Assembly: GCA_964442255.1 (NCBI GenBank)
Contig: CAYTYC010000012.1
Coordinates: 1 to 41,898 of the forward strand
Origin: an uncultured archaeon
Lineage (GTDB): Archaea; Iainarchaeota; Iainarchaeia; Iainarchaeales; 1-14-0-10-31-34
Direction: 5' to 3'
Length of the DNA stretch: 41,898 bases
Shown: positions 1-41,898 of the stretch, piece after piece
Layout of the letters: each line of letters starts with the position of its first letter
How positions within the stretch are numbered: the first letter of the stretch is position 1
Notes under the pieces: model-generated
The model's database searches: none
Seen by the model: the letters and a program-made list of their open reading frames with translations, nothing else
Told to the model about the DNA's origin: nothing
Program-made: the position numbers and the translations under genes

Positions 1-1440
1 ATCGGTTCCACTGCCTTCAAACCCCTTTTGCCAGATTATGTTGCCGTTTTCTTGGCTGAGGGCAAAAAATTTTCCTTCCCAGGTTCCAACAAAAACCTTT
101 CCATAGCCCAAAGCAGCAGAAGCCGAAACTCCGGGCATCATTCCATCTGAAGCAATTTTTTTCTTCCAAATGAGGCTGCCATTTATTGAATTCACGGCAT
201 AAAAATATCCGTTTTCCGAGCCAAAGTAAACCGCCTCATTCAAAACAGCAGGGGCTGCATGGACCAGGTTGAGCTTGTTTTGGATTACATCAATTTCAAA
301 TCTCCACTTAATTGTTCCATTCTCCGGGTTTAAAGCATAAAGGTGACTCGGGTTATGCCCTGCACCATTGTTTTCTGTTCCAATGAACAAAAAGTTTCCG
401 TCAAAAGCGGGGGTGGAATGGATTACTTCTGCTCCGCTCAAGCGCGTTTTCCAAATTAACTCCCCGGATTCTGCTGAAACCGCATAAACGCTTCCTGAAT
501 CGTCTCCAACAAAAACTTTTTTGCCAACACAAAGCGGGAGAGAATGCGAAATTCCCTTCTCCGTCTCAAACTCCCACAAAAGGCTTCCGGTTTCTTTGTT
601 TAAAGCATAGAGCAAGCCTTCCTCAATTTTGATTCTGCTTGCTTCTCCATCTGAGCCAGGGGGTTCTTTGTTTGAAGTTACAAAAACTCTTTCTTCTCCT
701 GCACAAATTCCTCTTGGATAAAAACCGTTACGGCTCTCTGAATAACTCCATTTTTCTTCTCCGCTTTCAAGCCCAACAGCAAAAACCTTTTCGCTTGCAA
801 AAAAAACTGTTTTTTCAGAAACCACTGGCCAGACACTATCAAAATTTAGCATTCCAAAATGCCAGATTTCCTTTGCTTCGGAGGGAAGGTTTGAATCTGA
901 AAACCCCGTGCGTGCATTGTTTCCCTGAAAAGTTGGCCAACCAGTTTCAAATTCTGCGGGTGACAATTCTTGTTGCCGTTTTTCTTCTTTTGCATCCTCT
1001 TCAGTCTTAACATACGGGCCTTTGTTTTCATTTCTTCCAGTGTTTTCATCAGCAAGGCAGTCTGTGGGGCAGTTATGCGGGCTTTCAATCATGTTGTCGC
1101 AGAAGCCGTTCCCGCATTCTGAAGTGCAGTAACCAGCAAGGCTTGTTTCTTCCGGGCTTTTTGCAGGAATCAAGGAAAACCCTTCACAGCATTCCAGGTT
1201 TTCGCCAGAACGAACTTCGGCACTTTGGCCAAGGCACTCCTTCCGGGATTCGCATTCAAAAACACAGTTGCAGTCAGGGTATTCTCCGCTTATTTCCCAA
1301 TGCCCAACACACGCTACATGCGATTCCTTCATACAATATTCTTCACAACTGGTTTCCGAAAGAGGCGATTGCACGCAACCGGCTAAAGCTATCATCAACA
1401 AAACACACAAAATCCCCGAATTCATCACAAAAATAAGCAT
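1..1440 (-). CDS. Secreted/lipoprotein with N-terminal Cys-rich modules and C-terminal PQQ-type (BamB-like) beta-propeller repeats; 3' end runs off the window
   Basis: Manual translation gives an open frame from ATG 1440 (or 1425, about 25 bp below a TTAAATA box) to base 1. It reads signal peptide LALAGC, then CEEYC..H..CVGHWEISGEYPDCNC, CGNGFCD..ESPHNCPTDC, WPTFQGNNARTGF and repeats of LYALNxETGxLLWEF. Not in the ORF track because it has no stop in the window. Confidence 0.85.
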   Translation of the reverse strand, partial: MLIFVMNSGILCVLLMIALAGCVQSPLSETSCEEYCMKESHVACVGHWEISGEYPDCNCVFECESRKECLGQSAEVRSGENLECCEGFSLIPAKSPEETSLAGYCTSECGNGFCDNMIESPHNCPTDCLADENTGRNENKGPYVKTEEDAKEEKRQQELSPAEFETGWPTFQGNNARTGFSDSNLPSEAKEIWHFGMLNFDSVWPVVSEKTVFFASEKVFAVGLESGEEKWSYSESRNGFYPRGICAGEERVFVTSNKEPPGSDGEASRIKIEEGLLYALNKETGSLLWEFETEKGISHSLPLCVGKKVFVGDDSGSVYAVSAESGELIWKTRLSGAEVIHSTPAFDGNFLFIGTENNGAGHNPSHLYALNPENGTIKWRFEIDVIQNKLNLVHAAPAVLNEAVYFGSENGYFYAVNSINGSLIWKKKIASDGMMPGVSASAALGYGKVFVGTWEGKFFALSQENGNIIWQKGFEGSGTD

Positions 1441-1869
1441 TAAAACTATTTAATACTGTCCCTGCATCTTCTCTTGCTCCTAAAGTCCCCGAATTTTCCT
1501 ACTTTAGTAGCAAAGCCCCCGCATCTGCATCCCCTGCGACTTTTTTTTTATCGCCGAGGAATCGAGAAACTAACTTGACGAGCCCTGCACTTGCCCCAAC
1601 CCGGCAATGTTTAATTTAAATGAACGCAATTTTTTGGCTTTCATAATAACCTCAGAATTAAATGGTTTTAAAGAAAATTATTTTTTTCTCTTTGACCCGA
1701 AACCGATGCACTTTTTATTATCTGCCACCATAATTGCCATACGACGCCATAATAGGTGACTTCATTATTGCCCGAAAAAACGTGGGCGACGACGCCAATT
1801 AAATCATATCGGTTTAAGTAGCAAAAGAAGTGAATTTATGCGAACTAATTTTTTTAATGTAAACTGGCT

Positions 1870-2148
1870 TTACTGCGTTTGATTAATTTTTTGTATTTTG
1901 CGATGAAAGAGAACGATTATACGGGAGAGTATGTAAAGGAAAGCCGCATTAATTAAAAAATAGGGGTAAAAGATTGGCCAACCGCTTATGGCAAGAAACC
2001 AGCCGGATATTGAAAACACCAAGGGCATGTCTGAACTCACAAAATTAACGGATAAAAAGAGCAGGGCAGACCAAATAATCCAAATAGCAACTTTCTCTAG
2101 GTTGGGTTTCAAAGTCCTTTTAACCTGGCTTTTGTGGTCATGGTTCAC
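1870..2148 (-). CDS. Small membrane protein, hypothetical
   Basis: 92 aa with LKP..K followed by 2-3 hydrophobic segments; overlaps the toxin stop codon (operonic). Confidence 0.6.
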   Translation of the reverse strand: MNHDHKSQVKRTLKPNLEKVAIWIIWSALLFLSVNFVSSDMPLVFSISGWFLAISGWPIFYPYFLINAAFLYILSRIIVLFHRKIQKINQTQ

Positions 2149-2489
2149 TCAAGCCCCAAACTTGTTTTCAGTGCTTCGTCAATTTTGTGCATTGTAGTCG
2201 GTCTGAGCGTACCAATTTTCTTTATTACTCTGTCTTCTACGGAAATGCTTCTGATGTGATTGCACAGAACCAAGCCATCTAGTGGAAGGTTCCCTTCACC
2301 TTTTTGGACAAAAACTGTGAAGGGGTACTCTTTTTGTGTTTTTGATGTTATTGCAGCAACTATTGTTATAGGGCTTGCTTTGTTTCCCAAATCATTCTGG
2401 ACAACCAAGCAAGGCCTTGTTTTTCCCTGCTCTGAACCTTTAACTGGTTCCAAGTCTGTTAAGACAATGTCCCCTCTTTTAATAATCAT
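2145..2489 (-). CDS. mazF: PemK/MazF-family endoribonuclease toxin
   Basis: IKRGDIVLTDLEPVKGSEQGKTRPCLVVQND...ITIVAAITS; start refined to ATG 2489, overlapping the antitoxin stop. Confidence 0.92.
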   Translation of the reverse strand: MIIKRGDIVLTDLEPVKGSEQGKTRPCLVVQNDLGNKASPITIVAAITSKTQKEYPFTVFVQKGEGNLPLDGLVLCNHIRSISVEDRVIKKIGTLRPTTMHKIDEALKTSLGLE

Positions 2490-2745
2490 CCAGCCTCGCA
2501 TCCGCTTCCTGGCTAACGTACTTCATTTCTTCCGCCAGTTCCTTGTCCAACTTTGCCATTTTCTTATACCCTTCAATCATAAGCCTTTCCTTTTCCTTTT
2601 TGCTCATGGTTTTTTCTACAACAATTCTGCCGTTCTCTATTTTAACAATCACTTTATCCTTGCTTTTTAGCTTCTCCTTCTCTCTGATTGTTTTTGGCAG
2701 AGTAATCTGCCCCCTTTCTCCAACAGTTGTTATACTTTCATACAT
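2479..2745 (-). CDS. mazE: AbrB/MazE/SpoVT-family antitoxin
   Basis: TTVGERGQITLPKTIREK swapped-hairpin motif, acidic C-terminus, directly upstream of the toxin. Confidence 0.88.
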   Translation of the reverse strand: MYESITTVGERGQITLPKTIREKEKLKSKDKVIVKIENGRIVVEKTMSKKEKERLMIEGYKKMAKLDKELAEEMKYVSQEADARLDDY

Positions 2746-3047
2746 ACAATCACCAACATAACTTTTACATATTAATTCATGCTCAAAACATATTTAAACA
2801 TGCGCTTACAATTTCTTCTTTATAAATAGCCAAACCCATCTGTAAATAATCACGGGAAAAGCTTTTCCGTCTTTAGTCGTCTCCGGTTTTGGTCTTGAGC
2901 GATTGACAATGGTTAAAAAACGAACTATTTATTGTCTCTTTACAAAAAACGGGCAAAAGAATTTTGAAAATTGGTGCTAACACCTACGTTTTTTGGAACA
3001 ATTACCCCATCATCGCCTAACACATCGGGCAATAACTGGTTAAAAGT

Positions 3048-3974
3048 TTATGGTTTTTGCTTGTTTCTGGTCTCTTCTGCCAATTCGTTCAATTCTCTCA
3101 GGGTTTTGCTGGCAAATTTTTCAAACCCTTTGCCTGGCTCTTCTATCATCAGGCGTTCTTCTTCGCCAAGCCTGAATTTTTCTTCAAATTTCTTGTTTTT
3201 CAGGTTTTCCCCGTATTTGAGGTATTTTAGCATGAACCCGGTTTTTTCTATTGCCATTTTCTTTGCTTTTTGTATTGTAATCCCTTTTTTGGCCAGATAG
3301 TGCAGGTCGATGATGTCTCTTGCCTTGAATCCTCTTCTTGTAAGCAGGGCTCTTATTTTTTCTGCCGCAATTTCCCTGAGATCGTAACAGTGGAATGTTG
3401 AAGCACTGGTGGCCATTGCAGCATATGTTGGGTAAAGGTAGTTGAAGTCTTCAGCATGTTTTTCAGCTATTGCTTTTAGTTTGTGCCTTTCTGGCTCGTG
3501 GAATATTTTGTCAACAAAATTCAGTTGTATTTTTATGAATGTTTTTCTTTCCTCAGTGGTTGGCAAGTACCATAGTTTGAATGTTGCAAACCTGTTGCTT
3601 CCGCCTAACTGAATGTAGTGCCTGTCTGACTTGACTGGCTTGAATTCCAGAGCCAGTTCTTTTGCTGTTTTTTCAATTATTTCCATTATTTCGCTGATTT
3701 CTTTTGAGAGCATTTTCCTTATCTGTTTCTCTGACTTGCCTTCGAACGCTTTCTGTTTTATCCATGTAAAGTCAAGGTCTTCCGAGAAACGATAGTACCC
3801 AAAGTATGCTTTGGTCAGGCAGGTTCCGCCTTTGAATACAAATTTTTCTGAAAAATAGTCTGATTTTGAAAGCCGCAACAGCAGGCCCTGCAGCAAAAGG
3901 TCTTTTTCAATTAACCGGGTGCTTTTTATTTGGAGTTTTTCTGCCAGCCAGTTTAATGTTTCCTCTTTAATCAT
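3048..3974 (-). CDS. abiEii: AbiEii/AbiGii-family nucleotidyltransferase toxin (type IV TA)
   Basis: IEKDLL, FVFKGGTCL, YYRFSEDLDF, AEKIRAL..R...RDIIDL motifs. Confidence 0.9.
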   Translation of the reverse strand: MIKEETLNWLAEKLQIKSTRLIEKDLLLQGLLLRLSKSDYFSEKFVFKGGTCLTKAYFGYYRFSEDLDFTWIKQKAFEGKSEKQIRKMLSKEISEIMEIIEKTAKELALEFKPVKSDRHYIQLGGSNRFATFKLWYLPTTEERKTFIKIQLNFVDKIFHEPERHKLKAIAEKHAEDFNYLYPTYAAMATSASTFHCYDLREIAAEKIRALLTRRGFKARDIIDLHYLAKKGITIQKAKKMAIEKTGFMLKYLKYGENLKNKKFEEKFRLGEEERLMIEEPGKGFEKFASKTLRELNELAEETRNKQKP

Positions 3975-4023
3975 TCAAAATTCCTCCAGAATTTTGAATA
4001 TTTCAAAAAACAGTTTTTTGAAA
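3974..4023. promoter_or_regulatory. Two back-to-back perfect inverted repeats filling the abiEi-abiEii spacer
   Basis: TTCAAAATTC-5nt-GAATTTTGAA (3974-3998) and TTTCAAAAAAC-1nt-GTTTTTTGAAA (4001-4023). Confidence 0.7.
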
Positions 4024-4656
4024 TCATTTCAATTCCTCTAAAACGCTTCTTACTGATTTGCCATAATGCCTTGAGTATTTTTTCATTTTGTTTTTGTCTG
4101 TTTCATCTGCCCATTCGATTACATAATCCCTTATCGTCTTATTGCTTTCTCCGGCATATTTTCGTATGTGGATTATGTCAAGGATTGTTTTTTCCAGGTC
4201 TGAATAAGGTGTGTTTTTGGTTTTCTTTATTCCGAATCCAAATAGTTTCTTGTTTAATTTCACAAACTTGACTTTTCTCTCCAGAATCTTTATTGGCTTT
4301 GCTCGGAATATTTTGTCCGAAACAATGTAATCAATTGTAAAAAACTCATGGGTAATGTTGTTCAGTTTTATTGCGCTCTCCAGCCCAAAATACCAGTTTT
4401 TTACTTTTTTGTATTCCATTGCTTTGGAGATTGCTTCGTAAAAGTTTGGGCCGCCTGTTTTGTATTTCCTTTCCTCCACAGTCGGGATGTAGAAGAAACC
4501 CCTCACAATTCGCTTTAGGTAGTTGTAGAGATACAGGTATTTGATTGCCTTTTTGTATGGCATGCCAATCTTGGCACACTCCTCTTTTATCCCCTCGCCT
4601 GAAATATACCTGTTTTTTCTCAGCAAGAGTTTCCTTACGAAAAGCCCATATTTCAT
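4024..4656 (-). CDS. abiEi: AbiEi-like antitoxin / transcriptional regulator
   Basis: N-terminal wHTH-like (YLKRIVRGFFY), WYFGLESA...N, YSDLEKTILD; upstream of abiEii. Confidence 0.8.
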   Translation of the reverse strand: MKYGLFVRKLLLRKNRYISGEGIKEECAKIGMPYKKAIKYLYLYNYLKRIVRGFFYIPTVEERKYKTGGPNFYEAISKAMEYKKVKNWYFGLESAIKLNNITHEFFTIDYIVSDKIFRAKPIKILERKVKFVKLNKKLFGFGIKKTKNTPYSDLEKTILDIIHIRKYAGESNKTIRDYVIEWADETDKNKMKKYSRHYGKSVRSVLEELK

Positions 4657-4878
4657 TTATATCACTATTCTATTACTATGATAGAATTATAATATAAATG
4701 TATCGGGCTTCAGAAGCAATCTTAGGCTGACAAAACCAAGCAAAACAGTTAGCCCAATTATTCTTTTTCAAATTTTATCAAAGCGTCAATGCCGGCCAGC
4801 TGCCATGCTTCCGCTTCTTTTTTCATTTCAGCGAATTGCTTTTTTGTTGGTTTTTTTCGCTTCTTTTTAGCAGGCAGT

Positions 4879-5019
4879 TTATTTTTTCCTTTTCTGCCGG
4901 TAATCCGCCAGCTTGTTTATTACATCATCGTAGGTATCGCCTTTTTTGCCTAACTCCATTAGCCTGTTTCTGGTTTTCTTTTCAAGCTGGATTGTTGTTA
5001 CCCCGTCACGACTTGGCAT
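4879..5019 (-). CDS. Small ribbon-helix-helix (antitoxin-like) protein
   Basis: 46 aa MPSRDGVTTIQLEKKTRNRLMELGKKGDTYDDVINKL; GAGG SD before ATG 5019. Confidence 0.7.
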   Translation of the reverse strand: MPSRDGVTTIQLEKKTRNRLMELGKKGDTYDDVINKLADYRQKRKK

Positions 5020-5035
5020 TCTTAAAACCTCTTTA

Positions 5036-5083
5036 TCAGCCTTTTGGAAAAAGGCTGGCGAAAAAAAACAAAGCCCGGCTTTG
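5036..5083. repeat. REP-like palindromic repeat copy
   Basis: CAGCCTTTT-GGA-AAAAGGCTG then CAAAGC-CCG-GCTTTG; 5036-5059 matches 27757-27780 at 23/24. Confidence 0.75.
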
Positions 5084-5383
5084 CCTCGCTTTATAAAGGA
5101 CATTTACTATGGGAACTATTTATGCTCCTGGCGAATTTTTCTTCAAAATCCTGAAACCTGCTACCACAAATATAAAGGGGAATGTGTGCGGTTTCTTTGT
5201 CGCCAGTACGAAAGGAGTTTAATTGGCGGTTATTTTTGGAGGGGGTTGAGGTGAGTCATTCTGGCGCACTAAAGACGGGTTACTCAAAAGCAGAAATAAA
5301 TGCGTTCAAAACGCAAATGTAGACGGAAAAAGATTTGGAATACCTGGAACTTGAAGTTATTGAATAGCTTTGAATAATCAAAT

Positions 5384-5854
5384 TCAGCACGTGGCTTTCC
5401 CGTGCTTTTCCGGGTAATCCTGGTGGTATTCCTCTGCCTCAAAAAACTTTCCCGCAGGAACAATCTCTGTCACAATTTTTCCGGAAAACTTTTCCGGTTC
5501 CTGCAATTCTTTTTTTGACTTCAACGCCGTCTCTTTCTGCTCTTCGCTGTGGAAAAAAACCGCGGACCTGTACTGCCCCCCCACATCAGGCCCCTGGCGG
5601 TTCACCTGCAGGGGGTCATGTATTCTCCAGAAAACTTTCAGCAGTTCTTCAAAAGAAACTTTCCCTGAATCAAACTCGACTTCCACTGCCTCGGCGTGCC
5701 CTGTTTTCCCGGAGCAGACTTCCCCATAGGAAGGGGTTTCCGTATTCCCTCCCGTGTAGCCCACCGTAGTGGACAAAACGCCTTCCACTTCCTTGAACGC
5801 AGCCTCAACCCCCCAAAAGCATCCCGCGGCAAAAGTCGCCTTTTCTTTGCTCAT
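5384..5854 (-). CDS. msrA: Peptide-methionine (S)-S-oxide reductase
   Basis: FAAGCFWGVE, GYTGG, TGHAEAV, QYRSAVF, AEEYHQDY. Confidence 0.97.
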   Translation of the reverse strand: MSKEKATFAAGCFWGVEAAFKEVEGVLSTTVGYTGGNTETPSYGEVCSGKTGHAEAVEVEFDSGKVSFEELLKVFWRIHDPLQVNRQGPDVGGQYRSAVFFHSEEQKETALKSKKELQEPEKFSGKIVTEIVPAGKFFEAEEYHQDYPEKHGKATC

Positions 5855-6237
5855 TTTTCCCCATCCTTTTTGAATTCCAGCGCACAGGAGTTAATGCAGT
5901 ACCGTTTCCCTGTTTCAGTCGGCCCGTCATTGAACACGTGCCCGAGATGGCTTCCGCACTTCGGGCACTTAACCCCAGTCCTTTTCATCCAAAGGCTTTT
6001 GTCTTCCCCTGTTTCCACGCTTCCCTTTTTGGCAGGGGCATCAAAACCCGGCCACCCTGTTCCCGAGTCAAATTTTGCCTTTGAGGAAAAAAGCGTGTGC
6101 CCGCAGGCCGCGCAACTGTAAACGCCGTTTTCTTTATTATGCAAAAGCTTTCCGGTAAAAGGAAGTTCGGTTCCCTTTTCACGCAGCACTTTGTACTGCT
6201 TCGGTGAAAGCTTTTTTTTGAATTCTTCTTCATTCAT
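5851..6237 (-). CDS. msrB: Peptide-methionine (R)-S-oxide reductase
   Basis: CAACG, KFDSGTGWPGF, CPKCGSHLGHVFNDGP, RYCINS. Confidence 0.97.
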   Translation of the reverse strand: MNEEEFKKKLSPKQYKVLREKGTELPFTGKLLHNKENGVYSCAACGHTLFSSKAKFDSGTGWPGFDAPAKKGSVETGEDKSLWMKRTGVKCPKCGSHLGHVFNDGPTETGKRYCINSCALEFKKDGEK

Positions 6238-6246
6238 TTAATTGCC

Positions 6247-6822
6247 TCACAGTTTCCTGCTGTCGTAAGCCCAGTGCAAAACAGCCTGCCTCTGCTTTCT
6301 CCTGCATTCAAAGTCGCCTTTTTTGCAGTTTTTTTTGATTTGCGCCAAATGCCTTTTGATTGCCTTCCACCTTTTTACCTGCCTTTCATCGTCTTTGCCC
6401 CTTCTCCCCAAATAATACCTGCAGTACCACTGAAACCTGGCTCAGAAGCAAGCACCAGTTTTGAATTTAAACCTTCTCCCCAAATAATACCTGCAGTACC
6501 ACTGAAACCATCCCCTTGGGTCTTCCCAGTAAATCCAGCCCTTTTTTTTCCACACACTCAATGGCTGTGAGGCGTTTAACCCGAAAAAATTCAGTTCCGG
6601 GTCGTGTTTTTCCGGGCAAAGCTTTGCCTTTTCAAACCAGTTTTCAGGGAATTCTTTTCCGCAGTCAGTCATATACTTTCCGCCGAACACGCCCAGTGCA
6701 AGCATCTGCTTTGGCGTCAGCTCCGGCTTAAACTCCGGGTCAAAGTTTTTTCCCGCCGGTTCGGTTAAATGGTAAACGTAATTTTTCTGCATTTTGTCGT
6801 TCACAACGACTTTTTTCTTCAT
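6247..6822 (-). pseudogene. Conserved hypothetical gene interrupted by a 72-bp in-frame insertion containing TGA
   Basis: LTPKQML.LGVFGGKY ... [17 protein letters not shown], then the insert and a duplicated [12 protein letters not shown]. The same frame continues [17 protein letters not shown]...[13 protein letters not shown] to TGA at 6247. Confidence 0.85.
6400..6509 (+). repeat. Exact 38-bp direct repeat (6400-6437, 6472-6509) flanking a 34-bp unique insert
   Basis: CCTTCTCCCCAAATAATACCTGCAGTACCACTGAAACC occurs twice; the flanking bases differ. Confidence 0.95.
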
Positions 6823-6830
6823 TCAACCAC

Positions 6831-7052
6831 TTAAACGCAGGCCGCCGCGGCCAGGATTCCGTGGACAACAGCCAAAGCCAGGGAAAGCCCAGCCAACCGA
6901 ATGTGCCATTTAAGTTGAATGCCTGCCTTTCCCTTGTGAATCAAATGCCCGGGTATTGCTGTGGCAAACGCCGGGGAAATTGTTGCAATTCCAAGCCAAA
7001 AAACCACGGGCTTTCCCAAAACCAGAAAATACCCTGTCTCCGTTAAAGCCAT
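6831..7052 (-). CDS. Small two-helix membrane protein with H-X13-H motif
   Basis: 73 aa hydrophobic; KWH(50)...H(64)G; operonic spacing of 8-10 bp. Confidence 0.7.
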   Translation of the reverse strand: MALTETGYFLVLGKPVVFWLGIATISPAFATAIPGHLIHKGKAGIQLKWHIRLAGLSLALAVVHGILAAAACV

Positions 7053-7062
7053 GCATTCACCT

Positions 7063-7446
7063 TCAGCTTACGGTGAGGGTTCCCTTCATTCCCTGTTCCC
7101 TGTGCCCCGGAACACTGCAGTAAAAAGCGTAATCGCCTTCCTCTGAAGCCGTGAAAAACACGGTTTCCTCTGCCTGGGAGGAAATGATGTTTGTGGAAAC
7201 ACCGAATTCGTCTATCACTAAATTGTGTCCAACCCTTCCCGTGTTCCTGAAAACAATTTTCACTTTTTCGCCTTTTTCAACAGAAATCGTTTCAGGGGAA
7301 TAGGCAAACTCAAATCCTTCCACCACGATTTCCCTGTCAAAGCTTTCCCCGCCGTTGCCTGAACCGTTTCCGGCAGGAGGCTGCGCGCAGCCCAGCAAAA
7401 TAAGTGAAGCAAAAAGAAAAAAAGCAGGAAGAAATTTTCTGTGCAA
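7063..7446 (-). CDS. Cupredoxin (plastocyanin/azurin-like) lipoprotein
   Basis: LLGC lipobox-like, GHNL, FYCSVPGHREQGMKG type-1 copper ligands; AGGAGG SD before TTG. Confidence 0.9.
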   Translation of the reverse strand: MHRKFLPAFFLFASLILLGCAQPPAGNGSGNGGESFDREIVVEGFEFAYSPETISVEKGEKVKIVFRNTGRVGHNLVIDEFGVSTNIISSQAEETVFFTASEEGDYAFYCSVPGHREQGMKGTLTVS

Positions 7447-7459
7447 GAAAACCCCTCCT

Positions 7460-8173
7460 TTACGCCCTCAGGGAAAACAATTTCCTTGAAAGCACGTAAT
7501 TTTTGTCAACGCTGACTGCGCCGCCTGGAATAAAGTTCTCCAGCCTTGCAAGCAAGGTGGTAAAGCCGACGTATGAAACGCTTATTCCTGCAGCAAACAA
7601 AATCCTTTCGGCCGCGACAACCGGAATCAGCAATAACCAGGCTTCAGCAGGCATTGGCACAGTGTAAAGCCAGAGCGTTGAGCCAATTGCATGCGCGGTG
7701 AAGGTTGCGCCCAAACTCCTTAAAAACAGCCTTTTGGGGAAAAATTTTGCCGCAAGCGGAATCAGCCAGTACAGGGAATAAAACCACACACTCCCCCCGA
7801 TTGGGTGAAGCATGAACAAACCCATGCAAACCAACGGAATAATTGCACTCAGATTCCCTTTAACGCTTTTAATCCTGGTTCCAAAGTAAAGCGCCGCAAA
7901 AAGCATCGGCGCAAGCCTCATTACATTCACCAGTCCAGGCGTTTTTCCAGTCAGGGCAAAGTTGCCTGCTTCAGCCAAAAGCACTGAAGTCGCGCCAACC
8001 ACGGGCCCCAAAAAAGCGCCCGCAATAGGCCCAAAGAACTGGAACAAAGTGAAGTACTGCGCGTCCGCGCCGATAACCGAAGAAAAGTTTATCTGGTAGC
8101 CTATAAGGGCCAAAACAGAGAACAAAACCAAAAACAAAATTTTTTTTCTGGTGAAAACCTCATTCAACCTCAT
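7460..8173 (-). CDS. ECF transporter S-component-like membrane protein
   Basis: 6-7 TM helices; FGPIAGAFLGPVVG resembles the S-component helix motif. Confidence 0.55.
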   Translation of the reverse strand: MRLNEVFTRKKILFLVLFSVLALIGYQINFSSVIGADAQYFTLFQFFGPIAGAFLGPVVGATSVLLAEAGNFALTGKTPGLVNVMRLAPMLFAALYFGTRIKSVKGNLSAIIPLVCMGLFMLHPIGGSVWFYSLYWLIPLAAKFFPKRLFLRSLGATFTAHAIGSTLWLYTVPMPAEAWLLLIPVVAAERILFAAGISVSYVGFTTLLARLENFIPGGAVSVDKNYVLSRKLFSLRA

Positions 8174-8323
8174 TATTTCCCTCCCTGGTTAACTACAGTT
8201 TACAGGAGAGAAAATGCATAAAAAGCTTTTGCGAAGCCTTCACCAAGCTTTCCTTTTGGATAGTAGGCAGGCAAAACAACCTTTAAAACGTTTTTCTCTC
8301 CACTTGCTTTGGAGGCGAAAAAA

Positions 8324-8515
8324 ATGGCTGTATTAAAATGTGATTCCTGCGGTTCAAAAGTTGAAAGCAACAGGTGCTGCGGAAAGCCGATGGACTTAAA
8401 GGGCGGAAAGCTGGTGTGCCGGGAATGCGGAAAAGAAGTTGCAGTGAACATGTGCTGCGGAAACCCAATGCACGAGCACGAGCACAAAGAAATGAAAGAA
8501 GACGACACAAAATAA
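8324..8515 (+). CDS. Small Cys-rich protein with two desulforedoxin-like CxxC...CCGxPM motifs
   Basis: CDSCG..RCCGKPM and CRECG..MCCGNPM; GGAGG SD before ATG 8324. Confidence 0.75.
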   Translation: MAVLKCDSCGSKVESNRCCGKPMDLKGGKLVCRECGKEVAVNMCCGNPMHEHEHKEMKEDDTK

Positions 8516-8532
8516 CTTTTTCTTTTATTTCC

Positions 8533-9861
8533 CTATTTTTTTAGCCAATAACCGCTTTTAAGGATTGCAAATGCAAGCATTGCTGCGGCAATAAATGAAA
8601 CAAGTGCCCCATACCAGGCCCCGTGAAGCCCTATAAGGCGGCTTAAAGCAAATGAAACTGAAAGCGATAAAGTCCACATAAACAAAATTATTCCCGCCGA
8701 AAGCCCTGTTCTCTTTGCCCCCTGAAAGCCCGCATTATAGATGAAAAGCATTCCGCTGAAACCGTAGCTTAAAGCGACAATTGAAAGGTAAACTGTCCCG
8801 ATTTCAACTACCTCTGCACTGGAGGAAAACACAGAGAAAACCTGTGCAGGGAAGGAGAGAAAGAAAACTGAAACAATTAATGAAAGAATTATTGCAATCT
8901 TTGCGGCAATTGAAATTGTTTCCTTCGCGCGTTCAATGTTCCTTGCCCCAAGGTTTTGCCCTACAACCGAAATTGTCGCGCTCGCCAAACCAATCACAGG
9001 CAAAAACGCAAGCGAATCCAGGCGCATTCCAATCCCTAATGCGGCTATTGCAAAAGTCCCGAACGCCCCCACAATGCTCATAAGCAAAACCATTCCGATT
9101 GAGGTAATGCTCTGCCCAAGGGAACTGGGCGTGCCTATTGAAATTATTCTGCGCATTATCCCGAAATCAAACCTGAAGCTTTTCGGGCAGAGCTTGATTT
9201 TGGATTTATTTGAAACCAAATACAAAATAATCAGCCCTGCACCGATTGAACGCGAAATTACCGTTGCGAGAGCCGCACCCACTATTTCCATTCTTGGAAA
9301 CCCAAACAATCCAAAGATTAGCACTGCATCCAGCGCAATGTTCAGCACAACCGCAATGAAATTGAATTTTAATGGAGTTGTGGAGTTTCCGCCTGCCTGA
9401 AGAATGCCCTGGCCAATGAATCCAATGAAAAGGAATACAAAGCCAATGAAAATCAAATCAGAGTAGGCTTTCGTTAAAGGAATCACTTCCCCAGTTGCGC
9501 CCATGAACCCGAATAATGGGGCGGAGAAACTTATTCCAAGAAAAGCGACAACCAGCCCCACGGCCAGTGCAAGCAGAAGGGAGTGTTCGGCAATGTTTCC
9601 CGCTTCCTTGATTTTTTTTGCCCCAACCGCATGGGAAACCAATGCCATTGTGCCAATGCTTAGCCCTGAGGCAAGGGCAATGAAAATAAACACCACGGGA
9701 AAGGTGATTGAAACCGCGGCCAGTTCCTCCGGCCCAAGCATTCCAATGAAGAAAGTGTCAATGATGTTGAAAGCGGTCTGCAACGCAAACCCGGCCATAA
9801 TCGGCAAGGCAAAAAGAACAAGCGTTTTTCCAATGCTTCCGGAAGTCAGGTCACGCTCCAT
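8533..9861 (-). CDS. MATE-family efflux transporter
   Basis: DLTSGSI, IDTFFIGMLG..ELAAV, internal two-fold repeat, about 12 TM. Confidence 0.93.
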   Translation of the reverse strand: MERDLTSGSIGKTLVLFALPIMAGFALQTAFNIIDTFFIGMLGPEELAAVSITFPVVFIFIALASGLSIGTMALVSHAVGAKKIKEAGNIAEHSLLLALAVGLVVAFLGISFSAPLFGFMGATGEVIPLTKAYSDLIFIGFVFLFIGFIGQGILQAGGNSTTPLKFNFIAVVLNIALDAVLIFGLFGFPRMEIVGAALATVISRSIGAGLIILYLVSNKSKIKLCPKSFRFDFGIMRRIISIGTPSSLGQSITSIGMVLLMSIVGAFGTFAIAALGIGMRLDSLAFLPVIGLASATISVVGQNLGARNIERAKETISIAAKIAIILSLIVSVFFLSFPAQVFSVFSSSAEVVEIGTVYLSIVALSYGFSGMLFIYNAGFQGAKRTGLSAGIILFMWTLSLSVSFALSRLIGLHGAWYGALVSFIAAAMLAFAILKSGYWLKK

Positions 9862-9913
9862 CTTCACTTAAATGCCCGGGAAAGTTTTTATCTGTTGCTT
9901 TTGGTTTTCTGCA

Positions 9914-10522
9914 TTACTGGATTATCCCGTATTCTGCTACATTAACATATTGCGTGTCACCTTTTCTTCCAAGGTCGGCTGACCAGGCCGTAAATCTTAT
10001 TTTGTCTCCTTTTTTTACCCCGGGAAAGACTTTTTCTGTTTTTCCATTTGTTGGGCAATCGTGGTAAATGATGTATCCGTCCTTCATTTCGTTTGGAACT
10101 TCCTGGCAACTTGCGACAGCCACAGCGCACTCTGGGCCTTCACAGTTTTCATTAACACAGCTTCCCCCCCTGAAAACTGTTCCTTGAGGGCAGTGTGCTT
10201 GAAGGCCATACTTTATTTTGGCTGGCCTTGCGCTAAAGATAAAGCGAATCTCCATTTCGTCACCCACTTGTTTGACCATTGGGTTTTCTGATATTGGGTC
10301 AATGCTGTCAATTCTTACTTTTGCCTTGTCTTGAGGGCAGATTTCACAGCCCGCTTCTCCCAGTTCGCTTAATTCAACTGAAAGAATTGTCGCCGTGACC
10401 TCTAATTTGGATGCTTCCATGATATCCATTGTTTCACCGGGTAAGCCTCCGCCGATGCATCCGCCAGCCAAAACAATTCCAAAAAATGCAATTATTCCAA
10501 AAACTGTGAAAAGCTTTTTCAT
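9914..10522 (-). CDS. Hypothetical lipoprotein with Cys-rich insert
   Basis: MKK + hydrophobic + AGGC; multiple Cys. Confidence 0.6.
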   Translation of the reverse strand: MKKLFTVFGIIAFFGIVLAGGCIGGGLPGETMDIMEASKLEVTATILSVELSELGEAGCEICPQDKAKVRIDSIDPISENPMVKQVGDEMEIRFIFSARPAKIKYGLQAHCPQGTVFRGGSCVNENCEGPECAVAVASCQEVPNEMKDGYIIYHDCPTNGKTEKVFPGVKKGDKIRFTAWSADLGRKGDTQYVNVAEYGIIQ

Positions 10523-10644
10523 GCACTATTTTAAGCTTTAACCCTTATTTAAAACTTCCCGAATCCATGGGCTAAAATATTGCAATTTCCTTATTCCTGC
10601 GGGAAAAGACTTTTAAATCCTTTACTTGATTATAGGTTTAGAAT

Positions 10645-11868
10645 TTGTTTTTAAGGAAGATGGGGGAAATGCGGGAAATTTCGCGGAGAACACGTGAATT
10701 GGGCACGGAAAACGCTTTTGCCGTGCTTGCCGAGGTTGTCGCGCTTCAAAGGCAAGGAAAAAACATTTTAAGCTTCTGCATCGGCCAGCCCGACTTTCCA
10801 ACCCCAAAAAACGTGTGCAATTGCGCGGAAAACGCCGTGGAAGAAGGAAAAACAGGTTACACCGGCTCGGCAGGAATACTTGAATTAAGGGAGGCGGTTG
10901 CAAAATCCGCTTCAAAGCTCCGCGGAGTCAAGTTTTCCGCGGACGAAGTGATTATTGCGGCAGGCGCAAAGCCCTTTATAGGGTACGCGGTTTTAAGCTG
11001 CACGGATTACGGCAAAGGCGAAGAAATAATTTACCCCAACCCGGGGTACCCGATTTACGAGTCCCAGATTGTGGCGCACGGCGCAAAGCCAGTCCCACTT
11101 CATCTCCTTGAGGAAAAGGAATTCAGGTTTGATGTTGAAGAATTAAAGGAAAAGGTTTCCGCCAAAACAAAACTGCTTGTGATAAACACCCCCCAAAACC
11201 CGACAGGAGGAATACTCAAAAAAGAGGATTTGAAGGCAATCGCTGATTTGGCGGTGGACAAGGATTTCTGGGTTTACTCGGATGAAGTTTACTCGCGCAT
11301 CACCTTTGACGCGCCCTTTGAAAGCATTTCCGCCCTGGAGGGAATGAAAGACAGAACAATCGTGGTTGACGGCGTATCAAAAACTTATTCAATGACCGGA
11401 TGGAGGATAGGCTATTCCCTGAACAGGCCGCTTGCAAAGCACTTTGAAAGGTGGGTGTGCAACACGGAAAGCTGTGCCGCGCAGCCAAGCCAGTGGGCCG
11501 CAGTGGAAGCCTTGAGCGGAGACCAGGGCGAAGTGGAAAAAATGGTTGAAACATTCAGGGAAAGGCGAACCATTATTGTTGACGGATTGAACAATATCCC
11601 CGGCTTCAAGTGCCACCTTCCGGGGGGAGCATTCTATGTTTTTCCAAATGTAACTGAGGCATGCAAAATGGTTGGCGCGGAAAACGCTGAAGAATTCCGC
11701 AAAATGCTGTTGAATGAGGCTGAAGTTGCGGTGCTTGCCGACATCCACTTCGGGCACAAAAACCCTTCACAGGGAGACTTTCTGCGCTTCAGTTACGCGG
11801 CCTCCACTGAACAAATAAGGGAAGGCCTGAAAAGAATCAATGATTTCATGGAAAAAAACCGTGGTTGA
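10645..11868 (+). CDS. Class I/II PLP-dependent (aspartate-type) aminotransferase
   Basis: IGQPDF, NTPQNPTG, SDEVY, GVSKTYSMTGWRIG; true start probably ATG 10660 or 10669. Confidence 0.93.
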   Translation: MFLRKMGEMREISRRTRELGTENAFAVLAEVVALQRQGKNILSFCIGQPDFPTPKNVCNCAENAVEEGKTGYTGSAGILELREAVAKSASKLRGVKFSADEVIIAAGAKPFIGYAVLSCTDYGKGEEIIYPNPGYPIYESQIVAHGAKPVPLHLLEEKEFRFDVEELKEKVSAKTKLLVINTPQNPTGGILKKEDLKAIADLAVDKDFWVYSDEVYSRITFDAPFESISALEGMKDRTIVVDGVSKTYSMTGWRIGYSLNRPLAKHFERWVCNTESCAAQPSQWAAVEALSGDQGEVEKMVETFRERRTIIVDGLNNIPGFKCHLPGGAFYVFPNVTEACKMVGAENAEEFRKMLLNEAEVAVLADIHFGHKNPSQGDFLRFSYAASTEQIREGLKRINDFMEKNRG

Positions 11869-11870
11869 AA

Positions 11871-13865
11871 ATGGGATTCATTGACCCAAAAACAGGAAAA
11901 GAACGAATTTATTCCGTTGAAGAAATCAAAAAAGCCACCCCGCTTATGAGGGGCCACATGCTAACAGCCTTATGCGCCGCGGGCTCAGGCCACAGCGGAG
12001 GAAGCCTCTCCGCTTTTGACTTAATGGCAGTATTGTACTTAAACAAGATGAAGCACAACCCTTCCAACCTGAAATGGGGGGACAGGGACAGGTTTTTCCT
12101 TTCCAAAGCGCATGTTGTTCCCGCGCTTTACGCCTGCCTTTCCTGGACAGGCTATTTTCCTTTTGAAGAGGTAATGAGCCTGAGAAAGCTTGGCTCAGGC
12201 TTTCAGGGCCACTGCTGCAGGCTTTCCTGCCGCGGCATTGAAATGAGCGGCGGCTCTTTGGGGCAGGGCTTGGGAATTGCGGTCGGGGACGCAATCTCTG
12301 CAAAACTTGACGGAAAAAATTACCGCGTTTACTGCATGATGGGAGACGGGGAACAGCAGGAAGGCTCAATTTGGGAGTCAGTTGAAAGCGCCTCGCACCA
12401 CAAGCTGGACAATTTAACCGCAATAGTGGACAAAAACCGCCTTCAAATAGATGGTTGGGTGAAGGATATAATGAACATTGACCCCTTAACCGAAAGATAC
12501 GGGTCCTTTGGCTGGCACGTTATAGAGATTGACGGCCACAATCACCAGGAAATTTTGGGCGCATTCAATGAAGCTGAAACCGTGAAAGGCAAACCCACGG
12601 TAATAATCGCCCACACGGTTAAGGGAAAAGGCGTCAGCTTTATGGAGGACGAGGCGGGATGGCACGGAAAGGCGCCGAACCGCGAAGAGCTTGCCTCAGC
12701 CTTAAAGGAATTGGGCGTTGAAGGAAAGGTTCCGGTTGAAGAACTTTTCAAATACGCGAAAGAATTCCAGGAAAAAGTGGACGAAAAAGTGAAAAAAGAG
12801 TTTCCCGAAGTTAAGCCCTCTTATTGGTGGAACGCTTCCGATGAAATGCAGGCGGAAATGCATCCCACGCGAAAGGGCTGGGGAAAGGCGTTGGCGGAAA
12901 TTGGCGATGATGAAAGGATTGTAACCCTGCATGCCGACATCTCCGATTCAATTACAATCACCCAGTTTGAGAAAGCAAACCCTGAAAGAAAGAACCGGGT
13001 TTTCAGCGTGGGAATTGCGGAGGCAAACATGATGCTTGTCGCGGCGGGCCTCGCAAAAGAGGGAAAAATTCCCATCACCGGAACCTACGGGGTGTTCGCT
13101 TCCGGCAGGCCGTGGGACATGCTGCGCACAACAATCTGCTACGCGAATTTGAATGTGAAAATCGGCGGAGCCCACGGAGGAATTTCAGTGGGGGCAGACG
13201 GGGCAACGCACCAGGCCCTTGAAGAAATCGCAATAATTTCAATTCTTCCGAACATGCATTTGTTTGTTCCCTGCGATGTAATTGAAACAAATAAGCTCAC
13301 CAAAAAATCCACGCTTGAAGTAAACGGGCCCTGTTATGTGAGGTTTGCAAGGGAAGCCACCCCTATTGTGACCAACGAATCTACTCCTTGTGAAGTCGGG
13401 AAAGCGAATGTGATAAGGTTCAGGGGAAAGAAAAAGAATTTCGCGGAAGCATTCCAGATAAGGCTTGCGAAGGACCACAAAAACGAAAACGAAAACTTAA
13501 CCATAATTGCCTGCGGCCCCATGGTTGCGGAGGCAATGCGGGCGGCATGGATTTTAAAGGAAGAAAAAGGAATTGAAGCAAGGGTGCTGAACATTCACAC
13601 TGTAAAGCCCATTGACAGGGAGGCAATTTTGAAGGCTGTTTCCGAAACAAAGAAAATCATCACGGCGGAAGAGCACCAGGTCGGGGGTTTCGGGAATATT
13701 GTTGCAGGCGTGATTGCTGAAGGAAAAAAGCAGGATGAAGGCTTTGAAATGCGCATGGTCGGGGTGCAGGACAGGTTCGGGGAAAGCGGACAGCCCTGGG
13801 AATTAATGAAGGCATTTGGACTGACAGCAGAACACATCGTGAAAAAAGCTGAAGAACTGCTTTGA
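11871..13865 (+). CDS. tkt: Transketolase, N- and C-terminal halves fused
   Basis: SGHSGGS, RDRFFLSKAH, GSLGQG, GDGEQQEG TPP motif, GIAEANM, DGATHQ, EEH, QDRFGESG. Confidence 0.93.
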   Translation: MGFIDPKTGKERIYSVEEIKKATPLMRGHMLTALCAAGSGHSGGSLSAFDLMAVLYLNKMKHNPSNLKWGDRDRFFLSKAHVVPALYACLSWTGYFPFEEVMSLRKLGSGFQGHCCRLSCRGIEMSGGSLGQGLGIAVGDAISAKLDGKNYRVYCMMGDGEQQEGSIWESVESASHHKLDNLTAIVDKNRLQIDGWVKDIMNIDPLTERYGSFGWHVIEIDGHNHQEILGAFNEAETVKGKPTVIIAHTVKGKGVSFMEDEAGWHGKAPNREELASALKELGVEGKVPVEELFKYAKEFQEKVDEKVKKEFPEVKPSYWWNASDEMQAEMHPTRKGWGKALAEIGDDERIVTLHADISDSITITQFEKANPERKNRVFSVGIAEANMMLVAAGLAKEGKIPITGTYGVFASGRPWDMLRTTICYANLNVKIGGAHGGISVGADGATHQALEEIAIISILPNMHLFVPCDVIETNKLTKKSTLEVNGPCYVRFAREATPIVTNESTPCEVGKANVIRFRGKKKNFAEAFQIRLAKDHKNENENLTIIACGPMVAEAMRAAWILKEEKGIEARVLNIHTVKPIDREAILKAVSETKKIITAEEHQVGGFGNIVAGVIAEGKKQDEGFEMRMVGVQDRFGESGQPWELMKAFGLTAEHIVKKAEELL

Positions 13866-15466
13866 AGGAAAAAGCTTTAATAAGACTTCAGCCTAATTTT
13901 ATTGTGTTCCCAAAGGAAAGCTCCACGGAAAAACAGGACCACTGCGGCCTTGCGGCTGTGCAATTGTTCAAGGATTCACCCAAAATTCCGGACGGAAAAG
14001 CCGCTTTCATCCTGTATAAAATGCTTTTAAGGCAGCAGCACCGCGGACAGCTTTCCGCGGGCATCACAACCTTCAACAGGAAAAGAAGCCAGCTTCTGCG
14101 CACCTACAAGAAAACAGGAATGGTTAACGAGGCCTTCCGCGCGTCCCACTCCCACAAGTTTGCGTTCAGAATGCGTTTGCTGGAAGGAGACAGGGGAATA
14201 GGGCATGTGCGGTATGCGACCTGCGGATTGGATGACGAAACATATTCGCAGCCCTTTGAAAGGGTTCACGGAAGAAACTGGAAATGGTTTTCATTCGGCT
14301 TTAACGGGCAGATCTGCAATTACCCTGACTTAAAGGAAGAGCTGGAGAAAGCCAATTATCATCTCATAAGGCAGACGGACACCGAGTTAATGATGCACAC
14401 AATCTCCAAACAGCTTGTCGGCGAAAAAAGGGTTCCCCTTAAAGAGGTTTTCGGGAAGGCAGGCAAAATATTTGACGGTGCCTACAACATTGTTTACCTT
14501 AACGCAAGGGGAGAGCTTGCCGCGGTAAGGGATCCGCTGGGATTCAAGCCGTTGTGCTATGTGAAAGAGGGGGACAGCGTTTTGGCTGCTTCGGAGAGCG
14601 TGGCTTTCCCTAAAGGCGACGAAAAAATAAAGCATGTCAAGCCCGGGGAAATGCTTTTGGCGAATGAATCCGGCTTTTCAACCCAAAAATTCGCGAAAAG
14701 CCCGCGCAAAGCCCACTGCATGTTTGAATGGGTTTACTTTGCTTCCCCCAACTCAAACATTGAAGGAAAGGTCGTCTATGACGCAAGGTTTGATTTGGGC
14801 AGGTACTTAGCCAAAAACGAGCAGGTTGAGCCCGACGAAGACAGTGTTGTCGTGCCAGTGCCGGACACCGCAAAGCCCGCAGGGGACGCTCTTGCATTCG
14901 GCCTTGGAATTCCCTCAAAGGAAGGAATTTTAAGGAACCGCTATATTGGAAGAACTTTCATTGAAGGAAAGGGCAGGGCGGAAAAGGTCCGTGAAAAATA
15001 CACGCTTGTGAAATCCATACTCAAAAACAAAAAGGTTTACCTTGTGGAGGACAGCGTTGTCCGGGGAACAACCACGAAGGGAGTGATTGACCGCATAAAA
15101 AAAGAGGGAAAGGCAAAGGAAGTGCATCTCCGCGTTTCCTGCCCGCCAATCCTTGCTCCCTGCTTTTATGGAATTGACATGAGCACTGTGCAGGAGCTGG
15201 CGGCCAGAAAATTTGTGAAAGACGTTGATGCGGGAATACGGGAAAAAGAGGAAGAAAAAATGGCGAAATCAATGGGCGTGGATTCTTTGCAGTATTTGCC
15301 CCGCGAGCTCCTCCCAAAAGCGATTGGATTGGATAAAAATGATTTGTGCATGGCTTGCCTTAACTCCAAGTACCCGACTCCTTGCGGGCGAAGGCTTTAC
15401 GGCAATGCGGTCGCAAACCTGAAAAAGGGCGTCAGCAAAAGAACCTATGAATGTGTTTCCTCATGA
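13862..15466 (+). CDS. purF: Amidophosphoribosyltransferase (Fe-S type)
   Basis: Propeptide then HCGL, QHRGQ, GHVRYAT, CMFEWVYF, VEDSVVRGTT, SCPP...PCFYGID, CMAC. Confidence 0.93.
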   Translation: MKEKALIRLQPNFIVFPKESSTEKQDHCGLAAVQLFKDSPKIPDGKAAFILYKMLLRQQHRGQLSAGITTFNRKRSQLLRTYKKTGMVNEAFRASHSHKFAFRMRLLEGDRGIGHVRYATCGLDDETYSQPFERVHGRNWKWFSFGFNGQICNYPDLKEELEKANYHLIRQTDTELMMHTISKQLVGEKRVPLKEVFGKAGKIFDGAYNIVYLNARGELAAVRDPLGFKPLCYVKEGDSVLAASESVAFPKGDEKIKHVKPGEMLLANESGFSTQKFAKSPRKAHCMFEWVYFASPNSNIEGKVVYDARFDLGRYLAKNEQVEPDEDSVVVPVPDTAKPAGDALAFGLGIPSKEGILRNRYIGRTFIEGKGRAEKVREKYTLVKSILKNKKVYLVEDSVVRGTTTKGVIDRIKKEGKAKEVHLRVSCPPILAPCFYGIDMSTVQELAARKFVKDVDAGIREKEEEKMAKSMGVDSLQYLPRELLPKAIGLDKNDLCMACLNSKYPTPCGRRLYGNAVANLKKGVSKRTYECVSS

Positions 15467-16023
15467 AGCTTTTTTTTGTGACATCCAACAAGCACAAACT
15501 GAACGAAATTCAGATGGTTTTAAGGCCTTTGGGAATTGAACTGGAGCAAAAAAACCTTTCAGTGAAAGAGCCCGAAAAATTTTCCGTTGAAGAAACCGCC
15601 TCCTCAAAGGCGGAGCAGGCCTTCAAAGAACTCAAAAAGCCTTTGATTACCGAAGACACGGGAATCTACTTCAACGCGTTAGGGGATTTTCCGGGGGCGA
15701 AGGCAAAACGCGTTTTCAGGGAGCTGGGATATGCCGGGTTGTTCAAAAAAATTGGGGGAAAAGAGCGCGGCGCCTTCTTTGAAACAGTAATCTGTTATGT
15801 GAACGCAAAAGGCGAGAAAAGGGGCTTCAGCGGAGTCTGCACGGGGACAATCACGGAAAAGGTTTTCTGCAAGGAAAAAGACGTTCTCCCCTACGAGCGA
15901 ATTTTTATCCCGCAGGGCTACAGTGAAGTGATGGCATCCATTCCCCGAGAGGAAAAAAACTCTTTCTCGCACCGAGGAAAAGCCGCCAAAAAACTCGCGG
16001 AATTCCTTGCAAACAAAACTTAA
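15463..16023 (+). CDS. rdgB: Non-canonical purine NTP pyrophosphatase (Ham1/ITPase)
   Basis: FVTSNKHK, EDTG, FPG, KNSFSHRGKA; ATGA overlap with purF. Confidence 0.92.
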   Translation: MKLFFVTSNKHKLNEIQMVLRPLGIELEQKNLSVKEPEKFSVEETASSKAEQAFKELKKPLITEDTGIYFNALGDFPGAKAKRVFRELGYAGLFKKIGGKERGAFFETVICYVNAKGEKRGFSGVCTGTITEKVFCKEKDVLPYERIFIPQGYSEVMASIPREEKNSFSHRGKAAKKLAEFLANKT

Positions 16024-16051
16024 TTAACCTTGCATACGCTAATTTATTTAG

Positions 16052-16171
16052 GCAGGCGTGCCGGAGCCAGGAAAACGGGACAGGTTTAGGCGGGGAAATC
16101 GTCATTTTGGCAGTTCTTCGGAAAGACCTGTTGGCTTAGTGCCTACGGAGGTTCAAATCCTCCCGCCTGCA
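16052..16171 (+). tRNA. trnL: tRNA-Leu(UAG) with 35-nt intron (16091-16125) at position 37/38
   Basis: GCAGGCG/CGCCTGC acceptor, ACAGG/CCTGT anticodon stem, long variable arm, GGAGG-TTCAAAT-CCTCC T arm. Confidence 0.9.
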
Positions 16172-16433
16172 AAAAGCTTTTTGGAAAACCTTGTAAATGC
16201 TCTGCGTCGTTAAAAAACCTTTCGGTTTTTTGACGCGTCGGAAACCTGCAGGTTTCCAACGTTACGAGGCCCCGCAAACCTTAAGGTTTGCAAGGAAGCT
16301 TTAGCAAAAAAGAAACCCGGGAGGATTCCCTGGTTTTCGCCAGCCTCCTTGTAAAGCGAAGCTTTACGAGGCCACGCAAAACCAACTGTTTTGCATGGTT
16401 TCCCAAAAGGCTGTTTGAATCCTCCCGCCTGCA
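16156..16433 (+). mobile_element. Palindrome-rich 246-bp insert bounded by a 16-bp duplication of the tRNA 3' end (att-like remnant)
   Basis: AATCCTCCCGCCTGCA at 16156-16171 and 16418-16433; at least six inverted repeats lie between them. Confidence 0.65.
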
Positions 16434-16690
16434 TTAAATGCGCAATAGGAATTAAGATTTGTGGGGCAGACAGGGGTTATGGGCGAAAACAAGGCAGGAA
16501 AACAGAGATTTACTAATGTTGCCTGTTTTCCAATAGAACCCCGTATTTGCCCCCTTAACCATTCGGCCTTTGAATTGTAACCAAACGCCCTGAGTTTTAT
16601 TTCAGATGCTTCATAAATGCCCTTTTTAATCCGGGCTTTGATTCGCGTTCAGTTTTGGCTGTGCTTTCGCCCCCTAAACAATACCTTTAA

Positions 16691-16717
16691 ATAGTTGATT
16701 AATCAACTATATAGTTG
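16691..16717 (+). promoter_or_regulatory. Operator-like palindrome adjoining the TATA box of the HTH-nucleotidyltransferase gene
   Basis: Perfect 20-bp ATAGTTGATTAATCAACTAT overlapping a second palindrome CAACTATATAGTTG, directly after TTTAAA. Confidence 0.7.
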
Positions 16718-16738
16718 AGGAAACAACAGTTGATTAAA

Positions 16739-17329
16739 ATGCTTAAGGATACTGAATTAAAAATATTGTCTGCCTTCTTTCCGGAAGGCACAGAAAGGAC
16801 CACAAAAGAAATAGAAGAGAGGTCAGGTTATTCCCATGAACGTGCTTACTCTACACTTAAAACATTGGAAGAAAAAAGGACATTGATAAAAAAGAAGGTG
16901 GGGAAATCCCTTGTTTATTCGATTAGGAAATTTGATGATTCGGTTTATCTTGCTTTCACTTACTACTCATTGAACAAAAAGACTGGTTTTGTAAAGAAAT
17001 ACTCTCGTGTCTGGAATGCACTTGATGAATTTATCGGCAAAACAAAGCCGGAAATGATTGTATTGTTTGGAAGCTACCCCAAAGGCGAAGCAAAGGAAAG
17101 AAGCGATGTTGATATTTTGTGTATCAATGGAAATTCAGAAACCGAGAAAATTGCTTTATCCCTAAGGCACAGACATAACCTGAAAATAGCCCCGGTTATT
17201 GTGAATAAAGGGGATTTCAGGAACATTGAGTCGGAAAATCCTGAACTGTGGGGAGAACTCATAAAATCAGGGATTGTTCTTAAAGGGCAGGAATTATTCT
17301 ATGATTTGGTTTACGGGTGGGGCAAATGA
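16739..17329 (+). CDS. wHTH plus minimal nucleotidyltransferase (MntA-like antitoxin)
   Basis: N-terminal HTH (TKEIEERSGYSHERAYSTL), LFGSYPKG...SDVDIL. Confidence 0.85.
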   Translation: MLKDTELKILSAFFPEGTERTTKEIEERSGYSHERAYSTLKTLEEKRTLIKKKVGKSLVYSIRKFDDSVYLAFTYYSLNKKTGFVKKYSRVWNALDEFIGKTKPEMIVLFGSYPKGEAKERSDVDILCINGNSETEKIALSLRHRHNLKIAPVIVNKGDFRNIESENPELWGELIKSGIVLKGQELFYDLVYGWGK

Positions 17330-17430
17330 AGAAAGGCATCAGTTGGTTCATTCAAGAAGGCTTGCTTGCGAAAACGCCGTTCATACAGAGGCTGGCTTCA
17401 AGGTTTTTCTTTATTACTTCTTCTTCATAA
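17326..17430 (+). pseudogene. 5' stub of the partner (probably HEPN toxin) gene
   Basis: ATGA coupling to the NTase stop; MKKGISWFIQEGLLAKTPFIQRLASRF then out-of-context sequence; the HEPN identity is inferred from position. Confidence 0.5.
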
Positions 17431-17513
17431 ACATATAGGGGAGTTCCGTACAATTCAGCCAGTTCCTTTGCCCTGAATTCCCCCAAATAAAGTTTGTTTT
17501 CAATCACTTTCAT
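17352..17513 (-). pseudogene. lysA: 5' fragment of diaminopimelate decarboxylase
   Basis: MKVIENKLYLGEFRAKELAELYGTPLYVYEEEVIKKN matches the LA..YGTPLYVY N-terminus; overlaps the proC stop; truncated after about 37 codons. Confidence 0.75.
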
Positions 17514-18294
17514 TTTGCATCACTGTTTTACTTATTGCGGACTGTTTTTCCGCCATTTTTTCAACCATCTTGTCTACAGTTGGTTCAATCTCGGACAAAA
17601 CCTTTATTCCCTCAAAAGTTATTCCTTTTGCCGTGCAAACCCTTTCTATCAACCCGAAACCAGTTTCATTCAGCAGCTTTGCAGTTCCGTTAAGTGTTTC
17701 ATATGCGAGTTTTTCTTTTCCCTCTCCTTCCAAGCCGTGTTTTTCCAGTGAATTCAGGAAAAATTTCATGAACTGCGAAATTAGTGCGGGGGCGCAGCTG
17801 GTTAAGTGCGTAAAAATCTCCATTTTTTCTTCTTCGACTCTGTGGGGGCAGCCAATTAATGAAAGGTCTTTGACGAGGGTTGCCTCATCTTCCTTTGAAG
17901 TGCTCTCATTGGTTGAATAAAGCACTACCCCTGCCTTAACCAGATTCGTAATGCTCGGGATAATTCTGATTATTTTTAAGCCCTTCAGTTCTTTTCTGTA
18001 GAAATCGCTTTTTACCGCAGCAACTGTGGTAACGATTAATTTGTTTTTTAATGGACAAGCCTTAAGTTCGCTGATGACGTTTTTCAATTCCTGCGGCTTA
18101 ATGCAAAGGTAAATAGTATCAGAGTTTTCAACGACTTCCCGGTTATCTTTTGCAGCCCTTATGCGTAAAGCCTTCCTGAGGCTGTTTAGTTTTCCTGCGT
18201 CAGCATCAAACGCGGAAACAGACTTTCCTGCTTGCACATATTTCTCTATTAAAAGCTTTCCTATTGTGCCGGTTCCAATACAACCATATTCCAT
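17500..18294 (-). CDS. proC: Pyrroline-5-carboxylate reductase
   Basis: GCIGTGTIG, LCIKPQ, RIIPS, LTSCAPA, RVCTAKGITFEGI. Confidence 0.88.
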   Translation of the reverse strand: MEYGCIGTGTIGKLLIEKYVQAGKSVSAFDADAGKLNSLRKALRIRAAKDNREVVENSDTIYLCIKPQELKNVISELKACPLKNKLIVTTVAAVKSDFYRKELKGLKIIRIIPSITNLVKAGVVLYSTNESTSKEDEATLVKDLSLIGCPHRVEEEKMEIFTHLTSCAPALISQFMKFFLNSLEKHGLEGEGKEKLAYETLNGTAKLLNETGFGLIERVCTAKGITFEGIKVLSEIEPTVDKMVEKMAEKQSAISKTVMQNESD

Positions 18295-18388
18295 TTTTCT
18301 CCCCAACTTTGTCGTATCTGATAGATTTGGGGTCCAGGCCTTTATTGGGGTTTACCCTCATATTTGAGGGCTTTTTGGAGAAGCGGGT

Positions 18389-19042
18389 TTATTCTATTGA
18401 TTTAACTAAATCCGGTAAAAGCTTGCTTTCAGCCCGTTTAAGGTGTTCCCTGTAAGTTGCCACAGATACGCCCATGACCTTGGCTGCCTTGTTTAGGTCA
18501 GTTTTTTTTGGCCATTCGTAAAAGCCATTTTTTAGGGCTATCTCTATTGCCTGCTTTTGTTTTTCTGTCAGCAAAGGCATCAGGTGGGAGAAGTAGGTGT
18601 CTTTCAGCTTGCTTTCTTCAATCTTAAGCACTTCATTCTCTTTGAAATGTTTCCTTATGTCCTTAAGGAAGGCTGTCAAAAATGCTTTCTTCCAAGTGGC
18701 CACTTCCCAATACTCAAATCCATCCGGGGTTACGATGTTAGGCTTGACAAACAAAAGTTTTGGGTTGTAAAAAGTGCTGGGAATCTTGTCTTTTCTGACT
18801 TCAATAAGGAATATCTTGTTTCCGTCTACCTCAACTTCTTTTACTCTTGGATCTTTTTTTATGTCTTCAATGAACTTCTTGACATCTTTTGGCGCACCGT
18901 TCAAAGTATGGAGTTGTGGGGCGTATGTTACGCCTTTTTCAATAAAAATGTTGAATGGTATCCCCACAGTTGTTACATTAAATTTTCTGCACCTGTTTCC
19001 AATCACACAGTCATGCCTGACCCTTATTTTGCCAATCCACAT
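18389..19042 (-). CDS. HTH_10 (bacterio-opsin activator-like) transcriptional regulator
   Basis: C-terminal LTEKQ..AIEIA..NGFYEWPK.T.L..AA..MGVS..T..EHL.RAE.K. Confidence 0.88.
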   Translation of the reverse strand: MWIGKIRVRHDCVIGNRCRKFNVTTVGIPFNIFIEKGVTYAPQLHTLNGAPKDVKKFIEDIKKDPRVKEVEVDGNKIFLIEVRKDKIPSTFYNPKLLFVKPNIVTPDGFEYWEVATWKKAFLTAFLKDIRKHFKENEVLKIEESKLKDTYFSHLMPLLTEKQKQAIEIALKNGFYEWPKKTDLNKAAKVMGVSVATYREHLKRAESKLLPDLVKSIE

Positions 19043-19081
19043 AACACCTTATATGTGAGGTAAGCGATATAATCCTTGCAG

Positions 19082-20089
19082 TCAGAAGAGATTAACCAAA
19101 TAGTTCACGATAAAGTAGGACACAAAACCCACTGAGGTTGCGAACGGAATTGTTATAGCCCACGCCCAGACGATTTTTCTTGCCACAGTCCACCGCACGG
19201 CGGAAAACCTTTTCGTTACCCCAATCCCAAAAATTGAGCCCGCAATCACGTGGGTTGTGCTTACAGGAATTCCCGCCAAAGTGCTGCCGATTATGGTTGC
19301 AGCCCCTGCTGTTTCCGCGCAAAAGCCGTGAATCGGCCTAAGCTTTGTAATCTTTAAGCCCAGTGTTTTCACGACCCTCCAGCCCCCCGCCATTGTGCCC
19401 GCGGCAATTGTGCCGTGGGATAAAAGAACAACCCAAAAAGGCACATGAAACTCTCCCCCCAAAAAACCGCCGGTAAAGAGAAGAATCGCGATTATTCCCA
19501 TTGTCTTTTGCGCGTCGTTTGTCCCGTGCCCAAGGGAATAAACCGAAGCAGAAATGAGCTGAAGGCGCCTGAAATGCCTGTTGATTTTTTCCGGCGCCCT
19601 GTTTTTAACCAAATGAAGAATAAAGGAAAAAAAGAAAAACGCCCCAATCAGGCCCAGAATTGGCGCAATGAAAATGAACAAAACAACCTTCAATATTCCG
19701 GAGGCAATAAGTGATTGCAGCCCCGCCCCGGCTATGGCGGCGCCAATGAATCCGCCGATAAGCGAATGGCTTGCGGAAATCGGTATTCCCATAAAGGAAG
19801 TCAGGTAAACCCAGACAATTGCCCCGATTACCCCGCTTAAAATAATCACTTCATTGACTGCACCCGGCTCAATCAATCCTTTCCCTATTGTTGCCGCAAC
19901 AGCCGTCCCGAAAACAAACGCCCCAACCATGTTAAAGAAGGCGGCCATTAAAACCGCGCCGCGCATGGACAAAACCTGTGTGGCGACAACAGTGGAAATC
20001 GCGTTCGCCGCGTCATTGAATCCATTGCCGAAGTCAAATGCAAGGGCAATAATTATTCCCGCAATTACAAGCAGCACGGGGTCAAGCAT
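19082..20089 (-). CDS. pit: PiT-family inorganic phosphate transporter
   Basis: GFNDAANAIST, HGTNDAQK, GIPVSTTH signatures. Confidence 0.95.
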   Translation of the reverse strand: MLDPVLLVIAGIIIALAFDFGNGFNDAANAISTVVATQVLSMRGAVLMAAFFNMVGAFVFGTAVAATIGKGLIEPGAVNEVIILSGVIGAIVWVYLTSFMGIPISASHSLIGGFIGAAIAGAGLQSLIASGILKVVLFIFIAPILGLIGAFFFFSFILHLVKNRAPEKINRHFRRLQLISASVYSLGHGTNDAQKTMGIIAILLFTGGFLGGEFHVPFWVVLLSHGTIAAGTMAGGWRVVKTLGLKITKLRPIHGFCAETAGAATIIGSTLAGIPVSTTHVIAGSIFGIGVTKRFSAVRWTVARKIVWAWAITIPFATSVGFVSYFIVNYLVNLF

Positions 20090-20723
20090 GCTTCACCACT
20101 ATGTTTTCAATTATTGTGGCTATGTGCTTTCCCCTGTCCGTTAAAGTCTCCAAATCCTCGTAAAGGTCTTTGAGCTTTATTATTTCCACACTGTCCCTGG
20201 AGTTGCTGAACAGTTCCGCGACCGCCTGGTTGTGCACTTCGTCCGCGTCGTCCTCAAGCCGGTGGACTTTATTGCAGAAGGCGTCAATGTCCCTTGCCTT
20301 CCGCAGCCCCTTAACGCCTTTGTCCACTTCCCTTATCACTTCATCAACTATTTCAATTTGTTTCATCATTTTCTCCGGAATCTCCTTTATTCCGTATCTC
20401 CTCAGCTTTCTGGAAAAGCCGTCCAAAAAGTCGAGCAGGTCGTCCAAAAGGTTTGTCAATTCATGTATGTCTTCGCGGTCAATCGGCGTGATAAAGCTTT
20501 TGTGGAGTTTTGTTGTGATGTCCCTCACAATATCGTCCCCACGGTGCTCGAATTTCTTGATTCTATCCACCCTGGACTTAAGTTCCTCTTCGCTCATTGA
20601 ATTGAATCCGTTAATCATTTCATTAAATTCCACGGCTGCGTTGCACACGTTCTGGGACTGTTCCTCCAGCATTTCAAAGAATTTGCGGTCCTGTGGAACA
20701 AAAAACTGCGTCAGCCGCCTCAT
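20082..20723 (-). CDS. DUF47 PhoU-like phosphate transport regulator
   Basis: EHRGD, SFITPIDREDI, LEDDAD; coupled to pit. Confidence 0.93.
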   Translation of the reverse strand: MRRLTQFFVPQDRKFFEMLEEQSQNVCNAAVEFNEMINGFNSMSEEELKSRVDRIKKFEHRGDDIVRDITTKLHKSFITPIDREDIHELTNLLDDLLDFLDGFSRKLRRYGIKEIPEKMMKQIEIVDEVIREVDKGVKGLRKARDIDAFCNKVHRLEDDADEVHNQAVAELFSNSRDSVEIIKLKDLYEDLETLTDRGKHIATIIENIVVKHA

Positions 20724-20997
20724 ACACTACCAATAAGTGAGTTTGCCTTTTAACCTTTTCTAAGCCTTAACGGAAGAAAAGTCAGGGCCCTGAAAACTTT
20801 CCTTCGCCCAATCTCAAGGCAAGCAGGATTTTTTCAACCTGCTCGCTTGTGAGCACCAATTTACCGTTGGATTGCATTCTTCAACCCCTCCATACATTAT
20901 TGGAGTAATAAACGAAAAAGCAGTTTATATAATTACCCTAAATAGGCTATATAGTTTAAGTTATATTTATATAGGGTTGTGTTGTTGTTTGTTAAAG

Positions 20998-21945
20998 ATG
21001 CCGAGAAGAAAGATTCAGCTCATTGCGGGAACAACTTACTCTGTTTCGCTTCCAAAGGACTGGGTGAAAAAAAACGGCCTGAAGGAAAAGAGTGAATTAC
21101 AGATTGAGGAAAAAAACGACCGCACTCTGGTGATTCTCCCAAGCACGGAGCAGGAGAAAAAGCTGAACAAGATTTCCCTGAATGTAGACGATTACGGCAC
21201 AAGCTTTGACCAGGTTTTCTTTGCGGCCTATTACCTTGGGTTTGAGCACATCATCCTGCACTCAAAAAACGAGCTCACAAAAAAAATGAGGGCGGCAATC
21301 AGGGAAGCCCTGAGGCATATGAGCGGAAGCGAAATAAGCTTTGAGGACAGGAAAAAAATTGAAGTCCGCGTTTTGCTGGACAAGTCCAGGGTTGAGGTTC
21401 CGCAGGTTTTATACCGCTTAAACCTTTTGCTTGAATCCAGCATTTCAGGACTGCTCGGAAAACCCAACCTGAATGAATTAAAATTGAATGAGGACGAAAT
21501 CGACAGGCTTTACCACCTCATAGCAAAAACAATCCAGTCCTCTTTATTGGACTCGAACATCCTGCATTCCTCAAAGATAACAAACGTTTCTTTCATTCCC
21601 CCCTATTTCAGGATTGGAAAAAGGCTGGAAAACATAGGGGACAACCTTTTCAGCATCGCGGAGCACATTGATTCAACCAATGCGGGGTTTGAGTTCAAAA
21701 AAGAAATCCTGTTGTTCGTGCGCGCAAAGCTTGAAAGAAGCGTGCACCATCTCCTTAAGCCAGGGGATGTCTTTGAAAAAACTTCCCCGGAGGAGTTCGC
21801 TGAAATAAATGAAAGGGTGGAAAAAGTGAAAGACAAAAAGCTCCAGGGATACCTTGAGGACCTGGTGAGGTATGTTGCGGACACAGAAGAAGAGGTAGTC
21901 AACCTTTCCTTTTACAATGAGCTTATCCGGGACAAGGTCATGTGA
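20998..21945 (+). CDS. phoU: AbrB-domain/PhoU-family phosphate uptake regulator
   Basis: RKIQLIAGTTYSVSLPKDWV, EDEIDRLY, KRLENIGD; start refined to ATG 20998. Confidence 0.85.
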   Translation: MPRRKIQLIAGTTYSVSLPKDWVKKNGLKEKSELQIEEKNDRTLVILPSTEQEKKLNKISLNVDDYGTSFDQVFFAAYYLGFEHIILHSKNELTKKMRAAIREALRHMSGSEISFEDRKKIEVRVLLDKSRVEVPQVLYRLNLLLESSISGLLGKPNLNELKLNEDEIDRLYHLIAKTIQSSLLDSNILHSSKITNVSFIPPYFRIGKRLENIGDNLFSIAEHIDSTNAGFEFKKEILLFVRAKLERSVHHLLKPGDVFEKTSPEEFAEINERVEKVKDKKLQGYLEDLVRYVADTEEEVVNLSFYNELIRDKVM

Positions 21946-21986
21946 AGCCCGGGTTTCCCTTTTAATTATTTCTTCCGATTCTCTTA

Positions 21987-22772
21987 ATGGGGCTGAAATT
22001 GAAGGTTTCATTCGAACAATTGCTTGAAAAAGCGAAAAAACTCAATTCACGCAAGGAAAAATGGCATTTTCACATGCTTGGAAAGGACTGCGTGTTCAAT
22101 GAAGACAAGAGCTCTTACGCAATTTTTCTGGAAAACACTTCAAGCGGTGAAATTTTTTCCGCGCACTTCCCCCAACAGCCCCTGACGGAGGCAGCGCAGC
22201 TTGCACTGCTTCTTTACGGAAAAAAGTTTTTTGATGAAGAAGGGGCTGAAGGAAAAAAGGCCACGGAAAGGGGAAAAGAGCTCTTTGAAAGAATAAAAAA
22301 AGTGCACGACCTCGGAGAGGAATGGCACCACCACCATTTTCCCCCGGAATGCCTCTTCAACCAGGACAAAGGCAAGCACGCAATAGTTTTTGAGGACAAG
22401 GAAAACGGAAAGCTTGTTAGAAACCTGTATGATTCCTTTCCCTCGGCTGATTTGAGGATGGTTGAAAAACTCATGTACTCCGTGGAAGACAAAAGCGAAG
22501 GCAAAGAAAAAGAGGAAGCTTGCGAAGGGCAAAGGGAAGAAAACCGGGAAAATGAAAAAGTGCAAGCAGAAGAAGAAACAAAAGAAGAGTCAATTGAGAC
22601 CCCTTCAAAGGAAGGGGGGGACACTTCCGGTGAAGAAACAACTGAAGACACTGAATCAGGGGAAGGGCCCGCGGAAGAAAAAAAGGAAACAGGCGGAGAA
22701 GAAGATTTCGGGGACAGGGAAGACGATTCAGAAGAAGAGGAAGAAGAAGGGGAGAAAAAGGGGGAGACTTAA
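21987..22772 (+). CDS. Hypothetical protein with tandem WHxH..C.FN domains and acidic tail
   Basis: [14 protein letters not shown] and [14 protein letters not shown]; about 95-aa Glu-rich tail. Confidence 0.75.
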
Positions 22773-22960
22773 TGGAATGCAAAAGGGAAGAAAATTTGAA
22801 GGACTGCAACTGCACTTATGACTGCCCGACCAAAGGCTTGTGCTGTGAATGCATCCGCCACCACCGCGAAGCAGGCGAGCTTCCGGCATGCTATTTTGGC
22901 GAAAAAGCGGAAAAAACATATGACCGAAGCATTGAACACTTTCTCAGACTAAACAAGTAA
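22772..22960 (+). CDS. Small Cys-rich protein (DUF6485-like)
   Basis: CNCTY.C..KG.CCECI.HH...ELPACYF...E.TYDRS. Confidence 0.8.
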
Positions 22961-23043
22961 TTTAATTACTTTTGTTGCCCTCTTTTTTAACTGGCGAAGC
23001 CAATCTTTGGCTTTTTGATCAAACTTTTTCCCAAAAAGTTTGC

Positions 23044-23115
23044 GGGCTTGTGGTCTAGTGGCAGGACGTCGCCTTCACACGGCGGAGATCCCCGGTTCGA
23101 TCCCGGGCAGGCCCA
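23044..23115 (+). tRNA. trnV: tRNA-Val(CAC)
   Basis: GGGCTTG/CAGGCCC acceptor, TCGCC-TTCACAC-GGCGG anticodon arm, CCCGG-TTCGATC-CCGGG. Confidence 0.93.
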
Positions 23116-23283
23116 TTTGCCCATTCCGTAGGGCAGGTCCGGTAAGCCACCTCCTTCGCTTTGCTGCGGAGGTAGGTTTGCTCGTTTCGCTCGCATGTGC
23201 CGGTTTCGCCCGGCAGGAACGAGATACGTCAACCCGCCCTTCGCTTAGCTCGGGATGGGTTATAAATATGGTGGCCCGCAAAC
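23116..23283. repeat. GC-rich multi-hairpin cassette downstream of tRNA-Val
   Basis: Shares an exact 27-mer TTGCCCATTCCGTAGGGCAGGTCCGGT (23117-23143) with 38411-38437. Confidence 0.8.
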
Positions 23284-23320
23284 GGATTCTTTTAATGCCT
23301 TTTGCTGTCTTAGTTTTTAA

Positions 23321-25642
23321 ATGCGCCCAAGGAATTTCCTGTTCTGTTTTCTTGCGATTTTCCTGGTTTTTTTGTTGAGTTGGGGGCTCAGCATGAACTG
23401 GAATTCATTGTATACCGCGCCAAAATCAATCGGCTTAAGCCTTATGGAATACGATACAAAAATTGCGCCGGAACAGGAAGCATGCTTTTCCCTGCAAATT
23501 GAATCCAATTTCGCCAAAAAAACAAACAGAAACCTCACAGTAATTGCTAATCAAAGAATTGCGCTGGAAAAAGAGGTTGACGTTTCCAAAAACCCTTTGC
23601 TAAAGGAATGCCTTTCGGCAGAATTTTTTTCCGAAGGAGAAAACTTTGTTGAAATGCGGATGGAGGAAAAACGGGTTTTTTACCATTTAAGTGCAGAAGA
23701 CGGAGTTAAGGAAAGTGTCCCTGTGCTTGCGCTTGAATCCTTGCCGGGAACAAGGGACAAAGTTATTGTAACAGTCACAAACAACCCTGATACAGCCTAC
23801 ACTCCGGTGGAAATCTATGTTAACGGGAAATTAGACCACCGGGCTTATTTCTCGGGAGAAAACTTTTCGTCAGCCGAAAGAATTGAATTAAGGGAAGGCA
23901 AAAACGAAGTAAAGGCGGTTTTCTTAGGGCAGGAAGACGAGATTTATGTGGAAAAGCCTTTGGGCTTCAAAATGAATCCCTTCCTTGGATTGATTGTTTT
24001 ATCCCTGCTTTTATGTGTTCTCGCTTTTCTGGTGTTCCCGAAAAAAGGCTTTTTTGAAAGGATTTCCTTTTCAATTCTCGCCTTTTTCTCAATTGTCTGC
24101 GTTGTTTTCTTTTTGCTTTACGTTTCCGGAATCCTTTCCGCGCAAAACTTTGTTGCAGGAATAATTGTTGTTGCGGTTGCTTTGGCTGTTTTTTTCAGGA
24201 AAAATTTTCGGAAACCCGACAGCCTTTTCACGGAAAACTGGAAAAAAAGGATTAAATCATTTCCCCCGCTTCTCTTCATGCTCTTGTGCATGATTCTGTT
24301 CTCATCGCTTTTCTTCAACTTTTTCACCCCCACCTACTTCGGGGTCTGGACAAGCTTTTATGAAAGGCAGTCCCGCACCATAATGGAAACACAGGAAATT
24401 CCTGTAACAGATGAATACAGTTTCCTTGGGACAAAGCCCTTCGGCTACATGACAGGCTATTTTTTCCTTAACCCCGGAATTTCGTGGTTAACCGGCCTGC
24501 CCACGCAACAAAGCTATGCGATAATAATGATTTTATCCCAGCTTGCGCTAATTGCATCCGCATTCCTTTTCTTTGGCACATTTGGGTTGGGAAGAAAGGC
24601 GTACATCGCGGTTGCGGTGAGCTTGTTTGGGGGATTTGTTTTCTCTGACTTCAGCTTCAACATAAGGCACGTGGTAAGCTATGCTTTCCTTTTCATGGGC
24701 ATGTATATGCTCCGAAAAAACAATGCGGTTGGCAGCGGGCTGGCTCTCGGATTCGGAACCTTTTTCCAGGCGCCGCTGTTTGCGATGTGCCTGGTGTTAG
24801 CGCCGGTGATTATCACAAAAAAGGAGGGCCTGAAAACGCTTGCCGTTTCCCTTTCTGTTGCAGCTTTAACCGCCCTCGTGTTTTTCGCCCCCACCCTATT
24901 GCAGGCAGGCATTCCCACACAGGCAATGCACAACGTTTGGGGGCATTTCTGGAGCATTCCCCTGTACGGGTTTGTGCTGGACTACCTGTCAATTCTTTTG
25001 CTGATTGCGCTCTTCATTGTTCCCTTTGTTTTCCTGAAAAAAGTGAAGTTCACCGCGTTTTCCCTGCGTGTTTTGGCTTTCCTTTTGCTTTTCATTTTCA
25101 TTCAGCTGTTTGTGAGCTACAGGATAAATGTGCCGGCGACAATAACCTTTGCACTGCTTGTGGCGCTTTTGTTTCCCGCGGACTTTGTGCGTGACAGGCT
25201 GAGGGAATATTCGATGTCAAGTTTTTTTGCCTTGGGCTATGCGTTCATGTTCATAGTGATAATAGCCTTCTACCCCGTTACGCCCTATGTTTCAGACGCC
25301 GCGGAATTTGTAAAGGAAAACACTTCCACTGAGGCAAACATTTTGAACGAGCCCTACCTCGGCCATCCATTAATTCATCTGGCGGAAAGAAAGGCTTCCG
25401 CGGATTTGGCCGTGGAGTATGCTAACCAGGGGATGATTGAGGACAGCTACAAATTCATTAAAAACAAGAACCCGGAAATTTTGGGGAAGTACGGAATAGA
25501 CTACGTGTTCACGCGCTCCGTTTTTCTGGATGAAAAGCCTGTGGGCGACAACTGGCACTGGGAAGTGATTGAATTCCCTTTCCTGGACAAGGTTTACGCA
25601 AACGAATACCTTATGGTGCACCGGGAAAGAAAAAACACGTAA
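23321..25642 (+). CDS. Large polytopic membrane protein, GT-C glycosyltransferase-like
   Basis: N-terminal TM, about 200-aa external domain, more than 12 TMs with loop FYERQ...DEYSF..KPFGY, C-terminal NILNEP..GH and KYGIDYVF. Confidence 0.55.
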   Translation: MRPRNFLFCFLAIFLVFLLSWGLSMNWNSLYTAPKSIGLSLMEYDTKIAPEQEACFSLQIESNFAKKTNRNLTVIANQRIALEKEVDVSKNPLLKECLSAEFFSEGENFVEMRMEEKRVFYHLSAEDGVKESVPVLALESLPGTRDKVIVTVTNNPDTAYTPVEIYVNGKLDHRAYFSGENFSSAERIELREGKNEVKAVFLGQEDEIYVEKPLGFKMNPFLGLIVLSLLLCVLAFLVFPKKGFFERISFSILAFFSIVCVVFFLLYVSGILSAQNFVAGIIVVAVALAVFFRKNFRKPDSLFTENWKKRIKSFPPLLFMLLCMILFSSLFFNFFTPTYFGVWTSFYERQSRTIMETQEIPVTDEYSFLGTKPFGYMTGYFFLNPGISWLTGLPTQQSYAIIMILSQLALIASAFLFFGTFGLGRKAYIAVAVSLFGGFVFSDFSFNIRHVVSYAFLFMGMYMLRKNNAVGSGLALGFGTFFQAPLFAMCLVLAPVIITKKEGLKTLAVSLSVAALTALVFFAPTLLQAGIPTQAMHNVWGHFWSIPLYGFVLDYLSILLLIALFIVPFVFLKKVKFTAFSLRVLAFLLLFIFIQLFVSYRINVPATITFALLVALLFPADFVRDRLREYSMSSFFALGYAFMFIVIIAFYPVTPYVSDAAEFVKENTSTEANILNEPYLGHPLIHLAERKASADLAVEYANQGMIEDSYKFIKNKNPEILGKYGIDYVFTRSVFLDEKPVGDNWHWEVIEFPFLDKVYANEYLMVHRERKNT

Positions 25643-25700
25643 ACCTGGACAACACAAAGGTTAAAAAAACTTCAATAAAAATTATTCTGGGGGGCTTGAA

Positions 25701-26387
25701 TTGGCGGACAAGGTTTTGCTTAACCAAAGCGCGAAAAAGGTTGAACGCGAATTGTACAGGTCCAGTTCGCTTTTAACGAATTTGAAGGAATTGAACGGCT
25801 CGCTGGAAAGCATTTACTCCAACCTGCTGAAACTGGAGGGGCTTGCAGAAGAAAACCCCGTGATTGCAAAAAAGTTGAGGGAACAGTTCAGGGAAACAAA
25901 AATCCTTCCATTGTTCAAGAAAATGGAGCAAAATTTGGTGGGGTTTAGGGGGGAGCTGGAAAGGCTTGAGGACAGCTCACTGAAAGCAAACCTTTTCCTT
26001 GAGGGAATGCGCGGCGAGCGCACATACAAATTCCGCGATGAAGTGGGCGCAAGGGAATTCATTGAGGAACTGCTTTCAGCCCTTGCGGTTGAAGAGGTCA
26101 CCTTCAGGCCCGAATTCATTGGGGTAACGGATTTAAGCGGAATAGCAGAAGAGCTTGAAGTTGAAAAAGGAAAAAACCAGGCGCTGAAGGTGCCGTCCCA
26201 TAAAGTGCAGAGACTGTTTGAAATTGTCTCCAAAAGCACGGAACCAAAAAATTTCAGGATTGAAACCGGTTTGTTCAGGCTCTGGTGGAACACGAAAAAC
26301 CAGTTTTCGGTTGAGGCGGAAACCGGCCTGCTGAAAAGGATTGACCGAATCTCCAAAAACCTTGAGGCAACCTTTTTTGAGGGCTAA
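25701..26387 (+). CDS. Hypothetical coiled-coil protein
   Basis: 228-aa ORF with genome-typical codon use and heptad-rich N-half. Confidence 0.65.
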   Translation: MADKVLLNQSAKKVERELYRSSSLLTNLKELNGSLESIYSNLLKLEGLAEENPVIAKKLREQFRETKILPLFKKMEQNLVGFRGELERLEDSSLKANLFLEGMRGERTYKFRDEVGAREFIEELLSALAVEEVTFRPEFIGVTDLSGIAEELEVEKGKNQALKVPSHKVQRLFEIVSKSTEPKNFRIETGLFRLWWNTKNQFSVEAETGLLKRIDRISKNLEATFFEG

Positions 26388-27679
26388 TCCGTAAAAGCGG
26401 AGGCGGTTTCCCCGCCGTCCCAGCTGAATCTCGGTCGTACTTTAATCATCCACAGTTTCTCGGTGTTGTCGTCCAGCACAAGCGCGTATCCCTTTGATTT
26501 TGGCATTTCCTGGAAGTATTTGTCAAAGTCCTGGTGGAGGTAGGAGGGACGGAGCTGCGAGACTGCCTCAATGTCGGGCTGGGAGGTCATGCGGTGGCTT
26601 AAGAACAGGTCGCATTGTGAAATAGCGTCGGGGTGAATCTTGTTCGGCCTCTGGGTTGCGAGCACCAAACTCAGCCCCGGCTGCCTTCCAACCCTAACCC
26701 ATTCAAGCAGAACGCTTAAGGCAATGCTTTTCCTGTCGTTTGGCATGAACATGTGCGCCTCGTCTATAAGCATCCAAACCAAAGGCATTTCGCTTTCCCT
26801 TTTTTCCCCGTGAATCAGCCTTATTTCTTCTTCTTTCCTGTAAAGCATTCTTTCCTCAAACAATTTTTTTCCAAGAAGCCCGACAATAATGTCGCGGGTT
26901 CCCTCCATTTCAATTGCCTGCCTGTAGGCTGAAACATCAATTATTGTTATTTTTCCGGGTTCGGCTATTTCCCTGATTTTTGTTCCCTGTTTTTCAAACA
27001 ATCCCCAGCTGTCCGCGATTTTCAGCCTGTTTTTCACCGCCTGCGCGGTTGTCTTGTCGGCTTCCCTGTCTTTTTCAACTTCCTGCATTAACTCCTTTAA
27101 CCCGTAGTATGAGCCCAGCCTTTCCTTCAGTTTTTCCACAACCCGTGAAAGCAGCACTCCCTCTTTTTCCCTCCAGTTGATTCCAAACAATGAAAGCCAT
27201 TCTTCGGGCTCAAGCTCCGCTGTTTTAAGCGTAAAGCTTCCGTCAATTGGAACCTTTTTGTCCTCGTAAAATTTTTTTTTTCCCTTTGGCACCAGCACCT
27301 GAACATCAGTGGAGTCGGGCTCCAAATCCCAGTTGAATAATTCGCTTTTTTCCTCGTTGTTTGCAACCTTCAGCGTCCAAAAGATTCCCACCGTGTCAAT
27401 CGCAATAACCGAAATGCGTTTTTTTATGTGCTCGGGCTGTCGCGCAAATTCCTCTATAAGCACAGAAAGGCTATAGCTCTTACCGCCTCCGCGTTTTCCG
27501 CAAATCAACATCACGTGGGGCTTTGCGATGTCCATCAAAATTTTTCTGCCGAGCACAGGCCTTTCACCTGAGCTCATCACAACTTTTCCGAGGTAGGCGG
27601 TTCCCTTCTCGCGGTACTTTTCCAAATCCCCCAAACTTCTTCCAATAACCGACTGCTTCTCGAAATCTTCCAAAGCCAT
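26384..27679 (-). CDS. HerA/FtsK-superfamily ATPase (DUF87-like)
   Basis: CGKRGGGKS Walker A, LIDEAH Walker B, GRQPG, LATQRP. Confidence 0.88.
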   Translation of the reverse strand: MALEDFEKQSVIGRSLGDLEKYREKGTAYLGKVVMSSGERPVLGRKILMDIAKPHVMLICGKRGGGKSYSLSVLIEEFARQPEHIKKRISVIAIDTVGIFWTLKVANNEEKSELFNWDLEPDSTDVQVLVPKGKKKFYEDKKVPIDGSFTLKTAELEPEEWLSLFGINWREKEGVLLSRVVEKLKERLGSYYGLKELMQEVEKDREADKTTAQAVKNRLKIADSWGLFEKQGTKIREIAEPGKITIIDVSAYRQAIEMEGTRDIIVGLLGKKLFEERMLYRKEEEIRLIHGEKRESEMPLVWMLIDEAHMFMPNDRKSIALSVLLEWVRVGRQPGLSLVLATQRPNKIHPDAISQCDLFLSHRMTSQPDIEAVSQLRPSYLHQDFDKYFQEMPKSKGYALVLDDNTEKLWMIKVRPRFSWDGGETASAFTD

Positions 27680-27713
27680 AATAGATTAAACGCTCACTTA
27701 TTTAAAGATTACA

Positions 27714-27810
27714 CCGGCCTTTTTCAAAAAAGGCTGGCGAAAAATTGCCTTTGGATTCAGCCTTTTGGAAAAAGGTTGGCCAAAAGTGCCTTCGGCTTTG
27801 CGCAAACCTT
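27714..27810. repeat. Tandem REP-like palindromes
   Basis: GCCTTTTT..AAAAAGGC and CAGCCTTTTGGAAAAAGGTTG; matches 5036-5065. Confidence 0.75.
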
Positions 27811-27855
27811 CCAAAAACGATATCTTTTTATTCCTGTAAACCGTTTAAATTAGCC

Positions 27856-28059
27856 ATGAACTTCAAGCCAACCAAATGGAAATTCCTGGTTTCGGTGCTG
27901 GCTTTTATTGTGATTGATTTGCTTTTGTCTGTGAGCCTGGTTTGCCTTGATGCGCCGTGCCCCTGGCATGAAAATGTTTTTCATCCGCTTTTTATCATTA
28001 TTAGCTTGGTTGCCCTTATTGTGGCATATGTTGTCTGGAGCCTGATTGAAAAGAAATAG
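27856..28059 (+). CDS. Small two-TM membrane protein
   Basis: MNFKPTKWK, TM, CLDAPC, TM; TTTAAAT box upstream. Confidence 0.7.
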   Translation: MNFKPTKWKFLVSVLAFIVIDLLLSVSLVCLDAPCPWHENVFHPLFIIISLVALIVAYVVWSLIEKK

Positions 28060-28382
28060 TTTTTGCCTTATTTGTTTTCAATTTCTTCTCTTAGTTTTTC
28101 AATGCAGCCAAAAGTCTTGAATTTACTTTTATCCAGTCTTAACAATTCTTCTTTATATTTTTGTTTTAACGTGGTTTTGGGGATTTAGCTCACTGTATGT
28201 TTGTGGGGGTGTAAAACTTAAAAAAGAGCAAAGAGGAAGACCCGCTTTCCGTCGAGGAACGGAAAGCAGGCAAAGGGGAGAAAAAAAGCAAACCACCGGG
28301 CCAAAAAAAAGTTTTTGGTGGGGGGTTTTGAAGCCCTGATGGCCTGCTTTTTTTTCTTTTTTTATTTGGGAGTAAGGAGGCT

Positions 28383-28853
28383 TTATTTTTGTGCAATCAC
28401 GTACATTACATTTTGCCCGGAATGCACTTTTTTCAGGTGGCCCTCTTTATGGAGCTTGTTCAGCCTCTGTGAAGCGCCATTCCTCCCCTTGTACTTTAAT
28501 TCCTCCTGAACTTTTTCCGCTGTCGCGGAACCGTTTTTTTGCACTAACTCCAGTATTTTGTTGTCAGTCTCCGAAAGGATTTCATAGAAGGGCGGCTCAA
28601 CTTCCTTTTGCTTTTGCCCTGTCTTGAATTCAAACATCATTTTGTCGTATTTGTCGTTTATCTGGTCAAGGATTTTGTTTGTTTTGCCCCTTTCCTCCGC
28701 GAGCTTGAACAACAGCACGGAAACAAACAACGGATCCTTGTTGTGCTCAAGGATTTCCTGGATATCCAAAGTAAGCTCATTGAATTTTGGGCTCAGCTTT
28801 TCAATCATTTCCTTTTGCTTGAGAAAGTCCCTGAACATGTCATGACTATTCAT
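28383..28853 (-). CDS. Coiled-coil plus C-terminal winged-HTH protein
   Basis: LSETDNKILELV...ATAEKV...GASQRLNKL..EG.L.KV..G. Confidence 0.8.
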   Translation of the reverse strand: MNSHDMFRDFLKQKEMIEKLSPKFNELTLDIQEILEHNKDPLFVSVLLFKLAEERGKTNKILDQINDKYDKMMFEFKTGQKQKEVEPPFYEILSETDNKILELVQKNGSATAEKVQEELKYKGRNGASQRLNKLHKEGHLKKVHSGQNVMYVIAQK

Positions 28854-28880
28854 GGTATATCATGATACAGTCATGATATA
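28840..28880 (-). promoter_or_regulatory. Phased TCATGR boxes between the TATA box and start codon
   Basis: TCATGA 28840, TCATGG 28850, TCATGA 28860, TCATGA 28871; inverted repeat TATATCATGA/TCATGATATA. Confidence 0.6.
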
Positions 28881-29016
28881 TAAATACTTTTCGCCTTTTT
28901 TTTGGAAACCCTTTTAAGGATTGGGGTTTGCTTTCCGAAAAACAGGTTTTTGGAAGACTTCATGGACAGAAAGCTTATAATGTGCGAAAGCCTTTTATTA
29001 GATGGCAGGCGAGGAT

Positions 29017-29457
29017 ATGGCAAGGAGAAAAGAACCCAAGAAAAGGCTAACCTTTCAGGAAAGAAAGGCAAAGCGCGCCAAAAGGAGTGCTTTAAGAGAG
29101 CCGGAAATCCCCCAAGACGTTAAGATAAAAGCGGAAGTCTGGATAGCAATGATGCAGCAAAAGCATCTGAAATCAGAGGGAAGGATGCTGCCCCCAAAAT
29201 TCATTTTTGACGGCCTACGCCAGTTCGTTTCGGCTGATTATTATGGGCAGTGGATTAACTGGAGGGTGAGACAGTACAGGAAGAAATTCAAAGAATGGCT
29301 TTCAACCAAGCAGGGGCAAAGGTATAAGGCTTTCTTGGATTGGCTTACATTTATTGAAGCGAAAGAAGAGCTTGGCATAAGGGTAGCGTATGAATTCCCT
29401 GAATGGGTCAAGTCAGATGAAGGAAGGAAATGGCTTGCTGAACGCGGTCTCGCCTAA
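29017..29457 (+). CDS. Hypothetical basic protein
   Basis: MARRKEPKK start after a GAGG SD; 146 aa. Confidence 0.6.
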   Translation: MARRKEPKKRLTFQERKAKRAKRSALREPEIPQDVKIKAEVWIAMMQQKHLKSEGRMLPPKFIFDGLRQFVSADYYGQWINWRVRQYRKKFKEWLSTKQGQRYKAFLDWLTFIEAKEELGIRVAYEFPEWVKSDEGRKWLAERGLA

Positions 29458-29951
29458 ACAAGCCTTATTCTGGTTTCAGTTTGCAGGAGTTCCTGCAATG
29501 CTTTTTCCAGCTCTTCCTGGCCGCAGATGAGCTTTTCAGTGTCTGCCCTTGAAATTAGCACTTCTGTCAGCTCTTTTTCTTCGCCGAACAGCTGGTTTAC
29601 GCCTAAAACGCGCACATCCCCAACCAAATCCTGCACCATTTTCTTGTGGTCCTTTGTGTGCTCCACAACCCTAACCTTTTTTTCCATGAGCCTGCTTAAC
29701 TCCCTTACAATCCTTCCCTTTTTGCCTATCAGGGCGCCGATTCTGCCTTTTCCAACCAAAACGAGTAAATCGCATAAATCAAGGGTTTTCACGTACTCAA
29801 TCTCCAAAGGGGAAAAATTTTTTTCCACTTTTTCCAGCGCCCTTAAAGCCCTTAAATCCAGTTTTTTTAATCCAAGTGAATCCGCCTTTTCACTGCATTT
29901 TTCACAGAATTCCCCTGTTTTAATGTCCTTGTCGCACACAGGCACCTTCAT
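29454..29951 (-). CDS. nusA: Archaeal NusA-like KH-domain protein with N-terminal Cys motif
   Basis: PVC...K.G.FC.KC, GALIGKKGRIVRELS KH motif; GGTG SD before ATG 29951. Confidence 0.75.
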   Translation of the reverse strand: MKVPVCDKDIKTGEFCEKCSEKADSLGLKKLDLRALRALEKVEKNFSPLEIEYVKTLDLCDLLVLVGKGRIGALIGKKGRIVRELSRLMEKKVRVVEHTKDHKKMVQDLVGDVRVLGVNQLFGEEKELTEVLISRADTEKLICGQEELEKALQELLQTETRIRLV

Positions 29952-30040
29952 TTTAAACACCCAATAAGGTAGGGCAAAAGGGGTTAAAAGAATAGCCCGC
30001 AGGCTAAGCCAGAAATAAAAAAAAAGAATCAGAGAAAAAT

Positions 30041-30313
30041 TCATTTCTTCATTGAAATTTCGATTGCCGAAACCTTCAAGGGATTTCCTTCCTCTGAGCT
30101 TATTTCTTCTGTCGCAATATCGATTTTGTCGATCTTTAATTCCGTAATAAACTTGTTTTTCACTATTTCCGCTACATCCACTGCCCTTGAAATGGCTTTC
30201 CCTCTGGCTTTTATTACAACGTCACTTGCTCCGTTGTTGACCTGGGTTACGACAGCCAAAACATAGGCCATTGTGCCTTTTTTTCCGATGAAAACCGTAT
30301 TCTCTTCTGCCAT
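30041..30313 (-). CDS. albA: DNA/RNA-binding protein Alba
   Basis: [35 protein letters not shown]. Confidence 0.97.
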
Positions 30314-30424
30314 TGTTACACCTCCGTTCCAATGATTAAGTTCCTTGAATTGCTAGAATCAATGGCTAAAATATACTCCACTGGGTTGTTTTTTTAAAAC
30401 TAACTAATAAGCAGAGAAAAACAG

Positions 30425-31270
30425 TTATTTAAGGTATAACAGGGTTTTTCTCCAGATTGTGGGGGTAATGGCGGGGTCGTAGTTGAAGTAAATGCTTTTT
30501 CCCACAATAAGGTTTTTTTCCACTATTCCCGGGTAAATGTCCAGCCCGTTCACGTTTTCTATTTGGGCGATTTCGTTTCCAACAGGGGTTACAGGGAATG
30601 TTTCAAGGTAATAGGGCGCAATTCCTTCAGCGGGCGCAATGTCAATGCCCTCCATTATCTGGTGCTTATAATCAACCCTCACAATCCTTCCTGCCACGGC
30701 TCTCCTATCGGTGCAGCCGTCCATTAACGGGTTATCCGTGTTATCGCACCTCACTGGCACAACGTCCCCAAAGGTTGCCTGCCAGCCCAGCACATCCGAT
30801 GCCCCGGGAACCCTTATCCCGGAATCCATTACCACGATTAGCTTGCCCCCGAACTGAACTTTTTTCTTTATTGCTTCAGCCACTTTTGCGGGAATTTCCT
30901 TGCTTCCCTCAAGGTGCTGGTCAAGTATGATTATCGGAAACTGCGCGAGCTGTTCTTCAGGCGAAACCTTTAACTGGTTGATGCTCCTGTAATGCACCCT
31001 CACTATGTCTTTGTTGTCGCTGAATGATTTTTCCATTGCAGGCGAAGCCGAGCCCACAAACAGCACGTTAGTCGGCTCCCCTCCGCCCAAACCAGGGATT
31101 TCCCAGAAGCCGAACCTGTGGCCAAGGAAAGCCACAATAATCAGGATTAAAATCAAGGGAATTAATCCTTCAAGGTTTCTTGACATTTTTCCCCTGAACC
31201 CGCCACCGGCAGGGGGGCTGTAATCAGCCGGAGAACCTCCTCCGCCTCCACCGTCGTCTTCCGGGTACAC
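30425..31270 (-). CDS. Membrane-anchored class I GATase-fold protein
   Basis: Gly/Pro-rich N-terminus, TM, QLAQFPIIIL...KKVQFGGKLIV. Confidence 0.7.
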   Translation of the reverse strand: MYPEDDGGGGGGSPADYSPPAGGGFRGKMSRNLEGLIPLILILIIVAFLGHRFGFWEIPGLGGGEPTNVLFVGSASPAMEKSFSDNKDIVRVHYRSINQLKVSPEEQLAQFPIIILDQHLEGSKEIPAKVAEAIKKKVQFGGKLIVVMDSGIRVPGASDVLGWQATFGDVVPVRCDNTDNPLMDGCTDRRAVAGRIVRVDYKHQIMEGIDIAPAEGIAPYYLETFPVTPVGNEIAQIENVNGLDIYPGIVEKNLIVGKSIYFNYDPAITPTIWRKTLLYLK

Positions 31271-31534
31271 TCTTTTTCACCTGATTCAATTAATCTGTTA
31301 ATACTAATACTATTTTACTGCTGAATTAATTTAAAAGCTTTTGTCCTTTAAAAGCTTTTCTCTTCCGCCGGGCTTGTAGATAAACTATTGGATTTTGGCT
31401 TTTGCAGATAAATTAAGTTCCCGTTTTTGAGCTTTTTAGCTTGTTTTTCCAAAGAAGGGAGCACAATACACGCTGGCTCACTATTTGTCAAAATGGCATA
31501 CAAAAAGGCAACCTTTTTATGCTTGTTGTAGGCT

Positions 31535-32266
31535 ATGGCTGGCATGGAAAAAGTCGAAAAATTTGATGTGAAACTGCCGAGCGATGCTACTAAGGTTACT
31601 GTCAGTAATCTGTGGTCATATTGCTTGGCTATAGCCAGAACAGGCAAAACCTTTGAGGCAAAAGATTTGCTGAAAGCTAACCCTCCACATACCTCAGAAG
31701 ACCCTATGCGAAGGAATTTAGCTTACCTGAAGTATTTGGGGTTTTTGGATGAAAAAAGGGAAAAGTTGGTAAAAGATGGGAAAAAAGTCAATATTCAACG
31801 GTTTAACCAGCGTGTGAAGGATGCCTTGGTTAAGGACTTCTTTTATTTGCTTGCATCAGGAAGGAAAGACGAAGCCAGAACCCACTGGAGACGCCTGATT
31901 GAGAAACACGCTATTTTCAAACTGGTTAAAAGCAAACTTTTCAAGGAAACAGATTTGGCTACCCTTAATGACTTGGAGGACCTGTTAAGGATTCAAGATA
32001 ACAGTAAAAGCAATCCGCAGTTTTACAAAAGTGGGGCATTATTTGTTGCGAGCCTGTTGGAAGAGGCTGGCCTCATAAAGTATAATTCAGTTGAAGGTAA
32101 GCTAAGGCCCCTGTCCCCCGAAGAAAGAACTGAAGGAGAAGAAGCTGCGCCTGGTTTTGCAAATGAACCACTTGGGATAAAAGAGAACTTGGAAAAAGGA
32201 GAAGAGTACCTTGTTTCGATACGTGGTGCAGATCTAAATCTTGATTTTAAGGTTAGAACCACGTAG
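31535..32266 (+). CDS. Hypothetical tandem winged-helix protein (DUF5343-like, tentative)
   Basis: RRNLAYLKYLGFLD and VASLLEEAGLIKY recognition-helix/wing-like motifs; ends at a TAG in frame with the next ORF. Confidence 0.6.
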   Translation: MAGMEKVEKFDVKLPSDATKVTVSNLWSYCLAIARTGKTFEAKDLLKANPPHTSEDPMRRNLAYLKYLGFLDEKREKLVKDGKKVNIQRFNQRVKDALVKDFFYLLASGRKDEARTHWRRLIEKHAIFKLVKSKLFKETDLATLNDLEDLLRIQDNSKSNPQFYKSGALFVASLLEEAGLIKYNSVEGKLRPLSPEERTEGEEAAPGFANEPLGIKENLEKGEEYLVSIRGADLNLDFKVRTT

Positions 32267-32269
32267 GAT

Positions 32270-32971
32270 TTGGACGATGTTAGAATGGTGCTAAAAGTAA
32301 TCGAAAGAAAGATTGCACAGAAAACAGCTGTGCCTTCTGTGGAAGACCCAAATGAGGAGTTAACATCCTGGCAGGTTGGTTCTATGGACGCAACAATAGT
32401 ATTCTTGGATGGGAAATATCTTCAGTTGATTGGCGATTATTTTAGTGACGAAGACGACAAATTAAGATACGACTTGAATCAATTGGCAATAACGCTTTCA
32501 AAGCAACAGGGGCTATGGTGCAAAAAAGCATTCTATTATACTGCACCACCATTTCAATCGGATGTACCAACAGCAGATGAGACCAAACGGAGGTCAAACT
32601 ATGACCGATTTAAGAACAAGTTGGATAAAATCCCCAACTTTGTTGTTAGGGAAGGTCGCTGCCAAAAAGTCGATGGAGAATGCCATCAAAAAGGAGTGGA
32701 TACGCTGGTAACGATGGACCTGCTTTCGGAAGCAGCCGCAAACAGGGGCTTAACCTTTGTTCTGGTAGCTTGCGATACTGATTTCGTGCCAATACTTAAA
32801 GAGATTAACGAAAAGTTTGGGATACGGATAGTCCTTTACTACTTTACTGATAGAGTGAGAGACTCTAAGTTCTCAATGTCCAATCACATTCTAACTGCTT
32901 GTGACGAATGCGTAATGATGACCAAGGACATGTTCCTAAAAAGTCAGTTTCCAAGAAATAGCGGAGAATAA
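32270..32971 (+). CDS. NYN-domain (LabA/DUF88, PIN-like) ribonuclease
   Basis: IVFLDGKY, FYYTAPP, QKGVDTLVTMDL, LVACDTDFVP. Confidence 0.9.
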   Translation: MDDVRMVLKVIERKIAQKTAVPSVEDPNEELTSWQVGSMDATIVFLDGKYLQLIGDYFSDEDDKLRYDLNQLAITLSKQQGLWCKKAFYYTAPPFQSDVPTADETKRRSNYDRFKNKLDKIPNFVVREGRCQKVDGECHQKGVDTLVTMDLLSEAAANRGLTFVLVACDTDFVPILKEINEKFGIRIVLYYFTDRVRDSKFSMSNHILTACDECVMMTKDMFLKSQFPRNSGE

Positions 32972-32980
32972 GAGTAACGT

Positions 32981-33004
32981 CTGGCATCCCCGTAGAAATG
33001 CCAG
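32981..33004 (+). terminator. Hairpin after the NYN gene
   Basis: CTGGCAT-10nt-ATGCCAG, 10 bp after the stop. Confidence 0.35.
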
Positions 33005-33143
33005 GGCTCATGTTATAAATAAAATACTTGAACAGGTATTTAAATCTTACTTTTGGCCTTTTTGCCCAATAAGTACTGTGGTGGCTTTGTGGACATGCCG
33101 CGGTAGGTTTATCTACAAGCCCTCTTCCCCGCCCAGTTCCTGC

Positions 33144-34076
33144 TTATTTCAGCATTCCGTTGTACATGTTCACTAAAATGTAATAGTATTTTTCCTCCAA
33201 ATCGGGGTGCGCAAACATTTCCGGGGGAAGCGCATAATAAGCCACTTTCCCGCCCCTTGTGATTATCACGGGAAAAACCCTCCCCAAATCCTCTCCATTG
33301 GAGTCCTTTACCGCTCCCCCGACATCCACGCTTAAAGGCGTTGTGCTGCCTGCTGCCCCTGAAGGCTTTACGACAGCAAAATTGCCCCGCATTAAAAGGT
33401 TTTTCTTCAAGCCCACAATAAACGCGTTGCCTGGCTCAACTCCCACTTCCAGCCTTCCAGCCAAAACACCCGTATGGCAGTTTTCGTCAAAGGAAGACAT
33501 TCCACAGTAATTGCCCTTATAGTTTGCGCCAATGAAGTCATCGAATGCAACAATTTTTTCTCCCTCTTTTCTCGCCCACGGCCCAATGATTTCGTGGTCG
33601 TTTTTTCCTTCCGGCCTTTCATCAAAGTACAGGAAATTGTCGTCCCTTCCAAGGACTGTCCCGGCATCACCTGTCCAGACAACCCTTCCGCCCTGGTTCA
33701 CGTAATTCATGAAATACTTTAACTGCCTGGTTTCCATTTCCCTTGCACGGGTTACAATCACAAGATGATAATCCTTCAAATTCCCTTCATTCAATAAATC
33801 CGTGTGAAGCCGGTAAGGGTAAACCCCGATATAGTCCCTGTCCCTTAAAATGTCCGCCAATAAATCCGGGTCACCCAAGCCCGAGTCACCGTAAACTATG
33901 AGCACTTTTGGCTGCCCCAAGACAGTGTAATAAACTTCGCACCACCCCGGAATTGTGCTGCACTTCATTATTCCGCTCCAAGTCAAAATAAACAGCACAA
34001 TTGCAACCAAAACCAGGAGCACAACCACGTGCATGGCGGTTTTCAGGGGAGACTGGGGCTGTCCGGGGTACTTCAT
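33144..34076 (-). CDS. Membrane-anchored class I GATase-fold protein, probable paralog of 30425-31270
   Basis: TM, PKVLIVYGD, LKDYHLVIVT...YVNQGGRVVW. Confidence 0.7.
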   Translation of the reverse strand: MKYPGQPQSPLKTAMHVVVLLVLVAIVLFILTWSGIMKCSTIPGWCEVYYTVLGQPKVLIVYGDSGLGDPDLLADILRDRDYIGVYPYRLHTDLLNEGNLKDYHLVIVTRAREMETRQLKYFMNYVNQGGRVVWTGDAGTVLGRDDNFLYFDERPEGKNDHEIIGPWARKEGEKIVAFDDFIGANYKGNYCGMSSFDENCHTGVLAGRLEVGVEPGNAFIVGLKKNLLMRGNFAVVKPSGAAGSTTPLSVDVGGAVKDSNGEDLGRVFPVIITRGGKVAYYALPPEMFAHPDLEEKYYYILVNMYNGMLK

Positions 34077-34127
34077 TTTCACCACAAAGCAAACGCTTTT
34101 ATTCCTTAAGGATTAAGTAGTTTTTAA

Positions 34128-34745
34128 CTATAATAATGTTTTGTTTGAGGTTTTTTGGATGGTTAAACTTTCCCGCGGCCCGGGGGTAAGCGGTCCAAGC
34201 AGTTCCCTTGGAATAATGCGTTTCTTTGACGTGGACACCGGCGGACCAAAAATGTCGCCGGAATTCATTGTCGCATTAAGCGTTGTATTCATAATAATTG
34301 TTGTGATAGTTAAAAGCCTGCTGCCGTCCTGATTATTTGGGCCTTCTTTGCCCCGTCCTTTTCGTGGGCTTTCCCTTAACCCCGGCTTTTCCTTGGTTTC
34401 AGCCTTTTTTCCTTTCAGGATTGAGTCGGCTTCCTTTATTGTGGAGTAAGGGTCAAGCCGCCCTACTGTTGCCCTTAATCCTGCAAGCGCAAGGGTTCTC
34501 TCCCTGAAGCCGTACTTGGTTTTTTCCAGCATCGCCTTTGTGAATAGGTCAATGTACTCCTGGAATTTTCCGGCTTCAATAAGCTCTTTTGCGGTCGGCA
34601 TTCCAAGCCGCCGCATCCCGGGGTCAAAAACCCTCAGCTTTCCCCAAAGTTGTGCGTTCACCAATTCCCTTTCACGTATTTCTTCATCAGGGGTTTCAAC
34701 AGCGGCCTTCAAGGCAACCTCAATCGGGTCAGCCACTCTATTCAC
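34128..34745 (-). CDS. Hypothetical protein; its C-terminal part overlaps sec61beta antisense
   Basis: GTGA coupling to the ileS stop; about the first 135 aa look protein-like. Confidence 0.55.
   Translation of the reverse strand: MNRVADPIEVALKAAVETPDEEIRERELVNAQLWGKLRVFDPGMRRLGMPTAKELIEAGKFQEYIDLFTKAMLEKTKYGFRERTLALAGLRATVGRLDPYSTIKEADSILKGKKAETKEKPGLRESPRKGRGKEGPNNQDGSRLLTITTIIMNTTLNATMNSGDIFGPPVSTSKKRIIPRELLGPLTPGPRESLTIQKTSNKTLL
34159..34332 (+). CDS. secG: Preprotein translocase subunit Sec61beta (archaeal SecG)
   Basis: GPSSSLGIMRFFD...GPKMSPEFIV + TM. Confidence 0.9.
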   Translation: MVKLSRGPGVSGPSSSLGIMRFFDVDTGGPKMSPEFIVALSVVFIIIVVIVKSLLPS

Positions 34746-37594
34746 TTCCCCAAGCCAATAAAAAATTCCCTGAATAAGTTTTTTTCCATTTTTCCTTTTC
34801 CTTCCCTTAATTTTGTGTTGGTCTGCTTTTCAATTTCTTTCCCAAATTTTTTCACAAACCCTTTGTCAGAGGAACCGAGCCTCAACTCAACAGTATCATT
34901 CGGGTTAAATTTGAGTTCTTTTCTCTTGGATTGAATTTTCCTGACCAATTCCGCAAGCTCCCATTTTTCCTTTAACTCTTCACTTTCCTCTACATTCAAA
35001 TGCAGTCTGATTTTTTCCCCGAAGTCCTCCGAAAAGAATTTTCCCTTCGGCTTTCCCCTGGAAAAAGAAATTTTTTCCACGTTAACCATCTGCGCAAGAA
35101 TTCCCGTTGTTTCCTTCAACGGCTTTCCCTTTGCTTCAATAACCAGTTCCTTCAAAACCCACCGCAAGCGCTTTTTCTGTTTTTCCCTCATTGACAAAAC
35201 AGCCTGCGCAATCTCCTTCACCAGCCGGAATTCTTTCTCCAGCCTTTTGTCAATCAATTTTTTGTCAGCTTTCGGGAGCGAATAAAAGTGGATTGATTCC
35301 TTCATTCCCTTTTGCTTCATGTCCCGGTAAAAGTATTCCGTTAAATGCGGGACAACCGGCGCAAGCAGTTTCATCAAACCAAAGGTCACGTAGTTTGCGG
35401 TTTTGCTTACCGGCTTTTCTTTCACCCTGTTCCTGATGAGCTTAATGTAAGTCCTGCTGAAATCCTCCAACAAAAAATCATGCACCAATTGTGTTGCCTT
35501 AGAGTAGGCATAGGAATTGTATGCATCCAAAACCTCTTTGCTTAAGGAATTAAACCTTGAAACAATCCACTTGTCTTCAGGCTTCAGCCCTGAGGCCGAG
35601 ATTTTTTTTTCGGGTTCCATTTCCAGATACAGGTGAATGAAGTTAAACGAATTCCAAAGGACATTAAAGAAGCGGTTGATTTCCCTGAATGCGTCCCAGG
35701 AAAAGGCAATATCCTCTCCCCGGGAAACGGAGGCAAAATAGTATCGCAAATAATCCCGGTTGTGCTTTGCGATTACATCCTTGGGCTGCACAATATTCCC
35801 CTTGCTTTTCGACATCTTTGTTTTCTCGACATCCAAAACCATTCCATGAACCGCAATCGCCTTGAAAGGCGCCTTGTTGAAGGAAATCGTTGAGGTAATC
35901 AACTGCGAATTCCACCATCCCCTAAACTGGTCGCTTCCCTCCAAGTTAAAGTCCGCTGGCCAAAACTTTTCAAACAACTTTTTATCCAAAGGATAACCCA
36001 ATGCCCCCCAGCTGCTGACACCCGAATCAAACCAGACATCCATTACCTCGGGAACCCTTTTCATTTCGCCTTTGCATTTCTTGCACGGAAACTTAACTTC
36101 ATCAATGTGCGGCTTATGCAAATCCAGTTCCTTGGGAAGCTTTGCGTGTTTCCCTAATTCTTTCAATGAGCCAATCACAACCTTTTCTTTGCATTCCCCG
36201 CAAACCCAAATCGGAAGGGGCGTGCCCCAGTACCTTGCCCTTGAAATCGGCCAGTCCCCTATTCCATGAATCCAGTTTTTCATTCTTTCCTTCATCCACC
36301 CCGGAACCCACTCAACTTTTTCATTCAATTCAAGCATTTTTTTCTGGATTCCTGACACGCGGAAAAACCATTGCGGGACGGCAATCATCAAAAGCGGAGT
36401 CTTGCATCTCCAGCACAAAGGATAATCATGCGTGAAAGGATGCCCGTACACCAGCAAACCTTTTCCCTTCAAGTCCTGCACAATCTCTTCATCCACTTCC
36501 CTTGCCCTTTTTCCCGCGTACTTTCCCGCCTCTTTTGTTAATTCCCCGTTCAATTGCACCGGGCTGATTGCAGGCAAACCCGCCTCTTTTCCCGCTTCAT
36601 AGTCCTCGCGCCCATGCCCCGGCGCCGTATGCACTAACCCTGTGCCTTCCTCCAAATTCACGTACCTGCTGTGCAAAATCACGCGGTAAGCGTTTTTCAG
36701 TTCAGGCAAATCCAAAAAACCTTCCAACGGGGCCTCATACTCCCAGCCATCCATTTCTTTTCCCCTGAATTCCTTTTTGGCTGTGTAGCCCGCTTCAACC
36801 GCATCCATTAAACCCTGCACCAAATCCTTTGCGATAACCCATTTTTCCCCGTTGCTTAACTCAATTTCACTGTACAAAAACTTCGGGTGAACCATTACCC
36901 CTGTGTTGCCGGGCAAAGTCCAGGGGGTGGTGGTCCAGACAATAAGGAAAGTGTTTTCCTTTCCCTTTACCTTGAATTTGACGTAAACTGCCCTGTCCGT
37001 TTGTTTGGCGTACTCTATTTCATTGTAGCTCACAGAGGTTGCGCACCTTGGGCAGACATGCACTGAATACTTGTCCAAATAAAGAAGCCCCTTTTCCTCC
37101 GCCTTCTTGAACGCAAACCAAATCGCTTCAATGTACTCGTTCCGTAAGGTAATGTACGGATTTTCCCAGTCCATCCACACCCCCAAATCATTGAATTCTT
37201 CGTTCATTTCGTCAATGTACCGGGTTGCGTAAGACCTGCATTTTTCAATGAACTTCCCGACACCGTAATCTTCAATGTCTTTTTTCCTTTTCACTCCAAT
37301 CTCTTTTTCTATCTGCACTTCAATTGGAGTTCCGTGCGTGTCATAACCCGGGCGGTCAAAAACGTGAAGGCTTTGCATCCTCTTTGAGCGCAAGGCAATG
37401 TCCTTCAAAATCTTGTTCAAGCCCGTGCCCATGTGAATGTGGCCTGTCGCGTAAGGCGGGCCGTCCATAAAATAAAAGCCTTTCCTGTTTTTTGCGCTCT
37501 TTGCCCTAACCTTTTCCGGAATCTTGTTTTTTTCCCAGAATTTTTTGATTTCCTCTTCCTTCTGCAGGGAATACTGTTCAAGGAGTTTTTTCAT
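34742..37594 (-). CDS. ileS: Isoleucine--tRNA ligase
   Basis: DGPPYATGHIHMG, WTTTPWTLPGN, GTGLVHTAPGHG, DW.ISR.RYWGTP, KMSKS. Confidence 0.97.
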   Translation of the reverse strand: MKKLLEQYSLQKEEEIKKFWEKNKIPEKVRAKSAKNRKGFYFMDGPPYATGHIHMGTGLNKILKDIALRSKRMQSLHVFDRPGYDTHGTPIEVQIEKEIGVKRKKDIEDYGVGKFIEKCRSYATRYIDEMNEEFNDLGVWMDWENPYITLRNEYIEAIWFAFKKAEEKGLLYLDKYSVHVCPRCATSVSYNEIEYAKQTDRAVYVKFKVKGKENTFLIVWTTTPWTLPGNTGVMVHPKFLYSEIELSNGEKWVIAKDLVQGLMDAVEAGYTAKKEFRGKEMDGWEYEAPLEGFLDLPELKNAYRVILHSRYVNLEEGTGLVHTAPGHGREDYEAGKEAGLPAISPVQLNGELTKEAGKYAGKRAREVDEEIVQDLKGKGLLVYGHPFTHDYPLCWRCKTPLLMIAVPQWFFRVSGIQKKMLELNEKVEWVPGWMKERMKNWIHGIGDWPISRARYWGTPLPIWVCGECKEKVVIGSLKELGKHAKLPKELDLHKPHIDEVKFPCKKCKGEMKRVPEVMDVWFDSGVSSWGALGYPLDKKLFEKFWPADFNLEGSDQFRGWWNSQLITSTISFNKAPFKAIAVHGMVLDVEKTKMSKSKGNIVQPKDVIAKHNRDYLRYYFASVSRGEDIAFSWDAFREINRFFNVLWNSFNFIHLYLEMEPEKKISASGLKPEDKWIVSRFNSLSKEVLDAYNSYAYSKATQLVHDFLLEDFSRTYIKLIRNRVKEKPVSKTANYVTFGLMKLLAPVVPHLTEYFYRDMKQKGMKESIHFYSLPKADKKLIDKRLEKEFRLVKEIAQAVLSMREKQKKRLRWVLKELVIEAKGKPLKETTGILAQMVNVEKISFSRGKPKGKFFSEDFGEKIRLHLNVEESEELKEKWELAELVRKIQSKRKELKFNPNDTVELRLGSSDKGFVKKFGKEIEKQTNTKLREGKGKMEKNLFREFFIGLGK

Positions 37595-38241
37595 TTTTTC
37601 ACCAGTTCTTCAATTTTTTCCACGGAAACCTCTTTTAAGCTTTTTACAGCCAAATCCGCGCGAGAAAAATCGTGCTTGGAGGTGAACTCCGTTACAAGCC
37701 CAATGCACTTCATTCCCGCATTCTTTGCCGAATCAATTCCCGGGGAAGAATCTTCCACGGCAACCGCATTCCGGGCTTCAACCCCTAAAGCCTTTAAGCT
37801 CTTCAGATAAATTTCCGGGTTCGGTTTGATCTCTGCAACGTCGTCCCCGGAAAAAACCGAATCAAAAATTCCCTGAAATTTTCCGTGCTCCAAAACAGCG
37901 TCAACATTTTTTTTGTGCGAGTTTGTCGCCAGCCCAAGTTTCCAGCCCTTTTCCTTCGCTTCCTTTAACAGCTCCCTTGCGCCTTCGCTTACTTCCACTT
38001 CCTTCAAGTATTCGTAATGCAGTTCCCGCTTTTTTTTGCTTAACTCAACCACGTCCCCCTCAATTTTAAAGTCAGCCAAAGTTTTCTGGATTGCCTTAAA
38101 GGTTTTGCTTCCAACCAAATTCTGGTAATAATCCTGTGTAATCTCCGCCCCAAGCGGGGAAAACAATTCCTTCCATTCCCTGAACCCAAGCGCCTCTGTG
38201 TTAATCAGCACCCCGTCCATGTCAAAAACCAATGCATTCAA
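37591..38241 (-). CDS. HAD-superfamily phosphatase (beta-PGM-like)
   Basis: FDMDGVL, LATNS, KPNPEIY, VEDS..GI. Confidence 0.92.
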   Translation of the reverse strand: MNALVFDMDGVLINTEALGFREWKELFSPLGAEITQDYYQNLVGSKTFKAIQKTLADFKIEGDVVELSKKKRELHYEYLKEVEVSEGARELLKEAKEKGWKLGLATNSHKKNVDAVLEHGKFQGIFDSVFSGDDVAEIKPNPEIYLKSLKALGVEARNAVAVEDSSPGIDSAKNAGMKCIGLVTEFTSKHDFSRADLAVKSLKEVSVEKIEELVKK

Positions 38242-38260
38242 TTAATTCACGCTCCAAAAA

Positions 38261-38335
38261 TGGGGCCAGGAGGATTTGAACCCCCGACACATGGCGTATA
38301 AGACCATTGCTCTAACCAGGCTGAGCTATAGCCCC
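38261..38335 (-). tRNA. trnI: tRNA-Ile(UAU)
   Basis: GGGGCTA/TGGCCCC acceptor, ATGGT-CTTATAC-GCCAT anticodon arm, GGGGG-TTCAAAT-CCTCC, A73. Confidence 0.9.
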
Positions 38336-38612
38336 TTGCCGGCTGCTGCCGGCAGTGCAGGGTGCCATCTGCGATGGCACTTGCTCGCCCCAATGGGCTC
38401 GCACTGCCCCTTGCCCATTCCGTAGGGCAGGTCCGGTGTGCCGGCTGTTCCCGGCAGTGGAATCCCGCCTGCTCGCGGGAGCGGAGTGCGCCATGCTTTG
38501 CATGGCAGTTGTTCGGCTTTCGCCTCGCACTTGCCGCCTTCTTGCGGCAGCAGAGATGTCCTGTTTCCTCCGCTTTTGCTCCGGAGGCAGATCTGCTCGC
38601 TTCGCTTGCAGT
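38336..38612. repeat. GC-rich multi-hairpin cassette upstream of tRNA-Ile
   Basis: About nine hairpins; the 27-mer shared with the tRNA-Val cassette; 10-bp direct repeat GCCCCTTGCC at 38331 and 38406. Confidence 0.8.
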
Positions 38613-38772
38613 TGCCCTGCAGTTAAACAGTGTATATTTACCTTTATATAATTCACTTAAAAGAGAATCAGAAAATCCTTTGTGGGCGTATTTGTCGATC
38701 CCTTCTCATGTTTAACACTCCAAGAAATGGGGTTAAAAGGGTTTTTAAAGGATAAGGGGAAGCTGAATTAAT

Positions 38773-39285
38773 ATGGCCAAAAAAAGGAATCCAAAACCGC
38801 TTTTATTCTCCGGCTCCAGAGCCAGTGAAAGGATGCAGCAGGTCAGAGACACCGCCAACGCCGCAAAAAAAGCCATTAAGGAATTGGATCCGAATGTTGA
38901 AGCGCCAATATTTGCTGCTTTGAATTTAAGGGCGGAGAAAGTGAAAAGCGTTGACCCAAAACACAGGAATCAAAGAAAAGTTTTGGCTGACATTCTTCAC
39001 GACGTATATAACCAGCATTCTTATCTTTATTCCAGGAAACCAGAAGGATTTGGCGCCCTGATGGATTTGTATGGAAAAGATTTTCGCGAGGTAGCCCCCA
39101 ATGTTTCAAGTGCGCTTTTAAAGCACTGGGCGCGCGTTTTAACAGACATAAAAATGAGAAAATTGGGGAGGGAAAAAGATTTAACTGGCCGGCATGGAGG
39201 AGAATGGATTTACACCTGGAACAACATCAACTCCGAATTGGGAGCCCTCCTTGATGAAGCCTTGTCGCACCTTAAAGGGAATTAA
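38773..39285 (+). CDS. Hypothetical protein
   Basis: 170 aa, TTTTAAA box about 25 bp upstream of ATG. Confidence 0.6.
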   Translation: MAKKRNPKPLLFSGSRASERMQQVRDTANAAKKAIKELDPNVEAPIFAALNLRAEKVKSVDPKHRNQRKVLADILHDVYNQHSYLYSRKPEGFGALMDLYGKDFREVAPNVSSALLKHWARVLTDIKMRKLGREKDLTGRHGGEWIYTWNNINSELGALLDEALSHLKGN

Positions 39286-39651
39286 TTATTCCCTTTTCCC
39301 TGATTCAAACTCTTTTTCGCTGATGTTGTTGTCTGTTTTCACGTCGCTTACCTCTTCCCCGGCTTCCTCCATTTGGCCGTATCTGCCCACATTCAGCCTC
39401 AGGGAGTTCTTGAACAAGGAAGTGTAGCCGTTTGTCACCTTGTAGCTTTTGCCGTCCTCAATTTTGTCTATGAGCTCATCCCATAAAGTCAGCAAAACTG
39501 TTCCCGTATCATCCCCGAAAACCGCTTCAGTCACCTTGTGGCTGGAGTTATCCAGTTTGCTTGAAACTTCCCGGACCTCGTTTTTTTCAAGAACTTTTCC
39601 GACCGCGTCAACTTTTTTCATGAAAGGCCTTAATTCAGCTATTTTTGCCAT
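39286..39651 (-). CDS. ssb: Single OB-fold ssDNA-binding protein (SSB/RPA)
   Basis: KIAELRP, V.EAVFGDDTG.V.LTLWD, NGYTSLFK..LRLNVGRYG; GAGGTG SD. Confidence 0.92.
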   Translation of the reverse strand: MAKIAELRPFMKKVDAVGKVLEKNEVREVSSKLDNSSHKVTEAVFGDDTGTVLLTLWDELIDKIEDGKSYKVTNGYTSLFKNSLRLNVGRYGQMEEAGEEVSDVKTDNNISEKEFESGKRE

Positions 39652-39816
39652 AATTGTTTTCACCTCTTGAATGGTTTTAAATTGATTCAGGCCTTCAAAA
39701 AAAATTCAAGTGAACCCAAACCAATTGACTAAAGATTCAGCGAAAAAAACCCTTTTAAAGGTAATTGCCTAAGGTCTTCAATATCCTTAAATAGTTCTTA
39801 GGATGAATAATTGATT

Positions 39817-40335
39817 ATGGGAAAATTGTACGCCATAATTGCGGTTGCCCTTGCGGTTGTTTTTATCGTTGGCTTTCTTTCTGTTTTCGGGATACAAACA
39901 ATCTCGGCAGACAAGCAGGAATATTCCTCCGGCGAAGAAGTAAAAATCAGGTTTTCCGATTTCAGCCTTCATTGGAGTACATGCGGCGGCAAAAGCATTC
40001 AAATATTCAAGCAGGAAGCAAGCGGGTGGAAAATGATTCAATACCAGTTATTGGGGTATGGGGGCGAGGCTTGTGTTGACGGCGAAACTGCTTTGATGGT
40101 GATGGGTTGCGATTTTGTCTTATTTCCGTTATTTCCAACAATGAATATTGAAAGCAAAGACTTTTCCTGGAATTCAAAAGTTTATGAAAAAGCTGGGGAA
40201 GTTGATTCGTGTTTTAGCCCATTCAGAAATGAAACAGTTAACCGGAAGATGGAAAACTATGAATTAAGAAATGTGCCCCCTGGAAAATACAAATTAAAGT
40301 ATGGAAGCGCGGAAACAATCATTGAAATAAAATAA
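39817..40335 (+). CDS. Hypothetical membrane-anchored exported protein
   Basis: N-terminal TM, Ig-like pattern ending VPPGKYKLKY. Confidence 0.65.
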   Translation: MGKLYAIIAVALAVVFIVGFLSVFGIQTISADKQEYSSGEEVKIRFSDFSLHWSTCGGKSIQIFKQEASGWKMIQYQLLGYGGEACVDGETALMVMGCDFVLFPLFPTMNIESKDFSWNSKVYEKAGEVDSCFSPFRNETVNRKMENYELRNVPPGKYKLKYGSAETIIEIK

Positions 40336-40337
40336 GC

Positions 40338-40874
40338 TCACTTTTTCTTTAGGATTCCTTTCACCAAAGAAACAGCCTTTTCCCTCAAGTCTTCCGGCGA
40401 GCCGTCGTTTTCAATTTTAAAGTCGCTTTCCTCCAAGACCTTTCCAAAGCCTTTTCGTTCAATGTCAATCTCGTCCCTTTGCAAAAAAGCTTTTCTTTCC
40501 TGTGCGTCAGCCTTGCTCCGCCTTTCAAACCTTTTATTGGGGGAAGCGTTAATCCTCACAACCACCACATTTTCACAGTTAGCCTTAATGTAGTCCACTT
40601 CTTCTTTGGAGCGCGGCCCCACCAGAACGAGCTTTTCTTTTCCTTTTGCCTTTTCCCACAAGCGCTTAGCGAAAACGTCCATTCCCTCTTTTTTTCTTAA
40701 CTCGTCCCCGATGTTGCTTAAATTTTCCTTGGTTGCCGGCAGCCCGCGTTTTTTCGCCTCTTCCGCAATGAAGTCGCTGAACACAAATTTCCTGAAGCCG
40801 AATTCTTCGGCAATTATGTCAGCGGCAGTGTCTTTCCCGGAGCGCGCCAAGCCAATCACGATTATTGCGGGCAT
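40338..40874 (-). CDS. P-loop nucleoside monophosphate/dephospho-CoA kinase-like (UPF0200-type)
   Basis: IIVIGLARSGKDT, RFER, DFKIENDGS. Confidence 0.8.
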   Translation of the reverse strand: MPAIIVIGLARSGKDTAADIIAEEFGFRKFVFSDFIAEEAKKRGLPATKENLSNIGDELRKKEGMDVFAKRLWEKAKGKEKLVLVGPRSKEEVDYIKANCENVVVVRINASPNKRFERRSKADAQERKAFLQRDEIDIERKGFGKVLEESDFKIENDGSPEDLREKAVSLVKGILKKK

Positions 40875-41071
40875 TACAGATAGGGTGGACACTTGACTTT
40901 AAAAAACCTTTTTAAGGTTAAAAAAAATTAAAAAGCACTTAAAGTATTTAGGGAAAAATGGTGGGGGAATGTAGTGCCTAACGGGTTGGAAAGCCTTAAA
41001 TAGCTTGAATTCCTTATATTTTTGTGTTATTGGATGGCTGAATCCCCCCCTTCTACATTCACATTCCTTCT

Positions 41072-41860
41072 GTGAGGAGCAGCATTATTGGTTGTTTATC
41101 TAAATGGTTTCTTCACGCCGTTGAGGTTCGTGGTGGTCCTGCGGTTATAAGTGAATTGGATGCGCGAATAGCCAGTGAAAAGCAGAGGGAAGTAAAGCAA
41201 GCACTGGAAAGCGTTCGCCGTATGCTTGCAACGAGAAAGCTTTTGGGAAGGGAAAAGTTTGGGCATGAAATTCACTTTGTTGTGGCCGACAACGCAGCCT
41301 TTTACAATGAAGTGCCAGTTTCTAAAACCCACACGCCAATAGCAACCCAGTTAGCCAGATACTTGAATGCTGTGGGAAATAAACATGGTGTGTTCGTGCA
41401 TTACATTACTCCAAATGAAATGAAATTCATTTTTCCCCGGGAGCTTACTGAGCCGCATCCTTTGGGGCATATCAATGGAAAAAACCAGCTTAAAACCAGC
41501 CCAGGCGCTGCAACCAACATAGCGCTTTCTTACATAAGGGGCTATCATCATGAAAAACACCGGGGCCTTGCGCGAGCCTTTCTCTTAAGGATTAGCGATG
41601 ATGTTTTTCCTCCAACCAGTAAAACTGTTTGGGGGGAGGAAGCAAGGCAATACAGAAACTTTTTCTTAGACCAAGAAAAAATGTTTGACGGTCCCATTAG
41701 CGGGTCCAGAAAAAGGTATCGTGGTTATGATGATAGTTCAGGAAGACGGCTTAGAAAGGAAATTTCCACTTTCTCTTTTCTTGTTCGCTTTGGAGACTTG
41801 AGGCAATTCCCTTATTATGGAACGGCCGGCAGTGAAGACAGAAGTTTTAGTTTCTCATGA
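41072..41860 (+). CDS. Hypothetical protein with degenerate GT-A/GT2-like motifs; start uncertain
   Basis: HFVVADN, GAATNIAL, LLRISDD. Confidence 0.45.
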   Translation: MRSSIIGCLSKWFLHAVEVRGGPAVISELDARIASEKQREVKQALESVRRMLATRKLLGREKFGHEIHFVVADNAAFYNEVPVSKTHTPIATQLARYLNAVGNKHGVFVHYITPNEMKFIFPRELTEPHPLGHINGKNQLKTSPGAATNIALSYIRGYHHEKHRGLARAFLLRISDDVFPPTSKTVWGEEARQYRNFFLDQEKMFDGPISGSRKRYRGYDDSSGRRLRKEISTFSFLVRFGDLRQFPYYGTAGSEDRSFSFS

Positions 41861-41870
41861 CGCGACAACC

Positions 41871-41890
41871 CTGCCTGCCTTGGCAGGCAG
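41871..41890. repeat. CTGCCTGCC-TT-GGCAGGCAG palindrome
   Basis: Perfect 9-bp arms, inside a larger CGAC...GTCG stem at the window edge. Confidence 0.6.
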
Positions 41891-41898
41891 ATAGGTCG

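Follow-up and report, generated by a model that had tools for sequence, protein, structure and literature searches.

Organization of the gene cluster

The window, a stretch of 41,898 nucleotides of DNA from an uncultured archaeon, was read for open reading frames, and six tightly packed genes were found on the minus strand between positions 5384 and 8173 (Table 1). The gaps between consecutive genes are 13, 10, 8 and 9 nt, and msrB and msrA overlap by 4 nt; these measurements agree with the initial annotation, which described six same-strand genes with gaps of at most 13 bp, provided that the conserved hypothetical gene is read as a single 576-nt frame.

Table 1. Genes and repeats of the minus-strand cluster in the window
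Coordinates	Strand	Feature	Remarks
7460..8173	-	ECF-S-like polytopic membrane protein, 237 aa	First gene of operon
7063..7446	-	Type-1 (blue) copper cupredoxin lipoprotein, 127 aa, TTG start	PF13473, PF00127
6831..7052	-	Two-helix membrane protein, 73 aa, H50-X13-H64; proposed half-size (mini) cytochrome b	ORF
6247..6822	-	Conserved hypothetical, 192 codons, interrupted by in-frame TGA (6442-6444)	
6400..6509		Perfect 38-nt direct repeat, copies 6400-6437 and 6472-6509, around 34 inserted bases	Repeat search
5851..6237	-	msrB, peptide-methionine (R)-S-oxide reductase	PF01641, TIGR00357
5384..5854	-	msrA, peptide-methionine (S)-S-oxide reductase	PF01625, TIGR00401

Both methionine-repair enzymes named in the initial annotation score above curated cut-offs: MsrA (PF01625, 8.2e-66; TIGR00401, 210.7 bits, cut-off 108) has a GCFWG motif, and MsrB (PF01641, SelR/MsrB, 2.7e-49; TIGR00357, 174.5 bits, cut-off 113) has two CxxC pairs and the motif RYCINS. 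The identification of a type-1 copper lipoprotein also stands. This protein passes two Pfam cut-offs (PF13473, Cupredoxin_1, 1.2e-13, 51.4 bits, cut-off 27; PF00127, Copper-bind, 1.3e-13, 51.6 bits, cut-off 21.2), and a set of copper ligands can be read from its sequence (H74 and C110-x4-H115-x4-M120). An LLGC lipobox closes the hydrophobic segment at its N terminus, as judged from the motif and not from a predictor score. It is the only PF00127 match in its genome.

The 237-aa ECF-S-like protein has no family match of its own in Pfam or NCBIfam, and none in PHROGs, but several of its close homologues carry PF12822. There are 1,099 homologues in all, and the best 120 of these share 52–68% identity with it and are mostly from DPANN archaea. 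As it stands, the conserved hypothetical gene comprises two ORFs in the same frame, 6442–6822 (126 aa) and 6247–6411 (54 aa), and the TGA that separates them sits in a 72-nt in-frame insert composed of 34 new bases and the second copy of the 38-nt repeat; with the sequence in this form, a 204-nt untranslated stretch precedes msrB. The node depths in the Logan contig are 9.9 for the repeat, 4.3 for the insert-bearing node, and 7.1 and 7.5 for the flanks. No family match to the hypothetical protein was found in Pfam, NCBIfam or PHROGs, and the clusters nearest to its 126-aa part in the Protein Atlas are all unnamed. Both the ECF-S-like protein and the 126-aa hypothetical were considered as conserved partners of the 73-aa protein and were rejected, each being missing from all of the other loci examined.

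A family of small membrane proteins with a conserved histidine pair

Used as a single query in a word-indexed protein search, the 73-aa protein retrieves only itself, and in the Protein Atlas it matches unnamed clusters only. It belongs to an unnamed family of proteins of about 72 aa, which comprises 82 clusters, almost all of them 63–76 aa long. The H50-X13-H64 motif that drew attention to this protein is present in its sequence, and the two histidines mark a real conserved family: H50 is invariant and H64 is found in 68 of 73 family sequences (93%), being replaced by Y, R or S in the other five, while identity to the window's protein is only 28–52%. Conservation of the pair is thus far beyond chance. 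G13, P15 and G21 are each conserved in at least 92% of the family, and small residues line the His-bearing face of the second transmembrane helix (A54, 99%; position 57, 92%; A61, 96%; position 65, 90%; position 68, 85%).

An AF2 model of the 73-aa protein (pLDDT 95.6) consists of two long helices, residues 16–40 and 47–72. Lysine and arginine residues cluster at positions 38–52 and are nearly absent from either end, so that the helices are joined by a basic loop, which is predicted to face the cytoplasm, with both ends predicted to lie outside. One member, the 129-aa P0003, is a tandem fusion that retains both His pairs, and its AF2 model is a four-helix bundle (pLDDT 83); it is a single sequence. 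A search for longer fused forms of the 73-aa protein found none, which counts as weak evidence.

Gene neighborhoods of the family

Genes for members of this family (mini genes) were located in other genomes. Among 22 strong mini loci in Iainarchaeota, seven directly adjoin a cupredoxin gene, five directly adjoin a cytochrome b5 gene, and two further loci have one or the other within about 1.3 kb, these and the following locus counts including related genomes and so not being independent observations. Of the 24 mini loci in 401 evenly sampled Patescibacteriota genomes, 12 have a redox partner within 1.5 kb (cupredoxin at nine, cytochrome b5 at two and DUF2769/FMN_red at three). No recognizable redox partner lies nearby at about eight of the 22 archaeal and 12 of the 24 CPR loci. 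The copper ligands are present in ten neighboring cupredoxins, the neighboring cytochrome b5 proteins keep the HPGG motif, and these redox partners carry lipoprotein or N-terminal anchors. At a locus that was found separately (L083) a flavodoxin gene lies directly upstream of the mini gene, and at another (L119) the gene row is mini, cupredoxin, rubredoxin-FMN_red and DUF2769. Genes for SOD, superoxide reductase, peroxiredoxin, rubrerythrin, hemerythrin and Fpg also recur near the mini family.

Three aspects of these neighborhoods are new relative to the initial annotation: cytochrome b5 lipoproteins substitute for the cupredoxin at other loci; flavodoxin, or FMN reductase with DUF2769, are likely the cytoplasmic partners; and oxidative-stress genes other than msrA and msrB recur near the family. 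Separately, pairs of canonical ferric-reductase domain (FRD) and cytochrome b5 genes are common in Iainarchaeota, with FRDs of 200–260 aa adjoining cytochrome b5 genes in at least 13 genomes.

The initial annotation had linked the small protein and the cupredoxin to methionine repair, and had proposed co-occurrence of the small protein with cupredoxin and msr genes across CPR and DPANN as a check. The pairing with cupredoxin does recur in both groups. No msrA or msrB gene, however, was found beside the mini gene at any of 60 other loci (20 in Iainarchaeota, within 5 kb, and 40 further loci), and the link of the mini gene to methionine repair is local only. That the small cytochrome and cupredoxin supply electrons for methionine repair, as MsrQ does for MsrP, is suggested by the same-strand operon in the window, with its gaps of 8–13 nt, by the recurrence of oxidative-stress genes near the family, and by the membership of MsrQ in the FRD family (PMC12525009, PMC3591440). 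Against it, in addition to the lack of conserved linkage, a signal peptide is absent from both MsrA and MsrB of the window, which most likely work in the cytoplasm. Both are members of the ordinary MsrA and MsrB families, which use thioredoxin. Moreover, an MsrP-type molybdoenzyme (PF00174) was not found in the window's genome or in eight relatives of the same family, in a search whose control was positive in nine of 14 known genomes. This reading is largely refuted, and we consider it highly unlikely.

The host lineage was described as one that usually lacks a respiratory chain, and in keeping with this no cytochrome bd, heme-copper oxidase or canonical FRD was found in the window's genome. 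One flavodoxin is encoded elsewhere in the genome, no cytochrome b5 was found, and neither hemB nor hemC was found (the genome is 93.8% complete), so that heme would have to be scavenged.

The missing hemB and hemC raise the alternative that the small protein handles heme rather than electrons, either importing scavenged heme or delivering heme to an extracytoplasmic cytochrome b5 in organisms without heme synthesis. Conserved transmembrane histidines are typical of heme-handling proteins (CcsA/CcmC-type), the family has them, and its cytochrome b5 neighbors are frequent. The commoner partner, however, is the heme-free cupredoxin, and cytochrome b5 is entirely lacking from the window's genome; the cytoplasmic flavoprotein neighbors fit electron input rather than heme transport, and no WWD-type or transporter domains are present. 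We judge this alternative to be distinctly improbable.

A second alternative is that the protein is a metal reductase or a copper-handling factor, with or without heme, which reduces Cu(II) or Fe(III) at the outer membrane face or passes copper to the cupredoxin for its maturation, the models being PepSY_TM proteins (CrpH, FoxB), STEAP and Dcytb. The cupredoxin is its commonest neighbor, the related FRD, STEAP and PepSY_TM proteins reduce metals (PMC3591440, PMC13038864), and the conserved histidines could bind metal. Cytochrome b5 lipoproteins, however, which need no copper, replace the cupredoxin in at least seven loci, and no copper or iron transporter is recurrent among 150 neighbors. Two histidines placed 14 residues apart on one helix also suit two heme sites, not one metal site. 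On balance, a role in metal reduction or copper handling seems unlikely.

Similarity to heme-b membrane proteins

Each of 73 family members was compared with known families. A variety of weak matches is observed, to PF01794 (Ferric_reduct) in 19 of the 73 (best E-value 1.4e-5, all below the cut-off), to DUF4405 (PF14358) in five (best E-value 0.0085), to Ni_hydr_CYTB in three and to Cytochrom_B561 in two. No member scores over any Pfam cut-off, the window's own 73-aa protein matches nothing, PF01794 included, and a Pfam scan of ten arbitrarily chosen members gave no PF01794 match. PF01794 matches in six-frame translations of mini loci cover profile positions of about 2–74 of 121 and score 13–21 bits against a gathering cut-off of 28; for PF14358, with a cut-off of 26.7 bits, no match was seen in the window's genome at E-values up to 0.1. 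The members thus weakly resemble the TM2–TM3 hairpin of ferric-reductase domains and the DUF4405 cytochromes, and the likeness to di-heme membrane cytochromes that was proposed at the outset is weak but consistent over the four families, all of which are heme-b families of the membrane.

Profile–profile alignment with hhalign gave P 6e-4 (probability 29%) against the local canonical FRDs, with H64 placed on their invariant His and H50 on their conserved Arg; an Arg in this place, instead of the first heme histidine, is the hallmark substitution of YedZ/STEAP (PMC3591440). Against short DUF4405-like proteins P was likewise 6e-4, and both histidines are aligned with their pair. A profile search of PDB sequences gave no match at E-values up to 10. 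In structure comparisons, Foldseek found no PDB match to the tandem-fusion model at E-values up to 0.001, with STEAP1/2/4 and the de novo di-heme protein 4D2 appearing at E-values of 1–4 among unrelated bundles; a wide VIA-align search returned only generic four-helix bundles, the top one being a chemoreceptor sensor domain (Z 13.8), with cytochrome b6 and 4D2 at Z 10, matches that say little where the query is a helical bundle. Prediction of a complex of two copies with two hemes, run without controls, gave a score of 0.23 (mark 0.42), which speaks neither for nor against such a complex.

The generic fold, the failure of any family to pass a curated cut-off, and the half of the loci without a redox neighbor could all be explained if the hairpin has no redox role and instead anchors, assembles or regulates an exported lipoprotein, its histidines being structural or proton-related. 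[quoted passage not shown]

A proposed transmembrane electron conduit

From the family, its neighbors and its similarities we infer heme binding, dimerization, a direction of electron flow and a physiological role. Our preferred reading, which we hold to be fairly likely, is that the 73-aa protein conducts electrons as a homodimer with two hemes, and the family is probably an undescribed minimal transmembrane electron wire. Each chain would be a hairpin of two transmembrane helices, with the basic loop in the cytoplasm and both ends outside, and two chains would pair into a four-helix bundle, the dimer being needed because both histidines lie on one helix. Close to the cytoplasmic face, the H50 residues of both chains would hold one heme b between them, and close to the outer face their H64 residues would hold another, in an arrangement like that of His101 and His115 on TM3 of the NOX-type ferric-reductase domains. 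The electron donor would be a cytoplasmic flavoprotein, the candidates seen in other genomes being flavodoxin, or a rubredoxin-FMN reductase with the Cys-rich DUF2769. From it electrons would cross the membrane via the two hemes to the lipid-anchored type-1 cupredoxin, whose gene lies immediately upstream; elsewhere a cytochrome b5 lipoprotein would take the place of the cupredoxin. Judging from the recurrent stress neighbors, and from MsrAB in the window, the conduit may help the cell to withstand oxygen or oxidants.

In general, CPR bacteria and DPANN archaea are portrayed as fermenters that lack electron-transport chains. Many of them nonetheless carry genes for exported cupredoxins, with no explanation of where these obtain their electrons; according to one study of CPR, electrons get to the cupredoxin "by an unknown means" (PMC5581439). 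As the mini gene lies beside cupredoxin or cytochrome b5 genes in both bacteria and archaea, and sometimes also beside rubredoxin-FMN reductase or flavodoxin genes, its product is a concrete and readily testable candidate for the missing membrane step. With only two helices per chain, few natural transmembrane electron conduits would be smaller; it could serve as a minimal model for heme-bundle design and might hold a clue to the origin of the six-helix ferric-reductase domains.

A broader proposal, which we consider possible but rather doubtful, is that the hairpin of about 72 aa is a free-standing half of an ancestral ferric-reductase/cytochrome-b di-heme bundle, with the tandem fusion as an intermediate, and that it makes up, with a cytoplasmic flavoprotein and either a cupredoxin or a cytochrome b5 anchored outside, the only transmembrane redox chain of many CPR and DPANN, serving oxidant defense or the disposal of reducing power. 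If true, this would be the path by which electrons get to periplasmic cupredoxins, which was left open in PMC5581439.

Comparison with known systems

The proposed conduit is like MsrPQ in that a membrane heme protein would deliver electrons to a partner outside the cytoplasm, and oxidative damage is a theme of both. In MsrPQ, however, the acceptor is the periplasmic molybdoenzyme MsrP, whereas the msr genes of the window are of the MsrA and MsrB families.

Cytochrome b559 of photosystem II holds a heme b between identical positions of two short single-His helices, contributed by two small chains (alpha and beta), and is a precedent for a bis-His heme shared between very small subunits; it differs in having one helix and one His per chain and a single heme, and in being part of a large complex.

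With the ferric-reductase domains the mini protein shares an inside-to-outside helix with H-X13-H that follows a basic cytoplasmic loop, comparable to the B-loop and TM3 of NOX, and the spacing of its His pair is that of NOX2 His101/His115 on TM3 (13 residues between). In the alignments H64 falls on the surface-proximal heme His, and H50 on the position of NOX2 His101, which is Arg in YedZ/STEAP and in the local archaeal FRDs (PMC3591440). The genes of both adjoin those of extracytoplasmic redox partners, although these are cupredoxin or cytochrome b5 for the mini protein rather than MsrP, O2 or ferric chelates. The mini protein has two helices where the FRD has six, it has no fused dehydrogenase domain, and its chain has no TM5 His pair, the equivalent of which a second chain would have to supply.

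DUF4405 proteins and FezC have been shown to bind heme b, and the heme sites of FezC are modeled as formed by homodimerization (bioRxiv 10.1101/2024.03.13.584918). Like the mini protein, these are small membrane proteins in which a conserved transmembrane His pair comprises the most conserved residues, and both groups are proposed transmembrane electron carriers recognized by their gene context. The predicted topologies are opposite, with the loop of the mini protein inside whereas it is the ends of the local DUF4405-like proteins that are inside, and the contexts also differ, that of DUF4405 and FezC being ApbE flavinylation or ferrosome genes and that of the mini protein a cupredoxin or cytochrome b5 lipoprotein.

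Organization of the gene row

The row of six same-strand genes reported in the initial annotation is confirmed by its open reading frames and by Pfam and NCBIfam searches. The intergenic gaps are 13, 10, 8 and 9 nt, msrB and msrA overlap by 4 nt, and a GGAGG-like or GGTG-like motif lies ahead of every internal start, so that the row reads naturally as a polycistronic operon; its putative promoter is a BRE/TATA-like element, AAAGCTTTTTAT, ~45 nt ahead of the first ATG. The cupredoxin sequence shows an LLGC lipobox together with H74, C110, H115 and M120 as type-1 copper ligands. The first gene product has no Pfam or NCBIfam match of its own; the best 120 of its 1099 homologues (52–68% identity) are mostly from DPANN archaea, and a few of these 120 match PF12822 (ECF transporter S component).

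The gene annotated as a conserved hypothetical is present, but it is interrupted by an in-frame 72-nt insert – 34 new bases plus the second copy of a perfect 38-nt direct repeat – that brings a TGA codon. The likely source sample is a microbial mat metagenome; in its Logan contigs the repeat forms a node of its own with a depth of 9.9, the 94-nt node that bears the insert has 4.3, and the flanks have 7.1 and 7.5. The insert is thus present in reads and probably carried by part of the population only.

Just downstream of msrA lies what is probably an AbiE-type toxin-antitoxin pair, with a further small ORF in between. Divergent from the operon is a Cys-rich ORF with two CxxC...CCGxPM units resembling the desulforedoxin-type N-terminal domain of desulfoferrodoxin, which could encode a small cytoplasmic iron-centre protein.

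Features of the window, and of loci (L) read around members of the small-protein family in archaea and CPR
Sequence	Feature	Coordinates	Strand	Match or remark
Window	AbiEii nucleotidyltransferase toxin	3048-3974	-	PF08843, 7.6e-31
Window	Upstream partner, 210 aa	4024-4656	-	No Pfam match
Window	ORF, 74 aa	4879-5103	-	DUF7557, 4e-8
Window	msrA	5384-5854	-	PF01625, 8.2e-66; TIGR00401 above cut-off
Window	msrB	5851-6237	-	PF01641, 2.7e-49; TIGR00357 above cut-off
Window	Conserved hypothetical, two same-frame ORFs, 126 aa + 54 aa	6442-6822, 6247-6411	-	
Window	38-nt direct repeat	6400-6437, 6472-6509		
Window	TGA of insert	6442-6444		
Window	Small protein, 73 aa	6831-7052	-	ORF
Window	Cupredoxin, 127 aa	7063-7446	-	PF13473, 1.2e-13; PF00127, 1.3e-13
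Window	Polytopic membrane protein, 237 aa	7460-8173	-	ORF, first gene of row
Window	Cys-rich ORF, 68 aa	8309-8515	+	PF06397, E 0.003, below cut-off
L052	DUF2769	4747-4977		
L058	DUF2769	5250-5489		
L088	DUF2769	3607-3861		
L113	DUF2769	1113-1367		
L119	DUF2769	2951-3172		
L122	Membrane protein, 217 aa	1709-2362	-	C-terminal PF00173, 9.7e-8

A family of small two-helix membrane proteins

Scanning 1.84 billion representatives in full with HMMER recovered 82 clusters of the small protein's family at E ≤ 1e-3, nearly all 63–76 aa long; 73 of these, with 28–52% identity to the window's protein, make up the family alignment. H50 is invariant, H64 is present in 68 of the 73, and G13, P15 and G21 are each at least 92% conserved. 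Positions on the histidine face of TM2 are nearly always small (54, 99%; 57, 92%; 61, 96%; 65, 90%; 68, 85%), giving it the look of a porphyrin-packing or tight helix-packing face. Lys and Arg are crowded at positions 38-52, the inter-helix loop, and nearly missing from both termini. By the positive-inside rule this would place the loop in the cytoplasm, with H50 at the inner membrane boundary and H64 within the outer half. No paper was found on this family or on its pairing with cupredoxin or cytochrome b5.

The AF2 model of the window's protein is a hairpin (helices 16-40 and 47-72, pLDDT 95.6). Since H50 and H64 lie ~21 Å apart on one helix, bis-His heme ligation would call for another chain. 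P0003, a natural protein of 129 aa known from a single sequence, joins two units in tandem; it keeps both His pairs and is modelled by AF2 as a four-helix bundle (pLDDT 83).

Redox neighbours of the small gene

Matches to the small protein are present in 25 of 215 Iainarchaeota genomes (G numbers; 22 strong), whose contexts were read from PF00127 and PF00173 match positions with Pfam checks of neighbours. A cupredoxin gene directly adjoins the small gene in seven genomes (G000, that of the window, and G002, G042, G114, G179, G050 and G045) and a cytochrome b5 lipoprotein gene does so in five (G005, G024, G158, G159 and G171); G045 has an additional cytochrome b5 gene two genes upstream, behind the cupredoxin, and G155 and G006 have one partner within ~1.3 kb. 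Either partner occurs somewhere in 20 of the 22 genomes with a strong match versus 58 of 190 without the small protein, a purely descriptive comparison of related, non-independent genomes.

An even sample of Patescibacteriota gave family matches in 25 of 401 genomes; a family ORF was read at 24 loci, and 12 of these have cupredoxin (9), cytochrome b5 (2) or DUF2769/FMN_red (3) within 1.5 kb. The cupredoxin is one or two genes downstream in Nomurabacteria/Parcubacteria and Dojkabacteria/Saccharibacteria genomes, a flavodoxin is directly upstream in one Patescibacteria genome, and a cytochrome b5 is directly upstream in a MAG labelled Gammaproteobacteria. Neighbouring cupredoxins retain the His/Cys/His/Met ligands and neighbouring cytochrome b5 proteins the HPGG and second His; all partners examined carry a lipoprotein or N-terminal anchor. 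Canonical ferric reductase domain (FRD) genes directly adjoin cytochrome b5 genes in at least 13 Iainarchaeota genomes, so the small protein holds the genomic position of a recognised transmembrane heme carrier.

Cys-rich DUF2769, for which we know of no described function, travels with an FMN_red flavoprotein (~260–320 aa) and the small putative cytochrome in both archaea and CPR. L119 has the row small protein, cupredoxin, rubredoxin-FMN reductase fusion (rubredoxin-like domain N-terminal) and DUF2769; G155 has cupredoxin, FMN_red, DUF2769 and the small protein; and the FMN_red/DUF2769 set recurs in G152 and L088/L113. In L122 (Patescibacteria), the gene upstream of the small gene encodes a cytochrome b5 carrier and a membrane portion in one protein.

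Oxidant defence and methionine repair

The genome of the window (1.28 Mb, 51 contigs, 93.8% complete) was subjected to six-frame family searches, which found exactly one cupredoxin, the neighbour of the small gene, and one flavodoxin, on contig 17. No canonical FRD, cytochrome b5, cytochrome bd, heme-copper oxidase, DUF4405 or MsrP-type molybdoenzyme was found in it. None of msrA, msrB, the ECF-S-like gene or the hypothetical was found within 5 kb at 20 Iainarchaeota small-protein loci, nor at 40 further loci. Neither MsrA nor MsrB of the window has a signal peptide and, with MsrP absent, the MsrQ-MsrP analogy fails as a mechanism. The initial interpretation is supported in part: its proposed cytochrome-cupredoxin module stands, but its link to methionine repair does not.

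At ~8 of 46 loci (a raw count, window included), genes for oxidant defence or repair are no more than a few genes away from the small gene: rubrerythrin (G002); peroxiredoxin, desulfoferrodoxin and hemerythrin (G024); hemerythrin (G042, L084); Fe/Mn SOD and an EncFtn/rubrerythrin-like protein (L105); and Fpg and desulfoferrodoxin (L118, L120). This is suggestive of a looser recurring theme around the family.

Proposed mechanism

The family, its motif, its predicted topology and its neighbourhoods are documented above, while the heme, the dimer, the direction of flow and the role of the small protein are inferred; we consider the following scheme reasonably likely. Two copies of the small protein would pair as a bundle of four helices, in which H50/H50' ligate one b heme on the inner side and H64/H64' another on the outer side. 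From a cytoplasmic flavoprotein, electrons would pass across the membrane to the anchored cupredoxin or cytochrome b5, which would hand them on, possibly within oxygen or oxidant defence. How electrons reach the cupredoxin was expressly left open in a CPR study (PMC5581439). The main difficulty lies in the supply of heme: six-frame searches of the 93.8% complete genome found neither hemB nor hemC, and the organism would need to acquire its heme. FRD and cytochrome b5 genes are abundant in the phylum as a whole, which implies that heme is used by its members anyway.

Possible relationship to heme-b membrane families

None of the 73 family members reaches a Pfam cut-off. Below it, PF01794 (Ferric_reduct) is matched weakly by 19 (best 1.4e-5), DUF4405 by five, Ni_hydr_CYTB by three and Cytochrom_B561 by two, a concentration of weak matches on heme-b membrane families. 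In a six-frame search of the phylum, small-protein loci cover PF01794 profile positions ~2-74 of 121 (E 1e-3 to 6e-2). Profile-profile comparison with ten canonical 184–276 aa FRDs of the phylum (P 6e-4, probability 29%) places H64 on the invariant His and H50 on the Arg of a conserved Arg-Lys. This Arg is the very signature that takes the place of the first heme His (NOX2 His101) in YedZ/STEAP-type FRDs, whereas NOX/FRE types keep the His (PMC3591440). The small protein thus resembles TM2-TM3 of a two-heme FRD, a hairpin with a basic cytosolic loop.

Of 215 Iainarchaeota genomes, 59 encode canonical FRDs of 184–276 aa that score above the Pfam cut-off. These FRDs have Arg where the first heme His would be, like YedZ/STEAP types, and their genes are often immediate neighbours of a gene for a cytochrome b5 lipoprotein; they were noted at loci L064-L075 and in G191, G195, G037, G154, G060, G045, G194, G181, G050, G147, G062, G155 and G159. 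A 2013 survey reportedly found almost no FRDs in archaea.

A second short family, of two-helix DUF4405-like proteins (81–116 aa, H-X13-H-x3-H), occurs at Iainarchaeota loci L090-L098. Its gene lies right behind a small gene starting MSEEKPIITFDDF or similar in L090, L092, L093, L097 and L098, and near a CTP synthase-like gene in L090, L093 and L097. These proteins align with both His of the small protein (P 6e-4), although their predicted topology is opposite. Structure searches were non-discriminating among helical bundles.

By their cut-offs and by helix number the small family falls outside PF01794 and PF14358, but on present evidence it probably works like the proteins of both. An experimental precedent for small membrane cytochromes discovered through gene context is given by DUF4405 and FezC, both of which bind heme b, the latter through a modelled homodimer (bioRxiv 10.1101/2024.03.13.584918).

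Follow-up and report, generated by a model that had tools for sequence, protein, structure and literature searches.

A repeat-length duplication enclosing a spacer-length insert in a conserved gene of a Diapherotrites-like archaeon: a candidate natural case of off-target spacer acquisition

Results and discussion

The contig and its genes

The locus described here lies on a contig of 41,898 nt from an uncultured archaeon; the whole contig was analysed and is referred to as the window. Directly upstream of msrB, a conserved gene is split into a truncated ORF and an orphaned 3' part by an exact duplication that encloses a short insert (Table 1). Archaeal genes on the contig include those for HTH_10, TrmB, HerA and a NusA-type KH protein, and its IleRS is closest to that of Candidatus Diapherotrites (DPANN), with 55-68% identity. 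No cas gene was recognised by Pfam or PADLOC among the approximately 45 ORFs of the window, in agreement with the preliminary description of this DNA, and other array-like repeats do not occur in the 41.9-kb contig. CRISPR-Cas is mostly missing from DPANN archaea (PMC5704561); type II-D loci that include cas1/cas2/cas4 are nonetheless common in this group (PMC12669027).

The only defence-related genes seen on the contig are a MazF/PemK toxin gene and an AbiEi/AbiEii pair (type IV toxin-antitoxin, abortive infection), which are located 2-4 kb from the insertion, and a gene coding for a HerA-like ATPase. A gene for tRNA-Ile with a TAT anticodon, predicted by ARAGORN, is immediately followed by two occurrences of a 21-nt palindromic GC-rich motif, TGCCGGCTGCTGCCGGCAGTG, which are 90% identical and 102 nt apart. 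An imperfect, TGC-codon-rich direct repeat of 48 nt (75% identity, 78 nt apart) probably codes for a Cys-rich motif that is duplicated within a small ORF, situated between the genes of a 237-aa membrane protein and a MatE transporter. A 773-aa protein and proteins of 200-300 aa encoded at several positions gave no match to Pfam or PADLOC.

Table 1. Features of the interrupted gene and of the surrounding contig (positions in the window)
Feature	Position	Strand or orientation	Basis or remark
PQQ-type beta-propeller gene	~1-1300	minus	extends beyond the left contig end
Segment CCTGGCTCAGAtggagAAGCAAGCA, similar to part of the insert	636-660	minus	within the PQQ-type beta-propeller gene
MazF/PemK toxin gene	2145-2501	minus	
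AbiEi/AbiEii pair	3048-4656	minus	
msrB (SelR), downstream neighbour	5851-6237	minus	Pfam SelR match (L001, L157, L158)
Restored 167-aa gene	6247-6822 less 6438-6509	minus	intact in the relatives, at L157:6001-6504 and L158:6001-6504
Orphaned 3' gene part (GKDDER...DSRKL + stop)	6247-6399	minus	restored translation aligned end to end with homologues
Duplicated 38-nt target, copy 1	6400-6437	downstream in the gene's own orientation	exact direct repeat
34-nt insert	6438-6471	between the copies	spacer length; = TGGCTCAGAAGCAAGCACCAGTTTTGAATTTAAA
Duplicated 38-nt target, copy 2	6472-6509	upstream in the gene's own orientation	100% identical to 6400-6437
Truncated ORF, 126 aa	6442-6822	minus	ORF listing and translation
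Imperfect 48-nt direct repeat	8348-8395 / 8426-8473		
200-300-aa proteins	21987-22772, 25701-26387, 30425-31270, 33144-34745		
773-aa protein	23321-25642	plus	
HerA-like ATPase	26384-27679		
tRNA-Ile (TAT)	38261-38335	minus	ARAGORN
21-nt palindromic motif, two occurrences	38337-38357 / 38439-38459		

Structure of the interrupted gene

The 126-aa ORF consists of the N-terminal 117 residues of a conserved protein and nine residues encoded by the insert, which also supplies the in-frame TGA on the minus strand. Deletion of 72 nt, in whichever register, brings the 3' part into frame with the upstream part and results in a minus-strand ORF of 167 aa. That removal of 72 bp gives an intact 167-aa gene had been claimed before, and the gap-free alignment of the restored protein with its homologues confirms it. 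In an exact look-up, neither the truncated 126-aa ORF nor a TTG-start neighbour was found on record.

Both copies of the target have the sequence CCTTCTCCCCAAATAATACCTGCAGTACCACTGAAACC, and comparison of the two verified the exact 38-bp duplication around 34 bp that the preliminary description had reported. Since the bases beside one copy are unlike those beside the other, the repeat cannot be extended and is exactly 38 nt long. The pair is the sole exact local repeat in the 41.9-kb window. The exact 38-mer duplication is not a chance event; by our own estimate, the probability of an exact 38-mer recurring within 150 nt of 42 kb is ~1e-16. A repeat-length exact duplication around an unrelated, spacer-length insert is thereby present, as 38 + 34 + 38 nt; with a period of 72 nt, the structure can equally be read as 38/34, 37/35 or 36/36 nt. 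On the plus strand, taken as the CRISPR sense, copy 1 is a 37-nt repeat-like unit which ends with ACTGAAAC and is followed by one C, and the insert amounts to 35 nt if the duplication is taken as 37 nt. Read on the coding (minus) strand, this unit consists of a G followed by the 37 nt of GTTTCAGTGGTACTGCAGGTATTATTTGGGGAGAAGG, and so starts with G + GTTTCAGT. A CAGT-ACC-ACTG mini-hairpin of 4 bp, also noted earlier, is present as stated. The insert has no inverted repeats at its termini and no coding capacity.

Direct repeats around foreign DNA are a general signature of integration, and highly conserved genes can be attachment sites; besides, the AbiEi/AbiEii and MazF genes nearby suggest some traffic of mobile DNA. 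The structure could on these grounds be a footprint left by some other integrase or by a mobile element, e.g. an att-flanked remnant after internal deletion, or the product of an unknown integrase whose staggered cuts are long. The bare termini and the missing coding capacity of the insert, as well as the absence of a recombinase gene beside the site, argue against such a footprint, and an att-flanked remnant would moreover need an unlikely internal deletion. Nor does the insertion recur in the gene family in the metagenome and viral collections. Transposons and casposons likewise duplicate their target directly by staggered cuts and gap repair, and casposases are homologues of Cas1; however, their known target-site duplications measure ~2-15 bp, far below the 38 bp found here, and their inserts measure kilobases and end in inverted repeats, as opposed to 34 nt without any. 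Taken together, we regard the footprint of an element as a rather remote explanation. A transposon or MITE was rejected as a candidate, as the termini are not inverted, the duplication is too long, and no other copy occurs in the window or in the collections searched.

That removal of any 72-nt register restores the ORF also accords with a functional intervening sequence, namely an archaeal bulge-helix-bulge intron arising from pairing of the repeats, in which case the gene would still work. In formal terms, the two copies can produce a minimal symmetric CA-GUG-GUAC-UG motif, with a 4-bp helix between two 3-nt bulges and 2 bp at either end. However, this motif is by itself unfavourable, at +5.0 kcal/mol, the best fold that contains it has -18.4 kcal/mol compared to a minimum free energy of -34.9 kcal/mol (16.5 kcal/mol worse), and the fold of the region is no better than that of shuffled sequence (z = 0.32). 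With thousands of homologues lacking the insert and none of 34 pattern matches (see below) falling in the gene family, an intron is barely credible, and we rejected it on the folding energies.

The 167-aa protein family and its ancestral state

The restored 167-aa protein has more than 8,000 homologues, which originate from Woesearchaeota, Patescibacteria, Omnitrophica and others. The best of them, with lengths of 164-176 aa, share 75-86% identity with it over 98-100% of the query and align without gaps. In an alignment of 19 sequences the restored protein is also free of gaps, and the insertion is located inside the most conserved block of the protein, where the duplicated 38-nt target codes for (W) + 12 residues. 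The two closest relatives (L157 and L158; 86% identity) possess an intact gene followed by msrB, in the order observed in the window, and alignment of the DNA of the window with that of these two relatives revealed a single clean 72-nt insertion, confined to the window. Thousands of homologues are likewise free of any insert. Judged from these alignments, the un-inserted gene is the ancestral state.

The 167-aa family spans Archaea (Diapherotrites-like, Woesearchaeota) and Bacteria (Patescibacteria, Omnitrophica, Blastocatellia). Its many invariant residues include C54, C110, C142, C149, H73, H134 and H159, and in three genomes the gene is located directly upstream of msrB. Comparison with Pfam, NCBIfam, PHROGs and PDB sequences did not yield a match, and the AlphaFold model of the protein (pLDDT 61) is too poor for a fold comparison. 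The conservation of this unannotated protein across domains is worth a separate study.

In the window, the conserved W-F-Q-W codons have the sequence GTTTCAGT; the corresponding codons of the two relatives, L157 and L158, read GTTCCAAT and GTTTCAAT. Such sequences are typical 5' ends of archaeal and bacterial CRISPR repeats, and if this holds for all three, the gene family would carry an intrinsic repeat-like motif, which could attract Cas1-Cas2 in other organisms as well. A second case of insertion in the 167-aa gene family was not found in scans of metagenome and viral sequences. A degenerate WYCRYY...WYCRYY pattern with a period of 48-78 matched 28 metagenome and 6 viral loci, all of them unrelated low-complexity repeats. 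None of these 34 loci belongs to the gene family; therefore, the event appears to be a one-off, and a recurrent hotspot or programmed element was discarded.

Representation of the structure in sequencing reads

In an independent assembly (Logan, k = 31, run SRR7048218), two contigs match the window. Contig L001 is identical to positions 5069-6429, and contig L002 corresponds to positions 6480-10871 with one mismatch at 9959. The Logan assembly breaks at 6429 and resumes at 6480, each of these positions being k-1 = 30 nt into the outer edge of the 38-mer. If the 38-mer occurs in the reads with two left and two right contexts, the de Bruijn graph must break at 6429 and 6480. An intact gene alone would be assembled through without a break, and a chance overlap with the homologue of another organism would not recreate both edges of the same 38-mer. 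Since the breaks lie exactly k-1 into both outer edges, the repeat-insert-repeat structure is present in the raw reads; a coexisting intact allele is not visible at k = 31.

The mismatch at position 9959 (A in the window, G in L002) is the only difference in 5.7 kb of otherwise identical sequence, and indicates strain-level heterogeneity within the sample or between samples.

Misassembly, which the preliminary description had named as a possible cause, is contradicted by the position of the Logan break points at both edges of the 38-mer. More generally, an artefact of sequencing, library preparation or assembly would imply that the structure is absent from the DNA of the organism, or confined to a negligible fraction of the molecules. 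The structure was found in a metagenome contig, SRR7048218 is the only sample known to carry this contig, and the single-nucleotide difference between the window and the Logan contig shows that the population is to some extent heterogeneous. However, two different assemblies are concordant, and the Logan breaks need insert-repeat and repeat-insert k-mers that survived error filtering. Moreover, assemblers operating at k above 38 do not create an unrelated 34-nt sequence, and chimeric reads are random, without precise in-register duplication. An artefact thus seems improbable to us.

Resemblance to a class of CRISPR repeats

One genome per GTDB species was scanned for three occurrences of GTTTCAG spaced by a period of 71-75 nt. 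At least 120 species matched, indicating that the GTTTCAG repeat class is large. Among the matches listed, the repeat opens with GTTTCAG in 78 of 95 arrays; it is 37 nt long in 55 of these 95, 36 nt in 8 and 38 nt in 6. Of 71 clean arrays, likewise among the matches listed, 67 begin with GTTTCAGT, like the site in the window, and the array periods peak at 72 (23%) and 73 (25%). The listed arrays are mostly bacterial, and none is from DPANN. Genes coding for Cas1 and Cas4 adjoin such arrays in L104, L046 and L078, and the orientation of the Cas genes implies a sense repeat that ends with ACTGAAAC, which corresponds to the plus strand of the window. The unit in the window coincides with the mode of the class whether it is read as 37 + 35 + 37 nt, in which case one C is common to both copies by chance, or as 38 + 34 + 38 nt. 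The preliminary description had likened the CTGAAAC(C) end of the duplicated site to that of many CRISPR repeats, and this end does match the terminal 8-mer of the 37-nt repeat class.

The likeness does not extend far beyond these features. The best single repeat among the matches listed, from a Nostocaceae genome (L092), is identical to the site at 25 of 37 positions; its tail identity of 18 of 30 is reached by only 0.45% of the 30-mers of the window. In a scan with a profile of the class, the whole site ranked 6 of 83,724, with nearly all of the score contributed by the terminal 8 nt, whereas the tail score of the site is within the top 26% of window positions only, the interior being ordinary. 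The resemblance between site and class is confined to the terminal 8 nt and the lengths. This fit is, moreover, partly circular, as the class was chosen by the site's own 7-mer, the site itself having been picked for its CRISPR-like lengths in the preliminary description, and the occurrence of GTTTCAGT at the site is accounted for by the W-F-Q-W codons alone. The leaders of 54 real arrays of the class were too diverse for comparison.

The 37-nt GTTTCAGT arrays with Cas1/Cas4 from Cyanobacteria, Chloroflexota and others thus share with the site the terminal 8-mer, a unit length within one nucleotide, and the period of 72. In contrast to these arrays, the site has two copies only and no leader, lacks a stable internal stem of the CCCC...GGGG type, and is located inside a protein-coding gene, in an archaeon of a group absent among the listed arrays. 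A canonical CRISPR array, i.e. at least three regular repeats with a leader and usually with cas genes nearby, was rejected as a description of the locus, which has only the two copies, both within coding sequence.

Source of the insert

The 34-nt insert has no further copy in the window, even when up to 8 mismatches are allowed. In IMG/VR, neither the complete 34-mer nor two wobble-tolerant patterns nor a pair of 20-mers gave matches above chance level, the 24-nt core of the insert did not match any JGI metagenome contig or GTDB genome, and blastn against GenBank phages and PLSDB plasmids retrieved chance-level matches only. The comparison with viruses and plasmids suggested earlier as a check on the 34-mer thus gave no source within these collections. 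A protospacer, or an array carrying the insert, was not detected in the viral, metagenome, genome, phage and plasmid collections searched.

The best local similarity is a gapped match of 19 nt, CCTGGCTCAGA[tggaga]AGCAAGCA, between CC plus the initial 17 nt of the insert and positions 660-636 on the minus strand. Seven of 300 shuffles attained the same alignment score, 28 (p about 0.02), and the similarity is probably due to chance. With its 6-nt gap, the segment is in the same reading frame as the insert (PGSDGEAS vs PGSEAS). The insert may derive from a paralogue or homologue of the PQQ beta-propeller gene in which this segment is located.

These data bear on an origin of the structure that would not involve any CRISPR machinery, namely an accident of replication or repair at a stalled or broken fork, by microhomology-mediated template switching, break-induced replication or end-joining with filler, in the course of which 34 nt would have been copied from another part of the genome and synthesis resumed 38 nt upstream. 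A duplication around a short unrelated insert is the formal product of such events, the contig is devoid of cas genes, and the similarity to 660-636 hints at a paralogue in the same genome as the source of the insert. However, this match contains a gap, extends over no more than half of the insert and is of marginal significance. Since the two 38-mers have remained identical, a recent copy of a template would be expected to match it exactly, and an exact donor is absent from the 41.9 kb; a local templated copy, which the preliminary description had considered as a counter-explanation, was accordingly not encountered there. Besides, a repair accident does not predict a duplication of 37/38 nt, a filler of 34/35 nt, or a boundary at the terminal 8-mer of a CRISPR repeat class. 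We consider it a possible, albeit doubtful, origin.

Proposed origin by off-target spacer acquisition

The best available reading of the locus, to which we assign somewhat better than an even chance, is a natural and recent off-target (ectopic) spacer acquisition by Cas1-Cas2. Ectopic integration is favoured by the observed lengths, by a boundary that falls on the terminal ACTGAAAC, and by the absence of a template on the contig. Of the evidence that might be expected for a natural neo-CRISPR event, as proposed in the preliminary description, the anatomy, the read support, the ancestral intact state and the repeat-class end speak in its favour, while cas1/cas2 and a native array were not found on the contig, nor a protospacer in the collections searched.

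According to this proposal, a Cas1-Cas2 integrase, probably one that serves repeats of ~37 nt ending with ACTGAAAC in the crRNA sense, would have mistaken coding DNA for a repeat, the target being the codons of a 13-residue stretch in the conserved 167-aa gene. Two staggered strand transfers, 37-38 bp apart, would have joined a prespacer of 34-35 nt, and gap repair would then have duplicated the target. The product would be a solitary repeat-spacer-repeat unit that adds 72 nt and an in-frame stop, truncating the gene at residue 117. We infer that Cas1-Cas2 was the agent, that such a system is present in the archaeon or acted in its cell, and that the insert is of foreign origin.

Off-target integration by Cas1-Cas2 into repeat-like, non-CRISPR DNA has been observed in vitro with the Pyrococcus furiosus system (PMC6698737), and off-target integration in vivo is attributed to Nivala et al. 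2018 in the passages citing that study (PMC7054753; bioRxiv 10.1101/148544). The neo-CRISPR events reported (Nivala, Shipman & Church 2018, Nat Microbiol 3:310; PMC6698737) resemble the present case in that a non-CRISPR site is duplicated once, at repeat length, around a spacer-length insert, in that the target shares features with real repeats (here the terminal ACTGAAAC), and in that they can land in genes and be deleterious. They differ in having been produced by overexpression of Cas1-Cas2 in E. coli, with a duplication of 28 bp, or in vitro. In contrast, the case in the window is natural, apparently a high-frequency allele, occurs in an uncultivated DPANN archaeon and involves a duplication of 37/38 bp, and neither cas genes (on the contig) nor a native array or protospacer (in the collections searched) were identified for it.

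Repeat-spacer-repeat units without adjacent cas genes are also carried by viruses and mobile elements, as solitary repeat units and mini-CRISPR arrays. The repeats of such mini-CRISPR units match the CRISPR repeats of the host, and the units are kept for their function, whereas in the window part of a conserved host gene has been duplicated to form the "repeat", and the presence of the unit destroys the gene.

A variant of the off-target reading is that the archaeon has no adaptation module of its own and Cas1-Cas2 was supplied in trans, by a host cell that this DPANN archaeon is attached to, a virus or a plasmid, or that the unit is the first of an array born in a gene of a CRISPR-poor lineage. 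We deem this variant unlikely. If true, it would provide a natural snapshot of the de novo genesis of an array, or of the activity of a cross-cell or element-borne integrase.

Conclusions

To our knowledge, off-target integration has been shown mainly under forced expression of Cas1-Cas2 or in vitro, and natural cases are few and circumstantial. If off-target acquisition is confirmed for the locus described here, the locus would add a natural neo-CRISPR seed, located in a conserved gene of an unusual host, to the examples of a phenomenon already known, and would not constitute a new kind of system. If, on the other hand, no adaptation module exists that could have acted on this genome, the locus would represent a mutation of an unusual type, a duplication with filler that bears a close likeness to CRISPR acquisition, and would call for caution in the use of array-prediction tools. 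Should the off-target reading be true, the interrupted gene would be a natural record of a cost of CRISPR adaptation, i.e. of self-inflicted gene disruption, and at the same time of the proposed first step in the birth of new arrays. It would also imply that a lineage generally considered CRISPR-poor contains an active adaptation module or is acted on by one.

Follow-up and report, generated by a model that had tools for sequence, protein, structure and literature searches.

BIMEs combine several types of hairpin into mosaics whose order and orientation vary. REP repeats are short imperfect palindromes of about 20-40 nt that are scattered across intergenic space, usually occur in hundreds, and typically flank a RAYT gene, which encodes an IS200/IS605-like Y1 HUH transposase. 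Mitochondrial GC-rich repeats include the yeast GC clusters and the fungal double-hairpin elements, and the split tRNAs of Nanoarchaeum equitans are encoded as separate halves that are joined via complementary flanks. To our knowledge, the archaeal pre-tRNA leaders and trailers described to date are short and unstructured. The published systems closest to the locus considered here are the REPINs of Gammaproteobacteria (PMC3116915), the repetitive hairpin-forming elements (RHE) of sponge mitochondrial genomes (PMC2800124), and the split-tRNA context of N. equitans (PMC2237900).

On sequence grounds, the host of our locus is an Iainarchaeota (Diapherotrites; DPANN) archaeon from a microbial-mat metagenome. 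The window, by which we mean the whole analyzed stretch of 41,898 nucleotides, contains two non-coding arrays of 17- to 29-nt hairpin modules, R1 (23116-23262) and R2 (38336-38622), and within these 42 kb the family is restricted to the two arrays, each adjacent to a tRNA gene. R1 and R2 are homologous and co-linear on the + strand, sharing a 27-mer and a block of modules R, Q, and P. The first-pass annotation had reported that the tRNA-Val and tRNA-Ile cassettes share an exact 27-mer, and we confirm it: TTGCCCATTCCGTAGGGCAGGTCCGGT occurs at 23117-23143 and 38411-38437, on the + strand both times, with a local alignment score of 54 vs 18.2 ± 2.5 in shuffles. The palindrome TGCCGG-N6-CCGGCA, noted earlier at 23198 and 38439, has a third exact copy at 38337; with up to two mismatches there are five matches vs 1.3 expected, and at least five were found in 0 of 100 shuffles. 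The CCTCC...GGAGG pairs seen in both cassettes are also present, at 23150/23168 and 38567/38583, and a second co-linear block aligns 23151-23216 with 38565-38622 (score 61 vs 21.4 ± 3.4). Module order is mosaic, and R1 and R2 differ by insertions and deletions. The 27- and 43-mers are near-identical while the surrounding modules have diverged, and the P module retains its arm sequences while its loop varies.

Compared with dinucleotide shuffles, both arrays show better folds on each strand (R1, z = -3.4/-3.8; R2, z = -6.5 on the - strand and -4.1 on the + strand), and their GC content (0.68 for R1 and 0.72 for R2; 65-72% overall) compares with 45% for the genome. The strand cues disagree: the - strand is favored by the GA motifs and by loops rich in A (45-46% of its unpaired bases), the + strand by the G.U pair count (13 on + vs 4 on -). 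Only the tRNAs in the window score against Rfam, and the arrays lack a match even at E ≤ 5; neither the absence of copies beyond these two nor a known Rfam family, which together would have spoken against a new family, was observed, as further copies occur in Logan contigs. A CRISPR array was rejected, as TRF finds no periodic array in R1 or R2, the modules are unlike one another, and no cas domains were found among the window ORFs compared with Pfam.

R1 lies 3' of its tRNA and R2 lies 5', as the first-pass annotation stated, so that the two differ in orientation relative to their tRNAs. The tRNA-Val(CAC) gene (23044-23115, +; ARAGORN; Rfam, 61.1 bits) does not encode CCA and lacks a T5 terminator because only TTT follows it; the first run of at least four T's does not occur before 23285. 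R1, a GC island also marked by its fold z, fills the stretch between the 3' end of tRNA-Val and the next gene's TATA-like box and is probably the 3' trailer of pre-tRNA-Val. Module S, the 27-mer, begins 2 nt past the tRNA and forms the hairpin TGCCC-ATTCCGTA-GGGCA followed by GGTCCGGT. Module R (23148-23176, +; CCACCTCC-TTCGCTTTGCTGC-GGAGGTAGG), which aligns to 38566-38588, can be read on the - strand as a GA-type hairpin with GC-AAA-GC-GAA inside. Module Q (23179-23195, +; TGCTCG-TTTCG-CTCGCA) reads on the - strand as UGC-GA-G-CGAAA-C-GA-GCA, with tandem G.A, and is followed by module P (23198-23215, +; TGCCGG-TTTCGC-CCGGCA). Module X (23226-23262, -), recovered by the GA-hairpin scan described below, is an outer hairpin AACCC/GGGTT around CCC-GA-GC-UAA-GC-GAA-GGG (23237-23254). 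At the edge of R1 lies a TATA-like box, TTATAAATAT (23260-23269), which is most likely the promoter of the ORF at 23321-25642 (+). The box is inside the repeated unit, and the match between R1 and a Logan copy runs through 23269 and diverges beyond it. Because it is too near module X for transcription of the whole module, the leader-type motifs of R1 have no obvious use on the - strand. The ends of R1 form an inverted match at 8 of 10 positions by folding and by reading of the sequence. The genes downstream of R1 include one for a HerA/FtsK-like ATPase and several orphans.

The tRNA-Ile(UAU) gene (38261-38335, -; ARAGORN and Rfam) is followed on the - strand by a T5 run, and R2 (-), with about 12 hairpins, would form its 5' leader. 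In + coordinates, R2 comprises modules P1 (38337-38354), Q1 (38382-38403), S (38411-38437), P2 (38439-38456), Q' (38509-38529), R (38566-38588), and Q3 (38594-38610), with further hairpins at 38362-38380, 38463-38480, 38490-38506, 38532-38549, and 38607-38621. From tRNA-Ile to 38625 there is no AT-rich box. The TATA-like box GAATTATATAAAGG (- strand letters; 38642-38655) presumably serves as promoter for the transcript of leader and tRNA-Ile, and its spacing to a conserved upstream element, ATGAGAAGGGATCGACAAATACGCC (38680-38709, -), which serves as the synteny anchor, is as in relatives. Because this element lies 374 nt from tRNA-Ile in the window vs 92-183 nt in five relatives, R2 is read as an expansion, by 200-280 nt, of the tRNA-Ile(UAU) 5' leader. 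Given the shared 27-mer and the strands of the two tRNAs, the - strand of R2 (tRNA-Ile leader) and the + strand of R1 (tRNA-Val trailer) are perfectly complementary over 27 nt.

The claim that all three tRNAs of the window carry a palindrome cassette is true only loosely, because the third flank, although it does have hairpins, shares no significant sequence similarity with R1 or R2 in its hairpin-rich part (16172-16412); within the window, the family comprises R1 and R2 alone. The third tRNA (16052-16171, +), intron-containing and probably Leu(UAG), is detected by Rfam alone (41.6 bits, at the E-value threshold) and missed by ARAGORN. Its flank, R3 (16172-16434, +), consists of AT-richer hairpins and ends in 20 nt (16415-16434) that repeat, in diverged form, the 3' end of the tRNA.

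Logan contigs from the source metagenome contain additional array copies, with matching depth in two runs. The 43-mer at 38438-38480 reaches about 3.5 times the local depth, a single 3.25-kb contig carries four array segments, and one contig places the block 23198-23269 (P-X) directly 3' of a different tRNA end. Altogether, the metagenome holds roughly 6-8 more contexts of the family, one of them known to be tRNA adjacent. Assembly breaks fall within the arrays, and the contig end carries another multi-copy element, possibly an insertion sequence. Strain polymorphism had been suggested as a check, and we saw no presence/absence polymorphism, either on comparing the two runs or inside each of them. 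Beyond the source metagenome the exact sequence family did not turn up, and relatives at 68% IleRS identity lack it. Since this is the closest IleRS available, the recent history of the arrays is not traceable. The synteny of an SSB-like OB gene, tRNA-Ile, and IleRS is conserved in Iainarchaeota.

The leaders of these relatives contain a motif that we define here as the GA-hairpin (unpublished): an outer stem, GA, a 2- to 5-bp stem-loop, GA(A), and the outer stem again. It occurs 26-60 nt upstream of tRNA-Ile in at least 10 loci of relatives, 9 times on the sense strand vs once on the antisense strand in leaders and never in trailers, against a background of 0.34 per kb. Its stems covary, with 94% of cells paired vs at most 48% in slid controls (the paired fraction is biased by the structure-based scan through which the sequences were chosen) and compensatory change in 8 of 10 pairs. 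The same scan finds two GA-hairpins per array on the - strand and none on the + strand in the window (P = 0.016 and 0.03 vs shuffles), with matches at 38382-38403, 38593-38611, and 23237-23254 and looser forms visible by eye at 23179-23195 and 23149-23174. The array modules repeat the GA-hairpin on the tRNA-Ile sense strand, and both arrays belong with the leader GA-hairpins as defined, with outer stems mostly just 3-4 bp long.

Similarly, we define trailer hairpins as those that begin 1-3 nt past the discriminator and conserve loop and linker while the stem covaries. Modules S, R, and P with its linker in R1 are of this class: on the + strand they match, at the same position, the tRNA-Ile trailers of other genera at the relatives' loci L192, L008, and L190. 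P and its linker (23201-23228) match positions +4 to +31 of the L190 tRNA-Ile trailer at 23 of 28 nt (z = 7.9), and the two stem differences are, in our reading, both compensatory. In L008 and L192, tRNA-Ile is immediately followed by hairpins that resemble module S and have the loop ATTSCGTA/TTCCGC. The L192 trailer keeps the loops TTCCGY and TTCGCTTTGCT on stems that differ from those of R1; TTCGCTTTGCT is the loop of module R and sits on another stem in trailer hairpin 2. These matches to covarying tRNA-Ile leader and trailer hairpins of other Iainarchaeota genera strengthen the alternative offered by the first-pass annotation, that of a structured RNA family. Relatives also show tandem growth: L189 has at least three hairpin units of 41 nt after tRNA-Ile, L190 has two diverged units, and L019 has three units of ~100 nt after tRNA-Arg. 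Across the phylum, hairpins are overrepresented at tRNA flanks (mean coverage, 0.233 vs 0.144; P = 5e-4), and complementarity of leader and trailer in cis is no general feature. Structured spacers before and after tRNA genes in Iainarchaeota seem to have gone undescribed so far.

We tentatively favor, at somewhat short of even confidence, a lineage-specific family of pre-tRNA leader and trailer hairpin modules that has multiplied and been copied from one tRNA locus to another, whichever the orientation. The modules are best read not as foreign but as amplified hairpins of ordinary Iainarchaeota pre-tRNA leaders and trailers, and the arrays as filling the transcribed spacers that abut tRNAs. 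From promoter and terminator positions, the sole basis for transcription and processing, R2 would be transcribed from the TATA box at ~38650 as a leader of roughly 285 nt and removed by an RNase P cut at the tRNA-Ile 5' end. With no T-run after tRNA-Val, transcription would read through into R1, which RNase Z would remove. The hairpins would fold locally and, if active, may serve in cis as structural or protein-binding spacers that are later discarded. The family may grow by local duplication and be copied among tRNA loci by non-reciprocal recombination or a transposition-like process. Because such copying ignores orientation, it would leave a leader-type motif on the R1 strand antisense to tRNA-Val.

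The other reading of the first-pass annotation was a modular non-coding mobile element at tRNA flanks. Modular, non-coding, multi-copy, and tRNA-flanking the family is, but mobility of the BIME/REPIN type is at most putative. We consider it unlikely, though worth weighing, that the arrays are selfish non-autonomous DNA of the REP/BIME/REPIN or MITE kind, moved by a trans-acting nuclease encoded elsewhere, settled at tRNA flanks as harmless sites, with hairpins that matter as DNA or ssDNA rather than RNA. Such an origin would suit the multiple copies with near-identical 27- and 43-mers among diverged modules, the two orientations, the mosaic module order with its insertions and deletions, the assembly breaks inside arrays, the conserved P arms around a variable loop, the absence from relatives at 68% IleRS identity, the presence of at least one further multi-copy element in the genome, and the 8/10 inverted match of the R1 ends. 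The high cross-genus similarity to the L190 trailer (82% non-coding identity at about 60-65% IleRS identity) could likewise stem from a mobile element that spread horizontally instead of from conservation. Against it, the search for an associated HUH or GIY-YIG nuclease came up empty: comparison of about 30 window ORFs with Pfam or PHROGs yielded no HUH/RAYT, GIY-YIG, integrase, or transposase. Consistent terminal inverted repeats are missing, as is a clear target-site duplication; a MITE was rejected since the R2 ends do not match and neither array is flanked by a duplication. Insertion polymorphism is also missing between and within the two runs. The modules correspond to leader and trailer hairpins that keep their positions in other genera and show compensatory changes in their stems, which points to structural selection at fixed positions rather than random insertion.

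The covarying, sense-strand-only GA-hairpin in the leaders of many genera would also fit another alternative, in which the arrays are, though improbably, independent ncRNAs on the - strand, with GA-hairpins as scaffolds for a protein such as an L7Ae-type or other G.A-loop binder. Release would follow the RNase P cut at tRNA-Ile, by analogy with the release of MALAT1 through mascRNA processing, and the R2 - strand leader could pair in trans with the R1 + strand trailer over its 27 perfect nucleotides. Every scanned GA-hairpin in both arrays is on the - strand, the loops are A rich, and the best fold z (-6.5) is that of the R2 - strand, but R1 lacks both a usable promoter and a partner gene on its - strand, the G.U count favors the + strand, and cis complementarity between leader and trailer is not general in the phylum. 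Duplicated tRNA 3' ends raise one further alternative, a weak and very improbable one, in which the arrays are relics of integrase-mediated insertion at tRNAs, namely, decayed plasmid or virus ends beside attL. An exact 20-nt duplicate follows a short hairpin cassette after 73-74 nt in L006, duplicates occur also in L019 (three copies) and at the window tRNA-Leu, and the ATPase and orphan genes beyond R1 would fit. Yet the window has neither a second tRNA-Val 3' end nor a second tRNA-Ile 5' end with up to three mismatches, nor an integrase gene; R2 sits 5' of its tRNA; and the modules share homology with the usual leaders and trailers found in relatives.

Compared with known systems, the arrays resemble REP, BIME, and REPIN sequences as short, imperfect, extragenic, multi-copy palindromes in hairpin mosaics that are presumably transcribed with their neighbors. 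They differ in that no RAYT (Y1 HUH) gene was found in the window and no GTAG-type cleavage motif is conserved across modules, GTAG occurring solely inside module S. In addition, the array copies seen here sit at the ends of tRNA genes, other genera have positional homologues of the modules in their leaders and trailers, and the host is an archaeon in which the array copy number is apparently tens at most rather than hundreds. Like mitochondrial RHE and GC clusters, they are G+C-rich hairpins in an A+T-richer compact genome, intergenic only, repeated, lineage specific, without an attached nuclease, and a source of spacer size differences among relatives; those elements are organellar and unrelated in sequence, whereas the arrays share motifs (GA-hairpin and loops) across genera. 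With the split-tRNA flanks of N. equitans they share a DPANN host and a GC-rich post-tRNA sequence exactly complementary to a pre-tRNA sequence, here over 27 nt. An actual split-tRNA arrangement was rejected, as tRNA-Val and tRNA-Ile are both complete cloverleaves and a bulge-helix-bulge junction is neither needed nor seen. Like ordinary pre-tRNA leaders and trailers, the substrates of RNase P and RNase Z, the arrays abut mature tRNA ends, with a presumed promoter before R2 and no terminator between tRNA-Val and R1. R2 departs from such leaders in its length of ~285 nt, its ~12 hairpins, and its long segments identical, in inverted orientation, to the trailer of another tRNA.

Two noncoding G+C islands in the window, which has a GC content of 0.45 overall, directly abut tRNA genes recognized by both ARAGORN and Rfam. 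The hairpin array R1 (23116-23262; peak GC, 0.68) lies 3' of tRNA-Val(CAC) (23044-23115, + strand), and the hairpin array R2 (38336-38622; peak GC, 0.72) lies 5' of tRNA-Ile(UAU) (38261-38335, - strand). The exact 27-mer and the TGCCGG palindromes described in the first-pass annotation are confirmed, the palindromes at the positions claimed. The 27-mer TTGCCCATTCCGTAGGGCAGGTCCGGT occurs on the + strand at both 23117 and 38411, with an alignment score of 54 compared to 18.2 +/- 2.5 in shuffles, and TGCCGG-N6-CCGGCA has three exact occurrences (23198, 38337, and 38439). With the 27-mer masked, 23151-23216 is also co-linear with 38565-38622 (score of 61 versus 21.4 +/- 3.4 in shuffles), indicating that R1 and R2 are homologous and share the same chromosomal orientation. 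The module order is S-R-Q-P-X in R1, where S is the 27-mer, and P-hp-Q-S-P-hp-hp-Q'-hp-R-Q-hp in R2; TRF detected no simple periodicity in either array. Both arrays fold better than dinucleotide shuffles on both strands (z of -3.4 to -6.5).

An intron-containing tRNA at 16052-16171 (+ strand), probably tRNA-Leu(UAG), is reported by Rfam at the E-value threshold and missed by ARAGORN. The proposal that all three tRNAs carry a palindrome cassette holds insofar as this gene also has a hairpin-rich 3' flank (R3, 16172-16434), but R3 has no significant similarity to R1 or R2. The flank comprises ~240 nt of AT-richer hairpins (16172-16412) with a ~102-nt internal repeat (16262 and 16364), followed by a diverged copy of the last 20 nt of the tRNA (TTTGAATCCTCCCGCCTGCA at 16415-16434 versus TTCAAATCCTCCCGCCTGCA at 16152-16171). 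This flank resembles an att-like footprint or that of a tandem duplication, and no integrase was found near 16052-16434.

The window is one entire contig of a microbial-mat metagenome, for which we examined Logan contigs from two runs. Both arrays are reproduced in these contigs, and other sequence contexts are present too. The 43-mer at 38438-38480 reaches a depth of 26.8 versus ~7.5 in its surroundings, and a 3.25-kb contig with four array segments has a depth that parallels that of the window in both runs. This contig and one from the second run each carry a copy of 23198-23269, with 10 mismatches, that begins 2 nt past the 3' end of another tRNA (...GGTTCAAATCCCGGCGACCGCA). The array family is thus real and multicopy. 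Unitig breakpoints fall inside the arrays. Relatives conserve the order of the SSB-like OB-fold gene, tRNA-Ile, and IleRS seen across R2, which argues against a chimeric join. In practical terms, such arrays break short-read assemblies of these genomes, and gene callers can report spurious ORFs in them. R2 is covered by three overlapping ORFs (98 to 117 aa), and another spans tRNA-Val into R1; we rejected these as genes because the high GC content leaves all frames open, the region consists of hairpins, and they have no homologues. At the contig end, the last ~55 nt (41844-41898) form a separate multicopy repeat (depth of ~35 versus 7) with at least three upstream contexts, and a 704-nt contig runs >650 nt beyond the window. 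This repeat contains the hairpin CTGCCTGCC-TT-GGCAGGCAG just past the stop of the ORF at 41072-41860; possibly an insertion-sequence terminus, it is the probable reason for the contig ending at this point.

The IleRS adjoining tRNA-Ile, whose nearest relative among 5.8 billion proteins has 68% identity, places the host in the Iainarchaeota/Diapherotrites (DPANN). The first-pass annotation proposed searching for the 27-mer genome-wide and across DPANN; exact searches with its 22-nt core yielded 0 matches in GTDB species genomes and 0 in JGI metagenomes. Likewise, blastn-short of R1 and R2 against 190 loci detected no homologous array, and a six-frame pseudo-protein search for arrays miscalled as ORFs found no match. 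Four module patterns searched against viral contigs produced only chance matches: one coding region, one tRNA end, and one giant-virus repeat. The latter, from the MAG GVMAG-M-3300025767-21 (L092; L109 3680-3820), has TGCTCGCTTCGCTCGCA every ~55 to 59 nt, each copy after CTACACTATAG, and is an unrelated family sharing a 17-mer by chance.

We compared the tRNA-Ile leader with those of other Iainarchaeota. A conserved element, ATGAGAAGGGAT..., lies 374 nt before tRNA-Ile in the window (38680-38709, - strand) versus 92 to 183 nt in five relatives (L081 9411, L082 9759, L189 6077, L190 679, and L192 8436), in every case on the tRNA-sense strand and followed by a TATA-like box. The full ~28-nt element, ATGAGAAGGGAT(G/C)(G/A)A(C/G)AAATACGCC, precedes the tRNA-Ile promoter in several genera; it might serve in regulation or begin a very short ORF. 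The greater distance in the window means that R2 is a 200- to 280-nt expansion of the tRNA-Ile leader, and since 38336-38625 contains no AT-rich box, R2 is necessarily transcribed if tRNA-Ile is. An orphan 170-aa ORF (38773-39285, + strand), with no homologue among 5.8 billion proteins, lies in the gap that separates the SSB-like OB-fold gene from the tRNA-Ile promoter region; this gap is much shorter in relatives, which makes the ORF a lineage-specific insertion beside R2.

The leaders of at least 10 relatives also contain, 26 to 60 nt before tRNA-Ile, a motif that we define as the GA-hairpin: an outer stem, GA, a small stem-loop of 2 to 5 bp, GA(A), and the outer stem. It was located by a scripted motif scan; short and long inner stems do not fall in one MAFFT register. 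Leaders carry it in the sense orientation in 9 cases versus 1, trailers have 0, and the background is 0.34 per kb. In an alignment of eight sequences, 94% of cells are paired (slid controls, <=48%), a fraction inflated by their selection through the structure scan, and 8 of the 10 pairs show compensatory change. Within the arrays, the scan matches the - strand only, twice per array (23237-23254 and a weaker match in R1; 38382-38403 and 38593-38611 in R2), while by eye looser GA-hairpins can be seen in modules Q (23179-23195) and R (23148-23176). The strand signals conflict: these motifs and the A-rich loops (A accounts for 45 to 46% of unpaired - strand bases) favor the - strand, whereas G.U pairs, 13 on the + strand versus 4 on the - strand, favor the + strand. 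Among known RNAs, a hammerhead ribozyme (CUGUCGAG...CGAAGAC) was rejected for the relatives' leaders because its "core" is a covarying helix, and a kink-turn because the internal loop is 2x2 or 2x3 instead of a 3-nt bulge with tandem G.A. A divergent SRP, RNase P, or C/D-box RNA was rejected because of the lack of any Rfam match in the arrays even at an E value of <=5 and the repetition of the sequence within the genome. We found no published description of a GA-hairpin leader or of such arrays in the literature searched.

The + strand of R1 resembles the tRNA-Ile 3' trailers of other genera, in the tRNA sense and starting 1 to 4 nt after the tRNA. The L190 trailer (+4 to +31) is identical to P (23198-23215) plus its linker at 23 of 28 positions (z of 7.9), and the two stem differences are compensatory as read off the alignment. 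Trailer hairpins 1 and 2 of L192 have other stems but share their loops with S (TTCCGY) and R (TTCGCTTTGCT), and the L008 trailer is similar to S plus P. At ~60 to 65% IleRS identity, the noncoding similarity to L190 and L192 may reflect purifying selection or horizontal spread. Many Iainarchaeota have tRNA-Ile(UAU) immediately upstream of IleRS, separated only by a structured hairpin spacer (L190 901-1010, L192 8603-8680, L008 9928-9990, and L020 9826-9990) that often ends in GGTAATATGAGAG or TGAAATG, an arrangement that raises the possibility of a tRNA-synthetase co-transcript or of a regulatory 5' untranslated region.

Relatives share the growth mode of the arrays, which is duplication. L189 has at least three tandem 41-nt hairpin units after tRNA-Ile, and L190 has two diverged units with the loop kept and the stem swapped. 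After tRNA-Arg in L019 (9479-9700), three ~100-nt units each restart with the tRNA 3' end, and the stems of their first hairpin are swapped between units. In L006 (9832-9925), the usual T-rich terminator hairpin is preceded by an insertion, namely, a 73- to 74-nt cassette of three GC-rich hairpins and then 20 nt that repeat the tRNA-Ile 3' end exactly. Neither R1 nor R2 is bounded by a duplicated tRNA end. Perfect hairpins are enriched in tRNA flanks across the phylum (mean coverage of 0.233 versus 0.144; P = 5e-4). A cis leader-trailer processing stem was rejected, as duplex energies and reverse-complement alignments for 25 tRNAs do not exceed shuffles, as was a "mirror rule" of CGAA loops in leaders (13 versus 2) and UUCG loops in trailers, which fails in the trailers (25 versus 17). 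L019 also has an N run (9789-9888; masked sequence or a scaffold gap) within a duplicated tRNA-Phe 5' region, and that duplication may be an assembly artifact.

The first-pass annotation interpreted the arrays as either a BIME/REPIN-like mobile element targeting tRNA flanks or a structured RNA family, which is supported in part overall. The mobile alternative would account for copies at several loci, but the ~30 window ORFs scanned include no HUH/RAYT, GIY-YIG, transposase, or integrase, R1 and R2 have no consistent terminal inverted repeats or target duplications, and no polymorphism was seen. Judged from sequence signals, the favored interpretation is that the arrays are amplified pre-tRNA spacer modules and not foreign cassettes. 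R2 would be made as a ~285-nt leader and then cut off by RNase P. Only TTT follows tRNA-Val, unlike the T5 directly after tRNA-Ile, and the next T-runs of >=4 start near 23285, which would make R1 a read-through trailer, to be cut off by RNase Z. The family would be copied between loci regardless of orientation, for example, by gene conversion or a transposition-like event. The main argument for such DNA-level copying is that leader-type GA motifs in R1 are antisense to tRNA-Val and that a TATA box at 23260-23269 is too near module X (23226-23262) for its - strand transcription. One nucleotide before tRNA-Val is a perfect hairpin, CAAACTTTTT-CCC-AAAAAGTTTG (23020-23042), with T5 on both strands, resembling a terminator that acts in both directions; the metagenome contains similar sequences at high depth, at least one without a tRNA after it. 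The window also encodes an NYN-domain protein (32270-32971, + strand); its PIN-like RNase fold is related to those of protein-only RNase P enzymes and is thus of possible interest.

A different reading makes the arrays functional RNAs, with the GA-hairpin as the protein-binding unit of a new Iainarchaeota pre-tRNA leader element and with R2 and R1 annealing in trans. Between the R2 leader of tRNA-Ile (- strand) and the R1 trailer of tRNA-Val (+ strand) there are 27 nt of perfect complementarity and a further ~45 nt at roughly 80%, so the two would be complementary if both arrays are transcribed as proposed. We nevertheless consider this reading highly improbable as a whole, and a functional interaction between the R2 leader and the R1 trailer very unlikely. 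If it were true, separately transcribed pre-tRNAs would anneal in trans, coupling their processing or stability, a whole-tRNA counterpart of split-tRNA annealing in Nanoarchaeum.

Streamlined genomes are the norm in DPANN. If the arrays are amplified spacer modules, a streamlined genome tolerates and amplifies hairpins just where RNase P and RNase Z discard them. Their modules carry motifs conserved between genera: in tRNA-Ile(UAU) leaders the GA-hairpin, and in trailers loops that include AUUCCGUA and UUCGCUUUGCU. They could thus lead to a novel element acting in cis in archaeal tRNA maturation or in tRNA-Ile/IleRS operon control, or offer a natural example of functional RNA hairpins becoming repeat families.

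In bacteria and organelles, dispersed palindromic repeats have been studied extensively. The literature searched contains no description of them in DPANN archaea or of long structured pre-tRNA leaders or trailers in archaea. The arrays differ from REP/REPIN elements in missing, within the window at least, the associated RAYT that defines them, and membership tests place them outside MITEs, att relics, CRISPR, and Rfam families. In behavior, the array family is similar to bacterial BIMEs and mitochondrial hairpin-forming repeats (PMC3116915, PMC2800124).

What the first reader, a model, noticed from the sequence alone, without database searches (positions are those of the whole stretch)
31370..33122. 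Transposase-less mobile cassette delivering a wHTH + NYN ribonuclease module
Seen: 1753 bp with perfect 16-bp TIRs (GGGCTTGTAGATAAAC) and a decayed 9-bp target duplication. It has an internal hairpin before the first ORF (GCATACAAAAAGG/CCTTTTTATGC), two passenger ORFs whose codon style looks unlike the host genes, and no transposase. Known: mobile insertion cassettes/transporter IS carry passenger genes, and PIN/NYN RNases are toxin and defence effectors. Inference: an undescribed mobile defence or TA unit mobilised in trans.
Basis: partly seen in the sequence, partly recalled or inferred. Interest (0 to 1): 0.8.

Follow-up and report, generated by a model that had tools for sequence, protein, structure and literature searches.

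The report
Transposase-less IS903-like cassette carrying NYN nuclease
This 1.75-kb stretch in a small (DPANN-type) archaeon is a real transposase-less relative of IS5/IS903-like cargo transposons that carry restriction-modification and NYN-nuclease genes in other archaeal genomes; it is a known kind of mobile element with unstudied cargo.

Summary
Perfect 16-nt inverted repeats sit at 31370-31385 and 33107-33122, the 9-nt flanks match 7/9, and there is no transposase inside or anywhere in the window. The repeat alone is not beyond chance; three related elements in other archaeal contigs make it convincing. L008 5581-10312, L001 3822-8124 and L067 2188-9157 have the same kind of ends (GGnCTTGTAG.TAAAY / GGCTTTGT...), each has a perfect 9-bp target duplication, and each has an IS5-family transposase at its right end. 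Their cargo is a type II R-M system plus an ORF1 homologue, an ATPase plus NYN, and a type III R-M system plus a winged-helix protein plus NYN. The window element is a mosaic without a transposase: its left 50 nt and ORF1 resemble L008, and its NYN unit resembles L001. Two corrections apply. ORF1 (a tandem winged helix from a rare family) and "ORF2" share one reading frame split by a single TAG, which cuts off ORF1's conserved C-terminal tail. NYN really starts at 32384. The ORF1+NYN pair is unique to this window, and NYN also stands alone next to housekeeping genes elsewhere. A defence or toxin-antitoxin role is therefore circumstantial. Verdict: a new member of a known kind (mobile insertion cassette / transporter IS), of moderate interest.

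The parts
31361..31369 (.). Left copy of the 9-bp target-site duplication (TCTTCCGCC)
   Evidence: It matches the right flank at 7/9 positions. Related elements have perfect 9-bp duplications at the same position.
31370..31385 (+). Left terminal inverted repeat, GGGCTTGTAGATAAAC
   Evidence: It matches 15/16 positions of the left end of the L008 transposon, and the homology begins exactly at this base.
31397..31416 (+). Subterminal second copy of the end motif (GGCTTTTGCAGATAAATTAA), a probable inner transposase-binding site
   Evidence: It is conserved at the same 18-nt spacing in L008 5608-5627. Analogous second motifs occur in L067 (2215-2231) and L001. The binding function is inferred.
31496..31522 (+). 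Imperfect hairpin overlapping a TATA-like TTTTTATG; probable promoter region of ORF1
   Evidence: -8.9 kcal/mol, z -1.3, not exceptional. The promoter role is inferred from the spacing to the ATG at 31544.
31535..32266 (+). ORF1: tandem winged-helix protein of 243 aa, ended by a premature TAG (32264-32266) relative to all 39 aligned relatives
32267..32329 (+). In-frame remnant of the conserved ORF1 C-terminal tail (DLDDVRMVLKVIERKIAQK...) after the TAG; the frame then stays open into NYN
   Evidence: (tblastn of the L009 protein runs to 32329).
32384..32971 (+). NYN (LabA-like, PF01936) nuclease gene of 195 aa, with its acidic residues conserved
   Evidence: Pfam E = 4.9e-8, above the cut-off. 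There are 559 homologues of 190-200 aa. D9, D106, D112, D131 and D133 are conserved. The AF2 model (pLDDT 89) matches VPA0982 and the MARF1 NYN domain.
32972..33050 (+). Conserved non-coding block downstream of NYN (hairpin CTGGCAT...ATGCCAG, then TATTTAAAT); it travels with the NYN gene
   Evidence: It is nearly invariant in six loci whose NYN proteins are 66-83% identical. There is no Rfam match. Its function is unknown.
33107..33122 (-). Right terminal inverted repeat (reverse complement of the left one, 16/16)
33123..33131 (.). Right copy of the target-site duplication (TCTTCCCCG)

Best explanation
Window 31370-33122 is a non-autonomous derivative of a family of IS5-family (IS903-like) cargo transposons found in DPANN-type archaeal genomes. 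In ISfinder terms it is a mobile insertion cassette.

Shown:
- It has the family's terminal inverted repeat at both ends.
- It has the family's second, subterminal copy of the end motif on the left.
- Its 9-bp flanks still match at 7/9 positions.
- It contains no transposase.

Inferred mechanism: a DDE transposase of the L008/L001/L067 type, made from an autonomous copy elsewhere in the cell, binds the two ends. It cuts the cassette out or copies it and inserts it with a 9-bp staggered cut. Here the target was the intergenic DNA about 100 nt upstream of the 281-aa membrane-protein gene.

The cargo is a mosaic. The left end plus ORF1 resembles the L008 transposon. The NYN gene, with its conserved 3' block, resembles the NYN cargo of L001 and L067.

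The cassette is not fresh. Its target duplication has decayed, and ORF1 has a premature TAG that removes its conserved C-terminal helix. NYN has no TATA-like sequence of its own and lies in-frame behind ORF1, so it is probably transcribed from the ORF1 promoter (inferred).

The most likely role of the cargo is a winged-helix regulator or partner plus an NYN RNase effector, of the accessory conflict-system type. This is the weakest step and rests on gene neighbourhoods only.
For: Relatives with perfect target duplications:
- L008 5581-10312: ends GGGCTTGTAGATAAAT and (rc) AGACTTGTAGATAATT; flanks GCATGTAAA on both sides.
- L001 3822-8124: ends GGACTTGTAGCTAAAT and (rc) GGCTTTGTAGCTAAAT; flanks GTCCAAGCC on both sides.
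- L067 2188-9157: ends GGCTTTGTTTAATAA(T/C); flanks CATAAAAAG on both sides.
- Each has a 384-392-aa transposase at its right end (split 293+108 aa in L008). The transposases are 40-47% identical to one another. They match the IS5-family model NF033579; the two L001 transposases scanned score above the cut-off, the split L008 one below it (92.6 bits, cut-off 140), and L067's was not scanned.
- IS903B has the end GGCTTTGTTGAATAAATC and a 9-bp direct repeat (PMC10569121).

Links to the window:
- Homology between the window and L008 outside ORF1 is a 50-nt block that starts exactly at the first base of the repeat.
- A degenerate pattern for the end motif hits only these element ends, plus one extra site inside a gene in L001, across 168 kb of related loci.
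- NYN is cargo in L001 (83% aa identity, 80% nt identity including 100 nt downstream) and in L067 (66%).
- The ORF1 homologue is cargo in L008.

Cargo type:
- The other cargo consists of R-M systems.
- Distant ORF1 relatives sit directly upstream of variable partner genes: HicA in L009, proteins with an Rx5H motif in L056 and L057, and TcmP in L063 and L065.
- NYN gives weak hits to PADLOC HEC-09 and NYN models.
Against: - The inverted repeat alone is within chance for a 42-kb window.
- The target duplication is imperfect.
- No second copy, no cognate transposase and no empty site could be shown for this genome. Only this contig and one identical 1.6-kb contig that stops short of the cassette were available.
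- The NYN family also occurs without such ends next to housekeeping genes. In two relatives it lies near Alba or IleRS, genes that are also near the cassette here. This could mean NYN is resident in this neighbourhood.
- The ORF1+NYN pairing is seen only here, and ORF1 is truncated.
- PADLOC gives nothing for ORF1.
Confidence: 0.8

Rival explanations
1. It is a full cargo transposon that decayed in place. An autonomous element (left end, ORF1, NYN, transposase, right end) inserted here, and an internal deletion later removed the transposase. The cassette has therefore never moved as a transposase-less unit.
For: All three relatives carry the transposase at the right end, immediately after cargo that includes NYN in two of them. 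The element shows other signs of decay: the TAG in ORF1 and the 7/9 duplication.
Against: Nothing of the transposase gene or of the inner right-end motif remains. Only 33 unrelated nt separate the NYN unit from a perfect 16-nt right end. A deletion would have had to stop exactly at the repeat.
Confidence: 0.3
2. It is a chance inverted repeat around a resident gene. NYN is a native gene of this Alba-IleRS neighbourhood, ORF1 arrived separately, and the 16-nt repeat and 7/9 flanks are coincidence.
For: A 16-nt perfect inverted repeat appears in 22% of simulated windows. NYN lies next to Alba in L002 and next to kinase, tRNA-Ile and IleRS in L007, all genes found within 8 kb of the cassette here. 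Stand-alone NYN loci have no such ends.
Against: The left arm is the first 16 nt of a 50-nt block shared with the end of a transposon that has a perfect target duplication. My estimate of the chance that this particular 16-mer has a perfect inverted copy within 6 kb is about 3e-6. The flanks match 7/9 at the length the family predicts. NYN is proven cargo in L001 and L067.
Confidence: 0.04
3. The cargo is not a conflict system. NYN is an ordinary RNA-processing nuclease of these archaea that transposons happen to pick up, and ORF1 is an unrelated, now broken, DNA-binding gene.
For: The NYN family has 559 or more members across Nanoarchaeota, Micrarchaeia, Diapherotrites, Aenigmatarchaeota and Thermoplasmata. 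It stands alone beside CysRS, thermosome, Alba and the RNA polymerase operon. There is no obligatory neighbour, so it is not a classic type II toxin. ORF1 is truncated.
Against: In three of three transposon-borne copies, NYN sits directly behind a protein that contains a winged helix, with gaps of 10, 18 and 118 nt. It travels with R-M systems. It gives weak PADLOC HEC-09 and NYN hits. Its 50-83% identity across phyla fits horizontal spread.
Confidence: 0.35
4. It is an invertible DNA segment flipped by a site-specific recombinase acting on the inverted repeats.
For: The inverted repeats bracket a promoter-bearing segment, and NYN has opposite orientation relative to Alba in L002 and in the window.
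Against: No recombinase is present in the window. The ends are IS903-like and have a target duplication. The relatives carry DDE transposases.
Confidence: 0.02

Closest known systems
Mobile insertion cassettes (MICs), e.g. the IS231-derived MIC231 of the Bacillus cereus group (category as listed in PMC3129680; the example is from my own knowledge)
   Same: It is bounded by the terminal inverted repeats of an IS. It has no transposase and carries passenger genes. It is presumed to be moved by the transposase of a related autonomous IS.
   Different: The ends are IS5-family and IS903-like rather than IS4/IS231. The host is a DPANN-type archaeon. The cargo is a winged-helix protein plus an NYN nuclease. 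Trans-mobilisation is not shown here.
Transporter ISs (tIS): insertion sequences with passenger genes (PMC3129680)
   Same: The relatives L001, L008 and L067 are single units of left end, cargo, transposase and right end, with one target duplication.
   Different: The window element lacks the transposase. The cargo of the relatives is R-M systems, a tRNA-Met gene and NYN modules rather than the resistance or metabolic genes typical of bacterial examples.
IS903 / IS903B (IS5 family)
   Same: The end sequence is similar: IS903B GGCTTTGTTGAATAAATC against GGCTTTGTAGCTAAAT (L001), GGCTTTGTTTAATAAC (L067) and GGGCTTGTAGATAAAC (window). Both make a 9-bp direct repeat (PMC10569121). The transposases match the IS5 model NF033579.
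   Different: The transposases here carry an N-terminal zinc ribbon and are archaeal. Assignment to a subgroup was not tested by phylogeny.
LabA-like NYN nucleases (VPA0982, PDB 2qip; MARF1 NYN domain, PDB 5yaa and 6fdl)
   Same: Same fold, with Foldseek E values from 1e-8 to 1e-5. Pfam PF01936 matches. The acidic residues are conserved.
   Different: Sequence identity is 11-19%. No PDB relative is detectable by sequence. The substrate is unknown. This clade has its own conserved 3' non-coding block.
PADLOC candidate HEC-09 and the PADLOC 'NYN' model
   Same: The NYN domain gives weak profile matches: E = 4e-6 and 1.8e-3 for the window protein, and 1.7e-8 and 1e-5 for the L067 protein.
   Different: Scores are low (16-32 bits). 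The partner genes of those systems are not present, so membership is not established.

Membership tests
Non-autonomous IS5/IS903-like element (mobile insertion cassette) | Terminal inverted repeats of the same type as an autonomous IS or transposon | tested here: met
   The window's two ends match each other 16/16. They match the L008 left end 15/16, the L001 ends 12-14/16 and the L067 ends 10/16. All are bona fide element ends.
Non-autonomous IS5/IS903-like element (mobile insertion cassette) | Target-site duplication of the family's length (9 bp) | tested here: inconclusive
   The window's flanks match 7/9 (p about 1.3e-3 by my calculation), or perfectly if one 2-nt indel is allowed. The three relatives have perfect 9/9 duplications.
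Non-autonomous IS5/IS903-like element (mobile insertion cassette) | No transposase between the ends, but passenger gene(s) present | tested here: met
   ORF listing, Pfam and tblastn with the relatives' transposases find no trace of a transposase. The cargo is ORF1 and NYN.
Non-autonomous IS5/IS903-like element (mobile insertion cassette) | A cognate autonomous copy in the same genome, and/or several copies of the cassette | not testable with these tools
   Only this 41.9-kb contig was available, and it has no transposase. The scans of the genome and metagenome collections were used on other patterns.
Non-autonomous IS5/IS903-like element (mobile insertion cassette) | Evidence of movement (an empty site or an insertion polymorphism) | tested here: inconclusive
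   The only other contig of this organism that I found (L066) ends 175 nt before the left end.
NYN / LabA-like nuclease (PF01936) | Profile match above the curated threshold, the fold, and the conserved acidic residues | tested here: met
   Pfam gives 34 bits against a cut-off of 24.2. Foldseek finds 2qip and the MARF1 NYN domain. D9, D106, D112, D131 and D133 are conserved.
NYN / LabA-like nuclease (PF01936) | Ribonuclease activity | not testable with these tools
   This needs an enzyme assay.
Type II toxin-antitoxin pair (ORF1 antitoxin + NYN toxin) | The two genes are conserved as an adjacent pair across relatives | tested here: not met
   ORF1's close homologues have no NYN. NYN stands alone in L002, L006, L007 and L068. 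Only analogous pairs, not homologous ones, occur in L001 and L067.
Known anti-phage defence system (PADLOC-DB 2.0) | Significant match of all components to one system's models | tested here: not met
   ORF1 has no hit. NYN has only weak hits to HEC-09 and NYN models.
Winged-helix DNA-binding protein (ORF1) | Winged-helix fold | tested here: met
   The AF2 model (pLDDT 78; above 85 over residues 10-190) shows two helix-turn-helix units with beta wings. Foldseek hits are all winged-helix proteins but weak, with E of 0.04 or more. There is no Pfam, NCBIfam or PDB sequence match.

The most novel reading that the evidence does not exclude
The rare ORF1 family is a modular partner for interchangeable RNase effectors. 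It comprises tandem winged-helix proteins of about 260 aa, represented by 56 clusters among 1.84 billion. The partner would act as sensor, regulator or antitoxin. The effectors would include NYN here, HicA in L009, and proteins with an Rx5H HEPN-like motif in L056 and L057. Such two-gene modules, together with R-M systems, would be spread among DPANN archaea by IS903-like cargo transposons and their transposase-less derivatives. The invariant 75-nt block behind NYN would be an RNA component of the module.
Probability: 0.2. Interest if true: 0.65.

Novelty: new member of a known kind. Interest (0 to 1): 0.5.

Why it matters
DPANN archaea have tiny genomes and are mostly uncultured, and little is known about how they exchange accessory genes. 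This locus and its three relatives show one concrete vehicle: IS5/IS903-like transposons with precise ends and 9-bp duplications. These transposons carry whole restriction-modification systems, a tRNA gene and NYN-nuclease modules, and they leave transposase-less cassettes behind. That gives a searchable end-sequence signature for finding mobile cargo in these genomes. It also flags two unstudied cargo families, the ORF1 tandem winged-helix proteins and a DPANN NYN clade with a conserved 3' element. The element type itself is textbook, so the value lies in annotation and in pointing to candidates, not in a new principle.

Tried and rejected
- The 16-nt end sequence gave 43 single hits in viral contigs, all consistent with chance. 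The one apparent inverted pair (L035) lies inside a 1326-aa ORF.
- The two-motif left-end pattern found only the L008 contig in genome contigs and nothing in viral contigs.
- An NYN protein search and the NYN 3'-block pattern found nothing in viral contigs.
- Rfam found nothing credible in 31200-33300.
- A profile search with the 40-sequence ORF1 alignment in the word-indexed protein database returned only 6 proteins. The same alignment was too diverse for the search for related loci; a 10-sequence version gave 9 mostly short loci.
- I tested whether the flanking 281-aa and 313-aa genes are tandem paralogues that could explain the flank similarity. They are at best very distant (E = 0.16).
- I rejected TAG reassignment, because TAG ends four other genes in the window.
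- I examined an internal end-like motif at L008 9157. It lies inside the transposase ORF, where it encodes the zinc-ribbon residues CWSCS, so it is not a separate IS end.
- I tested the antisense small ORF across the NYN 3' block. Its length varies from 23 to 55 aa, so coding is not supported.
- I tested whether L067 p242 is homologous to ORF1. hhalign gives 14% probability and only the C-terminal domain looks alike, so this is left open.
Full report
**What is in the sequence.**

The window is a whole 41.9-kb contig of a DPANN-type archaeon. It carries Alba, IleRS, tRNA-Ile and tRNA-Val, and the homologues of its NYN gene come from Nanoarchaeota, Micrarchaeia, Diapherotrites and similar groups.

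At 31370-31385 lies GGGCTTGTAGATAAAC, and at 33107-33122 lies its perfect reverse complement. The 9-nt flanks are TCTTCCGCC and TCTTCCCCG, a 7/9 match. The segment sits in intergenic DNA between two minus-strand genes for membrane-anchored proteins of 281 and 313 aa. These two are not close paralogues. No transposase or integrase is encoded in the segment or anywhere in the window.

**Is the repeat more than chance?**

Taken alone, it is not. It is the longest perfect inverted repeat with arms under 6 kb apart in the window. However, 22% of 300 Markov-simulated windows contain one at least as long. The hairpin before ORF1 is also ordinary (z -1.3). GC3 of the two genes (0.42-0.43) is low but within the range of other window genes. 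The case for a real element comes from other genomes.

**The related elements.**

The NYN protein has hundreds of relatives, whereas ORF1 has only two close ones. I fetched their contigs.

- **L008 (an NCBI archaeal MAG).** The only non-coding similarity to the window is a 50-nt block at L008 5581-5630, which begins exactly at the first base of the window's left repeat. It reads GGGCTTGTAGATAAAT, and 18 nt further comes a second copy of the motif, as in the window. The matching right end, AATTATCTACAAGTCT, lies at 10297-10312. Both ends are flanked by the same 9 bases, GCATGTAAA. Between the ends lie:
  - Vsr;
  - a type II restriction enzyme and a C5 methylase;
  - the ORF1 homologue;
  - a tRNA-Met gene;
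  - a small ribbon-helix-helix-like ORF;
  - an IS5-family transposase split into 293 and 108 aa.
- **L001.** The ends GGACTTGTAGCTAAAT (3822) and, reverse-complemented, GGCTTTGTAGCTAAAT (8124) are flanked by GTCCAAGCC on both sides. The cargo is:
  - a Vut_1 transporter;
  - a 421-aa NACHT/Orc-like ATPase with a C-terminal winged helix;
  - the NYN gene (83% aa identity to the window's);
  - a MazE-like ORF;
  - a 384-aa transposase.
- **L067.** The ends GGCTTTGTTTAATAA(T/C) at 2188 and 9157 are flanked by CATAAAAAG on both sides. The cargo is:
  - a type III R-M system;
  - a 242-aa protein;
  - NYN (66% identity);
  - a 392-aa transposase.

The transposases of the three elements, and that of a neighbouring IS in L001, are 40-47% identical to each other. 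They match the IS5-family model NF033579; both L001 transposases score above its cut-off, the split L008 copy scores below it, and the L067 copy was not scanned. The ends resemble IS903B (GGCTTTGTTGAATAAATC), which also makes a 9-bp repeat (PMC10569121).

Three independent perfect 9-bp duplications leave no doubt that these are transposons. They are single units with cargo between the left end and the transposase, which the ISfinder curators call transporter ISs (PMC3129680).

**What the window element is.**

It has the family's ends, the left subterminal motif and a decayed duplication of the right length, but no transposase. That makes it a mobile insertion cassette in the ISfinder sense.

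It is a mosaic. Its left 50 nt and ORF1 (55% aa identity) resemble L008. Positions 32369-33073, which hold NYN plus about 100 nt downstream, are 79-80% identical in DNA to the NYN units of L001 and L002. Only about 40 nt join the ORF1-derived and NYN-derived parts. Only 33 unrelated nt separate the NYN unit from the right end.

Whether the cassette arrived without a transposase or lost it in place cannot be decided from one contig. I favour the first, because nothing at all of the transposase or of the inner right-end motif remains.

**Corrections to the gene picture.**

- ORF1 and the listed second ORF share one reading frame, interrupted by a single TAG at 32264-32266.
- The ~20 codons after the TAG (DLDDVRMVLKVIERKIAQK) align with the C-terminal helix present in all 39 aligned ORF1 relatives. 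ORF1 is therefore truncated here. The TAG aligns with Glu or Ser in the two close homologues, so a single G-to-T change from GAG is one possible origin.
- TAG is an ordinary stop in four other window genes, so reassignment is unlikely.
- NYN proper begins at ATG 32384. Its own upstream promoter region, visible in relatives, has been replaced by ORF1 sequence. It is therefore probably co-transcribed with ORF1 (inference).

**The cargo proteins.**

*ORF1.* The model is confident over residues 10-190 and shows two winged-helix units. PDB matches are only weak and are all winged-helix proteins. No Pfam, NCBIfam, PHROG, PADLOC or PDB sequence match exists. An exhaustive HMMER search finds only 56 representative clusters among 1.84 billion.

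In more distant members, the gene is followed immediately by a variable partner:

- ~310-aa proteins that share an N-terminal domain and carry an Rx5H motif in L056 and L057;
- a different C-terminus in L062;
- TcmP next to a radical SAM enzyme in L063 and L065;
- HicA in L009.

*NYN.* It passes the Pfam threshold and keeps its acidic residues. Its model matches VPA0982 and the MARF1 NYN domain.

**Function: what can and cannot be said.**

For a conflict-system role:

- NYN is cargo in three elements, each time directly behind a protein that contains a winged helix.
- It travels together with R-M systems.
- It gives weak PADLOC HEC-09 and NYN hits.

Against:

- The same NYN clade stands alone beside Alba (L002), CysRS (L006), thermosome, kinase, tRNA-Ile and IleRS (L007), and the RNA polymerase operon (L068), with no element ends nearby.
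- The ORF1-NYN pairing is unique to this window.
- ORF1 is broken.

NYN therefore fails the test for a classic type II toxin-antitoxin pair. I rate a winged-helix partner plus RNase effector of an accessory or defence kind at about 0.4, and a housekeeping RNase picked up by transposons at about 0.35.

One puzzle remains. In L002 and L007, NYN lies near genes that also neighbour the cassette here. This hints either at an old residence of NYN in this region or at local hopping.

**Verdict.**

The claims of an undescribed kind and of a defence or toxin-antitoxin unit are not established. This is a new archaeal member of a known class of IS derivatives, with unstudied cargo.

Noticed in passing
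window 32972-33050 (also L001 6595-6680, L002 2618-2700, L006, L007, L067): A ~75-nt non-coding block directly after the NYN stop codon is nearly invariant across six loci whose NYN proteins are only 66-83% identical, so it is better conserved than the gene. It holds a hairpin (CTGGCAT / loop CCCCGTAGGA / ATGCCAG) and a consensus archaeal TATA-like TTTAAATA on the minus strand about 30 nt from a conserved ATG. It is absent in the 56%-identical L068. There is no Rfam match. An antisense ORF starts MSPGI(P/S)TGMPDV but varies from 23 to 55 aa.
   Followed up: partly
L008 8795-8870: A tRNA-Met (CAT) gene lies inside the 4.7-kb transposon, between the ORF1 homologue and the transposase, so a tRNA gene appears to be transposon cargo.
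   Followed up: no
window 33399-33414 (minus strand): A 14/16 near-copy of the terminal repeat (GGGCTTGAAGAAAAAC) lies 277 nt outside the right end, in the same orientation, inside the coding region of the 313-aa gene. About 0.02 such matches are expected by chance in the window (my calculation), so it could be coincidence or an old end.
   Followed up: no
window 2145-4656: The far end of the contig carries other toxin-antitoxin-type genes: a MazF/PemK-like toxin (2145-2501) and an AbiEii nucleotidyltransferase toxin (3048-3974) with an adjacent 210-aa gene.
   Followed up: no
L002 1637-2617; L007 4440-7375; window 30041-40892: In relatives, NYN lies next to Alba (L002) or next to the kinase, tRNA-Ile and IleRS (L007), genes that are all within 8 kb of the cassette here. 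This is unexpected if NYN were delivered from elsewhere, and it suggests an old local residence or short-range hopping.
   Followed up: partly
L066 (Logan SRR7048218 contig), equal to window 29581-31195: An independent assembly of the same organism is 100% identical over 1615 nt and breaks 175 nt before the left end of the cassette. A contig break near a repeat could hint at multiple copies or polymorphism, but it falls in a low-complexity GGGGGG-coding stretch.
   Followed up: partly
L056 6383-7324, L057 2789-3724, L054, L062 590-1606: The partner genes downstream of distant ORF1 relatives share a ~150-aa N-terminal domain but have different C-terminal domains. Two of them carry an Rx5H (HEPN-like) motif, IRSMGDAHG. 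None matches Pfam, NCBIfam or PADLOC.
   Followed up: partly
L009 1369-2630: The ORF1 homologue overlaps the start of a HicA toxin gene by 4 nt, while HicB lies convergently on the other strand. This is an unusual arrangement for hicAB.
   Followed up: no

What the first reader, a model, noticed from the sequence alone, without database searches (positions are those of the whole stretch)
31535..32971. wHTH and NYN ORFs are one reading frame split by a single amber codon
Seen: ...DFKVRTT-TAG-DLDDVRMVLKVIERKI... continues without another stop into the NYN domain, giving 478 codons if read through. The post-TAG helix looks like the natural end of the first domain. Options are (a) a fused sensor-nuclease silenced by a nonsense mutation, (b) regulated readthrough keeping nuclease levels low, or (c) two genes with NYN starting at its own ATG (MDATIV). 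TAG is a normal stop in nusA and the 27856 gene.
Basis: partly seen in the sequence, partly recalled or inferred. Interest (0 to 1): 0.62.

Follow-up and report, generated by a model that had tools for sequence, protein, structure and literature searches.

The report
Amber-truncated wHTH gene beside NYN nuclease
The single in-frame TAG is real, but it is best read as a recent nonsense mutation that cuts the last helix off a winged-helix protein sitting next to a separate NYN nuclease gene on a small transposase-less mobile cassette, not as a recoded or regulated fusion protein.

Summary
Observation confirmed. Frame 31535-32971 is open except for TAG at 32264-66.

The 19 codons after the TAG encode the conserved C-terminal helix of the upstream protein's family. 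All 23 aligned homologues (255-300 aa) keep this helix. A homologue-only HMM gains 20 bits on read-through, against +2±1.6 for shuffles. So the TAG is a premature stop.

The NYN gene is separate. Sixteen of 21 aligned homologues start within a few residues of ATG 32384. DNA homology to a 79%-identical orthologue begins exactly at that ATG. A weak SD-like AGGTTGGT lies at -11..-4.

I found no fused wHTH-NYN protein among 1.84 billion representatives, 5.8 billion clusters or 30 related loci. One other locus (L030) has the same pairing as two overlapping genes (GTGA) in different frames.

I found no recoding machinery: no PylS, no credible tRNA-CUA, and TAG ends about 15% of long ORFs. In-frame continuation of ≥150 codons past a stop is ordinary here (about 6% of long ORFs, no TAG excess).

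An independent Logan assembly reproduces the TAG.

Context: both genes lie on a 1753-nt insertion (31370-33122) with perfect 16-nt inverted ends. The insertion is absent from the syntenic site in relatives.

Unresolved: no stop lies between the helix and the NYN ATG, so a short-lived fusion before the TAG arose cannot be excluded.

The parts
31361..31369 (.). Left flanking direct repeat TCTTCCGCC, a candidate target-site duplication. Its partner TCTTCCCCG lies at 33123-33131 and matches at 7 of 9 positions.
   Evidence: Read from the sequence. The related element in L001 has a clean 10-nt duplication GCATGTAAAG.
31370..31385 (+). Left terminal inverted repeat GGGCTTGTAGATAAAC.
   Evidence: pair I3: 16/16 complementary to 33107-33122. 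These are the only two copies in the genome. About 7e-4 such pairs are expected by chance in 2.5 kb (my estimate).
31399..31417 (+). Subterminal repeat CTTTTGCAGATAAATTAAG. It is shared with both ends of the DDE-transposon in L001.
   Evidence: Alignment A3.
31535..32266 (+). ORF1, 243 codons, ending in the premature TAG. The likely leaderless start is ATG 31544. It encodes a tandem winged-helix protein whose C-terminal beta-beta-alpha module is truncated.
   Evidence: Homologues. AF2 model with pLDDT 87.5. Weak winged-helix fold matches to TFIIE-alpha, Pol III C82, PadR and Pex. No Pfam, NCBIfam, PADLOC or PHROG hit.
32264..32266 (+). In-frame amber codon, codon 244. Homologues carry mostly E, also S, Q, K, D, M, L or R, in this column.
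   Evidence: It is reproduced in an independent Logan contig of run SRR7048218.
32267..32323 (+). Post-TAG remnant DLDDVRMVLKVIERKIAQK, which is the family's conserved terminal helix (model helix 243-264).
   Evidence: It adds 20 bits to the family HMM. Its score per residue equals that of the rest of the protein.
32324..32383 (+). A 20-codon stop-free tail or spacer (TAVPSVEDPNEELTSWQVGS). Six of these 20 codons are one substitution away from a stop (8 of the 22 codons 262-283).
   Evidence: It has no DNA homology to the region upstream of the G005 NYN orthologue.
32373..32380 (+). Weak Shine-Dalgarno-like AGGTTGGT at -11..-4 of the NYN ATG.
   Evidence: The genome's enriched pre-start motifs are GTGGT, TGGTG, AGGTG and GGTGA, with a G peak at -10..-8.
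32384..32971 (+). NYN (PIN-like) nuclease gene, 195 codons, with its acidic catalytic residues intact. The public 228-aa call from ATG 32285 is probably over-extended.
   Evidence: Pfam PF01936 at 34.8 bits against a cut-off of 24.2, with the profile starting at residue 4. Homologue starts. Orthologue in G005. The 228-aa call is on record.
32980..33056 (.). Conserved non-coding element 3' of NYN: a hairpin CTGGCAT..ATGCCAG, a second hairpin and TATA-like boxes.
   Evidence: Visibly more conserved with G005 than the coding sequence, by my reading of the alignment. Fold z-scores are -2.6 (minus strand) and -3.0 (G005). No Rfam family matches.
33107..33122 (-). Right terminal inverted repeat GTTTATCTACAAGCCC.

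Best explanation
There are two genes, not one.

ORF1 belongs to an uncharacterised family of about 260 aa. Its predicted parts are two winged-helix domains, a disordered linker and a small beta-beta-alpha end module. In this genome a point mutation made codon 244 a TAG. Homologues mostly have Glu there, so GAG to TAG is one possible route. The product therefore ends at residue 243 and lacks the terminal helix.

The NYN (PIN-like) nuclease downstream is translated on its own from ATG 32384, probably from the same transcript through a weak SD-like motif.

The frame stays open from the TAG into NYN only because ORF1's original stop is no longer present. It was lost either by a single substitution in the short tail or when the two modules were joined.

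Both genes are cargo of a 1753-nt transposase-less cassette (31370-33122) that inserted between two conserved neighbour genes.

Shown here: the TAG, the homology of the post-TAG helix, the independent NYN start in relatives, the absence of fusions elsewhere, the absence of recoding machinery, and the insertion. Inferred: that the mutation is recent, that NYN is translated from 32384, and that ORF1-family proteins act as DNA-binding partners or regulators of RNase-type effectors.
For: (1) All 23 aligned homologues carry a helix after the TAG column and end 0-15 residues later. The closest ones, P0002 and P0152 (52-55% identical), align straight through the TAG.
(2) A homologue-only HMM scores 250.2 bits for the truncated protein (model positions 3-241) and 270.3 bits for the read-through, reaching the last matched model position (261). 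Shuffled tails score 252.4±1.6, maximum 261.4.
(3) The AF2 model places the TAG at the start of helix 243-264 of a confident beta-beta-alpha module.
(4) NYN: the Pfam profile starts at residue 4 of the ATG-32384 product. Sixteen of 21 aligned homologues begin within a few residues of that Met. The G005 orthologue (79% over the aligned part; 73%) is a stand-alone gene behind an AT-rich spacer. DNA homology to it starts at the ATG.
(5) No fusion appears in the exhaustive phmmer search: 626 hits, and the best 150 each match one half only. None appears in the 263-836-aa search or in 30 loci.
(6) L030 has an ORF1 homologue followed by an NYN gene with a GTGA overlap in a different frame.
(7) TAG is an ordinary stop in this genome. 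There is no PylS, and the control genomes behaved as expected. ARAGORN's 'tRNA-Pyl(cta)' is a type-II tRNA that Infernal aligns with anticodon CAG, so it is tRNA-Leu.
(8) The TAG is reproduced in an independent Logan assembly of one run.
(9) Cassette: perfect 16-nt TIRs. The same TIR and subterminal repeat bound a DDE_Tnp_1 transposon that carries the ORF1 homologue P0002. Relatives have the empty site: 100-130 nt between the two flanking genes, against 1873 nt here.
Against: No stop codon lies between the helix and the NYN ATG, so at least one further event (loss of a stop, or a junction event) must be assumed.

The post-TAG helix shows no decay. Its bits per residue equal the rest of the protein. 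That fits a very recent mutation, but it fits continued translation equally well.

The SD-like motif before ATG 32384 is weak, and there is no promoter-like AT box between the genes.

The Logan contig probably derives from the same sampling campaign, so it excludes an assembler artefact but does not confirm the TAG in an independent population.
Confidence: 0.6

Rival explanations
1. Just before the TAG arose, this lineage made a true ORF1-NYN fusion protein, with a winged-helix sensor or targeting domain joined to a nuclease. The amber codon then broke or silenced it.
For: With a sense codon at 244 the present sequence reads as one 478-codon ORF with no other stop. More distant NYN relatives are fused to varied N-terminal domains through a PGDxxGSPDE-like linker: HEPN in P0153, and others in P0154, P0155, P0029 and P0049. 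The window's tail PSVEDPNEE resembles that linker faintly. ORF1-family and NYN genes pair up at least twice (window and L030).
Against: No ORF1-NYN fusion exists among 1.84 billion representatives or 5.8 billion clusters. The closest NYN relatives (47-79% identical) are stand-alone proteins starting at the same Met. In L030 the pair is two genes. Eight codons between 262 and 283 are one step from a stop, so a lost stop is an equally cheap explanation. The linker resemblance is too weak to score.
Confidence: 0.2
2. The TAG is not the true or dominant base. It is a minority allele or a sequencing or assembly error, and the real gene carries a sense codon here. In that case the 478-codon fusion ORF would be real.
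For: The genome is a 51-contig MAG. The helix after the TAG is perfectly preserved. The read-level check could not be run.
Against: A Logan contig assembled independently from a single run is 100% identical over 1245 nt, including the TAG. Consensus substitution errors are rare in short-read assemblies (general knowledge). The resulting fusion would be unprecedented.
Confidence: 0.07
3. The amber codon is leaky or programmed, so most ribosomes stop and a few read through. This would give a low dose of wHTH-NYN fusion alongside truncated ORF1.
For: The frame is open on both sides and the helix is undecayed. A modest hairpin ends exactly at the TAG, with an 8-bp outer stem TACGTGGT/ACCACGTA.
Against: There is no PylS and no credible tRNA-CUA. 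TAG shows no genome-wide excess of open continuation. The hairpin lies upstream of the stop, not downstream, and is not significant (z=-1.8, 9 of 200 shuffles fold as well). No homologue has a stop at this column, so nothing is conserved.
Confidence: 0.04

Closest known systems
NYN / LabA-like nucleases (Pfam PF01936, group NYN.COG1432 of the PIN-like superfamily; PMC5499597)
   Same: The downstream gene scores above the Pfam cut-off. It keeps the acidic residues of strand 1 (FLDG), GVD, xDL and DTD. Its size and start match those of stand-alone members.
   Different: It belongs to a subgroup with an invariant APPFQS...REGRCQ insert. That subgroup is found mostly in uncultured archaea, often in mobile or defence-like neighbourhoods. 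No member has been tested biochemically. According to PMC5499597, NYN (PF01936) proteins as a class lack functional studies of nuclease activity.
Type II toxin-antitoxin-like operons with an upstream DNA-binding partner and a downstream RNase (e.g. VapBC, HicAB)
   Same: ORF1-family genes sit directly upstream of, and often overlap by 4-26 nt, a downstream gene. That gene is NYN in L030. It is HicA in L002. In six loci it is a 310-aa protein with an invariant RSMG[DT]AHG motif. They occur on mobile elements.
   Different: ORF1 is far larger than usual antitoxins (260 aa, two wH domains). The window has a 117-nt gap rather than an overlap. Neither toxicity nor neutralisation has been shown. Many family members have no such partner.
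Non-autonomous TIR elements carrying cargo, derived from IS4/IS5-type DDE_Tnp_1 transposons
   Same: It has perfect 16-nt TIRs, a subterminal repeat and an approximately 9-nt flanking direct repeat. Relatives have the empty site. A related autonomous element with the same ends and a DDE_Tnp_1 gene exists.
   Different: It is single-copy in this genome. No cognate transposase was detected in the assembly. Its direct repeats are imperfect (7 of 9). It carries two protein genes, unlike typical MITEs.
Pyrrolysine or other UAG recoding in archaea
   Same: The only shared feature is an in-frame UAG with coding sequence on both sides.
   Different: There is no PylS, no tRNA-Pyl and no TAG depletion, and the stop is not conserved in homologues.

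Membership tests
NYN domain nuclease (PF01936) | Profile match above the curated cut-off | tested here: met
   34.8 bits against a cut-off of 24.2, covering profile positions 2-141 of 145.
NYN domain nuclease (PF01936) | Conserved acidic metal-binding residues (Asp in strand 1, and Asp residues in the GVD, xDL and DTD motifs) | tested here: met
   D106, D131 and D133 are invariant and D112 is nearly invariant in 22 sequences. The window also has D in FLDG.
NYN domain nuclease (PF01936) | Metal-dependent nuclease activity | not testable with these tools
   This needs an enzyme assay.
Programmed UAG recoding (pyrrolysine or suppressor-tRNA read-through) | PylS or a tRNA with a CUA anticodon encoded in the genome | tested here: not met
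   TIGR02367 found nothing in the own genome, while the control genomes behaved as expected. ARAGORN's intron-mode 'Pyl(cta)' has a long variable arm and discriminator A73, and Infernal aligns its anticodon as CAG.
Programmed UAG recoding (pyrrolysine or suppressor-tRNA read-through) | The in-frame stop is conserved at the same position in homologues | tested here: not met
   All 23 aligned homologues have a sense codon there.
Programmed UAG recoding (pyrrolysine or suppressor-tRNA read-through) | TAG is rare as a terminator, or is enriched inside genes genome-wide | tested here: not met
   TAG ends about 15% of long ORFs. It shows no excess of open continuation.
Fused wHTH-NYN protein architecture | Homologues in which one polypeptide spans both halves | tested here: not met
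   None among the best 150 hits, none, and none among 30 loci.
Non-autonomous TIR transposable element | Terminal inverted repeats | tested here: met
   A 16/16 match, unique in the genome.
Non-autonomous TIR transposable element | Target-site duplication | tested here: inconclusive
   TCTTCCGCC against TCTTCCCCG, 7 of 9. The related L001 element has a clean 10-nt duplication.
Non-autonomous TIR transposable element | Empty site in relatives | tested here: met
   G003, G005 and G007 have 100-130 nt between the same two flanking genes. Here the gap is 1873 nt, that is 1753 + 120.
Non-autonomous TIR transposable element | A related autonomous element with the same ends and a transposase | tested here: met
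   L001 has the same TIR and subterminal repeat and a DDE_Tnp_1 gene.
Type II toxin-antitoxin module | A conserved two-gene operon with a tightly coupled upstream partner | tested here: inconclusive
   Overlapping pairs occur in L030 (NYN), in L002 (HicA) and in six loci with the 310-aa partner. Many loci lack any partner, and the window has a 117-nt gap.
Type II toxin-antitoxin module | Toxicity of the downstream gene that is neutralised by the upstream one | not testable with these tools
   This needs expression tests.

The most novel reading that the evidence does not exclude
The amber codon is a deliberately leaky stop. Most ribosomes would release a helix-less winged-helix protein. A small fraction would read through to make a DNA-targeted wHTH-NYN fusion nuclease. 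That would give a mobile cassette a dose-limited effector in a DPANN archaeon that has no known UAG-decoding machinery.
Probability: 0.04. Interest if true: 0.75.

Novelty: new member of a known kind. Interest (0 to 1): 0.3.

Why it matters
Taken alone, the finding is an annotation point. ORF1 is a truncated, possibly disabled gene. The public 228-aa NYN call probably starts 33 codons too early. In-frame neighbours separated by one stop are common in this compact genome, so they should not be read as recoding without evidence from homologues.

The follow-up produced a modestly useful by-product. An uncharacterised tandem winged-helix family, with no entry in Pfam, NCBIfam, PADLOC or PHROGs, repeatedly sits just upstream of RNase-type genes and rides on DDE-type transposons in DPANN and other uncultured archaea. 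It is a candidate new partner class for nuclease effectors. If that is right, the truncated copy here leaves an NYN nuclease next to a damaged partner, which is a natural starting point for testing what the family does.

Tried and rejected
As a substitute I used an exact-protein look-up, which found an independent Logan contig carrying the TAG.
- Pyrrolysine. PylS is absent.
- Suppressor tRNAs. ARAGORN in intron mode proposed tRNA-Pyl(cta) and tRNA-Stop(tta). Both come from misplaced introns. The first is tRNA-Leu(CAG) according to the Infernal alignment. The second is probably tRNA-Gln(UUG) with a long intron, which is my own reading of the sequence and was not confirmed.
- Genome-wide TAG leakiness. 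There is no excess of open continuation after TAG. The raw count of same-frame pairs (22 TAG, 31 TGA, 43 TAA) looked slightly TAG-rich but does not hold up with a proper denominator.
- RNA structure at the TAG. Not significant, z=-1.8.
- Fusion homologues. None found.
- P0010's N-terminal extension as a precedent for a helix-NYN fusion. The BLAST extension over residues 239-283 is weak and rides on the NYN match, so I did not use it.
- PDB sequence search for the read-through protein. No hits.
- Rfam scan of the cassette. Nothing.
- The 310-aa partner as a HEPN RNase. It has an invariant R-x5-H motif, but there is no Pfam hit, no PDB sequence hit, and Foldseek matched only its N-terminal winged helix. 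This remains unproven.
- A cognate transposase in the own genome. None detected.
- 16S 3' end, to define the anti-SD sequence. It is not in the assembly. I used k-mer enrichment upstream of start codons instead.

Full report
**1. The observation**

The frame that starts at ATG 31535 contains one stop, TAG at 32264-32266, before TAA at 32969-32971. Read-through gives 478 residues. The coordinates and quoted peptides are exact. TAG is a normal terminator here.

The geometry alone is not remarkable. The genome holds 96 places where two frames of at least 150 codons are separated by one stop. After ORFs of at least 250 codons, the frame stays open for 150 or more codons in 6.9% of TAG cases, 8.9% of TAA and 3.8% of TGA (Fisher p=0.83).

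**2. What lies on either side of the TAG**

An exhaustive phmmer search with the read-through protein against 1.84 billion representatives gave 626 hits. The best 150 each match only one half of the query.

Hits to the first half are 255-300 aa long and align to query residues about 4 to 260-264. They run straight through position 244. The closest are P0002 (261 aa, 55% identical) and P0152 (270 aa, 52% identical).

In an alignment of 23 homologues, every one has an amphipathic helix after the TAG column and ends 0-15 residues later. The TAG column holds mostly E, also S, Q, K, D, M, L or R.

I built an HMM from the homologues only:
- The 243-aa product scores 250.2 bits and stops at model position 241.
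- The read-through scores 270.3 bits and reaches the last matched model position (261).
- 300 shuffles of the post-TAG segment score 252.4±1.6, with a maximum of 261.4.

The gain is about 1 bit per residue, the same density as the rest of the protein. The helix-coding stretch therefore shows no decay.

AlphaFold2 on this alignment (pLDDT 87.5) predicts two winged-helix domains (residues 23-92 and 126-192) and a disordered linker. It then predicts a beta(225-230)-beta(235-240)-helix(243-264) end module. The TAG removes that whole helix. Foldseek against the PDB gives only weak winged-helix matches: TFIIE-alpha, Pol III C82, PadR and Pex, with a best E-value of 5.6e-3. The label "wHTH" is therefore supported at fold level only. 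The family has no entry in Pfam, NCBIfam, PADLOC or PHROGs.

**3. The NYN gene stands alone**

- Pfam NYN (PF01936) matches from residue 4 of the product of ATG 32384, at 34.8 bits against a cut-off of 24.2.
- In an alignment with 21 homologues, 16 begin within a few residues of this Met. The acidic residues (FLDG, GVD, xDL, DTD) are intact.
- A same-family genome (G005) has an orthologue that is 79% identical over the aligned part (73%). It is a separate gene behind an AT-rich, stop-rich spacer and an unrelated upstream gene.
- DNA homology between the two genomes begins at the ATG.
- AGGTTGGT at -11..-4 resembles the genome's enriched pre-start motifs GTGGT, TGGTG, AGGTG and GGTGA.
- The public record calls a 228-aa product from ATG 32285. 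By homology this is probably 33 codons too long.

**4. Fusion or not**

No protein spanning both halves was found. None appeared in the 5.8-billion-cluster search restricted to 263-836 aa, nor among 30 loci encoding ORF1 relatives.

One of those loci, L030, does carry an NYN gene (Pfam E-value 2.4e-14) directly after the ORF1 homologue. There the two are separate genes that overlap in GTGA, in different frames.

More distant NYN relatives (36-42% identical) are fused to other N-terminal domains, such as HEPN in P0153, through a PGDxxGSPDE-like linker. The clade can therefore tolerate N-terminal fusions. The window's closest NYN relatives are not of that kind.

**5. Recoding**

PylS is absent, and the control genomes behaved as expected. 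Plain ARAGORN finds no tRNA-CUA.

In intron mode, ARAGORN proposes a "tRNA-Pyl(cta)" and a "tRNA-Stop(tta)". The first has a long variable arm and discriminator A73, and Infernal aligns its anticodon as CAG with an intron after it, so it is tRNA-Leu(CAG). The second is, by my reading, probably tRNA-Gln(UUG) with a long intron.

A hairpin that ends at the TAG is not significant, with z=-1.8.

**6. Is the TAG real?**

ORF1 (243 aa) and the 228-aa NYN call are singleton clusters in the 15-billion-protein collection. The NYN protein is also encoded on a Logan contig of run SRR7048218. That contig is 1245 nt long and 100% identical to window 31791-33035, including the TAG. This excludes an artefact of the MAG's assembler. 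It does not exclude a polymorphism, and it is not an independent population.

**7. Context**

The two genes lie on an insertion.

*Ends.* GGGCTTGTAGATAAAC at 31370-31385 is perfectly complementary to 33107-33122, and these are the only copies in the genome. Imperfect direct repeats flank them: TCTTCCGCC and TCTTCCCCG.

*Related autonomous element.* The same terminal motif and a subterminal repeat (CTTNTGYAGATAAATTAA) bound a 4.7-kb element in L001, a sister-genus genome. That element has a clean 10-nt duplication and carries a DDE_Tnp_1 transposase, Vsr, a cytosine methylase and the ORF1 homologue P0002.

*Empty site.* In G003, G005 and G007 the two genes that flank the cassette here are 100-130 nt apart. 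In the window they are 1873 nt apart, which is the 1753-nt cassette plus 120 nt.

*Transposase.* No homologue of that transposase was detected in the own assembly.

*Neighbours of other ORF1-family genes.* Six loci have a tightly coupled 310-aa protein with an invariant RSMG[DT]AHG motif. L002 has an overlapping HicA, and L024 a convergent HicAB pair. Transposases and methylases lie nearby in several other loci. Whether the 310-aa partner is a HEPN RNase could not be settled.

**8. Reading**

The best-supported account has four parts:
- ORF1 suffered a recent nonsense mutation that deletes its terminal helix.
- NYN is an independent gene.
- The in-frame continuity exists because ORF1's original stop is gone.
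- Both genes are cargo on a stranded, transposase-less cassette, where gene decay is expected.

One loose end remains. Eight codons between 262 and 283 are a single substitution away from a stop. A lost stop is therefore a cheap explanation, but a short-lived real fusion before the TAG arose is about equally parsimonious on sequence alone. I give it 0.2.

Functionally, I infer that ORF1-family proteins are DNA-binding partners or regulators of RNase-type effectors in TA-like or defence-like modules. That is an inference from gene neighbourhood only.

**9. Verdict**

Neither an established fusion nor regulated read-through has support. The case is ordinary in kind, with a modestly interesting uncharacterised family and mobile cassette around it.

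Noticed in passing
window 32980-33056; L008 (G005:C97) about 1448-1530: The roughly 80 nt after the NYN stop hold a hairpin CTGGCAT..ATGCCAG, a second hairpin and TATA-like boxes. They look more conserved between two genera than the NYN coding sequence itself, by my reading of the alignment. There is no Rfam match. The stretch could be a terminator, a small RNA or a recombination site that travels with the NYN gene.
   Followed up: partly
L001 1581-6309 (same sequence as G004:C6): A 4.7-kb transposon with TIR GGGCTTGTAGATAAA, a subterminal repeat and a 10-nt duplication GCATGTAAAG. It carries Vsr, an HTH_17 protein, a cytosine methylase, the ORF1 homologue P0002, a tRNA-like 3' fragment (my reading, not scanned with a tRNA tool) and a DDE_Tnp_1 transposase split into two ORFs.
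   Followed up: partly
L023, L025, L028, L034, L038, L043 (immediately downstream of the ORF1 homologues): A conserved 310-aa partner protein overlaps or abuts the ORF1-family stop. It has an N-terminal winged helix and an all-alpha C-terminal half with an invariant NDAGRxLEDFLR...RSMG[DT]AHG motif (R-x5-H, HEPN-like). It has no Pfam or PDB sequence match.
   Followed up: partly
G000:C4 16958-17073 (minus strand) and G000:C1 84094-84336: ARAGORN in intron mode labels two intron-bearing tRNAs as Pyl(cta) and Stop(tta). They are more likely tRNA-Leu(CAG), with a 32-nt intron, and tRNA-Gln(UUG), with a 170-nt intron. The latter would be an unusually long tRNA intron.
   Followed up: partly
window 32285-32971: The public protein record for NYN (228 aa, starting at ATG 32285) appears to include 33 N-terminal residues that are really the stranded end of ORF1's helix plus the spacer.
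   Followed up: yes
L004 5484-5494 and L006 3305-3315: A single exact copy of the TIR core CTTGTAGATAA (GGGTCTTGTAGATAAAG) lies about 1.7 kb downstream of another NYN gene (P0010), past a DUF3800 gene. No inverted partner turned up in the 6.8 kb held.
   Followed up: no
window 30425-31270 and 33144-34085 (both minus strand): The two genes flanking the cassette look like membrane-anchored paralogues. They are adjacent in every relative where both were seen, in the conserved order g205 - g313 - g281 - Alba.
   Followed up: partly
L048 (Logan contig of SRR7048218): The independent contig breaks at window positions 31791 and 33035, inside ORF1 and inside the conserved 3' element. This may mark graph branch points caused by related elements or strain variants in that sample.
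   Followed up: no

Follow-up and report, generated by a model that had tools for sequence, protein, structure and literature searches.

A probably mobile two-hairpin repeat between promoter and tRNA-Ile(UAU) in an Iainarchaeota genome

What lies between the tRNA-Ile(UAU) gene of this archaeon and its promoter? In the 41,898-nt stretch of DNA analysed here (the window), the ~285 nt directly 5' of the tRNA gene (38336-38625) have ~65% GC; over 38300-38599 the GC content is 0.645-0.655, compared with 0.37-0.48 on either side (~44% nearby). An earlier note on this DNA had read the stretch as an unusually long, highly structured pre-tRNA leader, possibly acting on the genes downstream. Is the stretch transcribed as a leader? 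Is it one designed structure? And where did it come from? The locus holds the following features.

38686-38712, minus strand: landmark ATGAGAAGGGAT..ACAAATAC, conserved and anchoring the homology of the promoter region; a TTTAAAAA box of its own lies at 38742-38749 (invariant alignment columns; single-copy in the genome)
38633-38653, minus strand: predicted promoter, TATA-like AATTATATAAA (38643-38653) with TAAATATA (38633-38640), aligning with TTATTTAAATA of six same-family genomes
38261-38335, minus strand: tRNA-Ile, anticodon UAU, CCA not encoded (ARAGORN; Rfam RF00005, 65.4 bits)
38256-38260, minus strand: T5 run just 3' of the tRNA, a putative partial terminator judging by its sequence
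37591-38241, minus strand: HAD-family hydrolase gene, TTG start at 38241 (Pfam HAD_2, 7e-38)
34742-37594, minus strand: isoleucyl-tRNA synthetase gene, ileS (Pfam tRNA-synt_1, 3e-122)

Folding and transcription of the upstream stretch

For the minus strand of 38336-38660 the folding energy is -149.1 kcal/mol, whereas dinucleotide shuffles average -117.5 +/- 5.6 (z -5.67), and none of 100 shuffles folds as well; the plus strand of the stretch gives a z of -4.71. The minimum-free-energy (MFE) structure of the minus strand has ~11 terminal hairpins, which makes the earlier count of about nine a fair one, and its loops are A-rich and GNRA-like (GCAA, GAAA, GCGAAGC). The larger architecture proposed in the earlier note fares less well. 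The arms of its three-way junction do exist (GGCAGTGC/GCACTGCC, 8 nt, at 38351-38358 and 38401-38408 in a repeat search), but the junction is absent from the MFE structure; its TGCAGGG/CCCTGCA pairing is present in the minus-strand MFE, but without comparative support. Complementary 7-mers at long range are in excess (14 observed, 2.9 in shuffles), most of them because palindromic modules, described below, recur along the stretch. Comparative support was found for none of the long-range pairs in the array, covariation being limited to local hairpins.

Does the stretch belong to a known class of RNA? A search of 38150-38800 on both strands against Rfam 15, relaxed from the gathering cut-off to E<=10, returned the tRNA itself, two spurious matches overlapping it and nothing else; no T-box was among the matches, as the earlier note had said. 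At E<=0.1, 20 related module-bearing loci gave only tRNA, rRNA and RNase P. An identity as RNase P RNA (RF00373) or SRP RNA was rejected, as neither matches the stretch, the former also because the RNase P RNA of this genome sits on another contig. Protein coding was likewise discarded: Pfam matches none of the three ORFs (98-117 aa) that cover the stretch, and the frames differ between the module copies. Compared by blastn with 40 relatives, the stretch has no match in the eight same-family genomes and only matches of 25-42 nt in two others; sequence search alone misses this repeat family. Could the stretch then be an independent structured small-RNA gene or precursor which shares the tRNA promoter, is released by RNase P and has a function of its own? 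Its GNRA-like loops are typical of stable RNAs and it would carry the primary 5' end, but the missing full-length homologue, a content that is modular and variable, and the lack of a match to any known family make this improbable.

Where is the tRNA promoter? The claim that no A/T-rich box lies directly upstream of the tRNA was borne out by 8-mer composition: in the proximal 285 nt, 8-mers reach at most five A/T. The first all-A/T 8-mers upstream are those of the two boxes at 38633-38640 and 38643-38653, the very ones that the earlier note had named, and they are the sole ones within 320 nt of the tRNA. In the same-family genomes, all eight of which carry tRNA-Ile(UAU), the order is a landmark (ATGAGAAGGGAT..A.AAATAC), a T-rich run and the TATA box TTATTTAAATA; after this box the tRNA follows either at 34-36 nt (three genomes) or behind a hairpin-rich leader of ~60-115 nt. 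The landmark and TATA box of the window match these columns one for one. This homology is the main argument that inserted DNA has pushed the promoter away from the tRNA, so that transcription must cross the array; with a promoter ~300 nt upstream that is homologous to the TATA box of its relatives, the tRNA is most likely transcribed through the structured stretch. Transcription would probably begin at ~38620-38624, a start predicted from the usual archaeal TATA-to-start spacing, and give a leader of ~285 nt. Two further findings agree with a leader processed by RNase P: the promoter lies upstream with none inside the array, and the genome does encode an archaeal RNase P RNA (C17:9654-9924, 97.9 bits), the gene that the earlier note had proposed to look for. 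Such an arrangement is rare in this genome (G000), where a GC-rich, strongly folding 5' flank is found at 3 of 31 tRNAs only (Ile-UAU, Ala-UGC and Lys-CUU). For most of the other tRNAs an A/T-rich box is found no more than ~45 nt from the 5' end, which implies short leaders.

What does the leader mean for the genes downstream? The HAD gene starts 20 nt after the tRNA, with a Shine-Dalgarno (SD)-like GGAGCGTGA between the T5 run and the TTG start. HAD-ileS has no space for a promoter of its own and would rely on read-through, so the T5 run would terminate only partly. The tRNA-Ile promoter thus probably feeds HAD-ileS, and to this extent the suggested effect on these genes stands, but nothing indicates Ile-specific regulation. 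In 17 Iainarchaeal loci (L027-L057), tRNA-Ile(UAU) precedes ileS on the same strand, at a gap of 17-942 nt (17-90 nt in several relatives), and this tight linkage suggests a conserved co-transcript of tRNA and synthetase. The closest IleRS sequences come from Candidatus Iainarchaeum/Diapherotrites MAGs, at no more than 65% identity in the best-aligned segment. Put together as a working model, RNA polymerase would start ~25 nt past the TATA box (38643-38653) and read the array as a leader of ~285 nt; RNase P would cleave at 38335/38336, freeing the tRNA and leaving the leader as a by-product; partial read-through of the T5 run would probably yield the HAD-ileS messenger.

The surroundings offer some observations of their own. 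The neighbours of the array are the HAD gene and an ORF without an assigned function; the ORF of 170 aa at 38773-39285 (plus strand) is divergent, has a basic N-terminus and has no Pfam match. The landmark at 38686-38712 belongs to a micro-unit (a TATA-like box, ~30 nt, ATGAGAAGGGAT..ACAAATAC and a T-run) seen in all but one same-family locus. Read as a micro-ORF it would encode MRRDxQI..., with rare AGA/AGG codons and an ATA codon read by tRNA-Ile(UAU); the unit may specify a leader peptide or a small RNA, or may serve as a binding site for a protein. Just upstream of this unit, 38712-38744 (CCCCATTTCTTGGAGTGTTAA) is ~75% similar over ~33 nt to 38246-38277, which comprises the tRNA 3' end, the T-run and SD-like GGAGCGTGAA. 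The likeness may be due to chance or to an old duplication; if real, the duplication would bracket the unit of promoter, array and tRNA.

A two-hairpin module and its four copies

If the relatives have shorter leaders, what do these look like? Six tRNA-Ile leaders from other Iainarchaeota genera have a common order: a hairpin (P-A), a 9-nt spacer and a second hairpin (P-B) that adjoins tRNA nucleotide 1. P-A has three parts: a 6-bp stem on the outside, an internal loop in which CGAG faces CGAAG, and a small hairpin at the inner end. In the alignment of the six leaders 94.6% of the cells are paired and 11 of 16 pairs show double changes, values that none of 500 shuffles reaches (slid controls are 31.9-47.4% paired). 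The module as a whole is built of a small GNRA-like cap hairpin, P-A, a GCAC-containing spacer of 8-10 nt, P-B, and then 0-3 nt. The asymmetric CGAG/CGAAG loop, a strand-specific tandem G-A arrangement, and the spacer ACGC..ACC are kept across genera. A reading of the P-A internal loop as a K-turn was rejected by hand, as the strand order of bulge and G-A pairs is unlike that of the standard K-turn.

A covariance model built from these six leaders (R1) was used to look for further copies. Seeded on Ile leaders and holding seven tRNA bases, R1 is biased toward tRNA-adjacent copies; protein-gene contexts emerge regardless. In the array, it delimits the following.

38524-38625, minus strand: module M1 with cap (CTGCAG..CTGCA, GCGAAGCGAGC, CCTCCG/CGGAGG, GCCGC/GCGGC); R1 match 38598-38524, 14.3 bits
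38463-38523, minus strand: module M2 (GGCGAAAGCC cap, GCCATGC/GCATGGC, CCCGC/GCGGG); R1 match 38513-38463, 9.0 bits
38404-38462, minus strand: module M3 (GCCGG/CCGGC and GCCC/GGGC hairpins, ending in GGCAAGGGGC); R1 match 15.8 bits
38336-38403, minus strand: module M4 (cap hairpin, P-A GTGCCATC/GATGGCAC, spacer CCTGCACT, P-B GCCGGC/GCCGGC); R1 match 38385-38329, 38 bits, E 5.6e-7

R1 thus covers the leader with four contiguous copies on the same strand, which are four of its seven matches in the window; the other three are all weak, and two of them lie in the trailer of tRNA-Val. The three weaker matches within the array are individually not significant and become credible because they are contiguous, on the same strand and in the same register. 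Tandem Repeats Finder reports nothing for the stretch, the copies being too diverged for it, and the covariance model was required. These matches and the alignments behind the model show 38336-38625 to be a head-to-tail array made up of four diverged copies of a non-coding two-hairpin module, each ~55-100 nt long. M1 would make up the first transcribed bases, and in the alignment its GCGAAGC cap falls where the leaders of two relatives (L019 and L026) begin. At the other end, the stable P-B hairpin of M4 is only 2 nt from the tRNA 5' end, the AA after it adjoining tRNA nucleotide 1. Both M2 and M4 have close kin elsewhere in the genome by blastn: M4 is 83% identical over 164 nt to C47:118-277, and M2 (query bases 105-195) is 89-90% identical over ~90 nt to C2:17298-17388, C5:55734-55823 and C24:5008-5079.

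The junction of M4 and the tRNA (38331-38340) recurs as an exact 10-nt direct repeat at 38406-38415, so that the decamer GGCAAGGGGC flanks M4. It contains the first five bases of the tRNA (GGGGC), which are in this way repeated once, between M3 and M4. Are the modules stacked scars of tyrosine-integrase elements that used the tRNA gene as their attachment site? The exact abutment of arrays on tRNA ends and the repeated GGGGC would suit such accretion, but at the Ile array the duplicated part of the tRNA does not exceed 5 nt, and a repeat of only 5 nt is unlike an integrase scar. The array is also on the 5' side of the tRNA, between promoter and gene, no integrase gene adjoins it (ORF list, Pfam), and elsewhere the module enters SD/ATG and stop-codon sites, where a non-tRNA target is duplicated, and an RNase P RNA gene. 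An origin as integrase scars is therefore very improbable.

Copies, insertions and turnover

How widespread is the module? Within G000 (1.28 Mb in 51 contigs) the stretch has 42 blastn matches, and following these matches transitively gives 27 regions with a total of 3.2 kb, most of which adjoin tRNA genes. Modules in C9 and C47 are clearly duplicated in tandem. The usual placement is 1-3 nt past the tRNA 3' end and inverted relative to the Ile copy, as at Arg-UCG, Pro-GGG, Pro-UGG, Val-UAC, Val-CAC, Trp, Lys-CUU and Gly-CCC; with most tRNA-adjacent copies inverted in this way, the Ile arrangement is the rarer one here. One of these sites lies in the window.

23116-23260, minus strand: partial module copies directly 3' of tRNA-Val(CAC), inverted relative to that tRNA, sharing an exact 27-mer with the Ile array (partial R1 matches at 23198-23223 and 23118-23141)

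Approximately 12 of the 15 arrays of G000 that can be classified run the same way as the neighbouring protein gene or tRNA, and three are antisense to both neighbours. Several of the 27 regions are at contig ends; as several repeat arrays terminate contigs, these tRNA loci break the assembly.

Other repeats were noticed at the tRNA genes of G000. A second module, GAGATACGTCA-hairpin-TTATAAATAT, closes several tRNA trailers (~23222-23282 in the window, C24:7302-7375 and C1:29850-29917) and also occurs inside long tRNA introns (76-181 nt) predicted by ARAGORN on C15, C17, C28, C34 and C4; several of these intron-bearing tRNAs are confirmed by Rfam. It carries a promoter-like TATA box in the tRNA-sense direction. 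A third repeat, AATCAGAACC..GGTTCCGATACCTCCCTTAA, is borne by introns, often in tandem, and lies within predicted long tRNA introns at C1:84094-84336, C3:26449-26780, C4:5340-5595 and C22:19981-20191. Many tRNA genes of this genome have long introns or repeat-laden flanks, and the tRNA count is 20 without an intron search and 31 via Rfam above the cut-off. Modules in the introns of two ARAGORN predictions, a tRNA-Gly (C13, '221-nt intron') and a tRNA-Asp (C38, '147-nt intron'), were left uncounted, the Rfam score being poor or none.

Across the class, R1 has matches at E<=0.01 in 44 of 121 genomes, this one included, with up to 33 copies per genome, and no match in the other 77. Taking the best match per genome, sense copies adjoin the 5' ends of tRNA-Ile, Ala, Pro, Leu, Trp, Tyr or Ser (and of tRNA-Glu among the further copies of genome G119), antisense copies adjoin tRNA 3' ends, and in some genomes the module lies between protein genes. 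It is also found in a 16S-23S spacer, before tRNA-Ala. Of 20 further copies in G119, 17 adjoin SD/ATG sites or stop codons, not intron-less tRNAs. P-B lies 0-3 nt from mature tRNA ends or from SD/ATG. In genome G120, the RNase P RNA (L112, C15:1219-1592) holds an insert of ~120 nt with one module in it, directly before the conserved ACAGAAGG segment, and still scores 93.9 bits against the archaeal model.

How did the copies get there? Direct repeats (score >=12; 12, 15, 17, 20, 24, 35 and 45 nt) flank 7 of the 20 copies in G119 compared with 6 of 380 controls with mismatched flanks. At one G119 locus, a 20-nt target with SD and ATG occurs three times, around two modules, while between the same genes of the congeneric G074 it occurs once and without a module, that is, as an empty site. 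Judged against this site, the sequence of the G119 locus records an insertion with target duplication. Around the arrays of G000 the best repeats are at chance level, except for the GGCAAGGGGC decamer at M4. A side observation in G119 (L141, C40, ~2300-2380) is that, after one insertion, the left SD-ATG duplicate opens a frame of 29 codons through the module; this frame ends in a TGA that shares bases with the genuine start codon (ATGA), which would permit translational coupling.

Is the copy at the Ile site a fixture of that site? The Ile-leader module of G119 is 73-83% identical to other G119 copies and 62-69% identical to the Ile-leader modules of other genomes, the congeneric one included; by sequence comparison, module copies at the Ile site turn over. 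This bears on the possibility of a dedicated cis-regulatory leader, be it an attenuator, a riboswitch or a tRNA sensor of the T-box kind, which would tune tRNA-Ile(UAU)/ileS through its three-way junction and long-range pairing. The strong fold, the linkage of tRNA-Ile(UAU) and ileS in 17 loci and the conserved micro-ORF-like unit with its ATA codon just upstream could be cited for it. However, the Ile-leader module is closer to the other copies of its own genome than to the Ile-leader modules of others, numerous other tRNAs and protein genes are bordered by these modules too, and the Ile site of the same-family genomes has anything from 0 to ~115 nt of leader. With no match to the T-box or another Rfam family and no comparative support for the long-range pairs, we consider a regulatory leader of this kind extremely improbable.

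Taken together, the module is most likely a mobile repeat of the Iainarchaeota (DPANN) that enters gene boundaries with target duplication and has accumulated, as the sequence comparisons suggest, between the promoter and tRNA-Ile(UAU). What moves it? Y1_Tnp was found in G000, G116 and G031; in the two tested genomes richest in modules, G119 (33 copies) and G120 (25 copies), it was not. The genomes are 84-94% complete. Reverse transcriptase (RVT_1), expected for a retroposed, SINE-like element, had no match in five module-rich, incomplete genomes. Within the 21 copies of G119, in an alignment fitted to the model, 94.1% of the cells are paired and 13 of 16 pairs show double changes. Tentatively, the module may be a previously undescribed archaeal mobile element that would be recognised by its conserved RNA-type fold, G-A loop included. 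Such an element would spread with target duplications of 12-45 nt at gene boundaries, in genomes without a recognisable transposase or reverse transcriptase, and it could sit in pre-tRNA leaders and in RNase P RNA because it lands where transcripts are trimmed or tolerant. Hosts may have co-opted it as RNA punctuation.

Or do the modules persist because the host benefits from them as RNA? As stable hairpin caps, or as punctuation bound by protein, they could shield the RNAs excised from compact polycistronic transcripts or keep them apart, and the Ile array would then stabilise or pace the processing of the tRNA-Ile/HAD-ileS transcript, which is compatible with mobility. The covariation of stems among the 21 copies of one genome, with which the array might exceed junk, speaks for a service, as do the G-A loop and spacer conserved across genera, the prevailing co-orientation of the arrays with their neighbours and the close spacing of P-B to tRNA ends or SD/ATG. 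The distribution does not: it is patchy, with 77 of the 121 genomes lacking a match and three same-family genomes lacking a module at the Ile site, the copy number at one site ranges from 0 to 4, and three arrays of G000 run antisense to both neighbours. Moreover, a conserved structure is equally expected if mobility needs folding. We think retention for host service unlikely.

Relation to known elements and implications

What remains of the long leader? Transcription through the stretch is probable given the promoter homology, and here the earlier reading was probably right; it was wrong on design, since the stretch comprises four copies of a mobile module instead of one structure. The interpretation of the locus shifts from a possible control RNA of tRNA and ileS to a genomic parasite or passenger. 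A leader of ~285 nt made of four repeats, far exceeding those implied for most other tRNA genes here, lends itself to testing how archaeal RNase P deals with long, highly structured leaders. More broadly, the module family is widespread in the Iainarchaeota, whose ~1-Mb genomes are usually considered streamlined, and it is tolerated in tRNA leaders, rRNA spacers and one RNase P RNA. Once found, its mechanism of mobility and its use to the host would define a new type of small archaeal mobile element, and the same knowledge would account for the assembly breaks at tRNA genes in these lineages and for the genes that tRNA finders miss.

Which known systems does it resemble? In order of promoter, leader and tRNA, and in the presence of an RNase P RNA gene, the tRNA-Ile locus is like that of an ordinary archaeal pre-tRNA, but its leader is ~285 nt long, 65% GC and made of repeats. 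Like a T-box leader (RF00230), the array is a long structured RNA upstream of an aminoacyl-tRNA synthetase gene; T-box leaders, however, are bacterial and sense uncharged tRNA with a Stem I, a specifier and the T-box sequence, and the array has no match to them. Full-text literature searches yielded no description of the module or of hairpin arrays at archaeal tRNA flanks.

The behaviour of the module is closer to that of small bacterial repeats. The REP/BIME sequences (REPINs) of Gammaproteobacteria are also short GC-rich imperfect palindromes in many copies, maintained as hairpins, and both form arrays in transcribed intergenic spaces and at gene ends. REPs, however, are single palindromes of 20-40 nt moved by RAYT (Y1) transposases without target duplication, whereas the archaeal module has two to three distinct hairpins, an asymmetric G-A loop and target duplications of 12-45 nt, and occurs in genomes (84-94% complete) where no Y1 transposase was found. 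MITEs share with it a small size, non-autonomy, multiple copies, a mostly intergenic location and polymorphic presence or absence between related genomes, and the module is indeed small, non-coding, multi-copy and polymorphic in insertion, as the empty site in G074 indicates. By definition, a bacterial or archaeal MITE is bounded by terminal inverted repeats no shorter than 10-15 bp, and its target duplication has a fixed length of 2-10 bp (PMC11602168). In the module, a repeat search found no terminal inverted repeat bracketing a copy; each is a set of separate local hairpins. It thus differs from MITEs in having internal hairpins instead of terminal inverted repeats, and in target duplications that are long and variable. 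A third group are the Rickettsia palindromic elements (RPE), bacterial repeats of 100-150 bp best known for in-frame insertion into proteins; these, like the module, are small palindromic selfish repeats tolerated in functional genes, including RNA genes. By analogy, the small palindromic repeats of bacteria (REP/BIME, MITEs and RPE) would be nearest to the module in behaviour.
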